This document shows positions 1-64,000 of a DNA stretch of 64,000 nucleotides, in pieces. Source of the DNA: Iphione sp. A-MEVVRFRX5 (taxonomy: Eukaryota). The notes beneath the pieces were generated by a model. The model saw nothing but the letters and a program-made list of their open reading frames with translations. It did not search any database and was not told where the DNA came from. Location of the stretch: NCBI GenBank assembly GCA_976226885.1, contig OZ320317.1, positions 93,496,001-93,560,000 on the forward strand, written 5' to 3'. The position numbers were made by a program, and so were the translations under genes. How positions within the stretch are numbered: position 1 is the stretch's first letter; every line of letters starts with the position of its first letter.

Positions 1-500
1 CACCACAGCTTGTACCCAAACCTTACTGGTTTCATGGGCATATACTGCCAGATTCCTGAGCTGGCTTTGCTCTTTACCATCCTCTCATTGTGGCAATGTT
101 GAGGCCTGGTTGGTAGGCATCAGAACTTACTTTCTTGATGTGGTTGAGCAGTGGCTGTAATTTCGACACTTTGTTCATTGGGTCATCTTTTCCTGGATTC
201 ATTATATGAACAAAGGTGAGTAGAGCCTTGAACTGATTTTGAGAGACAAACTGTCATGCCCACCCTCCATCATATCATGTTGTTGCGCCCAGTATCAGGG
301 GATGTTTGGTAGCATCTTGAATCCCATCATGATGAGCAATGCAACTACATTCTTCATCTGAATGGTGATGTTTTCCCATGCTTTATCAGATGTGTGTTCG
401 AATGTGGGTTTGTTGAGGATGTGCATCCACGCATAGGTATTACTGTTGTCACACAGGATCTGTAAAGATGAATAATGAGCAATGTTACATTGGATCATAG
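1..500 (-). pseudogene. piggyBac (PGBD4-like) transposase fragment, runs off the window edge
   Basis: Reverse strand reads DDPMNKVSKLQPLLNHIK...ERMVKSKASSGIWQYMPMKPVRFGYKLW (DE(R)MV..K...QY...KP..FG.K motif) with frameshifts; ORF 295..498 gives the upstream ...ALLIMMG segment. Confidence 0.85.
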
Positions 501-522
501 AACAGATTCAAATGCAGTACTA

Positions 523-564
523 AATTATTGGTACTGAATTATTGGTTCTGAATTATTGGTTCCA
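523..564. repeat. 14-bp tandem repeat x3 (AATTATTGGT(A/T)C(T/C)(G/A))
   Basis: aattattggtactg / aattattggttctg / aattattggttcca read directly. Confidence 0.6.
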
Positions 565-1464
565 CTGAACAGTTGTTTAGTGCAATAACTTTTGGGTTTT
601 TTCTAACAATCGGCCATGTATGTATTGCTTCTAAGGTAACGTCCTGATACTAGCCATGAAACCCAAAGGGGCACACATAGAAAATCTGGTACATATGCAC
701 AATCACACAGACTGCAGAATTACTGATGGACAATGTATCACCGACTACCAACTGCTTTGATCCTGCAGGTAGGAAAATGCTGGTATTTTACATTTTTCTC
801 CCTAGAAATATTGATGGATTATCACTTTGTAAACGATCATAGTTACACACCACTTCATATTTGTGAAAGGGTGACTGTGAGGGGAATGATCATGTGTCAA
901 AAGGGTGGATTTTCATTAAATTTTGAACTTGTTTTATTTAGTGCCAAAGTGATTAGCAATGGGAACCTATTATGAGTATCAGGGACTCAGCACGAAGTCC
1001 GACAGGCTTGGTCAAGTCTGCCGTAGGCATACATGAAAGAGTGAGTCACCTTGACATCATCTGCTATTTTGGATGTGGCCTTGACCGTTATGGAAGATGT
1101 ATTTCTATTGGCCACTTGTTTTTTCAGCACTATTTTCAAGTTCTTAATTTGCTAAATTACATGTAATATTTTTAAAGGAGGAAGCAAAATAAATTCATAT
1201 TCAACATTTAAAACAGCTTTAAAACACCATCTGTAATAAATTCACATTTTTCCATAAAAGAAAGCTGACCTCTCTCGTGAGACTGAGATGAAAACAATTT
1301 GCTGCCAATGCCCATATTCGGAAATACACTATGCAGTATATCTGTATTACTTTACTGCAGTCTTGTTCAATGTATCAACATGTCACTGGAAGTTAAAAGT
1401 ACAATTAATGAATGTATGTGAAAAGTGCTTGTATTGCTGTCAGACTGGCATTTTGATTTTTCCT

Positions 1465-2700
1465 CTATGTTGACTGCATCATTGCCAGCGTACCATCATC
1501 ATGCGTTGTGGCCTTGCTGGTGGTAGCTGCCTGGGTGGAGACCTCAAAGCTGGATTCTGTTGTTTTCATAATTGCGACCTGAGTTGATGAACCACTGTAT
1601 GTCACCAGGGTCTTCGACATTTCACACCTCACAGCACTGGTAACACCTCCAAGATATGCATCAAGGGAAGAAGCACTTTTGTGGCCGGTTATTGCCTGTA
1701 TTTTTTCTGGGGAAAAGCCGGCAACATCTAATGCAGTGACACTCATTCTGTGGATGCAACTTCGACAGGTACTTTTGGAAGTGAAGAACTGGGCATCTTG
1801 CTGGATTACCGGGTGTTGCATACATCCATCGTTCATTGTCGGCTTCATCATCGTTGAGACCTGACTTTGTCTTCTCCACTTCCCAGTGTGTCATGGTAAC
1901 ATATTGGGCACCAGAACCATCTTCCTTCACCTCGAACAATTCCTTCCTCAACTGATGAAGTTCCTCATGACCCCTTCTTCCATATTGCAACATCAGTTAG
2001 AAAAATACACACCTGTGGAGGCCATGGGGAGTATCTGTGAAGACATGAGTATATAACTTCTCTATATCCTCAGGATTGATGAGTTCCTTCTGGGAAGTCT
2101 TGTCTAGGCCCTCATCGCGGAACTTAGCGATGTACCCAGCATACGTTGTAATACTTTGTCTGAATGGGGTATCCGATAAGATGTTAATGTTGCGATGATA
2201 AGGCAGCCCAGCCAGAGGATGTTGTAGTCCAGCATGAATATTTTTCATAGCTGATTTGCTATACAATTCCCCACTCTTTGTACATACTACAGTGTAAAAT
2301 TGTTCGAGCTTTACAGCAAGGGTATCTTCAGGGAGTTGCTTGAAACTAATGCTGTTGCCCACCTCAGGAAGCCAGTCTGAAATAACATGATATGCGGGTA
2401 CATTACTTTTACTCATTTATTTAATTTTTTTGTACATTTTTATTATGAATGCCATGCAATTTGAGTTACTGTCAATTTGCTATGGTTGAAGTAAGTACAC
2501 TTACTCTGGAAGATGTGGACTGCCCATTTGGTTTGCAGTTCTGTTGTATGATGTATCTTGTTTCTTTAGCTGATCGATTTCTGTGTCCGAGGACATGTAA
2601 AAGCTTTTCTTTGGGGGCTCTTCGTAGTTAGCTTCTTCTGGTTCGGCCTGCTCAATTGGTTCATTCATTCCGCCAACATCCATTTTCTCCAGCTCTTTTG
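1465..2700 (-). mobile_element. Crypton tyrosine-recombinase (DUF3504-type) pseudogene, copy 1
   Basis: Frameshifted ORFs 1997..2416 (LEQFYTVVCTKSGELYSKSAMKNIHAGL), 1661..1993 (LQYGRRGHEELHQL...CPVLHFQKYLSKLHP) and 1465..1851 (ITGHKSASSLDAY); acidic N-terminus 2501..2683. Confidence 0.85.
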
Positions 2701-3584
2701 TCTGTTTGCAACACTCGTTTGTTGAGTCTCAGCATCTTCCACAATAAAACAATGGAAAGGGAACACTGTTTGCCTATACTTGTGCCTCACATAGCATAAT
2801 CGTTCTTTGTAAAGCACAATATCCCCTACTTGTATGTGTTGTGACTCCTCCGTGTTGACGGAGAAAAATCATCTGCTGCTGACCTAGTGCCGCTCTGAGC
2901 CAATAAGATTAGTTTTTCGATTTCCGCTAACGGTGTAAGCAAAATGAATTTTTCTGGTTCCTATATTAATATCAATTATTTCTGGCCATATACACTTTGA
3001 ACAGTATACTTAAATGCTTACAGAAATTTAACATCTCACGTACTATTTGGAACATTTGCATACTTTATTTCATTAGAGAAAAATTGATGCGGTAAAAAAA
3101 TCTCAGATTTTTGATTCATTCAGCTGCACATCACCTGATAAGTAATAACCAATCATACCAGTATCAATGCCAACGATATTAGAATACATATCAAAGCTGT
3201 AGATGGACGGGATGTGAACCAGCATTTACTTAGAGGATTTGGGAGTATCTCTAAGTTCCATCAGTAAGAGCCCCAAGTTGATCAGGCCAGTTCATTGGCG
3301 AGTGGAGAAGGTTAATGGATGACCAAGGGGCAGCCCAAATGTTCTAGTATGGATTTGTAGAGGCCCAAGTGAGGATTTTATTCCAGTTTGTTGAAGATAA
3401 AGGCAGGCAAGCTCGTGGGAATTTAACCTGTGCAGCAGCGGTTGGAGGAGAATCTTCCTTGCGTGTTTGGCAGCATGGTGCTTGTTATTAAGCTGATGCC
3501 ACAGCTGGAATAGTTGACGATGGTTTTCCGCACATCTAGCACGGTCTTGGATCAAGTAGCATTTCAGCTAAAAGGTGTAACAGA

Positions 3585-3998
3585 TCATGAAACACTCCAG
3601 AACTGATTTATAGTTGGAGTCCTCATCCCAGTTGATACCTGCTGCTCCTTCCTGTGCCAATACAAGAAATCAAGTGCATTGTTTACGACACACTTGCCCT
3701 GCCTGACTGCAAGATCAGCCTGCATCTTGATGATCCCTCTGATACCGTCACATGGACCCTTTCCATGCCCCACCTCCATATAGGTCCATGATGCTGTACG
3801 ATTGAAGAGTGTAGTATAGTTGCCAATGACATGCATCATATACTTGTTCTTATATTGTGAAGTTGGTCCATCACTGATGTAGTGGATCTTTTCCTTAGGC
3901 ACAAACATCTTGTTAACCAGGTAGTTGATTTCATTCAATGAAGCCAGCACTGTTGTTGCATTGTGCCCCAGGATATCACTGACAAAGACCTGACTCAC
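3585..3998 (-). pseudogene. DDE transposase fragment, probably Sola (Sola2-like)
   Basis: Motifs SDxxxH(N)xxxV, ISDGPTSQYKN and GHGKGPCDGIRG; superfamily assignment from remembered motifs only. Confidence 0.55.
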
Positions 3999-4002
3999 GT
4001 GA

Positions 4003-4400
4003 TGTAGTGGGCTCCATCTTCTTCTGTCTTTAATGTGTTAACTGTGGTTAACAGTCTTTTGCACATAGCCTAGACCAGGGAGAGAGCTGTACGCTCACCA
4101 ACAATCAGAATACATAGTAGTCCCTGGTTTAGTGTACTCTTGAATAAGAGGGTTTAATGTCTGCTCTCCTATCTTCAACCACTGAAAAAGAAACATTGAC
4201 CAAATACCCACTGACTATCCACAGCCTTTGCCTGTGGTATTTTCTTTTACCATATTTTGATTCGTCAATTTTAACAAACTCCCCTTAACCACCAATCTTC
4301 ACACAGATTTGTATTAACACTGTTAGACACACCTCGCTACAGAAATTGAACTAGTCTACATGGTATGTGTGAAGCCTACTTCTAATTCAAATTGTGTCTG
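4003..4400 (-). pseudogene. Merlin/ISXO2 (IS1016-like) transposase fragment
   Basis: Not in the ORF track; reverse strand reads VD*FNFCSEVC...IGG*GEFVKIDESKYGKRKYHR...PLIQEYTKPGTTMYSDCW*AYSSL...TVNHS...GAH, the classic Merlin motifs. Confidence 0.85.
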
Positions 4401-5426
4401 GCCTAACTACATTTTGATAGAATACATTGTGAATGATTTCTTCATGGGAGGCCATCAATTATCAAGTATACACTTAATACAAGAGAAACAAATAGAAACA
4501 TTTACAAAAACGCAGGTGTTGGACAGCCGTTAAAGACTGTGACATCAAATGACAAACTGTTAAATAATTCATGTTGACATGGGTAGTCACAATGCAAAAG
4601 TTGCACGCAACTACAAAAATATCACATTGTAGCTTGTAGTAGAGATCGGTCAGTTGCATAAATTCCACAAGCCATGAGAGAAATCAAAATCTTTTGCTAA
4701 AGTGTTCATAATCTTATTGTATGACAAACAAAACCAGGTGATCCCCAGTTTGCTGAATTGTTTTATTACTGGTATCACGGCATATATTTCTTAATGTGTC
4801 AGACCCAGTGTGGGCTTTCTTAAGGAGATAGTGTAAGACCAATTTGGTGCTATTAAGTTGATAAAAATGTCAAAATTAATTATATTAAAATTATTCAAGG
4901 TGCCAAATTATGCAAATTCAGTATTGTCTGTATATAGTGGCTGATGGTATTTTCCATATATAGTGGCTAATGAATAGAGAAAATGGTAAGTTAAAAATGT
5001 TTCTGAGCATATTTAATATAATACTAATTCTTCCAAGGAGATACTATCATTTTTTTAGTGTTTATGCTGATATATCAGTAATATATACACATATGTACAT
5101 GTTCAACAAATGCACAATCAAAGGAATAGGGAAAATTGACACCTCTATTCCTCAAAACTAATATTTTCAGAGTAAAGTGTTGTTAACCCAATGGACCTTT
5201 TGCCGAGGGAAACAGCATGTAAACAAACCTCTGACCAATGGGCTGAGTAGGCACGGTCACGTGGTTCTATCCTATCAGATATGTTCTTCATATGACAATG
5301 TCATACTTTACATTGTAGTGTTATGGAAGGCTAGTTGTTGATTCAGATTTATAGTCCTTTTACATATATTTGCTACATTATTGTAATACTGAAATGAAAC
5401 ACTAGGGATGAGAATTTTCATTTAAA

Positions 5427-6184
5427 ATGGTGAAACGTTGCGAATGGCTGGGATGTAACACTGACAGCCAGTATCCTGAGCATTTATGTAATGGTACAAT
5501 GAAATTCATACGTTTCTGAAAGCCGGCAAATGAACCTGAGAGATGTCTTCAATGGGTAAAAGCATGCATGCCAACGCCCTGGTGATCTAACAATTGACAT
5601 GATCGATGGTAACCGATATATCTGCTCAAAGGTATGTAATGACCCTAATTTTATATTGTATCTTAGACTGCATAGTGATGTGCAAATGTAACGCTGTTTT
5701 CACGTTCTTCACATATGCATTTGCTTAACCTAAAATGAAATATGACATTCATTTTAGAAAAGGATTGGAAACAGTAACACAGTAACAGTAAACAGTACCA
5801 GTCATACTAACTTATATTTACAGACAAGGTATTGCAGTCTATATGAAATATAAGTAGGTCATTTTATTTTATCTGTGACAAACTCTTCACTGCAGTGCAT
5901 CATACATGTTGTTCATTCAACATTTAGCATTGAGTTTCATTATGGGATTTTCTTGTCATGAAAGGAAATGTAATACTATTTCAAGTTCCACATCCTTTCA
6001 CTATTAGTAATTAATGATTTTTTTTGTATATAATGTAACTTCCAAGCATTTTCCTAAAAATTTTGGATCCACAAAAGACAATCCAGATCCCATTATAATG
6101 ATAGATGCTCCAACCGCTGGTGATTGGAAAAATGAGAAGACTTCGCTTAAACGCAGATTCTACACAAAGCCTAATAGAGAGTGA
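5427..6184 (+). pseudogene. Spliced THAP domain, likely N-terminus of an ISL2EU-type transposase
   Basis: Exon 5427-5631 MVKRCEWLGCNTDSQYPE...F*KP..EPERCLQWVKAC...YICSK|gt; exon from 6047 (ag|HFPKNFGSTKDNPDP) completes the CSKHF motif; one stop and one frameshift. Confidence 0.75.
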
Positions 6185-7029
6185 TTATAACTTTATGGCA
6201 TTGTGTTTCCATTGTTTGGTGCACAAAGAGCAGTTTCCTGTTCTGATTGATATTTTTCACTGTTTACCGTATTTGTTGTACTTTTTTATTTTGCTTAATT
6301 TTTAAGGAGACATAGTATTCCTTTCTTAGTGAATCAGTCAAAATCAAGTTATAGGTAATAAGTAATCTGTATTCATAACATGATCACATTGAATACTGAT
6401 TTTATTCAATACTCCTCCGTTAAATGCAACATAAAACGTCATTGTGAAGGGAAGGAAATCATAGTTGGATGAAATGTATAAACAGAATCATTAAATTTTT
6501 GGGGGGTTATGTGTCTCTATCTTTTTATTTTAAATAAATTAAATGTAATTTTATTCAGATCCATGTCCACTTTTCTCCCAACAACTCACCATGTCCAATC
6601 TCACATCCAATTGCACATCGCCTTAACCACCCCCCTACCCAATTACTCAGTAACCTTACCTTGGGTATCACGTCTAAACACTACCACTTGGTAATCTTCT
6701 CGATAACCATATCGGGTGGGTTGTGTTCCTACTCATCCGAATATAAATCTAGCTGCTGCTGCTGTGGGGACTTAGTGAGCAGGTCTACATGCGACAATAT
6801 GTAAGACTGTGTATGTATGTATGCTGGGCAGTTACTACTCTTACATTTGCTCACAAAAAATGATGAGTAACAGAGTGGAATCAAACTCAGTAGGGCCTTT
6901 AATAACGTTTCTTTAACGTTTCTTACTGTTCTTTAACATCATCATTCAGTACATACATTTACTTCAAACAAGTCACAACTTTCTTTGAAAATATATCGGT
7001 ACATCTCATTGTTACTTTCACATTCAACT

Positions 7030-8800
7030 TCTTTGTAGTTATCAACATAGAAACTGTGCAGTTTCGCAAACATGCCTGCTTGTACTCCCCTGTGTTGTTT
7101 GATGATTTCGTGATGTAAGCCCCGTTGTGTATATACAATGAAAAGGCATTTCTTGCCCCTAACACTAACAAGTGCAGGTGGTTTCTACCGGTGTACCACA
7201 GGGCTCGATACTCGGGCCCTGGCTGTTCCTAATGGCAGTAAATGACGTGAACTGCTTATTTCCTAGTAAACTCACCATGTATGCGGACGACCTTACAGTG
7301 TACACATGGGGGTCGAACGCCCTTGCCCTAGCAAGGAAAGCACAGCACACCCTAAATAAGGTATCGGAGTGGTGTATGCAGAATGGGTTCCTCCTAAATG
7401 AGGGGAAAACAAAATATATGACTTTTGGACATGCTATAGGAATGAGCTTAGATCTGTCCTTAAATTGTTGGGTGTTAACCAAAGTTTCCACCTTTAATTT
7501 CTTGGGATTTGTCATTGATGACACATTATCTTATAAACAATCCATTGCTAATAAGATCCGAAGGTTGAATAGTGCAGTCCATCTACTGCGTAGGGCTAGA
7601 CCATATTTGGATGATGAAACAAGGATCTTAGCATTTAATGCGTATTACATTTCCCACCTAGATGCAGGGCTGGTGTTTGAGCTTGGTGCATTGAAAACAC
7701 AGAAGGAGTTGGTACAAAGGCACTTCATTAGAGCTGTAAAGATCTGTATTCTGGGGATATGGGCCACTACGGGTGATGTGAGAGCTTGGTTAATGAATAA
7801 TGGGATGATGGACTATTATCAACGAGGTTCATATTTCACATTCCTCTGCCTAAAAAGAATGGTCTCTTTGCAGCTAATCCAGACAGAGGACACAAATTGT
7901 ACAAGGATGGGCTCAAGGGTACTGCTTCCTAAGCCAAACTCTGAATTGTATAGACGGAGCTTCAGATATGAAGGGGGCCGGTTGTGGAACGGTCTCACCA
8001 GAACACTCAAGGAAATGGACACATCTTCCTTTAAACATGCTATCAAACGCATAACTCTATCTAAAGAATTGTGAATAAATCGTCAAGGATTGTGGTTAAG
8101 CATTTTGAGCTCTGTATGAAAAAACACCCTGAGGGTGACGACTATTTGCTCAATAAAAACTCAAAAACTCAAAACTCAAGTGCCCCTGAATCTGTTAATA
8201 GTACTGGTGTGATTTCTTCAGGCATATTTTCTCGTTCTGGACCCAGAGACAGAAGTTTTTTTTATAGAGTTGAGGGCCTCATTGATGGTCATGTCCCTTG
8301 CTTTATAGGGGCACTTTATCTCCACCAGGATGCAATCATCCCCGTGACACATTTTCCCTTCTGGTGAACATGCAAGAAAGGGATAATTCGGGTTAACAAT
8401 CAAACCGGCTTTGTGGAAATGATTCCTTCCCATGTGTTTCTGAAGATTTCCCATAGGACGTTGCACATGTTTTAATTTCTCTCTTCTCTGACAATGACCT
8501 CAAGAATGCTTCTGTAACCTCTTTCTTGTGTGAATTGATCCATGCAAACGTGGATGTGGTCAGGTGCTTATTGTGTTCATCCCACCACCAAATGGAACTT
8601 GTTTGATCACAAGTGCTTTCTTCTAGATCGTAGGTTTCTTGTGTTGAGATTGCAAGATGTTTGTATGGCGCTGTCGAAACTGGAAATATCTATAGGACAC
8701 TGGCATGGGAAGTTTAGGTTGTCACATTCATGATTTCCAGGGGTGTGGCATTCTGTGTCCGCTATGAATTCAGCCTGTAAATAAAATATTTTATTAATGC
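7030..8800 (-). pseudogene. YqaJ-like (lambda-exonuclease family) nuclease, split by a LINE insertion
   Basis: GLIVNPNYPFLACSPEG...VEIKCPY (8218..8466), then LKKSHQYY*QIQGHL at ~8180, resuming left of the LINE at 7170 as LLVLGAR/KCLFIVYT...KLHSFYVDN. Confidence 0.8.
7175..8176 (+). mobile_element. 5'-truncated LINE (L2/CR1/Crack-type), RT C-terminal half
   Basis: ORF 7172..8074 with GVPQGSILGPWLF and YADD; 3' end AATAAA plus (AAAACTC)n tail; 7-bp TSD CAAGTGC at 7168-7174 and 8177-8183. Confidence 0.9.
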
Positions 8801-9546
8801 TATCAATATAATACACATCAGGTTGCTCATGTGACAGAAATCTCTTGAACGAGATCTAAATTTCCTGCATATATGTATTTCACTAATGTTTTCTGTGGTT
8901 GGCCCTTACTAGCATTTTTTATGGTGTTGAGGGCCTCATTGATGGTCATGTCCCTTGCTTTATAGGGGCATTTTATCTCTACCAGGATGCAATCACCCCT
9001 GTGACACACTTTCCCATCTGGTGATCATGAAAGAAAGGGATAATTTGGGTTAACAATCAAACCGCCTTTGTGGAAGTAATACTCCACATTCATTTCCATG
9101 AATGCATCCTTCGCATGTGTTTCTGAAGATTTCCTATAGGATGTGCACATGTTTTAATTTCTCTCTTCTCTGACAATGACCTCAAGAATGCTTCTGTGAC
9201 CTCTTTCTTGTGTGAAATGATCCATGTAAATGTGAATGTGGTCAGGCACTTATTGTGTTCATCCCACCACCAAATGAAACTTGTTTGATCACAAGTGCTT
9301 TCCTCTAGATTTTAGGCTTCTTGTGTTGAGATTGCAAGATGTTTGTATGACGCTGTCGAAACTGGAAATATCTATAGGACACCCGCGTGGGAAGTTTAGG
9401 TTGCCACATTCATGACTTCCAGGGGTGTGGCATTCTGTGTCTGCTATGAATTCCGCCTGCAAATAAAATGTATTATTATAAAGGTAAGAGACACCAAAAC
9501 TCTGGAAGGCCAGTGTTGAATTAGGTGGTTTTATTTTGGCAGTAGT

Positions 9547-9586
9547 TTCCCAACGTTTCGTCAGTGTGTGTGACTTCTTCAGGGGA
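9547..9586 (-). ncRNA. Minimal type I hammerhead ribozyme (HHR1)
   Basis: Reverse strand TCCC-CTGAAGA-A-GTCA cacacac TGAC-GAAA-CG-TT-GGGA: core CUGANGA/GAAA, 4-bp stem II, palindromic ACGT helix III, stem I TCCC/GGGA. Confidence 0.85.
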
Positions 9587-9842
9587 TGTGGTTTGATTGT
9601 AAATGCTGTATAAGGTACCTTTGAGTGCAGTTTTTGATTTTCTGTGTTTATAAGGTACCCTCGAGTGCAGTGTTTGCCAATGTGTGTTAGTGGGTGTACT
9701 GATTTGTGTACCTGTACTGAAGTGCATGATTATATGCATATGTTACATCCGATGATTGATATTGTTTAACTATGTAACTTTATAAGGCAATAACAGAGAA
9801 AAAACTGTAATACGATTGTAAACAGTTCAATATTTGTGGGGA

Positions 9843-10442
9843 TTACATTCTTCTATTCGGCTTGATTAGTCCATAGCCTACCAAGGATCTTTTTAAGTCT
9901 TCACCTACATCTTGGTTTACCTTATCTATTATTGTCCACAAATCGAACAGTATTTCATTAGAAGGCACAAGGTTGTTACGAATATGATATCTGCCTCTGG
10001 GGCTTGGCCTATAAATTTCACTACTGATTGTCATGGGCTCAGGTACATATTCCTCATGAGAATTATGTGTAGTGGTTAGTAAGACCTCGCTGTCTCGTTT
10101 GGAGGTCTCTACGCTATCGATGTTGCTGCTGTTGTCTTCTGCAGGCCTCTCGGTGTTGGGTGCTGGTGTTGATGGTGGGGTTCGTTCAGAGTCCTCTTCC
10201 TCTTCTGTGCTGCTTGAGTCATCATCACTCTTGCTATCAGAATCCGACATCATCAAGTCTTCTTCCAAGTTGATGTACAGGCCATCATCGTCACTTGATT
10301 CAGGTAGCTGCACTATTCGTCGGGGGTGTTCTACTGTCGTCTTTCGATCTGGAACCACCAGCTTGGGGGATGATTTAGGGGACTTGCGCTTGACACCCAG
10401 TAATGGGTGTTGATGTCTGCCGGATTTGCGGACCGTCGGATC
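9843..10442 (-). CDS. PLE accessory ORF3 (acidic/disordered, conserved C-terminal helix), 5'-truncated
   Basis: Frame is open from the insertion junction (DPTVRKSGRH...GVKRKSPK) through ORF 9843..10358; ends NNLVPSNEILFDLWTIIDKVNQDVGEDLKRSLVGYGLIKPNRRM. Confidence 0.7.
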   Translation of the reverse strand, partial: DPTVRKSGRHQHPLLGVKRKSPKSSPKLVVPDRKTTVEHPRRIVQLPESSDDDGLYINLEEDLMMSDSDSKSDDDSSSTEEEEDSERTPPSTPAPNTERPAEDNSSNIDSVETSKRDSEVLLTTTHNSHEEYVPEPMTISSEIYRPSPRGRYHIRNNLVPSNEILFDLWTIIDKVNQDVGEDLKRSLVGYGLIKPNRRM

Positions 10443-10982
10443 AATGTATTATTAATGCTATCAATATAATACACAGGTTGCTCATGCGACGGAAATCTCA
10501 TGAATGAGATCTAAATTCCCTGCATATATGTATTTCACTGTTTTCTGCGGTTGGCCCTTACTAGCGTTTTTTTTTTATAGTGTTGAGGGCCTCATTGATG
10601 GTCATGTCCCTTGCTTTATAGGGGCATTTTATCTCCACCAGCATGCAATCAGGATGCAAAACATGTCTCTATGAGGAAAATGTATAGAGATATTAAAGGT
10701 TGAAGTGGGAGAGGTAATTCTTCTGATCTCAAACACCAGATGGCTACAAGCGCCATTGTTGAAATCAATTGTTTGGGGTGCACATGTCATATTTTCTTTT
10801 GTTGAATCATTGTTAATGAGTCAACCAAAAGGGATTTATGCATGTTTTTTGAAATTTTCATACAGAATATGTATATGTGCTGGAAATTGGGTTCTTGATT
10901 TGTACTATTTAAATAAATCTTAGAGTAGGAGGAACACACCAACACAAACACCAGAGATTCAATTTCAGTTGGCTTTTATAAA

Positions 10983-11020
10983 TTCCCAACGTTTCGGCAA
11001 TCTTAGCCTTCTTCAGGGGT
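10983..11020 (-). ncRNA. Minimal type I hammerhead ribozyme (HHR2)
   Basis: Reverse strand ACCC-CTGAAGA-A-GGC taagatt GCC-GAAA-CG-TT-GGGA. Confidence 0.85.
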
Positions 11021-11440
11021 AAACATACAACATTCTTGGTGAGCTTAAGTACCCATTTGGGCCGCTTTGGGGCCTCAGGTGCGGTCTATGCTAAAAATAG
11101 AACCGAGTCTCTATGTCTGAATATACTTGATTAAATCATCTGATATTACATGTAAACCTTGAGAATGTTCAATAAAATCATGTTACTTCAAAAATGCTGT
11201 CTTAATGTTGTGATTAAATATTAAAAAACTGGTCCATCTCTGGAAATAGTAAACAGTAACAAGTTCCGAAAATCGAATGTAAACAAGCTATCTATACTCC
11301 ACGGTATTGAACGCTCCTGACTTGGATAATATCACAGTCATCAAATATGGTTAATCACAGAGTATCGCATCTAAACTGAATCATAATACAGGCTGGATGA
11401 TCACAGATGGTAAGTAGTGTCAAGTTGAAAGATCAAACGG

Positions 11441-12229
11441 TTAAAAACGTTTCTGACGCATTACACCTTGTCTTAACATCTCCGCCTTCATAACTCTGCC
11501 GACTTCTTGATTTAACTTTTGAATTATTAGCCAGTGGTCATATAGTATTTCGTTACGCGGTATCAGTCCGTTATCGTAAGCTTTACTAGTACTGGCAAGA
11601 GGTTGTTTGTTATTAAGCTTATCTATCGGTGTCGGCACATATTCTGGTATGGGCTTGGGACGAGTGTACGGTCTGCTGAGCGGTACATACTCAGGGGTGC
11701 TGTCTCGGTCGTATTTGATCACACGTCGCTTGTCACCAGAAGCATCGATACGTGGGGGGGCCTGTCCTGTCGGATGGGTAGTCTTGACACGCTTGTCTTG
11801 GGTGTGTTGGTTGGGAGAGACACCGCGGTTGACCGTCCGTACTTCGGTGTGGTCGTGTAGGCGTTTGCTAATGCCCCCTTTTGAATTAAGGGCTGGTCTG
11901 GTAGGAGGAGGAATGTCACGCTTGGCAGTCAGACATATTGGGGCTGATTTAAATCGTGCATCACTTGTGCTGTTGTCATTATAAGAGTCAGTGTCGGTGC
12001 TGACGTCTAGATCTTGTTGTAGTTGGTGATCAGTGTCCGACTCGCTGTCCGAGTCGGATAGAACTCGAAGATGCTTGGTGGTCGGTACGTCCCGTTGCTT
12101 GGTGTGGGCTGCTATAGGTGCCGCTGGCTTAGGGGCGGCTGACTGCGGCGCTTGCGGTGCTTGTGAAGTCTGGTTCTGGGTGCCCGGTTGACGGCTGTTT
12201 GGCTCTGTGGACTTGCGCTTCTTTAACAT
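11441..12229 (-). CDS. PLE-A accessory ORF3, 262 aa, low complexity with KKRK motif and conserved C-terminal helical domain
   Basis: Intact ATG ORF; C-terminus DNGLIPRNEILYDHWLIIQKLNQEVGRVMKAEMLRQGVMRQKRF. Confidence 0.75.
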   Translation of the reverse strand: MLKKRKSTEPNSRQPGTQNQTSQAPQAPQSAAPKPAAPIAAHTKQRDVPTTKHLRVLSDSDSESDTDHQLQQDLDVSTDTDSYNDNSTSDARFKSAPICLTAKRDIPPPTRPALNSKGGISKRLHDHTEVRTVNRGVSPNQHTQDKRVKTTHPTGQAPPRIDASGDKRRVIKYDRDSTPEYVPLSRPYTRPKPIPEYVPTPIDKLNNKQPLASTSKAYDNGLIPRNEILYDHWLIIQKLNQEVGRVMKAEMLRQGVMRQKRF

Positions 12230-12755
12230 CTGGATGAGTGGGTGGAGATCTCTCTTGGTTTTGCGGGCGGTGGTGTCGATCTCTTCGTTTAAAGCGTCGG
12301 TGTTGCTCGTACTTGATTGCGATGTGAGGTGCCGGGCGGGTGCTGTAGCTTTGTTCGTCGGTGTACGGGTCGCCTGAGCCGTTGTGGCGGGTGCGGGGGT
12401 CCCTGTAAGAACACACGGCTGGGACAGTTCTGAATTTCACGTTGTTAGGTGTAATGGTACTATCGCGCCAGTATTGAGTCGGCTTAGGTCTTTTAACGAC
12501 TGTTGGAATTACATTGTTGGCAATTTCAAATTCGAACCCATGTGAGATCCGTTGATGTCTATGTAGGTTGCGTTTACTGATATACGAACGTCCACAAGAG
12601 CAGTAATATTTACCTATGCAAGTGCCGAAGTCAACATCGGGGCGGTCGGGGTGTGTTTTGTTCACGTGTTTGAGTAGGCTTCCCTCGTTCTTAAGGAGTT
12701 TCCGGCATATGGGACATCTTACCCAGTGAAACACTGGGCTTTTAGCATCTGCCAT
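12129..12755 (-). CDS. PLE-A accessory ORF2, 208 aa, two C2H2 zinc fingers plus basic disordered tail
   Basis: CPICRKLLKNEGSLLKHVNKTH and CSCGRSYISKRNLHRHQRISH; intact ATG ORF overlapping ORF3 by 101 nt. Confidence 0.8.
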   Translation of the reverse strand: MADAKSPVFHWVRCPICRKLLKNEGSLLKHVNKTHPDRPDVDFGTCIGKYYCSCGRSYISKRNLHRHQRISHGFEFEIANNVIPTVVKRPKPTQYWRDSTITPNNVKFRTVPAVCSYRDPRTRHNGSGDPYTDEQSYSTRPAPHIAIKYEQHRRFKRRDRHHRPQNQERSPPTHPDVKEAQVHRAKQPSTGHPEPDFTSTASAAVSRP

Positions 12756-12844
12756 TCTGTAGGATAACTGCGCAATTTGTAGAATTGTTGGTTTTCGTAG
12801 GTTTTGTCGTACTTGCGATCCGAAATCGTCTTACTGAAGTGGGT

Positions 12845-12916
12845 TGTTGGGCGGCTTTGTGAAGCTGGATGGATACGTCATCATGAATGTGTATGACGTC
12901 ATCGATTCGGTTGCTA
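12845..12916 (-). promoter_or_regulatory. Putative internal promoter between GIY-YIG and ZnF ORFs (CRE, half CRE, RFX half-site, GC box)
   Basis: TGACGTCA 12894-12901, ACGTCA 12875-12880, GTTGCTA 12910-12916, GGGCGG ~12850; function inferred only. Confidence 0.35.
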
Positions 12917-13573
12917 TAGTTTCCCGTTCATGCCATGGGGATTCCCAGTTTCCATGATGCGAATCCAGGCTTCCTCGAGCCTGAGACGTGTGTTTTTCGA
13001 TTTGGCAGATGAGTCGACTATTGTTATTAGGATGTCCTCAGCGGTAACATCGTGGTCTAGCAGATGTTTGATACACGGTGCTTCTCGTCTTTTGGTGTTT
13101 AGATTGTACTTATGTTCTCTGATGCGTAGTCTGACGGGTCGGCCTGTTTCTCTGATGTATTGGTAGCGGCATACTGGACATGTGAGCACGTAAACAGTGC
13201 TCGATGTTTCGCAGGTGTTGTGTCCGATGATTTTGTGTGTTTGCCTTGTGGTGGTTGATTGGATTGTAGAACTGTGTGTGATATGTTTGCAGGTTTTACA
13301 ACCGAACTGATAGCAGGGGAAGCTACCCGCTCGGGAAGGAGGTGGTGGTGGAAACTGCGATCGGCAGAGGATGTCGCGTAAGTTGAGTGTCCGTTTAAAG
13401 GCCACTAAGGGCCGATAAGCACTGACCACGGGGTTGTGGGTTTCAGTTACAAACATATGTGCACGCTTCAGGATTTCCCTCGTAACCCAATGTGTTTTGT
13501 GGTACTGTATGACAAAGGGGATAGCTTTGGTGTCCTTTGCTTTTTTCTTGACAAGTAGGTCAGATCTGTTCAT
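12914..13573 (-). CDS. PLE C-terminal region: thumb/linker, Cys-rich linker and GIY-YIG endonuclease (RT lost by 5' truncation)
   Basis: IPFVIQYH...AFKRTLNLRDIL...CYQFGCKTCKH...TCETSSTVYVLTCPVCRYQYIRETGR...RIREH...RLRLEEAWI...NPHGMN. Confidence 0.92.
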   Translation of the reverse strand: MNRSDLLVKKKAKDTKAIPFVIQYHKTHWVTREILKRAHMFVTETHNPVVSAYRPLVAFKRTLNLRDILCRSQFPPPPPSRAGSFPCYQFGCKTCKHITHSSTIQSTTTRQTHKIIGHNTCETSSTVYVLTCPVCRYQYIRETGRPVRLRIREHKYNLNTKRREAPCIKHLLDHDVTAEDILITIVDSSAKSKNTRLRLEEAWIRIMETGNPHGMNGKL

Positions 13574-14390
13574 ATTTTTTTATTTAAATAAATATTTGGG
13601 TTGAATTATTATGTATGTCACGTCAAAAACTGCCACGGTTAGAGTTGCAGTGCGCAGATCATCTCTCTTAGGGAAAATCTGAAAAATTGAATTGGCCAGC
13701 ATGGAAAATATGATTAAAACCTTTAAAGATAGAGGATAAGTACTGTACATTGATATTTGGTGGTTGTCATTCAAGAAATCATAGAAAACCCATCAGTAAA
13801 TTAACAAACAATGACTTGGCATGCGGTGTCCGAAAAACATGTAAATGGATGCCGATGTTAAGAGATATATGGAGCTTCATGTTGGATGCATAAGAAATAC
13901 AATGCCTTCCAGTAGGTCTGCAAATGATCTTAATTGAGGGAGGAAAATCGTGAACATTTACATGTATAAAATATTGCACAGTATTATTTCATAATTCTTG
14001 CTCTTGTGTAGTAAGCAAAATACAGTCCATCTGTATGTGAAGTGCCGTTCCTCTAATAGTGGAAATTTTACAATACAGGCTGAAACAACCACAAGGTCTC
14101 ATTGACTTGATAACATCCGCCCCATCTAGTTGAACAATCTACAGAACACCTTGGGCAGCTGCTAGGGTAAATAGCATTTAAACCTTATATCATGTATGGT
14201 TGCTCTATTTGGATGGAAATGCATGTTTTACATTCTAAGAGCCTGCGTGGTCAACTCCTGTAAAAAGGAGAAAGTCACAATTTCATTGAGACATGTAAGT
14301 TAACCAATGCATATGACTGGAGTAAACAAATATATATCAATACTCGTGCATCTGTACAGACTTAACATTTCCTCATGCTTCAACATGCAG

Positions 14391-14520
14391 TTTGGTGCAG
14401 GGCTGGGAACTCATCTGAAGACCTATGTATTCCCCCTTGTCATCCGAAAAGCCATTAGGGAACGTTTCCCGGTTGAGCCACCTGGCATCTACCACCAACA
14501 ATATGAAGGACGAGGAGACT
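14391..14520 (+). pseudogene. Possible P2X7-ballast/KolX-like (Kolobok accessory) C-terminal exon
   Basis: GLGTHLKTYVFPLVIRKAIRERFPVEPPGIY fits the remembered pattern GxLG...P(x6)IRxxFP...GxY; short and weak. Confidence 0.3.
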
Positions 14521-14929
14521 TATGTGTATTTTGTAATGTAACAATTATATTATTCAATAATGTCATGAATTCAGTTAACTGTGTATGGTATTGAGTCGTG
14601 CTGATTAGTAGTAAAATTTGATCTGTGAGATTTCTTGAAATGCTGCACATGAATTATTCTGTGGGAAAAGCATCATAACAGATGTCTTGCCTACAGTGTA
14701 CTTCTCATTCGTTGCAGGAGTATTATGTCTCTCTAGAGGACATGGTACTCCTCCCATACCCCAAGAAGAAATAAGTGCAGTAGCTGGTGGTGAATGTGGA
14801 GGGCACTGAAAATGGACTAAAACATGTACATGCCTTACATGCGTTTGTATCTGTAAGACGTACTGAAGTTCATTAGGCAATAAACCAAACCTGAATTATT
14901 CAAGTGATGTCATCTGTTGATCTATTGCT

Positions 14930-15460
14930 CTTTTACAACAGGATACCTGAACTTGTCAAACTATGCAGAGTGCCAGGTTTGGAAGCAGTTACGCTTTCCA
15001 TTCAAACAGAGGTGGACATTGCACTGATCATCTGTGCACTTGGTGTGGCTCTTCACCTGCTTACCATACAGCAGGTAGCAGACATCACTATTCCTCCTCT
15101 TCTTTAAATAGGAGGGATCATGGGGTCAAGACAAATTGAGGCTTCTTTGCAGGTGTGTACAGAGGTGACCACTCATCATCATGAATGTTGGCCAGTTGGC
15201 GCACAAGTTCCTCTCTAAACTGGTGATGCCCAAAGCCTGTAACGTATAATTTTGTTTGTGAAGATACCATGCATATATTGTACAATTGTCAGTTGCAATT
15301 CATTATTAATTAACTCTTACCTAAATGTAATTTGTAATATGGATGCATTGTTTGTGTACCTTATCAACGTGCAAGTCCAGGACATCAGGGTGGTCCCTCT
15401 TCCAGATCTTGAATAAGATGAAACTGTTTAACACAGCTATATCTATCATATGGTCCATTT
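14930..15460 (-). pseudogene. piggyBac transposase C-terminal fragment with cysteine-rich domain
   Basis: HMIDIAVLNSFILFK (15321..15512) and, outside the ORF track, FREELVRQLA...VCYLLYGKQVKSHTKCTDDQCNVHLCLNGKRNCFQTWH, homologous to ORF 17320..17637. Confidence 0.8.
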
Positions 15461-15811
15461 GTAGGGTGTATGTCTCCTGCCAATGGGGTTTTAGTGATGG
15501 TTGGGGTCGCATTAGTGGTTCTCCTTTGGTGGGTTACGGTCACCCTGGGTTACGACCAGATCCCATGTGAGGATGCCTGATGAGGTGGACAATGTTGTGT
15601 TGAGTGACATGATAATCTCTCATCAACGATCGTCTGTGTCGGAGATTACCTAGGTTTAAGGGGATCCCATGATAGGATGCTATATGTGTAAGAAATAATC
15701 TGTAACTAGGTTAGGGGACACATAAAACCCAAGAACCCAGGGTTGTTGCATTTGTGTTTTATTTCATATGGCAAGGTAATTACACTTTGGGTTTGATGTC
15801 TAGCACATTAT

Positions 15812-15850
15812 GACTCGACGTTTCGGGCATTGATGTCCTTCATCAGGAGT
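15812..15850 (-). ncRNA. Minimal type I hammerhead ribozyme (HHR3), in an orphan PLE end fragment
   Basis: Reverse strand ACTC-CTGATGA-A-GGACAT ca ATGCCC-GAAA-CG-TC-GAGT; stem I ACTC/GAGT, GUC cleavage triplet. Confidence 0.85.
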
Positions 15851-16432
15851 GATGTACTAATTGTCTCTGAGATATAATATTGATAATATGGTTAATTTGA
15901 TAAGATGTACATATTAATGAGGTCAAAGTTCAACTATTCCTTATATGGTGTTAAGTCCAACTGATGGGTATGTACAAATTTTTCTTTTTTAAAATTTCAA
16001 TTAGTGATAGCAGCATTTGAACTGCCAACTTATCGGCAGTTTGCTTTCCCGATACGATGCCAATTTATCAGCATGCCTTGGACCTGTCCTCTGACAACTG
16101 AATGGGATTTACCTGCAATGTGCGGTCAGTGTTTTTTTTTTTTTGGGGGGGGGGGGGCAAATTCAATCGGCTTATTTTTACATTGTAGCACACTGATTTT
16201 AACAGGAGCATTTTTTCAGTGGTGTGCGATTGGGGATGTGAAACTGGGGATGTATCATCACACCTGAGCATTTTTTTTATACTGCTATCAGTAAATAGTT
16301 AAGCACAGTCAGATTGATATAAGAGACAATGTCAGACGCATTCATGGATGAGCACCCCAAGAGCAATTGTTGTCTCGCATAACCAACTAATTGGTTATAT
16401 GAGTTTTCCTGAGGCTGGCACCATCTCGCAGA

Positions 16433-17030
16433 TTACACTTGTTGTGGCCAGATGTGATCTACGTAGAAAGTATACAGCTTGGAGATCATTTCCTGCATTG
16501 TATTCAGGCAAGGTAGCATGACCTCGGCAAGCTGTTCTTTCTTTGTGTGCACTATGAAAGTGCATGAGGGTGCACCTGTCACCATCAACTGGCCCTGTAT
16601 TTGGTACAAGTAGTTGTGATTTATTTTCAAACGTTGTACATCTTTGTGCACTTCTAAGCAGCATTGTTTCATGGTTCTGATAGCCTCCTTAATTCTCATG
16701 TCCTGGTCTTCATAGAAGCATTTCACTTTGGCAATTCCTGTCACCCCATTGAAGCAGATCCTGCCATTGGGTGTTGCAGCCAAGAATGGATAGTTTGAAT
16801 TTACTACAACACTGATGTCATGAAAGTATTCACCCCTATGTGAAGACAGGTAATTGTCCTTAGCATATGCCTCATTCCTACGTCTGTACATGGTGGCTGG
16901 GGTATTTACGGCTTTGCCGTTCAATATGTTGGTGACTCAAGCCTCCGTTACTGGTGCATTTCGCTTCACAATGCTACCAAATTGTGAAGCTGTGATGTGT
17001 CTAGCATGGACCTGACGCCATCTTTGACAT
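16433..17030 (-). pseudogene. YqaJ-like exonuclease, second family
   Basis: WRQVHARHITASQFGSI...YPFLAATPNGR...KVKCFY...LKINHNYLYQIQGQLMVTG...FIVHT. Confidence 0.85.
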
Positions 17031-17319
17031 CTTGTTTTCAATACAAAATATAGGTATAACTATGTACGCAATCTTTATATATGCGAGCATAATACATGGT
17101 TGGGTGATATGATTTTTCAGGTGTATTACGTTACGATAGATGAGATGGGCAGACTGCCATACCCTAAACAGAAGAAATAAGTGCATCTTGAGAACAGCTG
17201 ATAGAACGTGACTGATGTTCTGGACATCCAGAAGGAAGGCATACAAGATACATCGCCATGTTGATGTCGACCTGCCCATGACAAATAAAGCACATAAACG
17301 TAACTAAGACACAGCTTCT

Positions 17320-20300
17320 CTACTTCTTCTGATTTCCATGCCTCCACCTGCACTTGTCAAATTGTGGTAAGTGCCACCTAGGAAACCAATTACGTTTGGC
17401 CTTGAGGCAAAGATGTAGCCCGTATTGTGGGTCAGAACAGCGGACATGACTCTTCACTTGATTTCCACGAAGAGTATAACAAACCTGGCAGTTTCTGCGA
17501 ACTTTCGTATACTCTGGGTCATGGGGACCAGTGCAATTTATGCTCTTCCTCCTTTTGAGTCTGGGGTTGTACAGGGGCACATCCTCATCATCAGCTATCC
17601 TGGCTAATTGGCGCACTAACTCCTCTCGGAAGTGCAAATGTGAATATCCTGAAATAAGTGTTTGTGAGACATCAACATGTTGAAATCATAGATATGCTAT
17701 TTTCACATATAATAAATTGCAAACAAGTAATTCCAATATGTAAGCTGTACACAAAAGTACATTTATGTTCACATGAAATTTTCAGAGGTTTCAATCAATC
17801 ATTGCTAAAAAGTACATACCCACATAACGTTTCAAACCAGGCACTTCAGGATGCTCGGCCCTCTACAGCTTGAACAGAATTAAACTGTTTAAGACCACCA
17901 GATCGTCCATGTGGAAGAACAGCGTCTTCCACCAACGACATGTCTTCACAAGACAATTATAGGCCTCTATCATCTGGTCCACGAGGTCGACCCCTACCAT
18001 GTGCTTGTTGTAGTAGTGCACACAAGAGGGGACTCGGGGGACTGATGGTTCATATTTCTTCTCCTTGTTTTTCCCATGCCTCACAACCAATATGCTTTGA
18101 TGGCCTTTGTGCATGGTCGACACCATGTTCACCATATTCTTGTCCATCCACTGTAGAAAGAGGATCTTTTTGAGCCTGACATAACGCATGTCTCCTCGAC
18201 GTGCAGCCTTGGGCCACTCCTTGTCCTTCAACACCTGAAAGACAAACAACTGAAGTGAGGCTCACATAAGAAATAAATGTTCATACAACAAATTCAATGA
18301 TGCATGTAAAGGGGGGAAATGTAAAAATGTTATATTTTGGCACACAGTGAGAAGTGAGTATTTCCGTACCACAGGGAACCCACGTCGCCATGGCTGCATA
18401 GTCCCACACAAGAAGGAACCATTTGCAAGTAGATGTTTTGCCAACTTCAGGGATGAGAAAAAAACTGTCACAATAGATATGGTATCCTTCATTGAAGTAG
18501 GGTCTAGTCATAGATGACACCACATCAAATCCCAGGCCATTAGGAGTACAGTCCTCTGACTTGCCAGTATAAACGCTGTAGGAAGGGAAGAGAAATTTTT
18601 CAGGTGCGTTCTGTGATAATTGACATTTAAAGCAGTAAACTGATATGTAACAGGAAAGGTTCACAAATGGCTCATGGGTTACAGATAGTTTTCATCGAGT
18701 AAAACACAGGTTCTGACATTAATTATTTTTAATGTTTAACAGTATTTTTGTACACACAGAGACTGATTCACCTGAAGTTCAGTGTATATCCAGTTGCAGC
18801 GTCGCACGCACACCACAATTTGTATCCAAACCTTGTTGGTTTGTCTGGCATGTACTGTTTTATTGGGGAACGCCCTTTGGATCTTACCATACGTTCGTCA
18901 ACAGGCACACATTTGTAAGGCTGGAAGTTCCGGGCACACATACTTTTCATATGATTTAGTAATGGCCTTATTTTGGCGAGCTTGTCATATGGGTCTTCCT
19001 CTCCGGGTTTGGAAATATGTAGCATGCCATTCAATGCTTTACATCTGAAACGGACGATGTATTTAAGAAAAAAGATATTATAGACTTCTATGTATCTTTT
19101 TCAGAATTTCCAAGTCAAATTTACTTCAAATACCCAAACCTGTATACTAACAATGCATGACCTGCCTCTACATTAGAATTATACTTCATCATATAGGTAT
19201 CCATTGAATGCACACCTCTTTCATCATGAAATATATAACATGAGGTTCATAGGCCTTAGCATACCTATTCTTGGAGAGGAATCGTCTGGACCAGCCACCG
19301 GAATACAGCGTGGCCTGCGACCAGTTTCGCTCAATGTCTGCACGCCCCGTAAAACCGTTGAAAATCAGGAGGGCAATCATATGCTTTATTTCCTGTGGGC
19401 ATGTATCCTCCCAGGAACCATCCCTCTTAGCATATGAGGTTTTGTCATGAATGTTTAACCATGCGTAGAGATTTGTATTGTCAGCAATCAACTGAAATAT
19501 CAAATAAAAATTTCTTTCAACAAACCGTCCCCTTCAGTTGTGATTTCACTACAAAGTTGAATTTCATATGAGATATATAACTAACCCTATCCAGGCGGCG
19601 AATGCCTGCAGGCACTCCCTTGTAAATGACGGCAAATGCCTGCAGGCATTCCCGTGCAAACGCCGGGTGATGCCTTGAGGCATTGTCTTAAATGTCATTG
19701 TTATAATGAATTTTCATAGAAATAATGCTTAGATTTTGATGATATTTGGATCAAATGTAAATAAATAGTCATACATTATTCTAGTATATACAAAAATAAT
19801 GAATTCTGAAGGGAACATGAGATTTTCCCTTTAAAACTGCCATATGTCCATGTTTTTACATAGGAAACGAGTGACAAACAAGGTAAATTACATACCTGAT
19901 ATGAAATTCCAAGTAATATTCTCAAATAAATGCATATTTCTGCCCTAAAAGTCCTTAGAAATGTATATCCACGCTCAATTCTCCTTAGGTAATTGAATAA
20001 ATGCTATGTTGGATACCTTGAAACACTCCAAATCGTCAGTGCGTACAAAAAGCATCAAAATTAACCCCGCTCTGTAAGTCCATGACGTATCGTCAGGTGC
20101 CGCCTGGATAGGGCTAAATATTTAAAAATTTAATCAACCAGTTGCTGCGATCATTTGTATACAAGCCATGAAGAAGGGAAAGTTGTGACAGCGCCATATG
20201 AGCCAAACTGCATTGGGCCTTACAATGGGTACATTCTAGTATGAATTAGTAGATATACCTCGATTATGTCATCCCCCAAGAACAATTCTAAGAAATCAAT

Positions 20301-21102
20301 GGCACGAGTGAACTTATGCATTCCAAATCTTGTGATTCTATCCGTAAGATGGGGCCCCGGCACCCTTTGGGGTTTGAAGGATGCTCCAGATGGCTCCACA
20401 TCCTCAACGTCATACGTCGACAACCTAAATATAAAATATCTTCCTTCAGTTTTCTGATCCAAAATGAAAAAAACAATTCTCAAATGCACTAGTACCAGCT
20501 TTTACACAAGTGGAAACTGTTTAAATGTCACAAAAATTAATAAAAATAACTAAATAGTCTATGACGCTCTCATGTAGCATCACAGCAACGTCTCCCATGT
20601 TAAGAACTTCATATATTTTGTTAAAATTTACGTTACCTACCTTGTATGTCTATGCGACATGTCATACTCGCTCCCTGCTATGCTTGATTCATCTGTTATA
20701 AAAGGCAATCCCTCGGGTTCAGAATAAGCTGCAATCTCCTCATTTAGCAAGTCTTTTTCTTGGGCAGACATACCCGTCGATCCAATGGCATCTACTACAT
20801 TCACGTTGATTTCTCTAGCAATTAACTCCCTAGCTCATATGGCGCGCTGTACGAGTAGGATGTGCCATTTTGGTGGCAACTTGTCACAACCACCACATGT
20901 GCGGGACTACTATCATTATGTTTTATTAATGCATTTTTCTATGAAAAAAATTGTATATTTAACCATCATTATCAAGATTGAGTTTCTCCCAAACAGACAA
21001 AAACCAATTCACACAGTTCAGATGTTCTTAAAACACTTTATTTGCTCCCTGACAGATATCATCCACATATGGATGATATTCCATTGCACGGCCTGGATAG
21101 GG
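17320..21102 (-). mobile_element. Degraded intron-containing piggyBac element with its 5' terminus
   Basis: Fragments VDERMVRSKGRSPIKQYMPDKPTRFGYKLW (18768..19034), YCDSFF, YNKHMVGVDLVDQM...WWKTLFFH (17863..18249), CRD (17320..17637); terminus GCCTGGATAGGG|TTAA at 21102; 3' TIR not found. Confidence 0.85.
19585..20113. mobile_element. Non-autonomous piggyBac MITE, 529 bp
   Basis: 15-bp TIR CCCTATCCAGGCGGC at both ends; CTAA duplicated on both flanks (19581-84, 20114-17). Confidence 0.85.
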
Positions 21103-22076
21103 TTAAACATCTCAAACTGTCTTCTAAGCCCCTACCCCTAGAATCAGAGAGTATGAGAGGCCATCTACAACAAGAAATGGACCCTATATGTCACATCATG
21201 ACAAATATGAAAGCAAGGAACTTGACAAAATTCATTTATGTTAAAAGAATGCAAATGCCGGTAAACAATTGATTGTACTTACAATAGTTAGGTTTATAGA
21301 AACAGAGGAGGATCGTGGAACGAAGAAATCACACACATTAGACGAAGGAAATTGGACAAGTGAAATGTGCAACGTCTGTTACGTGAAGCAAAGCATTTAC
21401 ATAACTCTGCATGATAAAGTAGGAGAAAAAACTAACAATTTCCCATCAGCAATGGTGCCTCTCGCATTAGGAAATGAGATGTCACAGTGTAGTATTGCAA
21501 AAGAGGTGAGTCAGACGGCACATTGACAGGAAGGAAGGAAAATGACCCACAAGGTAAACAATTACAAAAAAGATGATATACACTGCTTGGTACATGGAAA
21601 GCAACTTACCTGGTTTAAAGAAGGATAAGCCAAGTCGAAAATGTAATCTATAATGGAAGTGCGAAGGCATAATATTATTACCAAGGGAAGCCACAAGGAT
21701 CTTCAACAAGAAGCATTCATAAAAAATAATACTGAAAAGTATGGACTACCTAGGTACCATTAAGCAAAATGAAAAATAATCACATACAGTTGAAATGCTA
21801 CGTGTGAAAAGTGATCTTTTTGCATCTATGCACTAATGCAAGGTCCCATTATAATTAGATGAAGGTCCCAACTAGTGTTAACCTTTTGTCAGGCACGGAT
21901 TAATTTCCACCACTTGATCCACTTAGTTCAGAAAAGAATCATTACAAAATGTTAATATTACAGATGTAATCATAGGGCATCGTGAAGTGGCATATGGCAA
22001 TATTAAACTTTAGATGATTTTAGAGATGAGCACGCTAACAACACACTGAAGTATGTTTTAAGACAGTTTTAATCAA

Positions 22077-22120
22077 AATCCCAACGTTTCGGCGTACAAT
22101 CGGTGCCTTCTTCAGGGTTC
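22077..22120 (-). ncRNA. Minimal type I hammerhead ribozyme (HHR4), weak stem I
   Basis: Reverse strand AACC-CTGAAGA-A-GGC accgattgtac GCC-GAAA-CG-TT-GGGAT. Confidence 0.7.
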
Positions 22121-23663
22121 AATATGACAATAGAACTTTGCACAACATATTTGAATACAAAACTTTTTCAAAAGATAACCCACCAATTCAATCGGGAATG
22201 ATAGAGTTGTAAGTAGAAATTGTGTAGTTCTCAAGGAAGTTTTCTGTACTGAAATTAAAATTCAAAATTGAAATAAATGTTGTTAAATTCAGATTGATGC
22301 AGATTAAATATCATCATTACTAAAAAAAAATTAGCAAGGTTTTGTTTCCTGTTGCAAGAATAACAATCATATCATCTGAGACATTAATACATATGATAAG
22401 TATATTATATAATTTAAATAAGACTACACTGCACCTGAAAACCAATTAAATAACGTAGGACTGAGGACATAAACTCAGAACCATTTCAAAAAATATATTT
22501 GTAACAAAATGTTTCAACACAATACATGGGTACATCTCAGAAACAAATGACACAAACACTTACCAATATATAAAAGTAAAGCGATGTTAATAACAGGAAT
22601 GGAGACCAATTTAAACTTTCACAGAAGACAACTAGAAATTAAAAAAAAGATCATGTAGGTTGGACTACACCAGGCAGTACAGATAATACTGTACTCAAGC
22701 TTGTATGACCAGCCTCTAACTTTATTGCAAATGGAATTATTCACATATGACCACAGACTGCAATGAAATCTGCAATGTGGTACTCGGATTCATAATGAGC
22801 ATGACAATTCAAAAATCCCCGCCATAAGACCTGGGTGGGGAGGCAGCAGCAAAGCCGTGGAAGGGCGAGTGACTCAATCCCTGCAGCACCTCATCTACCA
22901 TCCTGGGGCTTACCTCTGGGGAGACCATGTCGAGGTGCGACTCATCAGACAATGGCGACGCGGGCGGAGGAGGCAAGTTTCGGCTGGAGGAGGGCTTGGT
23001 TGTCGGGCACACTGGCCGCACAGAAATTTTGGCGAGATGGTCTGGCTTGTACAGTTGCACATGACCCGGTGCTGGGATGTATAGAGGCGCATCTAGCACT
23101 GGGTACAGACCAAAGATGCGGATGGTAGGACGCGGAGTGCCAACATGTAACAAATGATAATAGTAGTCCGGCTGCTAGGTTCTGAAAGGAAAGGAAGGGA
23201 AAATACTTTTTATCTGTGTCACACCACCAGTCAGAAGTCAGAACTGGGAACGGGGAATGCCAACCTGGCAACAAAGGCCTGCTCCAGTGACTGGATAACT
23301 CCCTTCCAGGAGTGGCCCTGAAGACAGGGAACAGCAACCAGCTGTTGGAACTGTTAACAGGATTTCCTGGCTCTTGGGAAGGCACTACCTGTCATCCATA
23401 GGAGGGTAGCCAACCAGCTCATCAGGTAAGAACAATCCCTCATGGGATAGTCCAGTCAAGTGGAAGGGTACACCCAAGGAAACTACCCCCCCGGATGTTT
23501 TTGGTTGTCCACTTTCGAATATGCTCTATTACCAGGCACCGCTAAAATAGGAAAGTGATAGTATCATAAATCTAGATATAAGGGATGTGCAATATGTGTG
23601 TTTGCTGGTTAATCATTGAATGATAATTAACGAGATGTCATCTGAAGCATATAAAGCATCTAT

Positions 23664-25107
23664 TCATGGCATGTTCCTTATGTAATTCGACATTGCTTTT
23701 CTGTCAGCCAACTTGGTAGCACCTAAATACAGCTTCATAGCTTGAACAGATCTATGACCTGTGATTGACTGTTTCTTATCGCATGAATATCCAGCATGGT
23801 CCAAAGAGGAAACCACAGTTTGCCGGATGCAGTGGTTTGTGTAATGTTTTGAAAGGTTTGCCTCTTTGGACATGCTGGACATCATATTGTTCAACGTGTT
23901 TATTCCTAAGACCTGATTATCATACCAGATTCCGTCCACCTCGAATTTTACTTTCGGCCTCTGAAAGAAAGCTGCATTACTTTGGTGAAGTTTTCCCATG
24001 TACTTTTTGAAGTGTCTAACCTGGCAGTCAGCAGGGTTCTTTGTATTCGAATACATTATTTTCTTCGTATCATCTTTGTCATCGCGATTACCTTGTCTAG
24101 TTTTTTCATGTTCATGGTGGGACATTGTAACATATTCCACCCCTTGACTATCCTCCTTGACAACAAAGGAATCTCTACACAACCCTCTTAAGCCTTCTTG
24201 ACCCCTCCTCCCGAAATGAAGCATTAGCTCAAAGAACACATGTCATTGTAAGCCTTTGGGGTCATCTGTAAATAATTCAACATACATTTTCTTAACATCC
24301 TCCTCCTCGATCATTGCTTTGTGGCTAGTCTTGTCCAACCCTTCTTTTTTAATTTTACACATATAACCTTCATAATTAAGGTTGGCCTGCTTAAAAAACG
24401 CATCTTTTGTAATGTCAAATGTCCTGCAATAAGGCGGATTTACTAAATGGCATTGCAGGCCTGACCTGAGATTTCTTAGGGCGCTCTTCGAGTACAGTCA
24501 GCCATCTTTTGTTCTGATCAATGTATGAGCACCTCATCCTCCATAGATTTGAATTCTGCTACTTCACCCACTGCAATGAGCCATTCTGCAATTAGAATTT
24601 GATTTTTGTAAGTCCCTTTCTGTCAAATATGCAACGAAATTCAAGAAACACCCATGGAAATTTTTTAGGAAATTGACCATATTGAACCTCTCCAAAAAAT
24701 AATATATTTAACCCTTGTATTTACCTGTAAATAAGCATACAGCCCAACGTGTCTGGGCTTCGGTGGTTGCCGAAATTCTGTTTTTCTTCATGGCATCTAC
24801 CTCAGATTCCACCGGATTCAAGAAACAGCTGTTGCCATCAGTTGCACCTTGCTCTATGTTCGTCTTGTTAGCGCAATCTGAAAAACGCATAAATCGGTCT
24901 TAAGGGGGTTTTTTTGTTGTTTTTCATATAAACTGTATTAATGCAAGCAATTCCAGTTATTTCAATTTTTTTCTTAAACTTATACGTACCAAACAAATCC
25001 ATCATGTCCCTATCAAAATCGCCAAGATCAGTGGCTTCTTCGAAATTAGCTGCAGTGAGCTGTTCGGCTGATGCGGTAACCTTTTCATCTGTGGCTACAT
25101 CCACCAA
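23664..25107 (-). mobile_element. Crypton tyrosine-recombinase element, copy 2
   Basis: ORF 23664..24239: LHFGRRGQEGLRGL...FFQRP...WYDNQVLGINTL...YTNHCIRQTVVS...ITGHRSVQAMKLY; upstream fragments at 24240-24600, 24708..24890 and 24868..25107. Confidence 0.9.
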
Positions 25108-26190
25108 ATCACAAAAATCAATTTGGAAAAATTGTGGCCTGTAGATAGATACGATCCTTTATAAGGAATCCTTAAAATAAACCAACTGATCCATTGTGAA
25201 TGCTCCCATCTTGGCAGACAGGAATTAATGAACGCCTTTTTTAATACCACGTGGTTGAAATCGACCAATCGTTGTGTGTTATTATGTAAACATCCGGTTC
25301 CATTTGTTTACTTCCTGTTTACGCTTGTTTGATATGTCAACTCGAAAATGGCGTTTTCTAATTTTTTGGGAGCTTCACCCTTTACTAGCATACATTTCAA
25401 TTGAAGGTGTCATTAAATCACATCACAATTTCCACTTTATTAATTTTTAAAAATGTATTTTTCATTTTTTCCGTCTTTTTCTTCCTGAATCGAGAGGTGC
25501 GGCAGCCATTTTAAATGCTTCATTTTAGAATGTTTTCGTACAAACTATTTAAGCCAATACATTTTCATTTTACATATTCTTGCCCGTGTTTAGGTCGCAT
25601 CAGACCAAAACATGCCTTTGGTAATGCTGGGAGATAGGACGATCATAGCCAGCCATGTTAGAACACAGATTTACTTTTACACTTACATTGTCATAACATG
25701 GTTGATGATTGGAAACATGAGCCATCTACATTTGTGTTATTTTCCAAGCAAATGTGCAAAAATACATGAAATTTACTGCTCAGTGCCCGTTATTATATAC
25801 ATATTTCAAATATTTGCCATAATGACATCTAAATATATATAATTCCTGTACATGATTTGTATAATCTATATGAAACACGGTTAGAAATATTGCATGAAGG
25901 CAATGCTTTTAAAATGCAATTACATACAAATCTTGTCTGATTTTGAGGTATCCCACCTTTTGTTAACATGACTATTTGTATCTACTAACTGTAAGAAGTT
26001 ACAATACAATTCTTGTAATGTAAATGCTGAAAAGTATCTTAACATGTTTCTTTAAAAATTTGTTAAGTACAAGCGTCCACTTGACGTAAGAATTTGACTC
26101 TGGGGTGCAGTGGCGATGGCATATGCAGGAATTCTTTTTGAACTAGATGTATACAAGGGAAGCAATGTTGTAAGCCTCTGCTGAGTCAGA

Positions 26191-26940
26191 TTAGGAACTG
26201 TTAACAAGGAACGGTTCAAAATTGGACAACATGCTGCAAATGAACCAAATCTGATTGAATTAAGTCATCCCAACAATGTCGACCTTATTTGTTATGATCT
26301 TGAAGTTTTTGATTCTTGTGATCATCTTCTCCACTGACACAGGATACTGGGCGATTTTAGTTGTTAGGCGCACCTCACTGTTAGTTAGTTGAATTGCACT
26401 GGATGCTCGTGGTGGTATATTGAGTCTTAGGCCCAATTCTTCTATTTTGTCATGTATGGTAAAGCCCTTATTGGCCATGAACCCGTCACGTTTGTTGATG
26501 AACCCAGAGTCCATGTGGGCTTTCACAAGATCGTAAAACCTGCACTCCTTCGTTAGTTGTTTGTCAGATACGCTACCTGAAAAAAGGTACATGATTGCTC
26601 CTCTTGGATCACAGACTATCAGCCCTTTTAGTGTTAGAGCAGGCGTGTACTCAGAGAACACCTGAGACTGACATAACATGGATCTGGACTTCTGTATTCT
26701 GATTTCACTGTCGTCTGGTATCACTAACGTTTCTGGGAAATCTCCCTTTTCTAGCATCTTCTTAATAATCCCATCCCTGTGTGGCCAAAAGCAAATCTCA
26801 ATTAAACAGAAATACATGAAGGAAATCCAGCTTGTAAAGATGAGTGATGAGTCCCGAGGTGAGATATTAAATTTGAAGGCCAGATCCTTGCAGTTGACAT
26901 ATATTTCATTAAATTTTTACAAAATTTACATAAATTCATA
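26191..26940 (-). pseudogene. ISL2EU-type (DDE_Tnp_4/Harbinger-related) transposase, 5' part cut off at PLE-B
   Basis: DLAFKFNISP...FTSWISFMY...WP...IPDDSEIRIQK...SGSVSDKQLT...MANKGFTI...LNIPP...IAQYPVSVEKMITRIKNFKII...QIWFICSMLSNF. Confidence 0.85.
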
Positions 26941-27019
26941 CTGACTGTGGAATAGCCAATCCAACTCCAAGATGTTCTATGTTTGGGATTTTATTGTGAC
27001 TTATGCATTGAGTAGACTG

Positions 27020-27060
27020 ATGCGACGTTTCGTCCCTTTCACTGGGACTTCATCAGGCAA
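27020..27060 (-). ncRNA. Minimal type I hammerhead ribozyme (HHR5)
   Basis: Reverse strand TGC-CTGATGA-A-GTCCC agtgaaa GGGAC-GAAA-CG-TC-GCA; 5-bp stem II, GUC triplet. Confidence 0.9.
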
Positions 27061-27393
27061 AGTGACCAAAACATATGCTGACATTCATAATTTCAACTTT
27101 TTCCCTGGTAACGGTTGCCAGGTAGTGTGTATGACTTGTAACAAGTGATCTGATTGGTTGAAACAAATTCATTGTAAAATTTGTACTAATTACTGTTAAC
27201 GGATCAAATAAATTGGTAAATTTAATCTACAATTGCTGTCTTATAAGGCTATATTCACGTGGAACATCTATGCTGGTTTGAATCTGGAATAGAACACTAA
27301 AATGATTCTGGAACGGTAATAATGATGGATAGACCCACACAAGTATATTTCATTAGTTGTGGGGTAAATTACTGAGTCCTTCATGAGAGTGTC

Positions 27394-27927
27394 TTATAAT
27401 ATTGACCTGGCATAAAGAAAGTTTAAAAAATCTGCATATAGTTCATCATCAAGTTCTGATAAAATTAGCAATAAACCCCTCAGTGCTCTGTCCCCCATAC
27501 GAGGATAAGGGTTAGGAGGCAGCGGACGTGGAAAGCCTACAAAATCCATTGTCTCTGTCTGAGCATTCTTCATCATGGGGGCTGTCTGTTTGTGTTTGCT
27601 GGTGTAATATGCAGGTATGGTCTGTACTCCCACGCCATTGGTTGATATGATAGAGGTGCCACTGCTCGAGGAACTGTCTGTACTGTTGTCATGTTTCGAA
27701 CTCCCACTTGAATTTGAACTGGAGCTGGATGAATCATCAGCTCCTGGAGTCTTGGGTGTGGTAGTCTTGTCGTTGGTGACTCCATCCTTGTTTTCGACAT
27801 CCTTCCTGTCCGGTGGGACATCGTCGTCACTGGATATATCAAAGTCTTCTGACAGAGCAATGTTTAGGTCAACCGTCACTGTATTCTTCTTTGGCTGATG
27901 GTCGTCTATATCATCTTGAAATTGCAT
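27394..27927 (-). CDS. PLE-B accessory ORF3, 177 aa, acidic/Ser-rich with C-terminal amphipathic helix
   Basis: Intact ATG ORF; C-terminus DRALRGLLLILSELDDELYADFLNFLYARSIL has the same hydrophobic register as ORF3 of PLE-A and PLE-C. Confidence 0.7.
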   Translation of the reverse strand: MQFQDDIDDHQPKKNTVTVDLNIALSEDFDISSDDDVPPDRKDVENKDGVTNDKTTTPKTPGADDSSSSSSNSSGSSKHDNSTDSSSSSGTSIISTNGVGVQTIPAYYTSKHKQTAPMMKNAQTETMDFVGFPRPLPPNPYPRMGDRALRGLLLILSELDDELYADFLNFLYARSIL

Positions 27928-27948
27928 TGGCGGGCTGACTACCCCTAC

Positions 27949-28514
27949 TTAGTCACAGTCCACCGCCTGGGTGGTACTAGTTGTGGGCGGATCTTCATAT
28001 AAGACTCTCACAGGTGATAACAATGATTTGGTATCAGTAGTTAAATGTTCATTCAATTTATAGGCTACGCATTGTAATGTCATTTTGGTACTTAGATAAT
28101 GTTCATCAGCTAGCGGTGTGGAACTGCATATAGGTGAAGGCAGAGTTGAGCCATGGTTTACATAATCGACTATCACCGTGGCCAGATCCTTCTCATTTTG
28201 TGTTAGTTGTACTGTATTGATGGCATTCATTCTTCCTAACCTGGCCTTCTTCCCAGCTGGTTCTAGAAGGGGGTTGTCTAAGCCTCTTGCTTCTAGTCTT
28301 GGATCGAACTGGACTGTATCCTTCTTCTTGTTTGAGTGAATATTTCGAATATGGCGAAGTAGAGTGGCCCTTGAGGCTGTGTTTTTCCACATAGCTTGCA
28401 GTTACATTTCGTGTCCGATGATGTGTGTTTTAGTGTTATATGTCGTTTCAGAGAGCGATCTCCATAGAATATTAGTTTGCATTCAGGGCACATAACGATA
28501 TTGTCCTTGTCCAT
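27949..28514 (-). pseudogene. PLE-B accessory ORF2, two C2H2 zinc fingers, one frameshift
   Basis: CPECKLIFYGDRSLKRHITLKH and CKLCGKT/(fs)SRATLLRHIRNIH across ORFs 28293..28514 and 27949..28392. Confidence 0.78.
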
Positions 28515-28519
28515 GTTAT

Positions 28520-28610
28520 TGCCGGCGGACGTCTGCAGTTACAGTGGACACAATGTTAATGTTCAAACTGGTTGCTAGGTGACGTGATGGCATGGCATCA
28601 TGACATCATG
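28520..28610 (-). promoter_or_regulatory. Putative internal promoter (RFX X-box plus CRE-like sites) upstream of the ZnF ORF
   Basis: GTTGCTAGGTGAC 28571-28583, TGACGTG 28580-28586, TGACATCA 28601-28608. Confidence 0.35.
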
Positions 28611-28693
28611 TTGAAGGTCAACAGTTTTGGCGCCAGGCTCTGTCTCGGATTCGGGTGTCGTGTCCTATGTCTTATGTTGTGAGTCTCAGTGTT

Positions 28694-30197
28694 CTATTCC
28701 CTGATGTTCAGACCAGTGGGCCGATAAGTGCCCAATACACGTATCCATGCTTCTTCTAGTCGAAGTCTGGTGTTCAGAAGTGTTCCTGTAGTATCGAAAT
28801 GTTGGATTCTAACGTTAGAGATTGTGCAAGGGTGAGTGTTGAAGTGAATGGCTACAGGTTTGATGATGCGGTAGTTGCGAACATCGCCTAAGTGTTGCAA
28901 CAGTCTGGTGTGTATGCTGTTGCTAGTCTGACCTATGTAGATTCTACCACAATTTTTGCAGGAAATAGCATATACCACATTTGTGGTATCGCATGTGGCA
29001 TGTCCAACCGTGTGTACAAGCTGGTTGGTTTTTCGGACTTTTTATAGTCTTAGATTAAATGATCCGGTGACAGGTGCTGCATCCTCTTTGACATTTGTAA
29101 GTACCTGGTGCCTTCCTTAGATAGGGGAATTCTGATTTTGTAAGTATGTCTCTCAAGTTAGCCCCCTTCCTAAATGCTACCAGCATCCTGTGTTTGAGAA
29201 GTTCTGTGTTGTGGTGCGATGTGGACAGAATTGTTCTGGCTTGATTCAAGGAGTCTCGAACATAATGTTCATCTCTTCTTTAGTATTGAATGATGAAGGG
29301 GATCACTGGGGTGTCTTCCTTGTGTTTGGTTTGCAGGAGTTCTGTCCTTGATATCTTCGCAACTTTTTGGTATGTGGATAGGAGCAGTTGATTCCAGTAA
29401 CCTCGGTGTTTGAAGTAGCCTAGCATTCTCCGAGCTTCTTGGTCAAAGTGTTTTCTGCTGCTACAGATCATTTTGATTCTTAGCAATTGACTGTATGGGA
29501 TAGATCTGCGCTGGTTGCTTGGGTGGTGTGAGGTGTAGTGTAAGTAGAGGTGTGCATCTGTTGTCTTGCAGTAGAGCTTAGTCTTCACTCGGCTGTCCTC
29601 CCCTCGGTAAACCGTGGTATCCAGAAAGTTGATACTCTCCTTGCTGTGTTCCTCCGTGAACTTGATTGACGGATGTTGAGTGTTCAGATATTGAATGAAT
29701 TTGTGGTACTCGTCTTCCGGTCCTGGGTGTATCATAAAGACATCATCAATAAATCTGAGCCAGGTCTTCGGTTTGGTGGGTGCATTTCTGAGGAGGTCTG
29801 ATTCTAATTTCCCCATAAACAGACTGGCATATGTCGGGGCCGTTGTAGTTCCCATCGCTGTCCCTTTTATTTGTTGGAAGTATCTATTGTTGAATTTGAA
29901 GGTATTCTTAGTGAGTATTAGCAACATCAGACTTAGTATCATCCATGTATGTGGTTCGTCAGTGGTTCTGCTTAATAGTTTCTCCTTGGCGGCCAAAATG
30001 CCTTCACGATGGGGTATGTTTGTGTACAGGGCACTGATGTCAACAGTTGCCAGGATGTCCTGTGGTTCTAGTTCGATGTCTTGTGTTTTGTTTATAAAAT
30101 CTTTGGTGTCTTTTATATAACTAGGTAGTGCGGGAACGAATGGTCTGAGTACTTTGTCTACATATTGGAATATTAATTTGGTTGGACAATTACCCAT
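28694..30197 (-). pseudogene. PLE reverse transcriptase plus GIY-YIG endonuclease, 5'-truncated, frameshifted
   Basis: DISALYTNIP, GTAMGTTTAPTYASLFMG, WLRFIDD, INFLD, YLHYTSHHP...SIPYSQLLRI; then VVYAISCKNCGRIYIGQT...RLLQH...RLRLEEAWI. Confidence 0.95.
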
Positions 30198-30329
30198 AAT
30201 ACAGTTTGGTCAGTTTTTATAAAATCAGCTAAATTTTGTACACTTCTTAAAGACTTGTACTGTTTATTTATCCTAGAAGTAGAAATCTAAACATTACTTG
30301 AGCCTCTTAAGCCTGCAGGCGGTCTGGAA

Positions 30330-31990
30330 GGAGTTAACCTGAAATACTCTGCTGGCGCTGAACCCAGAATATAGATCGGCCAGATTAAAACCACCATCAG
30401 TGATATCTTGAATTAAAACATGTTTCTGAATCTTAGCCAGTTTTTAATTCCAAGTAAATTTACTAATAATAATATTAACCCCAGAACAAACTTTGGAGGG
30501 AACTTGAATAACTGACATCATGTATAGGAGTCTTGATAATAACAGGGAATTTACAATTGTTATATTACCCTTGAGTGTAAGCGATCTATATTGCCACCGC
30601 TGAGTTAGGGATCAAATTGTATTGATATGTGGTAAATAATTAAGTAAGTAGTGAGTATCCTCATTAAAAGATTGCAGAAACCATATACCTAGGATACAAA
30701 TGGGAGATACTACCTGTACATTAAATAATGGATCGGGGGTAAATACATATGAGCCCATGGGTAGAATTTGGGACTTTTCTAGGTTGACCTTTAGAATAGA
30801 TATTTGATGAAACGCTGCTAATATATTGTATATTTCATTAAGATCAGGTTGACCAGATATAAATACCGTATTATCATCTGCGTACTGTATGAGTTTGTAT
30901 GATGTGTGTCCCATTTGAGCTCCAGTAAACATATTTGATGATCTAATCATATATAATAGTACCTCAACAACAAGGGTAAACAATTAGGAGAAATTGGACA
31001 TCCTTGGTGAACACCACATCAGATGGAAAGATACTTTAAAGTAAAACCAGCATTAAAAAACACAACATTCAGCTCCAGTATACAAAGAAACAATGAATCA
31101 ATTGAGATGAAAAACGTCAATGAGGAAATTCTATGATACACTGTTGAATGCCTTTTCAAAATCTAGAATACGAATAGCATCTGATAAATTCAATTTGTTA
31201 ACATAATGAGATATACCATGAATTAGTTTATAGTGTATAGTTCTACCAGGTCAGAAGCCAGTTTGATAGGGAGATATATATTGATTAATGCCCTTTTAAG
31301 TCTGGTCGCCAATGTTTTTACTACAACTTTATAATCTGTATTGAGAAAAGGAATGGGGTGCCTATTTCCAAAATACAATTTACTTTTATGAGACTTCGGG
31401 AGAAGAGTAATCAATGCTCTATGTTGTCCTATGCTAATTTTACCAGATTCAAATACTGCCTGAAAATTAGCTAAGAAGAATGGGGATAAAATATGCCAAC
31501 ATTTGAGATCAAATTCCCTGTTGATACCATCGCTACCTGAGGATTTATTGGGTGCCATAGCTTGAGTAATTTAGAAAAGTTCATCAGTCATGATAGGGGC
31601 ATCAACGTAATCATTATCAATTTCCATGACCTGAGGTAATTCCATATATTTAAGTTAATTGATCTTCCTTAACCGAAAAACAGAATACAGATTACTAGAG
31701 AAATCACACTGATGTAGCAGTTCTTTAGGGTCAGTAATAACTTCATCTTGCTTGTTTTTGAGGATAGAAATAGGCTTTTCTTTAGCATGCTTCTTCAATA
31801 AACGAAACGCCAGTAGGCCTTTCTCCAAATGATACCCATTTTGCCTTTGATCGTAACAGTGCGGCACATGCAACAGAATTTTCAATTTCTAGTAAATTTG
31901 CCCTGGGCTTGGGGAGTCTCACACATCTACCATCTGAGTGTCTGGCTGCAACCGTTTTTTCTTTTTCTTCAATGATACCAAGCAATATTA
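30330..31990 (-). mobile_element. L1/Tx1-clade LINE ORF2 remnant
   Basis: KSSGSDGI...ITLLPK...LNTDYKVVVKTLATRLK (31223..31558), LFTLVVEVL...QYADD...KVNLEKS (30612..30983), GEKPT-like GERPTG. Confidence 0.88.
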
Positions 31991-31995
31991 AGTAA

Positions 31996-32230
31996 TTAAA
32001 TAATGCATAGTAATCCCTTCTCCCAAATTACACTTACTTCATCAACTAGCTTTCCAATACTGTTGATTACTTGATCCACTAATGTATTGGAGGAAAGGTC
32101 ATTTCCCCCAATGCAAAAGCTTACATGCTTTGCATCGGCAACAAGCAGTCCCTGGATAGAGGGGTTTGTCACCATGGGGCTGCTTATGTCAATAAACACT
32201 GAATCCCCCACAGGTGCAGTCATTTGTATG
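31996..32230 (-). pseudogene. SGNH/GDSL esterase-like fragment (retroelement ORF1-type)
   Basis: VGDS block-I and IGGND block-III motifs in ORF 31996..32301. Confidence 0.5.
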
Positions 32231-34074
32231 GAGAGAAAATAAAGGAATAAATATCTAACATTTGTAAAGTACATATAGTAAACAAATGATTTTACATACA
32301 AGATGTATTTTTATCTTTTAAGGTAGCAAATTTGCTTATACTTCAGAATACTGACTTTTTGTATGTCTGCATCCCTTCCTTCATGGGTCTTCTTATGACA
32401 AAGGTATCATGCATGGTGGTAGTTTCATGTTTTAACTTACTAATGCAGTGTGATACTATTCAGTCCAAACAAATAGACATTATCCAAAAAAGTTATACTT
32501 TACATTCATTCCATGAAATAACAGTCGAGACTTCCCTAGCACTCTGCCTTAAAACTTCACATAATTTTGGTTTTGAAGTAAATGAGCCAGAAGCACCAAC
32601 CTAGCTCCCCTGGCATGGACACAAGTTCTACCTACAATACCTAAAAATAGTAATACTGCCTTATCACACACTGCACTATACCAGTTACATGATCAAGACG
32701 AGCCACTGTTGACATGAAGGGAGAATGCGATGTCAATAGTAAGCATTGGAAAAAAAAGCTAAATTTCATTAAAAATGGTTAAGAATTTGAAAACCAATCA
32801 CACATCATATGTGACAGTCACTTGACAAAATGACAATATGTTATGTTCTCTTTATCTGCACCTGATGACCTCCCTTTCTCTACCATTTCCAGCTTAGTCT
32901 TGCTATATGTGACTTTGCATGATTTATGCTGCACTGCTGTTTTGTATAGGATCTCTTCTATGCTTTCAACATCAATGGAGCAGTTTAATTTCAATGACCA
33001 AGGAAGTTGGTTAAGCTGCAACACCCTTCAGATTCTGTGCTAATGTCCTGAACCCAGCTTCTCTGTCCTATTTAAACATGCAGGGCAGATGAAACTCCCT
33101 TTATTACCTTTTGAGTGATAAAACATCATAATTAGTGTATTTTAACCTAACTCAAAGGACTTGCGGAAGGGCTCTTTCATAAATGCCCACATTGTCCTGG
33201 ACACTGCTCCATTTTTATCCACTGGGACAGGCAGTAATTATCTCCACAAGCTTAGGATACCACCACCAAACTATACCTTAAGGTGACTGACCATAAGAAA
33301 TTAGCAAAGAGGCGAATGAAGATGTAGAGAAATGATGTGGCAAATTATAGAGTGCCATAATGTATGTAATACATGTTCAAGGGACAGCTTCAAACAATTG
33401 ATACATAACTAGGTCTGGTACCAGAAGTTCTCCACCACTATGTTTTATTTTATTATCATTATTAAATTCACAATCATGATATTTCATTTTAAAGAACTCA
33501 ATGATTCTGCAGTAATTTGGATGAGTAGAATTTGTAAAAAATTATCAATAAGACAGTTTAGATATGGAAACAATATTGTTTGTAATACTTTCAAGATGTA
33601 AATTACAACACTGTTTGATTTTACGTACACAAGTGGAAGTATGTATTGAAAATGTACAGTTGCATAGGACATTTCAACTGATGTTCGGTAACACCCAGTT
33701 TGACATTGGCAAAATCTGTAACAAAATAAGTCCAATCTGACTTACAAGATAGATAGCATCTCCACTGTACGTGACACTCCATCTTGGTTTCCTTCAATAT
33801 ATTTAAAATACCTGTTTTCTTAGATGGCCGAGAGCTCCAGAGGATTTTGGAATATGAAACCATGGTGGATAATCTCTATTCTCCACTCTTTCATAGTTCC
33901 AGGGCGCTGTGGTTGCAGGTTATTGCTATGAGGTGGCCCCCTCTGGTGTCTTGTAGGTGAGCTGGGCTGGGTGACGCTTCAGCCAAGGTAGTTGGCTTTT
34001 GAAAATTACCTCTGGAACCTCTCTGGGCACTCCAGATTACCACCTAACCTTGAATTTCCCCCTTTGCTAATCAT

Positions 34075-35190
34075 GCCTGATGTAAAGATGAATGATTAAC
34101 CACCTGGGTGAGACATTTGCTGTATTTGGCAGTGTTACGAGCATCTGGAGTGCACAAAGAGGTTCCAGTGGTACCAAGACAATCTTGCAACGAAATGGCA
34201 GTCTTTTGGTTATTCTCATTTGTTATCATCACCAGATCTGGTGTGAGAACCACTGTCCCTTCATGAAGCATTGGAATGGGGTGAGGAATATATGTTTTCT
34301 TAAAAGAACATTTCGATACCACAGGCACAATCAATACCCAGAGATTGATAGATGTTCAGCATCTATTTCCACCAGCAAAGAACGCCCAAATGAATGAACA
34401 GTTGCCAAGTGTACCTCATTCACTGTTAGCATGCTCTTGTCAAGTTTATAATCCAATGTGGATTTCAGAGTCATGGCTGGCAACATTTTGTGTTTAGATT
34501 CTTGATTGGAAGAAGTGGTCAAAGACACGGATAAACTTGTTGGTTGACTGGCTACTCCAAAGAGCAATGTATAAGGTCATTTGTTCCTGTGCCCAACTTC
34601 TTCCTTAGAGTTCAGAATCTGATCATAAAGAGTGACAAAAGAATTTTCAACTTGAGCATGAAATGCGTTATCTGCAATCACCAGCTTGCTGTACTCTGTG
34701 GATATTGTTCTCAGTGGATTCTTTACAGATCCTAAATGATAATATACCTCATTCATCTTTGAACTGAGTATGGCTGATTCTGTTCCCCCTACAGTCCAAA
34801 TGCTGTCCCAAGGAACCCCACAACTCCTCCAAAAACACTTTCAAGGCTTCTTTCTACAGTGAGACCACATGACCTGTCACCAGTTGTATAGCAAGATCAT
34901 ACTCCGTTCGATGATATAAGTCTCTCCATGGTCAACCTCTTCATATGAGATGTGAAACCTCTAAGCCCTTACATCAAACTCGGACAACAGATTGTTCTTA
35001 CGGAACAGTGATAGGATATCATCAGTTAGGTTGGTAAGTTTCCATGCATAAGGGACCATGATATGTTGATGATACATGCGAGCAGAACCATAATGCTCCA
35101 GCTCCTCTGGTGTCTTGTAGGTGAGCTGGGCTGGGTGACACTTCAGCCCAGGCAGTTGGCTTTTGAAAACTATCCACCCACCCAGCCCCA
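34075..35190 (-). pseudogene. Degraded class I viral fusion glycoprotein (F/Env-like) ectodomain
   Basis: Joined frames: GWIVFKSQL...QHIMVPYAWKL; VERSLESVFGGVVGFLGTAFGL (cleavage site and fusion-peptide-like); heptad-like stretch; IVPVVSKCSFKKTYIPHPIP...LQDCLGTTGTSLCTP...KCLTQV. Confidence 0.55.
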
Positions 35191-36182
35191 GTCACGCACA
35201 CACATGGTGTCAAAAATTTATATTTGAATATGAGCACAACATGTTGTATATGGGTCTTGTATCTTCAGTCTCTAGAGACTAACAGTGACATTTATCATGT
35301 TGTTATTATGTAATTCCGAGGCAAGTAGACTTACTACTGTTATGATGCTTCAAATAAAGGTCTATATTATATTTGTGGTTACATCAGTTCCTTTAACATT
35401 AGTGTTATATGTTGAACACATTATTTATTTGCGCTATCTACAAAACAGTGCAGTCATAATATTTCATTTTATACCATGTAACCTGTATAATTTGACACGA
35501 GTTTATCTTAAATGGTTATCCTGACATCAGGCTTCCGTTGCCTCAAATAGATATGTAACTGGTACAGTAAGCACATGTTCTAATCTTGTTAAAATTGGTA
35601 GGCTGTGTACTTGGCCTAAGTTACAGTCTAGAAAAACTTCACCGAGTTGAGCATTTATATTATAGATTCTCTGTAATCACGAGGTATAGACTACTCTTAG
35701 ATTGTACAATTCTATTATTACCAAGCTGTTGATTTAGGATCATATGGCCCTGTTAGAATTTATGGCAATATCCTGAATAGGTGAATTCTTTTCACTCTGA
35801 AAAATGTCATTAGATTTTTAAAAATACTCAATGACTTTCTGCAACAGTATTTTGACAATATAGTCGGGGTGGACGTACGAGAGTTTATACAAGTTTCTGA
35901 TAATTTCATTATTGAATGAGACTGCAGAGGTCAGTTCCTCAATCCTTATTTTGATCCTCGGGATCAAATGGCCTGGATCACCGTTGAACCCGGATCAACG
36001 GTCCCGCTGCAAGTTGAGCCTACATCATAAATTTGAAAGTGTGTCAATTCGAATGATGTAGTACCGGTTTACATGGCAACATGTGAACTGGATTTTCATT
36101 GGTCCATGGAATTGAAAGTGTGTCATGACGTCATCCATTTTTCCCGCAGAAACTGTTAGAAGGCGCGGAGAGGATCTTTTCC

Positions 36183-37640
36183 ATGATGGATCCCGAAGAC
36201 AGTAGTAGCACTTCTTCCGACGGGGAACACGGAGATGCTGGAGCCTCGCAGTCTAAGATCAAGAAACGTTCTAAAAATTGGTTCAATGCAGACACAATGT
36301 TATTATTGAGATTGATAGCCGGAACAAATCTTGATTCCGTGGCTCCTCTGGAAGGTGCAGGGGGGAAAGATCGAAAGAAGAAGACTTGGGATGAAGTGAC
36401 AGTGGTGTTCAACAAGTGAGTTTCTTTTTGAAATATTTAGGCTCTTATCAAAAGATTTAATGCGGAATTGGGGACAATTTGGTCCGAAAGTCTTGTGAAT
36501 ATTTTTTCTTATTCAAATATGATAGCCGACATGACGAGGTAATGGAGTTGCGTAATTTTTTTTGATATATTGAGTTGTTGCCGTTGCACTGTCAATCGGC
36601 GCCATATTGTATTTCCGGGCTGTTACAAGAACCTCAAATACTAAGAATGTTTAGTGATTAATTTTTGCTTAATCTGCATACTTTGGTCATGGCATTTTAT
36701 GCCTTACGAAATGTTTTTTGAATTATCTGTGAAAGTTTTGATGCTTTCGGAATTGTGAATTTGTAATCATTGCAAGGCGGGTGTCAATGGTTGGTGCCTG
36801 GATACGTCTCTCTGGTATCGTCGGTGGTGGTGGCCGCAGGCTAGCCCGAGGAGTTATTGTCGCAAGGCCTTTGCAGAAGCCGTTCATTTTGGGTAGTCAT
36901 GGAAATATTACTTGTTTTTTGCCCGTGTGGTACCCTGCTTCTTGCCACATCCCCCCCCCTTGTCCTTGCCATTTTTTTTCCCATGGAAGTATATAGCATG
37001 ATGGTTTAGTGCAGTACAGCAAAATTTATGCCAAGGCCTTTAGTGGCCGTAATATCATAAAACCCTCTACAGCTGACATCAACAGCAACGTTGGGGGTAC
37101 CTGCCCACTAGTAATGGTTATCCCCATTACACTCCTAGTTTGCCTCCTCAATAAAACAGCCTAGACGTGCATTACCAGTTCGTTATGTGGATGTTAAATT
37201 GTTTTTCATGACGAATTTACATTCTGTTTCAAAATGTTTGCATGTTCTGGTTCAAGCGTTGTGGGAATTTCCAATATATTTTTGTGACATATTCCCTCGA
37301 ATATAATGGAATTTCAACTTTGCTAAAGCATTTGTAGGTACCAGCTTGTTTTGGTTACCGCATCCCTTTGATTATGTCATTATTAGCGATATACTTCTTG
37401 GCTTGAAATTGCCATATAAATTCAGAAATACTGAAATTCCATTATTTTCAGATCGGGAATATGAAAATCGGAGGCTTCAGACTGGTACGGGTAGGGTATC
37501 ACCGCCACCACAGGCTGTAGAGGAATACATGAAGATGAAACCCGGGGCAGGGAAAGACTTTCCAGGAGCAGGAGGACCTTATGGGAGTAAGCACAATGCA
37601 ATAGAGCCATTTGTCAATGGTTTTAGTAGACCATGTTGAT
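36183..37640 (+). CDS. Harbinger Myb/SANT-like DNA-binding protein (multi-exon, partial model)
   Basis: Exon 36183-36415 KKRSKNWFNADTMLLLRLI...RKKKTWDEVTVVFNK|gtgag; exon ~37452 RRLQTGTGRVSPPP; further exons uncertain. Confidence 0.7.
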
Positions 37641-40220
37641 ATGCAGCATGGTGTACCTTTCCTATATAATATTATCCATGACTAAGCATTGCATAGCTTG
37701 TCATAATTCAGTTTGTCATACATGGTATCTATCATGCCCACTGATCTATATGCAGTTGAGTAGTTTATCTCTGTAAATTTGCTACTTACTGAAATAAATA
37801 CATGCGTTCTTTACAACATAAATTTTTGATAACCATATTACGCTTTCATCCCCTTTTGCACGATCCATTTGCTTCCGCAAAGTGTTCATAGCCTTGTATG
37901 TTTGTTTCACATGCTTTTTAATTATAGTATTACTCTGTTATGAAGTGTATGGGATATGTTATTGTAAATCTGAGTTCAACTTGCTTGTCACTATGTTCGC
38001 TGTCCTACTTAGAGCTTCGGCCATGTATATACTCTTACCTTACAGAACTACCTGCTGGGATTTGCATCCCCGCTGAGCTGAAGCGTCCCAAGCTTGATAG
38101 TGTAACTGTTCTTGAGGATGACAGCCACTCGGATGAAGGTGATTTAATCCACATTATCATTATTAGCAGCAAGCTTTTGATGTTGCTTTATGTATCTTAT
38201 GACAATATTAACTGGTTTTTTATCAGTCTATTACATGTTAGATGCCCCTTAAAAAGAACCCAATCTAAACTTACACGCAAAAAATAACCAGTCTGGCACG
38301 TGTTTTTTTTTAATTGACCTTTTATTTGTTGAGTAGTGAATAACACAATTTTTGTCCTCTACACTTTGCTGACTGCCGCTAAAAATAAAATGAAATAAAT
38401 AGGCTGTAAATTTGTATCTTTTCTAAATGCTTTGTTACATAAAGTTATTAAAAAAAGACGATATGAGGCAGGAGGACTGTCTTCTCAGACAAGGATTTCA
38501 ACTGAAACACAAAGTGAATGAAGCATATAAGTTCTAGTTTCCACAGGTTTGACATGTATAATAAAGAAGTTTGCACCAAGTAGTAATGGGACATGACAGA
38601 GAATTTGGCAATTAAATATCTATCATTTCTAATCCAGATTGCGTTAATGAAATATTATTTTACTTTGTTCTACTTTGTTTAGTTGCCTGCGGGAGACCCT
38701 TGAAATGGTCGAAAGCTTGCAAGCTTGCAGGAGCAGTAACGGTTCTATACTGATTAAAGCCATTGTTTGTTGGAATTCCGGTGTAGGGCTTCCTTCCACA
38801 TAGCTTTCTGTTCTACATTATTTTTGGTTGCAAACCAACAAGAAGTCAACAAACTTACAACAAACATAACCTTATTAACAAAGCCTTAAAATATGCAGGA
38901 CCCATTCACAGGAGTACGTTTTAGGTCATGATCCTCCAGCTTTTGCTCGCCTTGATTGTCTGAGCTCCCTAATAAGAATAAATTGAATACGGACTTATTA
39001 AGTGTGTGTGGTATGATAATTGCAAAATAAACAGGAAAACAAAAACTCGCAACATTTGCAAGTTGTAAAAAAAAAACAAGTGAACATGATCTTTAAACAT
39101 GTTATGGTTTCTATGTTACTGACCACTGACAGTATTATTGCCCATTCCATCTGGCACTGTGGAAGAATAGATGTCACGATTATACAGTCTTACATTGAGT
39201 AAGGTCACTTTTTCTTGGAGTGATAGAAATTGCTCTTTCCATATGGTGTTACATCTTACTTGTTCAATAGCTTACTTACGTGAACGCATCTTGGAAACAC
39301 AGGACCCTGAAGAAGAGAGAATGTGTTATTGTTATCATATGTTTGCTTTGATTTTTTGTTTTCTATACAACCCATTCGGGTTTTTCGAAGAATGCATGTT
39401 TTTTTATCTGCACATATAGTAGGTGCAATGGAAGTTGCCCACTGTAAAACTATTCCCTGGTAACATAAGCATTGTAGTTTTTTTAAGTAGCTTACAATCA
39501 AGAGACTTACCACGTATGTCCTGTAGCTGTGGCGAGCCAATGGAAGAATCCCACCCAAATAGAACTGGGACAACGGATGCACCCATGAACAGGTTCTACA
39601 CCTGTAGATAAATGCTTCAAAAAGAAAAAAGTAGTGATTGCAGTCAATTATCCCAGGATGTTTTTACATCTTTTTTGCATTTGGTCTGAACATTCATTTC
39701 GGATATTACAGATGTTGCTTAATTGTGATAAATGGTAAGCAGACAACATTGATAATTACTCACTTGTTATTACTCTCAGGTGCAGTGCCGTCAGCTGGAA
39801 AAGAAATGAATAAAACTTCAGGTCAGTGCCCCTACCACAGTATCACATAGCCATTTTTTTTGGACCTATCATTCTGCCTGCATTTGTTTAGTGGATGTTT
39901 CTGAAAAGTCACACACCATACTTAGTGATGAAAATCTGTGAATATCTCATAAATGTATACTTGTATGAATTACATCGTGGCATAATAATTTGAAACATTT
40001 GTTAGATGCTCTATACATGCAGCCCACTTACCGGTCTGTCCATGCCGGAATATTTTTTTCTTTGCGTGATGACCTCATTGGATATCTGTGAATTGAATGT
40101 TACATTAAACACACCTTTTTGCAATACATGTGAACAGTATTCCAGGCTATATATTTTGCATATTATTTTCTAATCTAATATGATCACGTTCTTTCAGCTA
40201 AAAAGGATAAATGCACATTT

Positions 40221-40390
40221 CATTCTCTGTTTAAAAAATACGAATCATTGCAGTGTATATGACATATTCGACTTTGCGCAAAAATGGTTAGACGTATGTC
40301 ATTCTCTCTGTTGTAAAGATGCAAATCATTGTTGTGTATATGACATATTCGACTTTGCGCAAAAAAGTTAGACATACGTCATGTTCTCTG
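40221..40390. repeat. ~81-bp tandem duplication
   Basis: aatcattg..gtgtatatgacatattcgactttgcgcaaaaa at 40243 and 40324. Confidence 0.75.
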
Positions 40391-41410
40391 CAATGTATAC
40401 AAAATTGCAAGCATCCTCCATCTGAAACAAGTTGTGCGGTGCCTGTATGTGTATCTTTATAGTACTACCTGCAATGGCATATAGTTTGTTGTTTGATGTT
40501 TCGTATAGAGAAAAGAAGTATTTGTTAGATGTTCAAGATTAAAGTGTGCTTACCAAAAGAAAGTATAGAAATGGCCAGAATAATATCATACATTTCCAGC
40601 ATGCACTTCAAATGCAATAGTCTACCATGCAATATATTGTCCTTCCATACATATGGTGAGTGGTTTTGATGTGACAGACACAAGGAACTGAAACTATGCA
40701 CAAAATGTAAGTCATTACCTACATGCATCACAAACAACAATTAGGTTACTAATACACAGATAGCAGTTTAGCATATGGAAGCGCAAGTCCATTTACTCTG
40801 TATGACATTGAGTGTATTGGAAGGACAAATCAATTGCCAAGACAGCTTGAATGCTTCAATAACTCCAAGAAGCATATAAAAGGTTATGTCCATCCTTAGT
40901 AGGTCAAATTTCTGGCATACATCCACATTCCTGTGACAACCCCACATACACAATGCAATACACAGTCTCTCCTATCGTAATTGCTTCATGTTATCTGGAT
41001 TCAATGTTGTTGTTTAATGATCTTGGTGTTATTGGTAAAAATTTATGCACTACAATATGTTTACTTGTTGATAATACTTTAGAACCTTAAATGCAATAGG
41101 TGGTAAGAGAGGACAAAATAATTCCACAATACCTTAAGGACATCTTTGCAGTATGGGGATACATACCCAAGCAGGACAAATCTAATGGGTCTTATTACAT
41201 ATTACCAGTGGATTATTGCTTTATTTTAAAAGGATGCAAATATGTTATGTAAGTGTCAATTAAGGGGTGCAGTCACAATTATTTTAACAAACGAATGTGC
41301 TAACTGAAATGCTAGCACTATGTACGGGAATTGTCTGCACCACAATTTGAATATTGTGGTTGTATACACTCAATGGTGGTGAAAAAAGTGTCGGCTATTG
41401 GAGACTACGC

Positions 41411-44400
41411 TCATCTCATCTCCCAGAATAAACGGCGAGAGAAGTACCTCCTCGCAAAGAATCCATGGTAGTGAAGCCCAGTCAGATTGTCATCCACGTC
41501 ATCACCAGCCACATAAGGGGGTGCTTCATGTTCCTCAATTTCATCAATGTCATTTACTTCAATTGCAGGGTTGTGAAGTACAGCACAAGCAGCAATCATT
41601 GATGATGCCCTCTTGGGACGGTAGTGAATGGTCTGCCGTAGACATTGGAACCGCTGTTTGATAACCCCAATGGTATGCTCAATTCTCACTCTGGTTTGTC
41701 GGTGTGCATTCTGGTAGCGGCGTTGGTGACGCTGGGTTGTTTCTCGGTAAGGTGTTAGCAGATGCAGACCGGCCGGGTAACCATCTTCACTGAGAATGTG
41801 ACCAGATACATCAACTGTGCAAAAGGAAATCCGCGACATCAATTGAAGAGTGTTCACACATGAAGCTGCATTAATTTGGGTATCTGTCAATATGAAGTTT
41901 ATTTAATTAACATGAACGGCAATGTTATGTTACTCACGATTAGGCAGATATTTCAAAGCAAGAGAACTGTTGCGGAAAATCCGGGCATCGTGTGTACTGC
42001 CCGGCCAGGATGCGACCAGATTGCGGATGCGTCGTTTGTAATCACATACCACCTACAAAACAGTTGTAGCAATTATTCAAAACTACTGCATCATTAAACA
42101 CATATATCACGTTCTCACAATCACATGGTGACATTCTCAGAAGGGCACGGTGCACCAAAGCAGAGCGGTAGTATCGAGACCAAAGAACTTTCATTCACAG
42201 CAGAATTGTAATTGTATTGATTATTGGTATATTTAACATTGTCATAATATTTTTCATTATTTTACCCCTATGCGGGGATACTGTCAGAGGACAGAGGACA
42301 ACTGTATCACCTTGATTGCTGAACCAATCCCATGTACTTTATTCCATGAGAGAGAGGAGTACAATTAAGAGAATACGTAGACACTGCTCTGACATAACCG
42401 GTCGCACGAGCTCACCCTGCCTGCGCATACTAACCGCACCTGCAGGGTGCGGGCTCGGTCTGTACGCGCAAGCAGGGTGAGCTCGTGCAACTGGTTATGT
42501 CGGAGCAGTGTCTACGTATTCTCCTAATACACATCCACTTGAGTTGTCGATATTAGCTTGATGAAATCTCATTGACCTTTCCTTACAAAAACGGCAGAGT
42601 ACATAAGGTTAATACAAGGAGAAAAAGACAACTAAGTCCGTGCCTGTACAGTATGCATTTTCCAAATCCAATAATTTACATGATTCTCTTTATGAAATTA
42701 GCTTTGAAATGATATACTTTCAACCTTAACACATTTTGATTAATTACATTCTAAATTTAATTATACATGTTGTATTTGCAAACCTTGCTGACAGCATACC
42801 CCACATATTTACATTACATACATAGCATGAGAACCCACCTGAACATTTATTGCATAGTGATGATGTCTGTTCCAAAATTCAGCAGGATTTTCCACAGGTT
42901 GCTTTATATTCACAAAGGTGCCGTCTACCATTCCAATAATCTCTGGAAAACCTTCGGATATTTAAAAGTAGCAAATGTATAATTCAATGTGTGGTTATGT
43001 GATTTACTGTTCATATGAAGTCATAATGATTCAATTTATACGAAATTAGCATATGATATACTTTACTCAACTAGCAGCAAAATATTTGTCCTAGTTCCAT
43101 TCTTGTACAACTTTGGTCTCTCTTAATATTTATTCACATTAAGTAGGTGTGCTATGAAGCAAATGAAAGGCCACAAGTTGATGGTACTCGTTTTTAAACT
43201 AGCGCAGATTGCAGGTTTTTAACTAACTCGGCTTGTGTATCCGTTTTTGTAAAGGCAGACCTCCACATGCAGGAAGACAAAATACCGTGAAATTAGGGTC
43301 CTTCATGTGTTAAATCACAGTTATGTCACATGGATATTGGTGAAAAGTGTTACCAGCCATTCGCTTGAAACCAGCCTTCATTTCCGGAAATTCATCAGGC
43401 TGTGGCATTCGAATGAATCTGTCAAATAGTACTTCGTAGATTATGTATGCTACCCTATGAACGGTACGGCACACAGAAGACTTGGTTATGCGAAATATGT
43501 CTCCGACATCCCTCTGCATCGCGCCTATCAAAAATGGAAATATACCAACACGAGAGTGGTTGTTCAAATTTCAAATGAATTAAAAAAACTACTTCATTAA
43601 ATCAGTAGGGGGGTCATTAAACAGTTTACAAAACTCCATGAACTATCCGACACACGATTTGAAGGAACATAATTAGACTTGAAAAAAAAGACGAAAAGAC
43701 AAGTTCACTGCTGGGCAGGAACTGAGGGCGATACAAGTCAAGGTTCATCTCTGCGACTGCAAAGGATGGTCAACTACAGCAAGCAGAGCATCTGAGATTT
43801 ATGGCCAGACATTGCAGTTCAGGAGGTAGGTGCAAAGGTAGGTAGGAAGTATAGCATCTTTTGGAGGGCAATCCAATTTACACGTATTTATGAAAGTTCG
43901 TTGAGGATAGCTTGAAAATGTGGTAAATTGTATAAATGATTTAAAGTGCAATTTTACAAGCCAAATGAAATGTTCAAATAAGCCCCAATAGTGTCAATTT
44001 TTGATGCATTACTAGTGACATCTAGTGGATACTTTGGTACTAAAAACAAAACAGCAGACGGCATTTGAAACGTTCTTAAAAAGACGTCATCTAGTCAAAA
44101 ATCGCGTATCAAATTTAAAATTAGTACAGTGGTGCATAATTAGAACCTACCAGTAGCTAAAAACCTCAGTAATATCAGGAATTGAATGAGAGGAGGGAAA
44201 GAGAAGCTCTTCGGTTCCTTTGCAGTCGGTCGGCTATCATGTTTAAAATGTACATGATAGAATCTGGACGGAACCTATATCGATCCTTGATTTCTTTTGC
44301 TGTTTGCATCTCCAATGGGTTCAGAGGGTCAACCATTCTACGTGGGCACTGTCTACGAGGGTAATATCGCCGCAGTAATTGTTGAATGGGGAAAATCTCA

Positions 44401-44438
44401 TCGTCGTCAGAGGAGGAGGAAGACAAATCCATTTTCAA
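41411..44438 (-). pseudogene. Harbinger (HARBI1-like) transposase, 5 exons
   Basis: Exons 44151-44438 (RYRF...LRFLATG, frameshift), 43354-43524, 42839-42951 (GMVDGT...NR...INVQ), 41938-42052 (WPGSTHDARIF), 41411-41814 (DGYP...IEHTIGVIKQRFQCL...ACAVLHN); GT-AG junctions with compatible phases. Confidence 0.88.
42369..42523. mobile_element. 155-bp hairpin MITE in a Harbinger intron
   Basis: ~60-bp near-perfect inverted arms starting GAGAATACGTAGACACTGCTC; flanked by TTAA (left) and CTAA (right). Confidence 0.75.
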
Positions 44439-44599
44439 AGTGGGAAGTAGATCAATTTGAACCTACCGGGTAGAAGGCTCAACTTGAACTGGGCTCAAGG
44501 CGATTGAGGAACTGGAATATTGGGATCAGGCTCAATTTCATGGTCAAGATCTACAGTCCATGGATCAACTCTATTGAGGAACCACTCCCATTTATTCTT

Positions 44600-45350
44600 T
44601 GAACTATGATTCTTACAGAAGCAGTTTTCATGGTCTGCTCTGTCTCTTCTGGCTGCAGTTGGGTACTGACCCTTTGAATGGAGGAACGTTTACTCTGACA
44701 CCAGATGGTAATATATCTTTTATGTCAGACCCCCTGTCAGCCATGACATTATCACCAAAGTCCAGGTGCTTCAAAACACCACATTCTTTAGTAATAGTTT
44801 TGTCTGTCACTTGCCCACCCTACAGGTTAGAAATAAAGTAACTCTTCCATTTGGAGTTACACCAATAAGAAATTTGAGTGTATTGTGATGTTCATAGCAA
44901 CTCGTTTAAGACTGGGCCTCTAAAGAAGTGGCTTCCCAAAAATTTCTCTGCAATCACTTCTGACATGTGTTGTCAGAAAATTATGAAACTGTTCAGGAAA
45001 CAGAACGCACCTGCTCATGTGAAGGAAACTCATTAAGCTCTGAAAGTTCATAGTACAGAAAATTAATCAATGTCCTAAAACTTCTAGACAAATAGGAGGG
45101 AAAAATCATAAATCTGTCAGCAATATCCTCAACAAAACGTCCAACCCTCAGGTGCACTAACACCAACAAAAGTTCATCAAGGGAAGAAAATTTCCTTTTT
45201 CTCCCTGGTTTTTATCTGTCTTGGGATTGATAAAGCATTTGGTCAGGAGTACACTCAAACTTACTTTTCCAGTATTGAGGTTTCCCCACCTTTGGCTGCA
45301 AATGAGAGAAAACTATCACCAAGGTGTTGTAGTTTTGGAAACCTGTGTAA
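44600..45350 (-). pseudogene. ISL2EU-type transposase remnant 2
   Basis: LLLVLVHLRVG...DIADRF...HHNTLKFLIGVTPNG...TDKTITKECG...VMADRGSDI...VNVPPF. Confidence 0.8.
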
Positions 45351-46287
45351 AATTGAGCAGCTTCATTGTCACCCTTAATGCAGTCCAATGAGAATGCTTT
45401 CTCTTTGTAATTGGATAGTTCAGAAAGAGCACTATTTAATTTGTTATTTGCATCATACAGATCACTTTTGGTTTAGTATAATCTTTCCTGGAAAACTTCT
45501 CATGCTTGCCCATAAGCAGGTATCTCTGCACGTAATGTACTTATTCTTGACTGAAAAGCATAGGAATGCTCACAGTGGTCAAATACACTCTTTTTCATTT
45601 CCAGAGAAGTACATGTTCCTGTGGTACACATAACAGGTGGTGCCTCCAGGGGAACTTGAACAAAAAGTCCAGTCAGTGGATCAACCAGAGAAAGAATTGG
45701 AGCACATGTACAAATATTCACCTGCACCACCTGGTCACAAGTGTCCTGATATTTTGGGTCAGTGAAAGTGCATTATCATTAAGAATTATAGATCTACCTT
45801 TTTTTAAGGCAATGCATAGCATTTCTTTAGTAGCGTACCATCCCTCTTCCATTCCTTGAAATGGCTGACTTTCCATGACAAGAATATAACCAATGAACGA
45901 ACACAGTTCCTTGCATGCATGTTATTACTCTTTATTTAGCTTTTAAGGTAAAATACATGTCTTGTTTATAATGTCTTCCTAACAAATCTTGTTTCTTTTC
46001 TGAATAAATTTTTGATTAGCTAGTGCCGTAGTCTAAAGATTCCATGATCACTCAATCTGTCCGAGTAGGTCAACTGTAGAGGGAATTGGGAATGATTAGT
46101 ATGTGCTAAAGTAACAAATAGAGGAAAAAGGAAACTTCCAACGTATCTTTTTATGTGTATGATTGTCCATTAATTGGGTAATTACACTACAGAAATTGAT
46201 GCACTGGATTATAAAGTTACAATAATTAAAACATCATATTAGATGTCATTAACAGCTAGCTATCATGGTTTCATCACAGTCTGTTCG

Positions 46288-47000
46288 TCACAGTAACTGG
46301 AACCGATGATTGTAAAAAATTATGTACATGTGCACGACCACAGGTGGTACATTTAATTTGAGGCCCCATGATTCAACTTCTGTGTGGATCAGAAATCCCT
46401 TGTCCGCCATTAAGGCATCGCCGGTCTGCACATATCCTGCCTCGATTAAGTTGGCCAAGAACTGGTACAACTTTGATTGCTTTGCCACCTCCTTGTCTGA
46501 CATGGCTCCGGTAAAGAGAGGTGAAATGTATATGACACATCCCCTTGGATCGCTAATCACCAAGCCTTTCAGTGTTGTTGTGCCTTTGTACTCAGAGAAG
46601 CAATGGCTCTGCAGAATTAGTGAGCTTGGTCTTTTAATCTTAATTCCGTGCAATCTAAGATTGCAAGAGTTGTAGGGTATATCTCTCGGAAAGACCTCGG
46701 CATAGCATCGATGATTTCAGATCTATCAGGCCATAAGGGAACAGACACCGATTGATAAAACATCAAGTTTATCCATGTATTGAAAATGATGGAAATATCC
46801 TGGGGCATTATGTTGAACAGAAAGGCCAGATCATTGAATTGCAACACCTCTTCTTAGTTTGATGAGAACCATCTGGTGTTATTTTTGGGCCACGTAGTTT
46901 GTCCCAAGATTGCGGGCGCAATGTGCATGATGTGATCTGGTATGTAAACCAGACCAGCATCAATCCAATTTCATAGGCTGAATACCAGCTCGACGAAATG
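46288..47000 (-). pseudogene. ISL2EU-type transposase remnant 3
   Basis: DLAFLFNI...TWINLMF...WP...ILDCTEL...FSEYKGTTTLKGLVISDPRG...GAMSDKEV...MADKGFLI...LNVPP. Confidence 0.85.
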
Positions 47001-48879
47001 TGAACAATGCCCAGAATCGCTGCAATGTGAAGGAATGTACATTATTCAAGAGTCTTTGCCTTATCTCGATTTCAATACAAGTGTGACATTAATTCCATCT
47101 GCTTCTTCCTATTCATGCGTAATTTGATAATTCTTTGTATTGACTGCTCTGCTAATCTCTTTTCCATTCAAGATCATAATGGCAATATTCTCATGTCGTA
47201 CGACTTTGTATGGTATTTGTTTGAAGTAATTCATTCCATTACTACTTTCTGTAATTACAACACCCCCCGATGTCATATTTATCCTTCCACACAAGTACAG
47301 TGGGCTTCTACTACCACGCCCGCAGCTAACTCCATGAGGAGACATTGAGGTTTTTCATTCTTCCTTTGCCTGTGGTAGCATTTGCAGGAAATCATGAAAG
47401 AATATTCCTGTCGGAAGATCTAAAATTCGTGGTAGTAGTTCCCACTCATGAAAGCATATGCCCGAATCCTCTGTTTGTGGGATGGTTTGTAGTGGAGAGT
47501 ATCATCTGGATATGTAAGGCCATAGGCCTACCACCCTTCCAGAATAAATAAACGTTTAAAAAAAAAAAAAATCGTCCACGTGGCCCACAAGAGCTACCAA
47601 TGTGCACGGTTCCCCAAATGTAGTTTGAGATGACGCCATCTGTATTTCAAGAAAAGTGTATTGGTTTCATCATATTGAATGCTTAACTGTAATATGATCA
47701 TATATACTTATTACAAATACTCATTCCTTAACTGTGTATCAAATGTATCACTACTGCCATTATCTTCCTCTTCAAGTATGAACCTGAAACTCTCTTTATT
47801 CTTTTCACTAGCCTCTCTCCATATTCCCTTGCCATCGCTCGTGTTACTTATTAACCATGCAGTATCACTCTTGGTATTTTTTCTTAATCATAACCAGTAA
47901 CCTATCCTTGATTACATCTTTTACTATATTTTTTTTGTATCTCTCCCTCTATATTTCCTACCTATTCCCTCCTTCTATGTATATGCCCAACAGCTGTACC
48001 TATGTAATGAGTTATTCATTTTATCATGTGTCCATGCATTGGGATTACTGTTAGTATGTCTCCATTATTCCACTTTACACACTATCAACTTATTTTCCGT
48101 GTGTGCTGTATGTGTGTATAACACAGGATTATTTTGGAAAAATGGGCCCTTCGTAAAGATTACTAAGCTTGATGCTATGGTAACTCATGAATGGAAGCAT
48201 TGTAAGTAGGTCGACTGCATGTCATGGGCACCTGCTACGGCATCATTGCCAACTTGACTGGTTTATTGAATGCTCTTCGTAAACTGTTGCGCTTCTTTGG
48301 AGTAAGTGGTTTTATTGTTAGTTGTATTTCGAAAAAGCTTAAACATTCCCCCCACTTAGTTATCTGTTCATAAATTTACTTGCATTCATTAACGGAACAT
48401 CGTGTCTCTTACCAGTTTGGGAAAACATTGTTTCAGTGACCGTTACATAGAAGGGAGTAGTCTGACAGACAAAATTCTTCAGTTCACTTGATATGGCCCA
48501 GTTTCGGAAAAGGTGAAATTTTGCAGGTATATGTTTTTAACTTAGAGAGTAATGGTACTTTGCTCAAATTAGTAAATGTGTTTCTTACATTTTTCCCCCT
48601 TCGTACTTGGTGACAGAATAACACATCTCATCAATGCAGTCTATTACCATACTAGTTACTCTTCGGAAAAATTAAATAAACAACAACACTTCCTATAACA
48701 GTACTTACTAATAATGTTCACATAAATGCAGTACACAATCATGTGAAAACAATAGAAACTTTCATCCTACCACCTCCACTTATTCACCGACAATACCAAA
48801 AGTAAAGTAAAAATTGAAGCATTTTATAAAGCTATAATCTATCACCACCACGAGACCACGTTCTCTTAAATATTAATCA

Positions 48880-49276
48880 TTAATAAAGTCTGACACCATA
48901 CCACCCACCTCACTACCCACTCACCATACCCCCAGTCTGACACTCTATCGTCCACCTCACTACCACCTCTCCCACTACCCACTCACCATACCTAGAGTCT
49001 AACACCCATTCATCCACCTTATTACCACCTCTCCCACAACACACTCACCATACACACAGTACCACCCACCTCACTACCACTGCCCCCACTACCCGCTTAC
49101 CATACCTTAGTCTTACATCCTACCACCCACCTTACTACCACGTCCCCATCATCCATTTACCATACACATATTCAGACAACCAACCACCCTCCTTACTATC
49201 ATTATTTAAACTACTGACTCGCCATTTCCAGAGTTTGACATACTACTCTCCACCTTACTACCACTTCCCTCACTAC
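48880..49276. repeat. Degenerate C-rich minisatellite (~60-bp unit, CCACC/CTACC-rich)
   Basis: Recurring ccacctcactaccac...cactcaccatac units ending at the LTR edge. Confidence 0.7.
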
Positions 49277-49749
49277 TGTAACAAAGAACACCACGAGCAG
49301 GTTCTTCAATCGTCCGGCCTTTATTTCTGAAGCAGCATCGCAGGTTACACGGTCGTCTCTGGCGGGTCCCAACAAGGACGCGCAACTCTCTCCTTATATA
49401 CCAAACAGTGACGTAAACAACGCTACAAAAGTATGCAAAGCCCGCCGCGCTATCAGCAGCGGAAGTCTCATTTAGACAGCATACGATTGATCACCCATTG
49501 TGTCGACTCCAACTAGCGACAATACCGCATGCCTCTACTGATAATACCTCGTTAATTGTAATGGTCACTTCGTTAACAAGATAAGGAACAACCTGTTTAC
49601 AAGTTGGACGTCACGTACGCCAATCGAAAATTTTAACTGCGTCTCCAGTAAAAGGCCCTTCTTTAACACGTATATCTGTACACTATACACAACACAGTAC
49701 GCCCTTTCCTCATGCATATATTCTTAACTCATTCCAGTACTGTGTTACA
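49277..49749 (-). mobile_element. 3' LTR (473 bp) of an LTR retrotransposon, probably Ty3/Gypsy
   Basis: TGTAACA...TGTTACA inverted termini; minus-strand TATATAA (~49395) and AATAAA (~49320); polypurine tract directly adjacent. Confidence 0.85.
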
Positions 49750-49763
49750 TCCCTCCCCTTCTT
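49750..49763 (-). other. Polypurine tract
   Basis: AAGAAGGGGAGGGA immediately 5' of the LTR on the minus strand. Confidence 0.85.
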
Positions 49764-49770
49764 GAGAGCA

Positions 49771-50218
49771 ATGCCACCATTGCTACACATATGTATGGCT
49801 AAGGCTATTGACCGCTATTACAAGGAGATCATGGCCAAGGCCATAGATCGATATTACGAGGAGAACAGCAAACACGGCCCACTCGGACCGAGGTCTTACA
49901 CAAGACTACACGCTCCGTATTCACGTACAGGAAAACCATCATCTGTTCCTGCCTAGGCCATTGGAAGAAGGCATCATCCGGTCGCTGCATCCACGCGCGC
50001 TGCCATCGGATCTCGAGCACGTCCCTATGGAGGAGGAACTACTCATCGGGAAGAACGAGGTCTCTACTCAACCATACACGGTCTTCCGTCTTGCGTTATA
50101 TAAATATTCCTATCTTCCTATTCTACCGTTTTTGTTTTTATTTTTATTTTTGTTTGCCGTTTTCCTTATGGAAAGAACACCCGTCACACTTCTGCAACTG
50201 GAGTTCAGGACCACGTAA
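49771..50218 (+). CDS. Antisense ORF in the 3' internal region of the LTR element (one frameshift needed to extend)
   Basis: MPPLLHIC-MAKAIDRYYKEI-MAKAIDRYYEEN...; the duplicated nonapeptide differs only at synonymous third positions; a neighbouring frame is open ~49845-50218. Confidence 0.5.
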
Positions 50219-51112
50219 CCATAAGAGGTTACAACAAGACACTCTACTGTTGAAGAAGTACAGATCAACCATTCTCATTCCACGAGTGTTTTTTTTTTAT
50301 TTTTTAAAGAGAAAGAAGGAAGATTAAAGAAATATGGAAGGGAAGCCAAGGATTTTGCTTTTGAGCTCATTCTGGTCCTTCAGTTCAGGAGAGGCCTTCA
50401 CCGAACAGATCAGCAACTGTGACCAATCACTGCCGGACAGGAATGTCAAGCAGAGGTGGTGCATTTTGAGGGAAACTCTCGTCCCACAGAAACAAGGTCT
50501 GACTCCCTTGGCGACCATGAGAAACCCGTTCACAGATCAGAGCGGACAGGCCTAAACCTGGCTCCTCGTCTGGAGGCTACCGTTCCAAAGAAGAAAAAGT
50601 GTGGCGGCCCTAAGGCTCAGACCATCCCTGGAGCGTTGAGAGGAGGGCACTCCGAAACGATATGTACAACTGGGAGACCAATCCTCTCAACCTCCCACGG
50701 TGGTCCGACACCTTCCCGTTACAGTAACCCAAGCGTTATAATGGTTATATCTTCTTTGCAGGTATCATGGTACGATACAATTCACAACCATGGCTGTCAG
50801 CCCCTCTGTCCATCGCAACACCGTCATCACAATTTATAATTGATCACACACGCGTATACATTGGTATATAATGATTATAGGTCAAGACATTTATAGCATA
50901 CACAGTGTTTTGTTGTTTTTTTTTTTTTCAATAACAACAATACTTCAACAATCGACCCGTCTGGTACCAACAATACCAGAAATAACAGCAACAACAAAAC
51001 AACTTAGGCAGTAGGCTCACCTGGCCCATGCCTGTGTCGACACTACATAACACAGTACACCTTGAGCGGGAGATCTTCTCTCCACCTGCCAACCATGTAC
51101 TCATAACCCTGC

Positions 51113-51607
51113 TTACTGAAATACGGAAAACGGATACTTCTTAGGGGCTGTCACCTGCAGTCCCCCGTTGCCTTCGGGTCGGTATACTTCAAGCTGCTGG
51201 GACGGACCACCAGACAAACGTACAGCACATTCAGGCACCACTCTCTCAGGCTCCGGTAAGGGTGGAATGGCATAGGTAACCGTGGTGTTAGTAGGTCGCA
51301 CCCGTTCAGGACTTTCCTTTGCACTCGATTCCCCCAAATTAATAGTGATTGGAGCTGACCCATTCCCGGTTCCTCTCGGTCCCATGGACGACCGTTGAGC
51401 TAACTGTCTCCATCTCCCCTTCTTACACAAGCAACAATAACAGCACATCCCCAAGGTCAGGGCTGAACTCAGTCCCCCTAACGCCCAGATGATCGTAGAA
51501 GTTATTGAGGTTCCCGGCAACAAGGGATTTCCTGCCACCCGATCGTGTAAATTGTTGATACGTTGCATGATGTCCGCTACATCTGACTCCATTAACCTTC
51601 TCACCAC
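51113..51607 (-). CDS. Envelope-like protein C-terminus (helical stretch, TM segment, Cys cluster, cytoplasmic tail)
   Basis: VADIMQRINNLHDRV...IIWALGGLSSALTLGMCCYCCLCKKGRWR...; lies upstream of PPT/LTR in env position; 5'-truncated by the satellite. Confidence 0.6.
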   Translation of the reverse strand: MVRRLMESDVADIMQRINNLHDRVAGNPLLPGTSITSTIIWALGGLSSALTLGMCCYCCLCKKGRWRQLAQRSSMGPRGTGNGSAPITINLGESSAKESPERVRPTNTTVTYAIPPLPEPERVVPECAVRLSGGPSQQLEVYRPEGNGGLQVTAPKKYPFSVFQ

Positions 51608-51639
51608 TGAATTCCTCGGCTAATTCTCCACAGAATTCA

Positions 51640-53720
51640 GTACCTTTTTGCTTGATGGGTTGCAAAACCTTTTTCCAAGACTGAAGTAATAAGTCATATA
51701 TCATTGAAAAGCATATTTCATCAATTTTCCAAAAATTATAATTTTGGAAATTTTTGGTTACCATGGTAACCATATTGGAATAATATTTCTAAATTTCATG
51801 CAAATATTAAATAGACTGCCATTTTATATATGTAGTTGACATGAATTTACTTTGCACTGACACAGAACACTAGTACAAGCATATATCTATATTTTGATAT
51901 ACTGGTTACTATAGTAACATCTATCATAGGTAACATGGGGTCAATGAAAAAGGATAAGTACCATCCTTTTTCGACATCAGTCAAAAATACAGCATGATGC
52001 AAAATGACTGCTTTCAATCATAAGAGTGGTTGTATTCAACCCTGTATTATGGCGGTTTACCTATATACATATACTAAATAACATATCTCCTTATAATCTA
52101 GGATGCAAGAGTTTTTCACTTTCTGATACAAGTGAATTATTTGATGGTAACCATGGCAACCAAATAAAATTTACCTAAAAATGTAGCAGATCATTTATCA
52201 AAGGGAAATAGTATCTTTTTTTGCTGGCAAGCACTCTGTAATGAATGAATCATCTCAGTTTGCAGTCTTGCTGATCGTTCCATAGATTGTTACCATGGTA
52301 ACATCACAAACAACTAAAGCAGAGTGGATCCAAATAGGATACACATATCTGAATGAGCTCTGTCAGCAAAATGCTGCAAATGGCAAGTTGGCTGCTTTCA
52401 GTCATAAGAGTGGTTGCATTCAACCCTGCATTATGGCTGTTTACCTGTACATATCTATTAAATAACATATCTCATTATGACGTAGGACATGAAAAGATTT
52501 CATAAATTGAAATAAAAAGATTATTCTATGGTTACCATGGCAACCAAGGGAAATGAACTACAAAATATATCAGGTCAGTCATATATCAGAGGGAAATATT
52601 ACTTTTTTTGTTACTCAAGCTGCTTTAAAAAGTAAATTATTTCATTTTATAGTCATGCTGATGAGTTCCTAGATTGTAACCATGGTAACATCATCAACAA
52701 CTGAAGCAGAGACCATCCAAGTAGGATACACATATCAAAATGAGCCATGTCAGCAAAATGCTGCATATGGCAAAATGACTGCTTTCAGTCATGAGAGTGG
52801 TTGCATAAAACCATAAATTGTAGCTATTTACCTATGAACATATACTGATTAAGATATGTCATTATGATGTAGGACATGAAAAGTTTTTATAAATTGAAAT
52901 AAGAAGATTATTCTATGGTTACCATGGCAAGCAAGGGAAATGAACTGCAAAATATATCAGGTCAGTCATATATCAGAGGGAAATATTACTTTTTTTGTTA
53001 CTCAAGCTGCTTTAAAAAGTAAATTATTTCATTTTATAGTCGTGCTGATGAGTTCCTAGATTGTAACCATGGTAACATCAACAACTGAAGCAGAGACCAT
53101 CCAAGTAGGATATACACATATCCAAATGAGCTATGTCAGCAAAATGCTGCATATGGCAAAATGACTGCTTTCAGTCATGAGAGTGGTTGCATAAAACCAT
53201 AAATTGTAGCTATTTACCTATAAACATATACTGATTAAGATATGTCATTATGATGTAGGACATGAAAAGTTTTTATGAATTGAAATAAGAAGATTATTCT
53301 ATGGTTACCATGGCAACCAAGGGAAATGAACTGCAAATATATCAGGTCAATCATATATCAGACGGAAATATTACTTTTTTTGCCAACAAGCACTCTGTAA
53401 TGAATGAATCATCTCAGTTTACAGTCTTGCTGATCGTTCCATAGATTGTTACCATGGTAACAGCACAAACAACTGAAGCAGAGCGGATTCAAATAGGATA
53501 CAGATATCTAAATGAGCTCTGTCAGCCAAATTCTGCATATGGCCAAATCACTGTTTCTGACTATGAGAGTGGTTACATTCAGTGATAAATTAGGGCTATT
53601 TTCTTGTAAACAACTTCTGGATAACATCCCTCATAGTGATCTAGGATATAAGAAGTTCTTAAGTATTGATCAAAATTTAATCATTTGATGGTTACCATGG
53701 CAACCAATTGAAATTTACCC
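51640..53720. repeat. Tandem satellite, ~387-bp unit x5, two palindromic X-box-like motifs per unit
   Basis: GT(T/A)ACCATGG(C/T)AA(C/G) at 51757, 52147, 52531, 52918, 53304, 53691 (period 384-390) and 52289, 52676, 53063, 53448. Confidence 0.92.
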
Positions 53721-54513
53721 CCTATCCTAAATCAGATTTAAACTTATAACTGAATTGCATCTATTGGTTACTTGAAACTAAAATATGAACGAATTCTCCA
53801 AGCTGATAATTGTGTTGACATAATGTTTGGCTTGTTGTTATGGTTACATTCTAGACAATAGAAAGGGATGACTTAGGACAAAAAATTACAAAAACAATAG
53901 CAAGTTGAGTTTGAAATAGATTTATTCTATGTACATTTCTGGCCATACAAATAATAGTGCATAATTTGATTTCATTTTTCATGCTAAATTCAAAATATAA
54001 AGACAGTGACAAAAGAAAGATAAGAAACAATGCATATGAAAAGGCAATATGATAGACAAAAGTCAGAGCTATGTAGGCAACATGTGTACAATAGGGACAG
54101 AACTTGATATCAGGAACAGTTATCACAGAGAATATGGATAAATCACAGACAGAATCATCAGGTTAAATTGCCAATAGGCTGGATCTCCCCACACCATCTC
54201 AACACCCTTAGCATGTACACCATGACCATTTGAAGATAATGCAACACCAAGATGCTGTGCTGAGTTTGTATGAGTCAATTCTGATTCTTGAAACTAATTT
54301 TACAGGTCCTTGCACAAGTCATGTTGGGAGTCTTACACATGTCACTCGTTGGGGGAGTAACTGTCACCTGCAATCAGTAAAAGATATTTTATCATTTCAA
54401 ATAATCTATACAATATCTATATCATAATTAATGTTTTTCTATGTTTTTATTGAAAAACATAAAAATTCAAGCTATAGTAAAGATAAATCCTTTAGAAGAA
54501 CTATAAATGTTAC

Positions 54514-57500
54514 CTAGTTCCAGTACTCTTTCTTGTGGTGCCAGTCAGACCAGCATGTTGAATTGTCTCTGATGCAGAGATGTGCCTGGCAATGCCGACT
54601 TGCACACATGAATGTTGTCTTGGACCTTTCATGTGTGCTAGGGTCCCTTTGATGCTTTGTCTCACACACAACACATCTGTGGTTTGTGCCTTCACTCTTT
54701 ACTGGGATATGGTCCGTGTCTGTCAGCCTGCCCAGTGTTGTTGGCGCACGCATTGTCCCAACTTTCTCCTTGCTGAGAATGTATGGACCAATTCCTTTGC
54801 CACCTGGATAAACAGGAAATAAAACAATATGTTATTAAGGGATAATATATATAATGTATATATAAATATATATTATATTTATTAAAATATTAATATAAAA
54901 TATGAACTTACCTCTCTACAGAAGTAGCGGAAGTCACATCGCCGATGTGATGCTGGCAGATGAGCTACTTTTCTCCAAATGACATAAGCATTGTATGCTG
55001 CCCACAGCAGCAGCTTCCGTTCCAGCTTGATATGCCTGATGAATATTTTGCAAAAGTTTGATACAATGAGTGGGCCATCATTCTGAGTAAGGAAATAGGA
55101 CCATAGATTCTAGTAGCATCTGTTCCTCTTTGCAGATGAAGAAGTCATGATATATTTTATGATACTACAACTTTACAAATACTGATCTTAGGTAAATGTA
55201 AATAACTCAGTTGTATAAGAAATAAGATTTTTTTTATGTGATCTTAAAGAAATCTATTTTTAGCATTCACATAAGCCTACCACTTATATGATTTCCGACT
55301 GCGATCAATGGTGGTCATACGTCCATTCAAATCAACCCCACCCATATGCATATTGTATGCTTTTACAGATGGGGGGGCTGTAATGGCATGCTTCTGCCCT
55401 CTGGAATCCACACGGCTTACAGTGCATGCATAATCCGCCACATGAATTGTGGACAGAAATCCAATGGGTCTTTTGTCTTGCCATATTGTTGCAAGCATTC
55501 CTATAAAAAAGACGAGGTTATTGATATATTTTCAAATACCCATGTTTAGAGGTATTTAAATATATCTATAAATTAAGCAAGTTCTTCTAAGAGTTACTAA
55601 CAGGAAATGGGAAAAGTCAAATTTCATTGAATAATTTTAATGGTTTGACCTCTGAAATAATAAATCAAAGGTGAAATTATTATATGATAACCTCCCACAA
55701 AGAGTAAGTATATAAATATGTACTTACCAGTATTTTGGCATTGAAGCCATCTGCTTTGTCCTGGCTCCAGCTGTGGCAAGTTTGAAGGTTTCAGACATTC
55801 GGGTAGACCGCGTCTATTCCACATAACTGTGCCACAAGCACTGAGGTCAAGCTTTGTCAGATAGCCAAAGAGCAAGGGACTAGTGTAGAACCTTCATCAC
55901 AACAAAGAAAACATTAAAATATTACATTTATGATTGTTGACAAATGTTTGCATTCACAATATGCAAATAATCTCAAAGTATCTCAATAATACTCAAAGTA
56001 TAATTACAGTACATTATTGTTCATATTTATTGTTTTCTTTGCTCCTAAATTCTTTTGTCTTTATATATATTTACTTAACTTCTAAATATGGAGGGAGCTC
56101 TCACAAAAATATGTGTATTCCTGACATACAAGATGTGCAGTTTTGGATTGAAAATGTCCCTAGCTAGCTAAAAGAAAAAATGTTCTGTATGTATAATATT
56201 CTAAATTAAATTTGATTTAATATTCCTGGGCTGTGTATGATATCAAGTATGAATAATTTAAATTCCCTGATATTCTTTACCTGTCCATGTATACATGGTA
56301 TCCTAAACCATGCAAGGGTTTAGTTAGAGTTACTACAGCTCTTGATGCTAACCCAATTGTGGTGCAGTCTGATAATGTGTCTTTGCCAGCATATATCTCA
56401 AAGTTGTAGTTATAACTGAAACAGAATTTCAATAGGACTTTTATGTGATTAGATCTTGCTACATGTATATTACAAAAGAAACATCACAACACATAATACA
56501 CATGATATATGTGGTGTGACTGAATGTAATAAAAATCATAAATGATTATCAATAAACTCTCTTTAAGAACAAAAAAACAAATATAATTTGACAATCTAAT
56601 GTGCCTGATGAGACATAGACAAAACCATGTGATTATTGTGAATCATAAAAAGAGCAGCATAGCAAATCAAGAAACTACATTGTGGGACCTTAGAGCACCA
56701 TAGCAAAAAGGTCACAAACAGATATATAAAGGGAGGCAATGTATTGGCTGGCCACACACTCGGTAGCACACAGCATAGTCTACCAATGCTTTACCAATAG
56801 ACCATAAAGTGACATAACCATGATGTTGAGTCCTGTAACTTACATACCAGGTCTATCCATAATGCAGTGTTCTACTGTGTTAATTGCTGATACAACATTT
56901 CTTTTTTGGAAAAATAATTATGTTTTGAAAAGCTGATACATCAGTACTGCTCTAACAAACACAGATACAAATTTTTACAAAAAATACAGTCAAGAAACCC
57001 TATTTGTGACCACATCAATTAGCAACCATTTGCTATTTGTGAACACACAAGGTGGGAGGAAAACTGCTGATTTCTATACATTTGATAACCTATTTGCAAC
57101 CAAATTCGCCAATGGGACCATTTAAGTTTGTAGCAGAGAGTTGGTCACAAATAGGCTTTCAGCTGTTTAAGATGAAAAAGTGCAGGTGTTCCTGAAGAGA
57201 TATTTACCCAGTTTTAGAATCTGCCAGCATGAATGCCTTGATACCCCACTTAACTGGCTTATCCTTGCAATACTGTTTGAATCGAAGACGTCCCTTAAAT
57301 GGTACCATTGTTTCATCCACGCAAACTTCCTGATCAGGAATATATTCTCTCTGAAATGCTTGACAATAAGAGTAACGCTGTTAAATATATGAGAAGGTTT
57401 TTTATCCGCTTTTCAATCTTTTTTTCAAATTATTCTCAGTAATCACAATTCATTTACACTTTCATTGTACCTTTAACCAGGAACTAGATATTTATCATTT

Positions 57501-59336
57501 TAGTGATTCTTCTATATTATCCTGGGGTAGCATCTGTCAGTGACAACTGAGAGAGCAGAATGTCTGTTGTTGCCCCATACTTTTGTTTTAAACAGGGTTC
57601 TGGGGTTTGTCTGTCCATGGAGTCAGGATACTATACATCCATGGCCTTTGTTACAAGTTGTAGACCTTTCCTTGTTGGGGCTACACTAAATCCCAGATCC
57701 AGGATTAAGCCTGTGACCTCTCAATCAGAAGACTAGTGCTAGTCAGCACCAATTGAGCTAACTCCCCACTTCTTAGATAAATAAGATCTGAATCTATCAA
57801 ACAAAAATAGTTAAATAAACTTACTTCTTTGAAGTTGGCAGATGAATGATCTTATTTTGTACAGCTCATCTGATGAGCCACAGATGTCATGGTTTTCGTT
57901 TTCATCACAAAAATGAAGATATCTCAGTACTTGGGTCAGTCTTGTCCTTGGGAAAATGTCTGCAATCCCAGATGATCCAAGTAGTGGGAACCTGCAAGCA
58001 TGAATAATTCATAAATATCTACAAATATTATCAAAATGTAGAATAGAATTTCAAGTTATTATTACCTAATATCTGAAAATGTATTCCTTTAAAAGAATTT
58101 CATTTGTATATACTTGCATTTCCTTATTGAAAAAGAAGTTGCTGTATCTACAGATGTGTCTTTTAAAAAAACATTTGAGATATGGACCCTTCAGATATTG
58201 TGTATTTAATGAATAAGCATGTCATCCTTCTTTTATCTAACTAATTCTACTTACTTTTGGGAATAAAGATCTTCCAGTGGCCTTCCTTTGTACTCCAGCT
58301 CCAGAGTTAACTGGACACCAAAGAAGGCCTTCAGTTCTTCCAAAGTCAGATTTCTCCACTCTCCTCTATTCTTCTCTGGATGCTTTGCTTTCTTCTGCTG
58401 GGCATTTAGATTTGTCCAGTGTACAACCTGTATGGGCACATTATCAAATAGAGTTAAAATGTGCCATTGTAGTTAGACCTGTGCAATATAGCCTTTTCTC
58501 TAAAGAAACCCCATACATTTTTAGCAGGTCCCTTTAGCAGCACATTAGTAGCAAAATAAGCACTTGCTGAAGTAGGGTGTTTTCAGCTGATCAGTTTTGA
58601 GATTCAACGATTCATTCTAGAATTTTATTCACAATTAACAGTACATATATCTAGGGTGATATAGAGGTATTATAAAATATGAATTGTCACCAGATGCCAT
58701 ATTACTAAAATCCATATTATTTGCATAAAATATAAATTACTGTTCATACCTTTTCCATGTACTCATCAGAGATGAACAGTTCAAGATAGTCCTTGAACTG
58801 GGGCAAAGGATCTTTGACTTTAGGCCCAACTTCTGTTGGCAAAAAGGAAGGGACTGTTCTTGTTACTTCATTTGGCTGCCAGTCAAAAACTAGCTCCTCT
58901 TCATGTTCCAAGAAATGAAGAACACAAAAATTGTCTTCAATTTCTTCTTGAACAGCTGGAAGGTGTAGATAACAGAAAATATATTGAAACAACTTTACTG
59001 AGATCATAAATCCTTGTAAAAGGCTGTCCTGATATTTTACAATAATTTAGTCCGGTCAATTCTCAGCTAACAACTTGATCACCAGAATGTAGAAGAAAAC
59101 AGAGATTTCCATTCCCACAAGTGGTCCTTTAAGTTGATGGTACTGTACTCACCATTTTGGTAATCATCGAGAAAATCTCTTTTATCCACTTCCTCCAATT
59201 CCTCATCTGAGCTGAAGCTGGAATCAGTGCTGTCATCACTTTTTTGACTGGAGATGTGGCTACTACCAGAAGCTTCTAGTGGCAAAGAAGCACAGGCACC
59301 TGCTGCCTCAGCAAGGAGGGCCAGCTCTGACATCAT
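54514..59336 (-). CDS. 10-exon piggyBac (PGBD4-like) transposase, open except one frameshift in the last exon
   Basis: Exons 59153-59336, 58750-58955, 58255-58427, 57825-57991, 57208-57358, 56281-56415, 55728-55891, 55281-55500, 54912-55035, 54514-54803; all nine junctions GT-AG and phase-compatible; VDET, MDRFYTS and GGVD catalytic motifs; C-terminal CRD. Confidence 0.88.
56994..57160. mobile_element. Small MITE-like element in an intron
   Basis: 19-bp inverted repeat GAAA(C/G)CCTATTTGTGACCA at 56994-57012 and 57142-57160; no TSD seen. Confidence 0.55.
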
Positions 59337-59544
59337 GAGATCTACAAGACAGGTAGATTTTCAATAGACACAATGGGAAGAATAAGGAGGAGTTGCTCAT
59401 GAAATATCAGATGGCCACTGTGTGATGTGGACACCACAAAATAGAGCTCTTATGGAGTGGAAAAAGGAGGTGGCAGGAATCAGTGTACAGTCTTTCAGTC
59501 ACCCTCACACTCATACTCAGACTTTCCAGACTCATATTCACATT

Positions 59545-59995
59545 TGGACCCAAATTTCTGTCTACTGCTCAAGATTCACAAAAACAAAATTCCTTCTCCA
59601 GGTTGACCCATTTTAAGTGCTAACAACTGCCTGACTAAAAAAATCTCTCAACCAGTAGACCTCATCATAAACCCTCTAGTACCCACATTGAAATCATAAG
59701 TAAAGGAGACCGACCACTTTCTACGACTGGTAGAGAACATGAAAGACATACCAAGTGGCAGTATTCTGGTATCTCTAGATGTCAGCAGCCTATACACAAA
59801 CATACCCAACAATGAAGTCATACTAGCCACAAAACGAATACTATTGAAACACCAAGACCCCTATCCAACCCAAGCATTCTGAGTACAATCAAATTACTGG
59901 AAATAGTTTTAACATGTAACAACTTCATGTTCAATGACAAACACTACCTACAGATAGGAAGCATAGCTATGGGTACAAGACTGGCCCCTTTGTTT
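59545..59995 (+). pseudogene. Penelope-like RT fragment
   Basis: PNFCLLLKIHK...PG*PILSANNCLTKKISQPVD...LDVSSLYTNIP...NNFMFNDKHYLQIGSIAMGTRLAP. Confidence 0.88.
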
Positions 59996-59996
59996 A

Positions 59997-61990
59997 CAAC
60001 AGAACATGTCTACATGTAAGAGAAGTTCCACTAGATCCCTCTGGCAGGTTTGATGTGTTCCAGTGGCCTTGTCTTCTGTAAAGTAGGTCCGATTCCATTT
60101 TATTATGCATATTAGCTACAGAATTGTGAATTCCCCAACTGCCAATAAAGGTGTTTTGATGATGTTCCAGGAGTCCTCCTGATTGTAAACATTCATGAGT
60201 TTGTGAGCTCATGGAAGGAATGTTATTTTCTTCTCTCTGAGCTGTTGTAGCTGTTTGAACCATGACTGAGATGGCCAATACCAGACTACTGGCAGGACCT
60301 TTGTTGAACATTGCATGTCGGATCCTCTGGAGCACCCTGATGATGATATGAAAAGGTTGAAACATGTACACATAGTTAAACACCAACCAATTTATTGTAA
60401 ACACATTACAAAAGTAGCACCTGGATCCAGGGGCCAACTAGCACACATCGGCAATTGCGTTTTTGTTCAGGATGTTTCACAACTTGAGACCCACTGAGTC
60501 CGAACCACAACACTGTGTTGTAGTGACAGTGAATCAGTACCAGCATTTTGAACAATAGCCTGCAAGCAAAGATCAGTAGGAAGGGCTTTGTCCTACCTAT
60601 GCATAGTGCTGCCGCCCATGTATGGCACATCACAGTCTGCAGGCTGTTGCGCATCTTCAGCTTGCCATCCAGGGTATAACCCAGTATATCAACTGATGAG
60701 TGACACAATAGCTTTTCACCTATGAGTGTTGTATTCAATGGTAAGCTAGCAGCCTTACCCAGAGGACAGTACAGGCATTTTGAGTAGCTCAGGAGTAGTC
60801 CCTCCCTTGCGCACCATGATGTAAAAAGATCTATCTCAGGTTCACCCCACAGTTCCACTGAGTACTAGAAAATCTCAGGAGCAAGCCTCCATTTGGTGTC
60901 TTTGTTAAACTTTCTGGACATGTAATCTGCTCAAATGTTATATACACAAGCCCAATCCATACAGCACCCTTTGCAAGGTATACTAATGTACCTAATCATA
61001 TAGCCTAGAAACGCTATTTCCCAAGACGGAGTGAAATAAAATTTTTCCAAATTCACATAAAACCCAAGCTTCTGCAGGGGTTCAAGCTTTGGCTTCCACC
61101 GAATGCTGACATTTGAGATGGGAAGGACTTATCACGAAAAAGTTGTCAAGATATGCCAAGACGTCATGCCCCACTTCATGCAGGGAACTTAAAACAGGTT
61201 TTAAAATTTAAAAATGACTGCACTCTCTTGAACTTGCATTCCCTAATGTTGAATGGTTTGACCAGTGTGGGCCAAATCAGCTCATTTACTTCTGTCATCT
61301 GTAATGAGGTGCAGTTCTCCATTCATGCATATTCCGCTTGTTTCTTCTGCAAATCTTCCATAGGCATGGCTTTCATCTGGAGTTTGTTAATGAGCATTGC
61401 CACTTGGTCCTTTATGGCCACTGAAGTCTTTTTATTGCCTTGGACCTCTCTTTTTTAAAATTGTAGGAGAATGTCATCTGTGTCAAACTTCTTATCTAAT
61501 AATGCATGCATCACCTCTTGGCTGCTTGGGATAAACTGATCTAAAGCTTCAGTGACTGAAACCTCTGACTGTCCATCTTTAATCTAGGCAGGCTGGGTCA
61601 CATCCTCCAATTCTTCCTTTTGTAAAATGGACTGGAAGCCGGAATTCATTGAGTCGGCCATGTTGGTTAATGACTCCTGGAAGTCCAAGCACAGTCCAGA
61701 CATATTTTCATTCAGGGAATCCAAAGCTTGTAAGAGTGCCAAATTCAGTTCTGCAGCATCAGTCTGCTGAAGGTTTAATCATACCTGTTTTGGCTGGTTC
61801 TTTACCTTTGCTCACATTAGTTTTGGATGAGCCTTCGCGTTTTGGCTCCAACTTCTCTTCAGATGAAGGCTCCGCTCTCGGCAGTTCAGATATTGTTGGC
61901 TCAGACATAATGTGTGGCATGGAAATTGATGCAAGAGCTGCTAAATGTGGAGGATTTAGATAAATTAACTGTCTAGCCTGCCTTTTCAAA
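59997..61990 (-). mobile_element. DIRS1-like tyrosine-recombinase retrotransposon remnant (gag, RT, RNase H, MT-like region)
   Basis: gag-like NCTSLQMTEVNELIWPTL...KRVQSFL; RT LQKLGFYVNLEK...FLGY; ADYMSRKF...WRL...LWGEPEIDLFTS; QLPMCASWPLDPGA; YMFQPF...RVLQRI; WPSQSWFKQL. Confidence 0.78.
60476..60817 (-). mobile_element. L2/CR1-type LINE fragment nested in DIRS
   Basis: VDILGYTLDGKL...LCIGRTKPFL...HCHYNTVLWFG; 5-bp direct repeat GATGT at 60471-75 and 60818-22. Confidence 0.7.
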
Positions 61991-62679
61991 GATAAAAACT
62001 GATTAGCATCTTTAAATTCTCAGAAAACACCTCTGGCAAAACCCTACAATGTACATTGACGTGTGTCTTATTCGCAAGCAGATGAGTGGGAGAGGCTGAA
62101 AACACACAATAATTCCCAGACTCAGTTCACACCGTATACTGAATGCACATCTCCCAAGTCCATGACAGCGGAAATAGGGAATTAATCAACATTTTCACAC
62201 AATAACCAATCAAAATCACTAACTTGTTCAATTGAGTCCTGGTTGTAGACCTGCTGTGTCAATTGTGGAATGCTGGACTGCCAGAGTCATCTAGTGGAAC
62301 TTCTCTCACAGGTCACTCCTCCTTTCGGAGTAGTGGCAAACCAAAATTTCAAATTACACAATGTAATTACTCTTAATCTAGATGAAATATCACCTATGCC
62401 AAAATGCTCCCAGAAAAATATGGAAGCAATCCATCCACAACCATAGTTAAAAGATAGCACAGGTAGTGATCCCAGCCAATCACCAAGGCTGTTCATATGA
62501 TAAGGGACTACACAACCTACGTGATGGAGGAGGAGCTATGGAATTATTTCGAATTTAGTGGTAGTGCTTATCACACATCATTTCTGTTACATGCATATAT
62601 GCAAATACTATATGTATGTATAGGCACACATTCAGTTAACTTAGATATAGGCATGTAAACAAATTAAACTCTGATCACC

Positions 62680-62760
62680 TCTTGGATGGTCCAGTGGATA
62701 GAGCATTGGAAGGGCAAGGTGAAGGTTGTGGGTTCAAATCCCAGCCAGTGCACACTTTTT
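62680..62760 (+). mobile_element. tRNA-derived SINE head
   Basis: A box TGGTCCAGTGG 62687-62697, B box GGTTCAAATCC 62731-62741, followed by a T run; no complete cloverleaf. Confidence 0.6.
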
Positions 62761-63399
62761 TTTCAGTTAGGAATATAAACATTATCAGCCATCCTTTTAC
62801 ATATGTGTTACCATTGGGAAATTTCTAAAATGTGATTTAATGGTATGGTTTACCATAAACTAAAATACATAATTAGGGATTTAAATGAGCAATTCTCATC
62901 TGCTTTCATGACAACTCATGTAAAGATAATTCTCAGCAAAAGATAGAGACCAATTATACATAGGCAGAGTACAAAAAATAATTTATCCTAAATAAATATA
63001 ATTTCACTTTATTGAAATGCAGCTTAGACCTTAGTTTGCAGTTCTCCTATAATTCTGACAAAACATTCCACTGGATAACACAGGTCTGTCTTATCCAGAG
63101 ACTGACATCATTTAGATTTAAGCCTGTATCAATTTACAAAGATGAAAGATTACTCACAAGATGTAGCCTTGGTGAGATGAAGTGATGTTTCCTCCTTCTG
63201 GTAGGGTATTTCAGGAGTTCTCATCAGAAATTCAAATGAATGGAGTGACAGACCTTCTAATTTGAGTCTGTCCCTGATGACTGGTGGGAAGTGAAGGAAC
63301 TACTGTATACAGTGGCGCCACTAAGCATAGTGGCAAAAATAAAAAAACGTCAGGGCTACACCATGTGTTCCTACTTCCAGAACAACCAGCAATCATATC

Positions 63400-63988
63400 A
63401 GATCTACTTCTCTGATTTGGATGCAAAAAGTATCAAAAGATTTGCCATCATCTCAGGAACATTTTGCTGGTAAGTATATGTCTCTAGCATCAACAGCCTT
63501 GCTGTAGCGAGCAGAAACGTATTACGTCATAAATATCGCGAGTCGGCCGCCACTTTGGTAAAATTCCTCACTACTTTAGTCAGGAATAATGTAAGATCTA
63601 CTGGTCCGATTTTGATGAACAACCACCAAAAGATTCGTCATTATCTAAGGAACATTTTGGTGGTAAGCATGTCTCTGTAGCGTAAATAGCTGTGCCATGG
63701 CGAACAAAAACGTGCTGCATCGAAAATATCGCGATTCGGCCGCCATTTTCGTTACATTCTTCACTACTTTAGTCAGGAATGATGTAAGATCTACTGGTCC
63801 GATTTTGATGCAACAACCACCAAAAGATTCGTCATTATCTCAGAAACATTTTTGCTGGTAAGCATGTGTTTCTATCGAAAATAGCCTTGCCATAGCAAGC
63901 GAAAACGTATCACGTCGTAAATATCGCGAGTCGGTTGCCGCTTTGTTTACTTTCTTGGCCGGTAAAGCGGCCAGTGGTGGGGAGTGGG
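63400..63988 (-). repeat. ~193-bp subterminal tandem repeats (~3 units) ending in a piggyBac-type terminus GGG|TTAA
   Basis: aacatttt(g/t)..tggtaag...aaatatcgcga.tcgg at 63459, 63651, 63846; GAGTGGG|TTAA at 63982-63992. Confidence 0.7.
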
Positions 63989-64000
63989 TTAACGCCGGAA

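Follow-up and report, generated by a model that had tools for sequence, protein, structure and literature searches.

Penelope-like elements (PLEs) with an endonuclease are, in the literature we could search, described as single-ORF retroelements. [quoted passage not shown] 2021, PMC8557442) the reverse transcriptase (RT) is followed by a CX2-5CxxC linker and a GIY-YIG endonuclease (EN) with a CCHH motif; a minimal hammerhead lies in the 3′ repeat, and target-site duplications (TSDs) of variable length, 5′ truncation, a tail, tandem or pLTR arrangements and intron retention are all on record. Elements with several ORFs and hammerhead motifs are found among the Athena PLEs and Terminons (Gladyshev & Arkhipova 2007; Arkhipova et al. 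2017), but these lack EN – or associate with it only sporadically – and are telomeric, with reverse-complement telomeric repeats. An additional zinc-binding ORF, together with a canonical 3′ hammerhead, is present in Chlamys-2_cBra (PMC8557442); that ORF, however, is upstream and encodes a gag-like CCHC knuckle, in an N-terminal-EN element of a green alga. Finally, Penelope elements of Adineta vaga mobilise intron-containing host genes (PMC3846280): these genes are framed by PLE terminal sequences and TSDs and keep their introns through retrotransposition, but they replace the RT-EN and are moved in trans as sporadic events.

Here we analyse a window of 64,000 nucleotides from Iphione sp. A-MEVVRFRX5 (assembly GCA_976226885.1, contig OZ320317.1, positions 93,496,001 to 93,560,000; positions below are those of the window). 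A preliminary description, made from the sequence alone, proposed that three PLEs of this window (A, B and C) carry a conserved two-gene accessory cassette – a zinc-finger ORF2 and an ORF3 – between GIY-YIG and the hammerhead, and inferred a lineage of three-gene Neptune-like PLEs. We confirm the arrangement that was observed; the interpretation is only partly supported. The elements described here have a C-terminal EN of animal type, are dispersed and have TSDs, and differ from the single-ORF description of the Neptune and Nematis clades in that a second conserved gene of about 1.1-1.3 kb, with its own putative promoter and intron, lies between EN and the 3′ pLTR. The gene lies downstream of EN, encodes a small C2H2 protein that was not matched to anything described, coexists with RT-EN and is conserved across PLE lineages and datasets.

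Results

All three elements lie on the minus strand. PLE-A (10919-13580) is a 5′-truncated insertion flanked by a 13-bp TSD (ATTTATTTAAATA, at 13581-13593 and 10906-10918), and homology with full-length relatives starts at 13580 and ends at about 10908-10923. PLE-C (9479-10442) is likewise 5′-truncated and has a 12-bp TSD (TAATAATACATT, at 10443-10454 and 9467-9478). In both cases the borders are exactly those given in the preliminary description, and its claim that the accessory coding region moves with the element holds. PLE-B (~26945-30200) is a decayed copy whose 3′ end is approximate and for which no TSD was found.

The truncated RT-EN region of PLE-A (12914-13580; ORF at 12914-13573) holds the RT C-terminus, a C-x4-C-x2-C linker and the GIY-YIG domain with CCHH, and shares 95% amino acid identity with full-length relatives. 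The linker and the CCHH motif fit a Neptune/Nematis-type endonuclease as defined in PMC8557442; assignment to Neptune, or to any clade, by RT phylogeny was not attempted, and the note's Neptune label is thus unsupported at that level. A spacer (12756-12913) separates this region from ORF2 (12129-12755; 208 aa as read from unspliced RNA), which is overlapped by ORF3 (11441-12229). Pfam returned C2H2 hits to ORF2, but these stay below its cut-offs (zf-C2H2_4 at 3.8e-5). A 3′UTR (11020-11440), a minimal hammerhead (10985-11019, core 10989-11016) and a tail (10919-10984) complete the element, the tail containing a poly(A)-signal variant TATAAA (10975-10980) and a GU-rich element (about 10930-10955).

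PLE-C is truncated inside the accessory gene (9843-10442; ORF3 fragment at 9843-10358), retaining the ORF3-type acidic region, the EYVP motif and the C-terminal helices, followed by a hammerhead (9549-9585, core pattern at 9553-9582) and a tail (9479-9548) with AATAAA (9530-9535). A profile of A-lineage ORF3 matches PLE-C at E 4e-41 over profile positions 40-260, but PLE-C is itself a member of that alignment and the match is not independent; independent support comes from tblastn of its ORF3 against A-lineage loci (E 1e-8 to 1e-12).

In PLE-B the RT-linker-GIY-YIG region (28694-30197) survives in three ORF pieces (29280-30197, RVT_1 at 8.8e-10; 29055-29249; and 28694-28978, GIY-YIG at 7.8e-7), where intact relatives have ORFs of 770-790 aa. 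The spacer (28515-28693) holds degenerate CRE-like sites (TGATGTCA, CACGTCAC). The accessory region (27394-28514) is broken into 28293-28514 (with the zinc finger), 27949-28392 and 27394-27927: what had been read as separate ORF2 and ORF3 are pieces of a single ORF, interrupted by one frameshift and one in-frame stop. Intact relatives have one open frame of 350-460 aa, and no intron signals were found. The hammerhead is at 27021-27059 (core pattern at 27025-27056) and the tail (26945-27020) contains AATAAA (26990-26995). A further correction concerns the 3′UTRs, which are about 260-425 nt rather than 330-420 nt.

The hammerhead pattern CTGANGA-N8-30-GAAACGT gave five hits, all on the minus strand, against none expected from shuffled sequence. 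In PLE-A the order is CCC, CUGAAGA, a bulged A, GGC..GCC, GAAA, CG, UU, the cleavage site and GGG; helix II of PLE-C is GUCA/UGAC, covarying with GGC/GCC of PLE-A, while PLE-B has helix I UGC/GCA and helix II GUCCC/GGGAC. The hammerhead models of Rfam do not score these sequences, which fits the minimal, dimer-type PLE hammerhead (Cervera & de la Pena 2014, PMC4209133).

Among the outcomes named in advance as fatal to the preliminary claim were homologues mostly unlinked to PLE RT, a one-off 3′ transduction absent from other copies, and dN/dS near 1. Linkage was first examined across the genome, where at least 146 ORF3 and at least 150 ORF2 matches were scored out of 980 and 629 candidates, many of them open. 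The order RT, CX4CxxC linker, GIY-YIG, ~160-nt spacer, ORF2, ORF3, hammerhead holds in 60 further loci, and the accessory region is linked to RT and EN in nearly every locus examined; lineage B and a third lineage show the same order by coordinates. The region is thus an integral part of these PLEs and not a one-off transduction, and it is intact in young families whose copies are 99.4-99.6% identical. Finally, dN/dS is 0.03-0.22 for the N-terminal part of ORF2 and 0.08-0.17 for ORF3, similar to GIY-YIG (0.06-0.07), indicating purifying selection.

The accessory region also occurs in at least four other public datasets next to PLE GIY-YIG or RT-EN; in other datasets 30 ORF3-type clusters were found. 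One foreign contig (L065) holds an RT-EN of 675 aa (RVT_1, GIY-YIG) followed by the gene; in another (L064), whose element is RT-deleted, the gene lies inside the element between 300-nt pLTR repeats.

Several features of lineage A pointed to one gene rather than two. ORF3 lies in the +1 frame in all 11 A-lineage copies analysed for frame and in foreign contigs L063-L068. A donor – G|GTAAAT in this genome, GTAAGT or GTGAGT in foreign contigs – is kept even where the encoded residues change (S-K, G-E, G to S), and an acceptor, (Y)nYAG|R, is kept in 28 of 28 loci. The segment so bounded is 211-226 nt long and its length is 1 mod 3 in 27 of 27. Removing it in silico joins the start of ORF2 to ORF3 in 16 of 16 copies, five of them from other public datasets, giving a single ORF of 325-384 aa.

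In PLE-A the putative exon 1 (12614-12755) contains the start codon and the first C2H2 finger (dN/dS 0.02-0.11). The putative retained intron (12403-12613; 211 nt, phase 1, from G|GTAAAT to CTTACAG|G) encodes, when read in the ORF2 frame, the second C2H2 finger and an NV(K/R)FR...YR motif, and is itself under coding constraint in that frame (w 0.04-0.38). The coding part of the putative exon 2 (11441-12402, ORF3 frame) comprises a P/T-rich stretch, DTTARKTKRDLHPL, acidic SDSDSESD motifs, EYVP repeats and C-terminal helices; the spliced ORF would be 367 aa. AF2 places the C-terminal helices at residues 63-77 and 79-92, with the ten-residue blocks 71-80 and 81-90 averaging pLDDT 97 and 96. Purifying selection switches frame exactly at the acceptor: beyond it the tail of ORF2 is not conserved, w in the ORF2 frame being 1.4-2.0 in three of four measurable pairs (0.59 in the pair L025/L028), against 0.20-0.33 in the ORF3 frame in the three unsaturated pairs.

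The spacer of PLE-A holds a palindromic CRE (TGACGTCA, 12894-12901), a second TGACG, a GCCCAA motif and an Inr-like TCAGT, conserved across subfamilies whose synonymous sites are saturated; we infer an internal Pol II promoter. The CRE occurs once, at the spacer, in 44 of 58 own-genome loci, and is also present in foreign contigs L064, L065 and L067. At the other end, a poly(A) hexamer lies within 60 nt of the cleavage site – mostly 8-13 nt after it – in 35 of 35 tails, against 8% in controls, and in most families the tail holds a GU-rich element.

Between lineages A and B the layout is shared, but only the first zinc finger is detectably similar (hhalign E 3.7e-6). The C-terminal part of B does not match the A/C-type domain when tested independently (E 0.17).

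Discussion

Our data show that a second gene travels inside these GIY-YIG PLEs – within the TSDs and through 5′ truncation – that it is linked to RT-EN in nearly all copies examined, that it is intact in recently active families, and that it evolves under purifying selection. What follows is inferred from sequence, for lineage A and for relatives in other datasets, and we hold it with reasonable though not full confidence: ORF2 and ORF3 are one transcription unit, with a CRE/CCAAT/Inr-like promoter in the ~160-nt spacer, a first exon encoding the first finger, a phase-1 intron, and a second exon read in the +1 frame that encodes an RKKxRxxHP motif, acidic Ser/Asp stretches resembling SUMO-interaction motifs, EYVP repeats and a confidently predicted C-terminal helix pair. 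The 3′UTR would contain the hammerhead, followed within the 65-80-nt tail by the poly(A) hexamer and, in most families, the GU-rich element. In this view unspliced RNA would give a short two-finger protein, the retained intron supplying the second finger and a basic NVRF..YR motif before reading runs into an unselected tail, whereas spliced RNA would give the protein of 325-384 aa. Copies keep the intron, as PLEs are established to do (PMC8557442), so that the unspliced RNA would be the transposition template. Lineage B carries a positionally equivalent, intron-less single ORF.

Certain observations sit less comfortably with this account. The donor in this genome (GTAAAT) is weaker than the consensus, and because the putative intron is under coding constraint retention may be the main state. 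No RNA data were obtained, and splicing, the transcription start and the poly(A) site are therefore inferences; moreover, the CRE could serve the whole element rather than an internal promoter. In contig L061 the same donor and acceptor exist, yet ORF3 is in frame with ORF2, and splicing there would truncate the protein. The absence of intron signals in lineage B, and of detectable homology between its C-terminal part and that of A, also counts against this account.

As to function, we tentatively suggest a nucleic-acid-binding RNP cofactor of the element, analogous in role to LINE ORF1p or gag. As with these, a retroelement would encode a second protein of nucleic-acid-binding type, and alternative splicing from one unit recalls complex retroviruses. 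Nothing tested here bears on the function: the AF2 model of ORF2 was poor, no fold match was found and the complex test gave no answer. The position downstream of RT is different, there is no coiled-coil/RRM/CCHC architecture, and no homology was detected.

An unlikely alternative is that ORF2 and ORF3 are joined by a programmed +1 ribosomal frameshift just after the conserved Tyr-Arg codons (UAY AGG/AGA), giving a full fusion (finger 1, finger 2, NVRF, ORF3) colinear with the in-frame proteins of lineage B and contig L061. In-frame fused homologues do exist, the +1 relation is universal in the split lineages, an AGG or AGA codon sits at the junction as in Ty1-type sites, and the segment between the putative splice sites is under coding constraint. 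But a frameshift explains neither the canonical GTAAGT, GTGAGT or GTAAAT about 215 nt upstream, conserved at the nucleotide level while the amino acids change, nor the pyrimidine-rich YAG context at the junction; furthermore, no shared slippery heptamer was found, the P-site codon being UAC, UAU, UCC or UGC.

It is similarly doubtful that the gene is passive cargo, that is, a host gene captured with its promoter, intron and poly(A) signal between EN and the 3′ repeat and playing no part in transposition. The gene-like anatomy and the precedent in A. vaga (PMC3846280) favour such a reading. Against it, the gene is kept with low dN/dS across subfamilies whose synonymous sites are saturated and across at least four other datasets, always next to PLE EN, and the RT-deleted element of L064 keeps it. 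Ancient capture followed by co-option is possible, and is compatible with the account we prefer. No PLE-free homologue was found: two word-indexed searches returned no hits at all, and every hit of the profile search whose context was examined lay in PLE-type DNA.

Least likely is the two-gene model of the preliminary description, with ORF3 translated from its own AUG (MLKKR) by reinitiation or leaky scanning: although that Met is nearly invariant in lineage A and both ORFs are open and under selection, the conserved peptide DTTARKTKRDLHPLVQ lies upstream of it with no AUG before it in most subfamilies, L029 has Ile at the position of the Met, constraint in the ORF3 frame starts at the acceptor, 173 nt before the Met, and in other lineages the same motif is internal to a longer ORF.

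The elements and their classification

The observation made in the preliminary description holds: the region carries three co-oriented Penelope-like elements (PLEs) on the minus strand, and the coordinates proposed for them are accurate. PLE-A contains an open piece comprising the RT C-terminus, linker and GIY-YIG domain (12914-13573), a zinc-finger ORF2 (12129-12755) and ORF3 (11441-12229). PLE-B contains RT and GIY-YIG, followed by a ZnF piece and two further pieces, while PLE-C keeps only an ORF3-type frame. PLE-A is flanked by a 13-bp target-site duplication (TSD) and PLE-C by one of 12 bp, in both cases exactly at the proposed borders. Similarity of PLE-A to full-length relatives starts at 13580 and stops at about 10908-10923. 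Variable-length TSDs, together with truncation points that lie in the RT C-terminus (PLE-A) and in ORF3 (PLE-C), are as expected of 5′-truncated products of target-primed reverse transcription. BLASTP failed to align ORF3 of PLE-A with that of PLE-C because of composition, but tblastn showed the homology; a match to the ORF3 HMM is not independent evidence, because PLE-C is a member of the underlying alignment.

Each element ends in CUGANGA...GAAACGU, a pattern that occurs five times in the window, always on the minus strand, against none in 100 shuffles. The pattern search was used because Rfam models, whether at gathering thresholds or at E up to 10, found no hammerhead. The anatomy is nevertheless that of the minimal, dimer-type PLE hammerhead described by Cervera & de la Pena (PMC4209133): a short helix I, a bulged A 5′ of helix II, the GAAA motif and a helix III reduced to the palindrome ACGU. 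Helices I and II covary between lineages, with CCC/GGG against UGC/GCA in the former, and GGC/GCC against GUCA/UGAC against GUCCC/GGGAC in the latter. Of the remaining occurrences, one lies within an insertion of 114 nt (22011-22124, minus strand) made only of hammerhead plus tail and 78% identical to the PLE family of loci L025 and L026 from this genome: an extremely 5′-truncated copy. The fifth hammerhead (15818-15846, minus strand; helix I CACUC/GAGU) has AATAAA 54 nt downstream, shows no similarity to any fetched PLE locus and has no ORF3-type frame upstream, and so belongs to another PLE or retrozyme family.

The features that define EN+ PLEs with a C-terminal GIY-YIG endonuclease are largely present. 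A reverse transcriptase domain is recognized in PLE-B (RVT_1, 8.8e-10) and in L065, a contig from another dataset (RVT_1, 1.7e-9), which reads ...KPADKGG... and hence carries the DKG motif; RVT_1 is a generic model, and no PLE-specific RT model was applied. The GIY-YIG domain scores 7.8e-7 in PLE-B and 9.6e-5 in L065 against Pfam, and PLE-A reads VYVLTCPVCRYQYIRET...H...H, in accord with the CCHH arrangement in which the two Cys lie between GIY and YIG (PMC8557442). The linker is C-x4-C-x2-C in PLE-A (CYQFGCKTC), C-x3-C-x2-C in PLE-B and C-x4-C-x2-C in L065; linker and CCHH motif thus satisfy the Neptune/Nematis endonuclease criteria. Placement in either clade by RT phylogeny was not tested: reference families from Repbase or Dfam were not compared, and full-length RT sequences and 5′ ends from this genome were not examined. 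Athena and Terminon multi-ORF PLEs are endonuclease-deficient, telomere-associated and bear reverse-complement telomeric repeats; in the elements considered here the endonuclease is present, and the insertions are dispersed and have TSDs.

Evidence on pLTRs and tandem arrangement is mixed. Contig L064, from another dataset, has 300-nt direct repeats carrying the hammerhead, and in this genome (G000) three GIY-YIG matches inside ORFs of 684-791 aa are spaced 4743 and 4739 nt apart (contig C1, 172102226-172111986, plus strand): a head-to-tail PLE array, the period of which fits RT-EN plus the accessory gene plus UTRs. The copies in the window, however, are truncated and show neither arrangement, and the matter is left undecided. 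The one feature clearly at odds with the class is the expectation of a single ORF encoding RT and EN, for here a second conserved gene follows EN. Papers recovered by our literature search describe canonical EN+ PLEs as single-ORF, although Repbase and Dfam were not consulted. We therefore treat these elements as PLEs of a recognized class that differ in the possession of this gene.

Linkage and selection

The accessory coding region is part of the element. The assembly (1.18 Gb) gave at least 146 scored ORF3 matches and at least 150 scored ORF2 matches, out of 980 and 629 candidates respectively; the two are adjacent to each other and many have no stop. The preliminary description had recognized that its reading would fail if the accessory ORFs were mostly unlinked to RT, were missing from other copies, or evolved with dN/dS near 1. 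In the 60 loci fetched, tblastn placed RT, linker, GIY-YIG, ORF2, ORF3 and the hammerhead in the same order and spacing almost everywhere, and some families are 99.4-99.6% identical between copies. For pairs that are not saturated, dN/dS is 0.03-0.22 for the N-terminal part of ORF2 and 0.08-0.17 for ORF3, compared with 0.06-0.07 for the endonuclease. For the lineage to which PLE-B belongs, coordinates show GIY-YIG inside ORFs of 770-790 aa, followed 190-390 nt later by the ZnF, in at least 20 copies, while a third lineage has the ZnF about 90 nt after EN.

The arrangement extends to other datasets. A profile of ORF3 found 30 clusters, the best at 4e-10, and contigs encoding them come from Logan assemblies of ERR14368249, ERR14368245 and SRR14906797, and from ENA ERZ25767047. 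They show the end of a PLE GIY-YIG, or an RT-EN of 675 aa (RVT_1 plus GIY-YIG), directly upstream of a two-finger ORF and an ORF3-type ORF. Searches of a word-indexed collection with the ORF2 and ORF3 alignments returned no hits, but this says little given the nature of the index. In L064 the 300-nt direct repeats begin after the ORF3 stop; the gene is therefore internal, and not part of the pLTR. L064 (3962-7295) is an RT-deleted derivative that keeps an N-terminal ORF of 194 aa and the complete accessory gene, with two CREs, and is possibly a non-autonomous element that retains the accessory gene. In L065 (1-260), a near-full-length PLE, the N-terminal conserved region (frame 1) and the RT (frame 3) overlap in a -1 relation.

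A probable single accessory gene rather than two

The interpretation offered in the preliminary description – a cassette of two accessory genes – is only partly supported: the coding region is integral to the elements, but ORF2 and ORF3 are better read as one gene. In all 11 A-lineage copies analysed for frame, ORF3 is in the +1 frame relative to ORF2, opening just where ORF2 reads C-T-Y-R, and the same +1 relation holds in contigs L063-L068 from other datasets. A conserved peptide (DTTARKTKRDLHPLVQ) lies upstream of the first AUG of that frame and corresponds to D-P-T-I-R-K-K-x-R-x-x-H-P in the foreign proteins. Lineage B aside, at the junction every lineage has a pyrimidine-rich tract ending in YAG|R, and about 215 nt upstream, at the G-K-Y/F motif before finger 2, every lineage has G|GTAAAT (this genome), or GTAAGT or GTGAGT (foreign contigs), a signal that is kept even where the residues differ (S-K, G-E, G to S).

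The segment so bounded has the borders, pyrimidine tract and length expected of a spliceosomal intron. It measures 211-226 nt; among own-genome loci 27 of 28 keep GT, 28 of 28 keep AG, and the length is 1 mod 3 in 27 of 27. Joining the two sites in silico gives an uninterrupted ORF of 325-384 aa in 16 of 16 natural copies. In the window copy the result is exon 1 at 12614-12755, the putative intron at 12403-12613 and the coding part of exon 2 at 11441-12402, for a product of 367 aa. Selection agrees: exon 1 has w 0.02-0.11 and the segment read as ORF2 has w 0.04-0.38, whereas after the acceptor the ORF2 frame has w 1.4-2.0 in three of four measurable pairs (0.59 in the pair L025/L028) and the ORF3 frame has w 0.20-0.33 in the three unsaturated pairs. 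A search for short introns downstream of the Tyr-Arg site found nothing conserved.

PLEs retain introns through retrotransposition (PMC8557442), and the copies examined here keep the segment: patterns for two families matched the unspliced junction 14 times and the spliced junction not once, so that no spliced retrocopy was found for either, and with no RNA data at hand splicing itself was not observed. The main rival to the intron is a +1 ribosomal frameshift between ORF2 and ORF3, but this does not explain the donor.

There are exceptions. Lineage B has one continuous ORF of 350-460 aa and no intron signals, the copy in the window being broken by a frameshift and an in-frame stop. Contig L061 keeps both splice-like sites but has ORF3 in frame with ORF2. 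Moreover, only finger 1 of PLE-B resembles that of PLE-A (E 3.7e-6); an independent HMM test of the PLE-B C-terminus against the A/C-type domain was not significant.

Putative expression signals

The spacer between EN and ORF2 is alignable across subfamilies in which synonymous sites are saturated. It holds TGACGTCA, a second TGACG, GCCCAA and an Inr-like TCAGT/TTAGA. The CRE occurs once, at this place, in 44 of 58 own-genome loci, and also in L064 (twice), L065 and L067, the last likewise a contig from another dataset. All 35 distinct tails have AATAAA, ATTAAA or TATAAA within 60 nt of the hammerhead cleavage site, mostly 8-13 nt after it, against a control rate of 8%, and most families then have a GU-rich run. 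Copies extend past that signal, from which we infer that the transposition template is a read-through RNA, a view that fits the internal initiation of reverse transcription and the "tail" described for a Poseidon element (PMC11167929).

The predicted protein and its possible roles

Finger hits are of C2H2, zf-met and JAZ type; in the L061 protein zf-met scores 1.7e-8. AF2 gives a confident C-terminal helix pair (pLDDT above 90), but the model for ORF2 was poor (pLDDT 49) and was not used for structural searches. A Foldseek search of the C-terminal model against the PDB found nothing at E up to 0.001, the ESM Atlas returned only generic C2H2 clusters, and modelling of a complex between the RT-EN of L065 and the C-terminal domain was uninformative. 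ORF3 carries two stretches (11900-12060, minus strand, and homologues) of the type [VIL][LIV]SDSDS[ED]SD and DLxVSxDSDSD, which resemble CK2-dependent SUMO-interaction motifs, as in Daxx; this resemblance was not tested.

The placement of the gene within the element, its linkage to RT-EN and its conservation under purifying selection come directly from the sequence comparisons, whereas the promoter, the splicing event and the poly(A) site are inferred from sequence signals, and a role as an RNP cofactor is no more than our best guess, without a test of function behind it. A more far-reaching possibility, which our data do not exclude but which we consider unlikely, is that a lineage of PLEs has evolved a gene-expression programme like that of a complex retrovirus, with an internal CRE-driven promoter and one alternatively retained coding intron used to make two accessory proteins from a single downstream gene. 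The long isoform, with its basic RKKxRxxHP motif, acidic SIM-like stretches and Leu/Ile-rich C-terminal helix pair, could in this view act on the fate of the intron-containing element RNA, for example by nuclear export or protection (a Rev-like role), or could counteract host SUMO- or piRNA-based silencing.

PLEs are the least understood class of eukaryotic retrotransposons, and current descriptions, along with the only in-vitro system (PMC11167929), treat the RT-EN polyprotein as their sole product. A conserved, selected second gene in abundant and recently active families would mean that PLE RNPs may need, or benefit from, a dedicated cofactor, and that annotation pipelines expecting a single ORF of ~2 kb would mis-delimit these families. 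It would also provide a natural example of a retroelement carrying an intron that is both coding and apparently spliced, which bears on the question of why PLEs retain introns, and would offer testable cis elements – the CRE, the splice sites and the poly(A) signal – next to the enigmatic hammerhead.

Genomic surroundings

The PLEs are surrounded by ORFs of other mobile elements on the minus strand (16433-19503, 8827-9009 and 23664-24239), namely piggyBac-like transposase pieces, YqaJ-like exonuclease pieces and a tyrosine-recombinase-like ORF; the region is a nest of transposable elements.

Follow-up and report, generated by a model that had tools for sequence, protein, structure and literature searches.

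Does the DNA beside the 3′ LTR of an env-bearing retroelement in Iphione sp. encode a protein on the strand opposite to the element's own genes? The question arose from a window of 64,000 nt (our term for the whole stretch of DNA analysed: contig OZ320317.1, positions 93,496,001 to 93,560,000, forward strand), which contains the 3′ end of a minus-strand LTR element, comprising the LTR, the polypurine tract (PPT), a 1.35-kb internal region, and a cut-off env. An initial annotation, made from the letters of the window, had proposed that this env-to-PPT region encodes a selected antisense accessory protein. The parts of the element itself are as follows.

49277..49749, minus strand: 3′ LTR of a Ty3/gypsy element, 473 bp, TGT...ACA, with LTR pairs in sister copies
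49392-49400, element strand: TATA-like box in the 3′ LTR
49320-49325, element strand: AATAAA in the 3′ LTR
49750..49763, minus strand: PPT, abutting the LTR and near-identical in sister family 2
51113..51596, minus strand: C-terminal part of env; likeness to other copies stops at 51596

The window copy is 5′-truncated at 51596. A DNA search of the 1.18-Gb genome gave 1437 candidate copies. Twelve sister copies contain gag, a pol with protease, RT, RNase H, and integrase (order PR-RT-RH-IN), and env, and sister copies with LTRs, PPT, primer-binding site (PBS), gag, and pol are 92-98% identical to the window. Their third ORF, of 731 aa, matches Baculo_F with E=1e-7, which exceeds the curated cut-off and identifies an F-type env. 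The element is a young, high-copy gag-pol-env Ty3/gypsy element with an F-type env, errantivirus-like by gene order and Baculo_F match. Among window-like copies, the two LTRs of an insertion are 98.3-99.4% identical (n=6 full pairs), whereas those of insertions from the clade with an open antisense frame (described below) are 93-98% identical (pair obtained in 9 of 12), so the open-clade insertions are the older ones.

Several side observations concern the element and its surroundings. Target-site duplications are 4 bp long (L283-L301), and TGGTGCCGTGACCAGG, which we take to be a tRNA-His-like PBS, lies ~15-17 nt behind the 5′ LTR and does not directly adjoin it (L283-L301). A weak dUTPase-like match is located between protease and RT (L037:1535-5722; E=0.021, under the cut-off). 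The insertion site itself is a degenerate C/A-rich tandem array (48887-49272). Elsewhere in the window there are a DDE_Tnp_4 (Harbinger-type) transposase fragment (46288-46716, minus strand, E=3.5e-18), a Cys-rich C-terminus with no Pfam match (54514-54831, minus strand), which presumably resembles those of piggyBac transposases, and 386-bp and 193-bp tandem arrays (51984-53719 and 63425-63954).

The antisense frame is read on the plus strand, away from the LTR, and consists of the following parts.

49771..49956, plus strand: antisense ORF-A, 61 aa, beginning at an ATG that adjoins the PPT
49795..49830, plus strand: repeat unit 1, 12 codons, with the KAIDRYY motif
49831..49866, plus strand: repeat unit 2; the other main lineage has only one unit
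49847..50218, plus strand: second antisense frame (TQDYTL...EEELL...), in a different register from ORF-A in the window copy
49955..50044, plus strand: best-conserved block, LLEEGII...[Y/H]VPMEEELL, with amino-acid-level constraint across subfamilies
50128..50170, plus strand: T-rich, indel-prone tract, encoding a hydrophobic C-terminal tail in several open copies

The frame does start about 8 bp from the PPT, with its ATG at 49771 and the PPT at 49750-49763. The two MAKAIDRYY stretches at 49795-49821 and 49831-49857 differ, as first described, by five silent third-position changes. The repeat had been said to have diverged at synonymous sites exclusively; this holds for these nine codons but not for the full duplicated unit of 36 nt (12 codons), whose last three codons carry two amino-acid changes (K/E and I/N). 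The base at 49853, moreover, has the window's version in 0 of the 29 nearest copies, 28 of which have a Phe codon there; among 71 copies of the wider lineage, 30 have Tyr at this codon, 33 have Phe, and 7 have Ser. For kappa values of 1-8, and before correction for the frames and places scanned, the probability of a chance outcome is 0.0002-0.0013 for five silent differences out of five, 0.003-0.017 for five out of seven, and 0.006-0.036 for five out of eight. The silent bias of the repeat thus still exceeds chance, uncorrected for the search. Within the window's lineage the repeat units have an omega of 0.58 (p=0.07). One subfamily (L208, L210-L214, L221, L227, L231, L232, L235) has a GAA-type microsatellite in place of the KAIDRYY unit, and the downstream block is still open there.

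The initial annotation had further supposed that a single frameshift separates ORF-A from the second segment. The two lie in different frames in the window and form a single frame in some natural copies. A break private to the window copy was ruled out, since the segments share one frame in 0 of 29 window-like copies. We searched the genome with two short anchors, one per segment, at every spacing of 36-60 nt. Both anchors matched in 916 copies, 873 of them with the window's out-of-register spacing and 31 in one frame; the derived form of the antisense frame is present in nearly all copies, and the frame is broken throughout the window's lineage (the 873 copies). The predicted long ORF nevertheless exists: in 17 of 108 aligned family copies, an uninterrupted antisense frame of 83-194 aa runs from the ATG next to the PPT through both segments, EELL motif included, and the N-terminal part of ORF-A corresponds to the start of this longer ORF. 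Fourteen of the 17 form part of a single clade whose members have only one repeat unit and share ~78% identity with the window. Of the other three, one branches close to the base of the two-unit lineage, and the remaining two, which sit within groups of broken copies, are probably secondary. Two loci without a PPT match and 11 duplicates were left out of the copy sets, as were, in another set, 9 of 40 copies that had no PPT match.

The ATG adjoining the PPT is found in nearly all copies, and the site of the break differs by subfamily: just after the ATG, between the segments, or directly after EELL. Of 148 copies, 143 have an open stretch from EEG to EELL; five had no anchor and went unscored. 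Length changes within 49898-50044 add up to a multiple of three in 104 of 107 copies, and a 9-nt indel that separates lineages is among them, whereas flanking windows shift frame freely.

Selection on the frame was assessed by maximum-likelihood (ML) omega. Uncorrected Nei-Gojobori values overstate selection because kappa is ~8, and they were therefore set aside. The main codon sample was 47 copies thinned from 108, with rare and CpG alleles masked. In this sample ML omega was 0.52 for 49910-50044 (p=7e-4) and 0.33 for 49958-50044 (p=3e-5), the best block having been picked post hoc, after the data had been seen. These values are biased downward, because 79 of the 108 copies were found via a peptide-preserving pattern or protein similarity. 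The antisense frame had one stop in the 47 copies versus 37-101 in the other five frames, whose omega values were 0.97, 1.71, 1.00, 1.98, and 0.46, the last being an opposite-strand shadow with 98 stops. The reverse possibility, that the antisense frame is a shadow of a sense ORF, was ruled out by the many stops in the sense frames. In the env control, omega was 0.08-0.21 across samples (0.08-0.13 in the 47-copy set), and a separate allele count in the env frame gave 38 silent versus 12 changing; constraint on the 30-codon block is much weaker than that on env (about 0.1).

The signal was unevenly distributed among lineages. With all branches counted, omega of the second segment was 0.78 (56 copies, p=0.13), and 0.75 in another all-branch run. 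For 49910-50044 and 49958-50044 it was 0.63 and 0.48 in the single-unit lineage alone (p=0.018 and 0.004; 59 of 71 copies), and the 15 primary open copies alone gave 0.59-0.66 (p=0.049-0.056). In the window's lineage (34 of 71 copies), ORF-A had an omega of 0.76 and the block 0.83-0.89, none of them significant, against 0.08 for env. Common non-CpG alleles of the block comprised 13 silent and 6 changing ones versus 56 and 120 in control stretches (p=0.002); in the window's lineage there were 5 silent and 6 changing (p=0.30). Omega ranged from 0.46 to 2.07 in LTR control windows, with 2 of 24 at or below 0.52, and from 0.41 to 2.24 in downstream tests (n=21), with 1 of 21 at 0.41. These 21 codon tests detected no frame with consistent constraint downstream of 50050, and a selected ORF spanning the whole 1.35 kb was ruled out, there being no coding signal elsewhere in that region. 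The KAIDRYYEE and LLEEG...EELL blocks are thus under moderate amino-acid constraint on deeper branches. The expected synonymous excess appeared in part of the frame, on deeper branches and in the single-unit lineage, and did not extend to the lineage of the window.

Could the same pattern reflect a non-coding cis-element near the PPT, such as an RNA structure or a protein-binding site, with the silent changes being chance plus ascertainment? Control windows do sometimes reach an omega of 0.41-0.47, the sample was partly picked by peptide similarity, and most amplifying subfamilies are broken, as the anchor counts show (31/916 in frame). A hairpin at about 50015-50047 was also predicted in the sense RNA of all six copies folded. 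However, an alignment of six copies had no compensatory changes among 23 predicted pairs, and the block folds no better than shuffles (sense-strand folding z about 0). Variable sites tracked silence in the antisense frame (p=0.008) and not pairing of the sense RNA (p=0.25), and they did so also among unpaired sites (p=0.002). The amino-acid-level constraint of the 30-codon block is unexplained by RNA structure. In addition, the antisense frame is nearly stop-free where the other frames are not, and the window's own repeat, which was selected by no search, is silent-biased too. We consider a purely non-coding origin of the pattern unlikely. One structure was predicted apart from the ORF:

50612..50714, minus strand: stable hairpin predicted in the sense RNA, in the element's 3′ UTR

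Its z was -4.25, with 0 of 200 shuffles equally stable, and z was -1.7 to -3.3 in 6 of 6 copies tested; judged from these folding models, it is a candidate export or packaging element.

The reading we favour, and hold with modest confidence, places the repeat in an antisense frame that begins next to the PPT of an env-bearing Ty3/gypsy element. This frame, which a minority of copies have open and which is broken in the lineage of the window, likely was a once-selected accessory gene that has since decayed. In the most strongly amplified lineage, to which the window copy belongs, what persists on this best reading is a relic of the antisense accessory gene. An antisense promoter in the 3′ LTR would have driven its transcription, by analogy with HTLV-1 hbz, and translation from the ATG beside the PPT would have given a mostly unstructured protein of ~100-130 aa. 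Shortly before the frame was lost, or at about that time, the 12-codon duplication would have given it a second copy of one tyrosine site. Transposition continued in subfamilies whose frames had been broken at different sites, and the gene is therefore not needed in cis for amplification; env is under strong selection in those subfamilies. The proposal that the env-bearing element encodes a selected antisense protein thus stands with respect to the presence of env, the natural open ORFs, and a partial constraint, and is not supported for the window's element as it is now.

It seems quite improbable to us that the window's lineage goes on expressing the gene, whether through splicing that reaches the second segment, through programmed frameshifting, or with the 61-aa ORF-A as sole product, although several features fit this. 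By eye, an acceptor-like site, CTTAC...CAG/G, ends at 49930; an early stop in the second segment, common to 11 of 40 sampled copies of this lineage, lies just upstream of it, and the frame is open behind. The codons preceding the block are neutral (3 silent, 16 changing), the spacing of the segments is identical in all 873 copies, and ORF-A has kept a length of 45-64 aa in 35 of the 40 sampled copies, with the omega of its two units given above. The shared stop, however, bars the frameshift route in the 11 copies that have it, no conserved splice donor was seen by eye, and neither the omega values nor the allele counts of the block in this lineage indicate selection at present. The YxxM motif described next has also been lost in many of these copies.

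What the protein would have been was examined with the natural ORFs. Seventeen of them gave no Pfam match below E=0.2, with neither TRP28 (PF04195) nor bZIP among the hits, and no homologue was found in 1.84 billion representatives or in a set of 5.8 billion sequences, where an env query likewise found nothing. The PDB gave one match only (E=0.9), the best ESM Atlas scores were 0.80 and 0.90 with low recognition and no homologue, and viral and metagenome contigs contained no homologue. The AlphaFold model had a pLDDT of 49 with short helices and no confident fold. The hydrophobic C-terminal tail of several open copies reached a Kyte-Doolittle 19-mer value of 2.3. The conserved parts are acid-flanked tyrosines, namely DRYYEE and E-Y-V-P-M, the latter a YxxM. 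At the position of the YxxM (50018-50029), the window has His instead of the Tyr found in most single-unit copies. The motif is retained in 66 of 71 single-unit copies versus 37 of 77 two-unit copies, being lost in the other 40, and arises by chance in 14% of shuffles of the protein. Polyomavirus middle T is a viral YXXM protein that binds PI3K p85. Because acid-flanked tyrosines precede a hydrophobic tail in several copies, the first guess at a function would be a small signalling adaptor, which might have aided the element in the cells expressing it; this prediction from motifs is tentative. A more elaborate version, in which an HBZ-like antisense gene driven from the 3′ LTR encodes a membrane-tailed phosphotyrosine adaptor engaging host Src/PI3K, is still expressed from open-clade copies or spliced in others, and has a homologous gene in sister families, strikes us as very doubtful.

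A family search found further env families, and the env of family 2 is 38% identical to that of the window's family. The two share the PPT/LTR edge, a short U3 match, and one further motif only:

50492..50534, plus strand: 43-nt/14-codon motif (SDSL.DHE), common to sister family 2 (L080, L093, L082)

Within this motif GACCATGAGA is nearly invariant, and neighbouring four-fold sites vary silently. It is a candidate for a protein motif, a start codon in a strong context, or a binding site. In some copies, family 2 has a 307-codon antisense frame behind the PPT (L093:2048-3109; L113-L142), which 11 of the 129 matches listed span stop-free. Twenty-nine copies of family 2 were without an ATG in this frame close to the PPT. 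No silent excess was seen in 27 copies sampled by their env (67 observed, 61.5 expected; p=0.22), so current selection on this long frame was rejected. Homology between the antisense frames of the two families would rest on 14 codons and is not established, and four further families had no related antisense frame. In another env family (L103, L104), a sense frame of 198-248 codons overlaps env at its end and may be a fourth gene.

Least probable of all is that a foreign gene, or a piece of another element, was captured in reverse and has drifted since without ever being useful to the element: the first 1 kb has few antisense stops (21, compared with 41 ± 4 for shuffled sequence, a scarcity that patchy base composition can cause), family 2 has its long frame without selection, and the text available of PMC7264820 gives capture as one proposed origin of antisense additional ORFs, but drift after capture would not yield an omega below 1 between subfamilies, and the searches of 1.84 billion and 5.8 billion sequences revealed no donor gene.

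Env-carrying gypsy elements outside insects have been described as simple gag-pol-env elements. If a selected antisense gene beside the PPT is real, it would bring the layouts of a complex retrovirus (HTLV-1 hbz) and of plant Retand and Grande into an animal Ty3/gypsy element, where many dated subfamilies would record the repeated loss of an accessory gene while env stays conserved. Its value is limited by the weak selection and by the putative nature of the ORF's role and expression.

Non-insect animal 'errantiviruses' (PMC13524379) resemble the present element in having gag, pol in the order PR-RT-RH-IN, and an F-type env, and in being multi-copy and recently active; the words 'antisense' and 'accessory' have 0 occurrences in the main text of that source. 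In the portion of the literature covered, which is incomplete and includes PMC13524379, PMC8220671, PMC4402516, and PMC3383448, supplements aside, no report of an antisense ORF in an animal env-bearing gypsy element or errantivirus was found. Alphavirus nsP3, according to the accessible part of PMC5805360, binds PI3K p85 through a YXXM (YEPM); the resemblance lies in an acid-flanked YxxM within a protein that is predicted to be unstructured and may have a membrane tail, and is one of motif without homology, the window copy itself being without the tyrosine.

Closer parallels are the plant and fungal Ty3/gypsy elements that, in the available text of PMC11963269 and PMC7264820, carry antisense ORFs between pol and the 3′ LTR, namely Grande (gene23), RIRE2, Retand (TRP28), and Boty (brtn); the same sources describe the antisense RNAs of micropia as non-coding. 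The present element shares with these its Ty3/gypsy class, an additional ORF in the 3′ internal region that runs antisense to gag-pol and that many copies contain or show in decayed form, and a tandem repeat in that region. It differs in having an animal host, an env, and a small ORF between env and the PPT, and, unlike the TRP28-bearing elements, it has neither TRP28 nor any other Pfam domain. Whereas 97% of Retand clusters keep the antisense ORF, it is broken in most copies here. As described in the accessible part of PMC5237517, HTLV-1 hbz has an antisense promoter in the 3′ LTR. The present frame resembles HBZ in being antisense, in pointing away from the 3′ LTR, and in belonging to a retroelement with env; unlike HBZ, it has no bZIP or other similarity, belongs to a Ty3/gypsy element and not to a deltaretrovirus, and is dispensable in cis, with transcription only predicted. 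Antisense ORFs of this class are thus known from plants, fungi, and HTLV-1, and the case described here was probably once real and is now mostly decayed.
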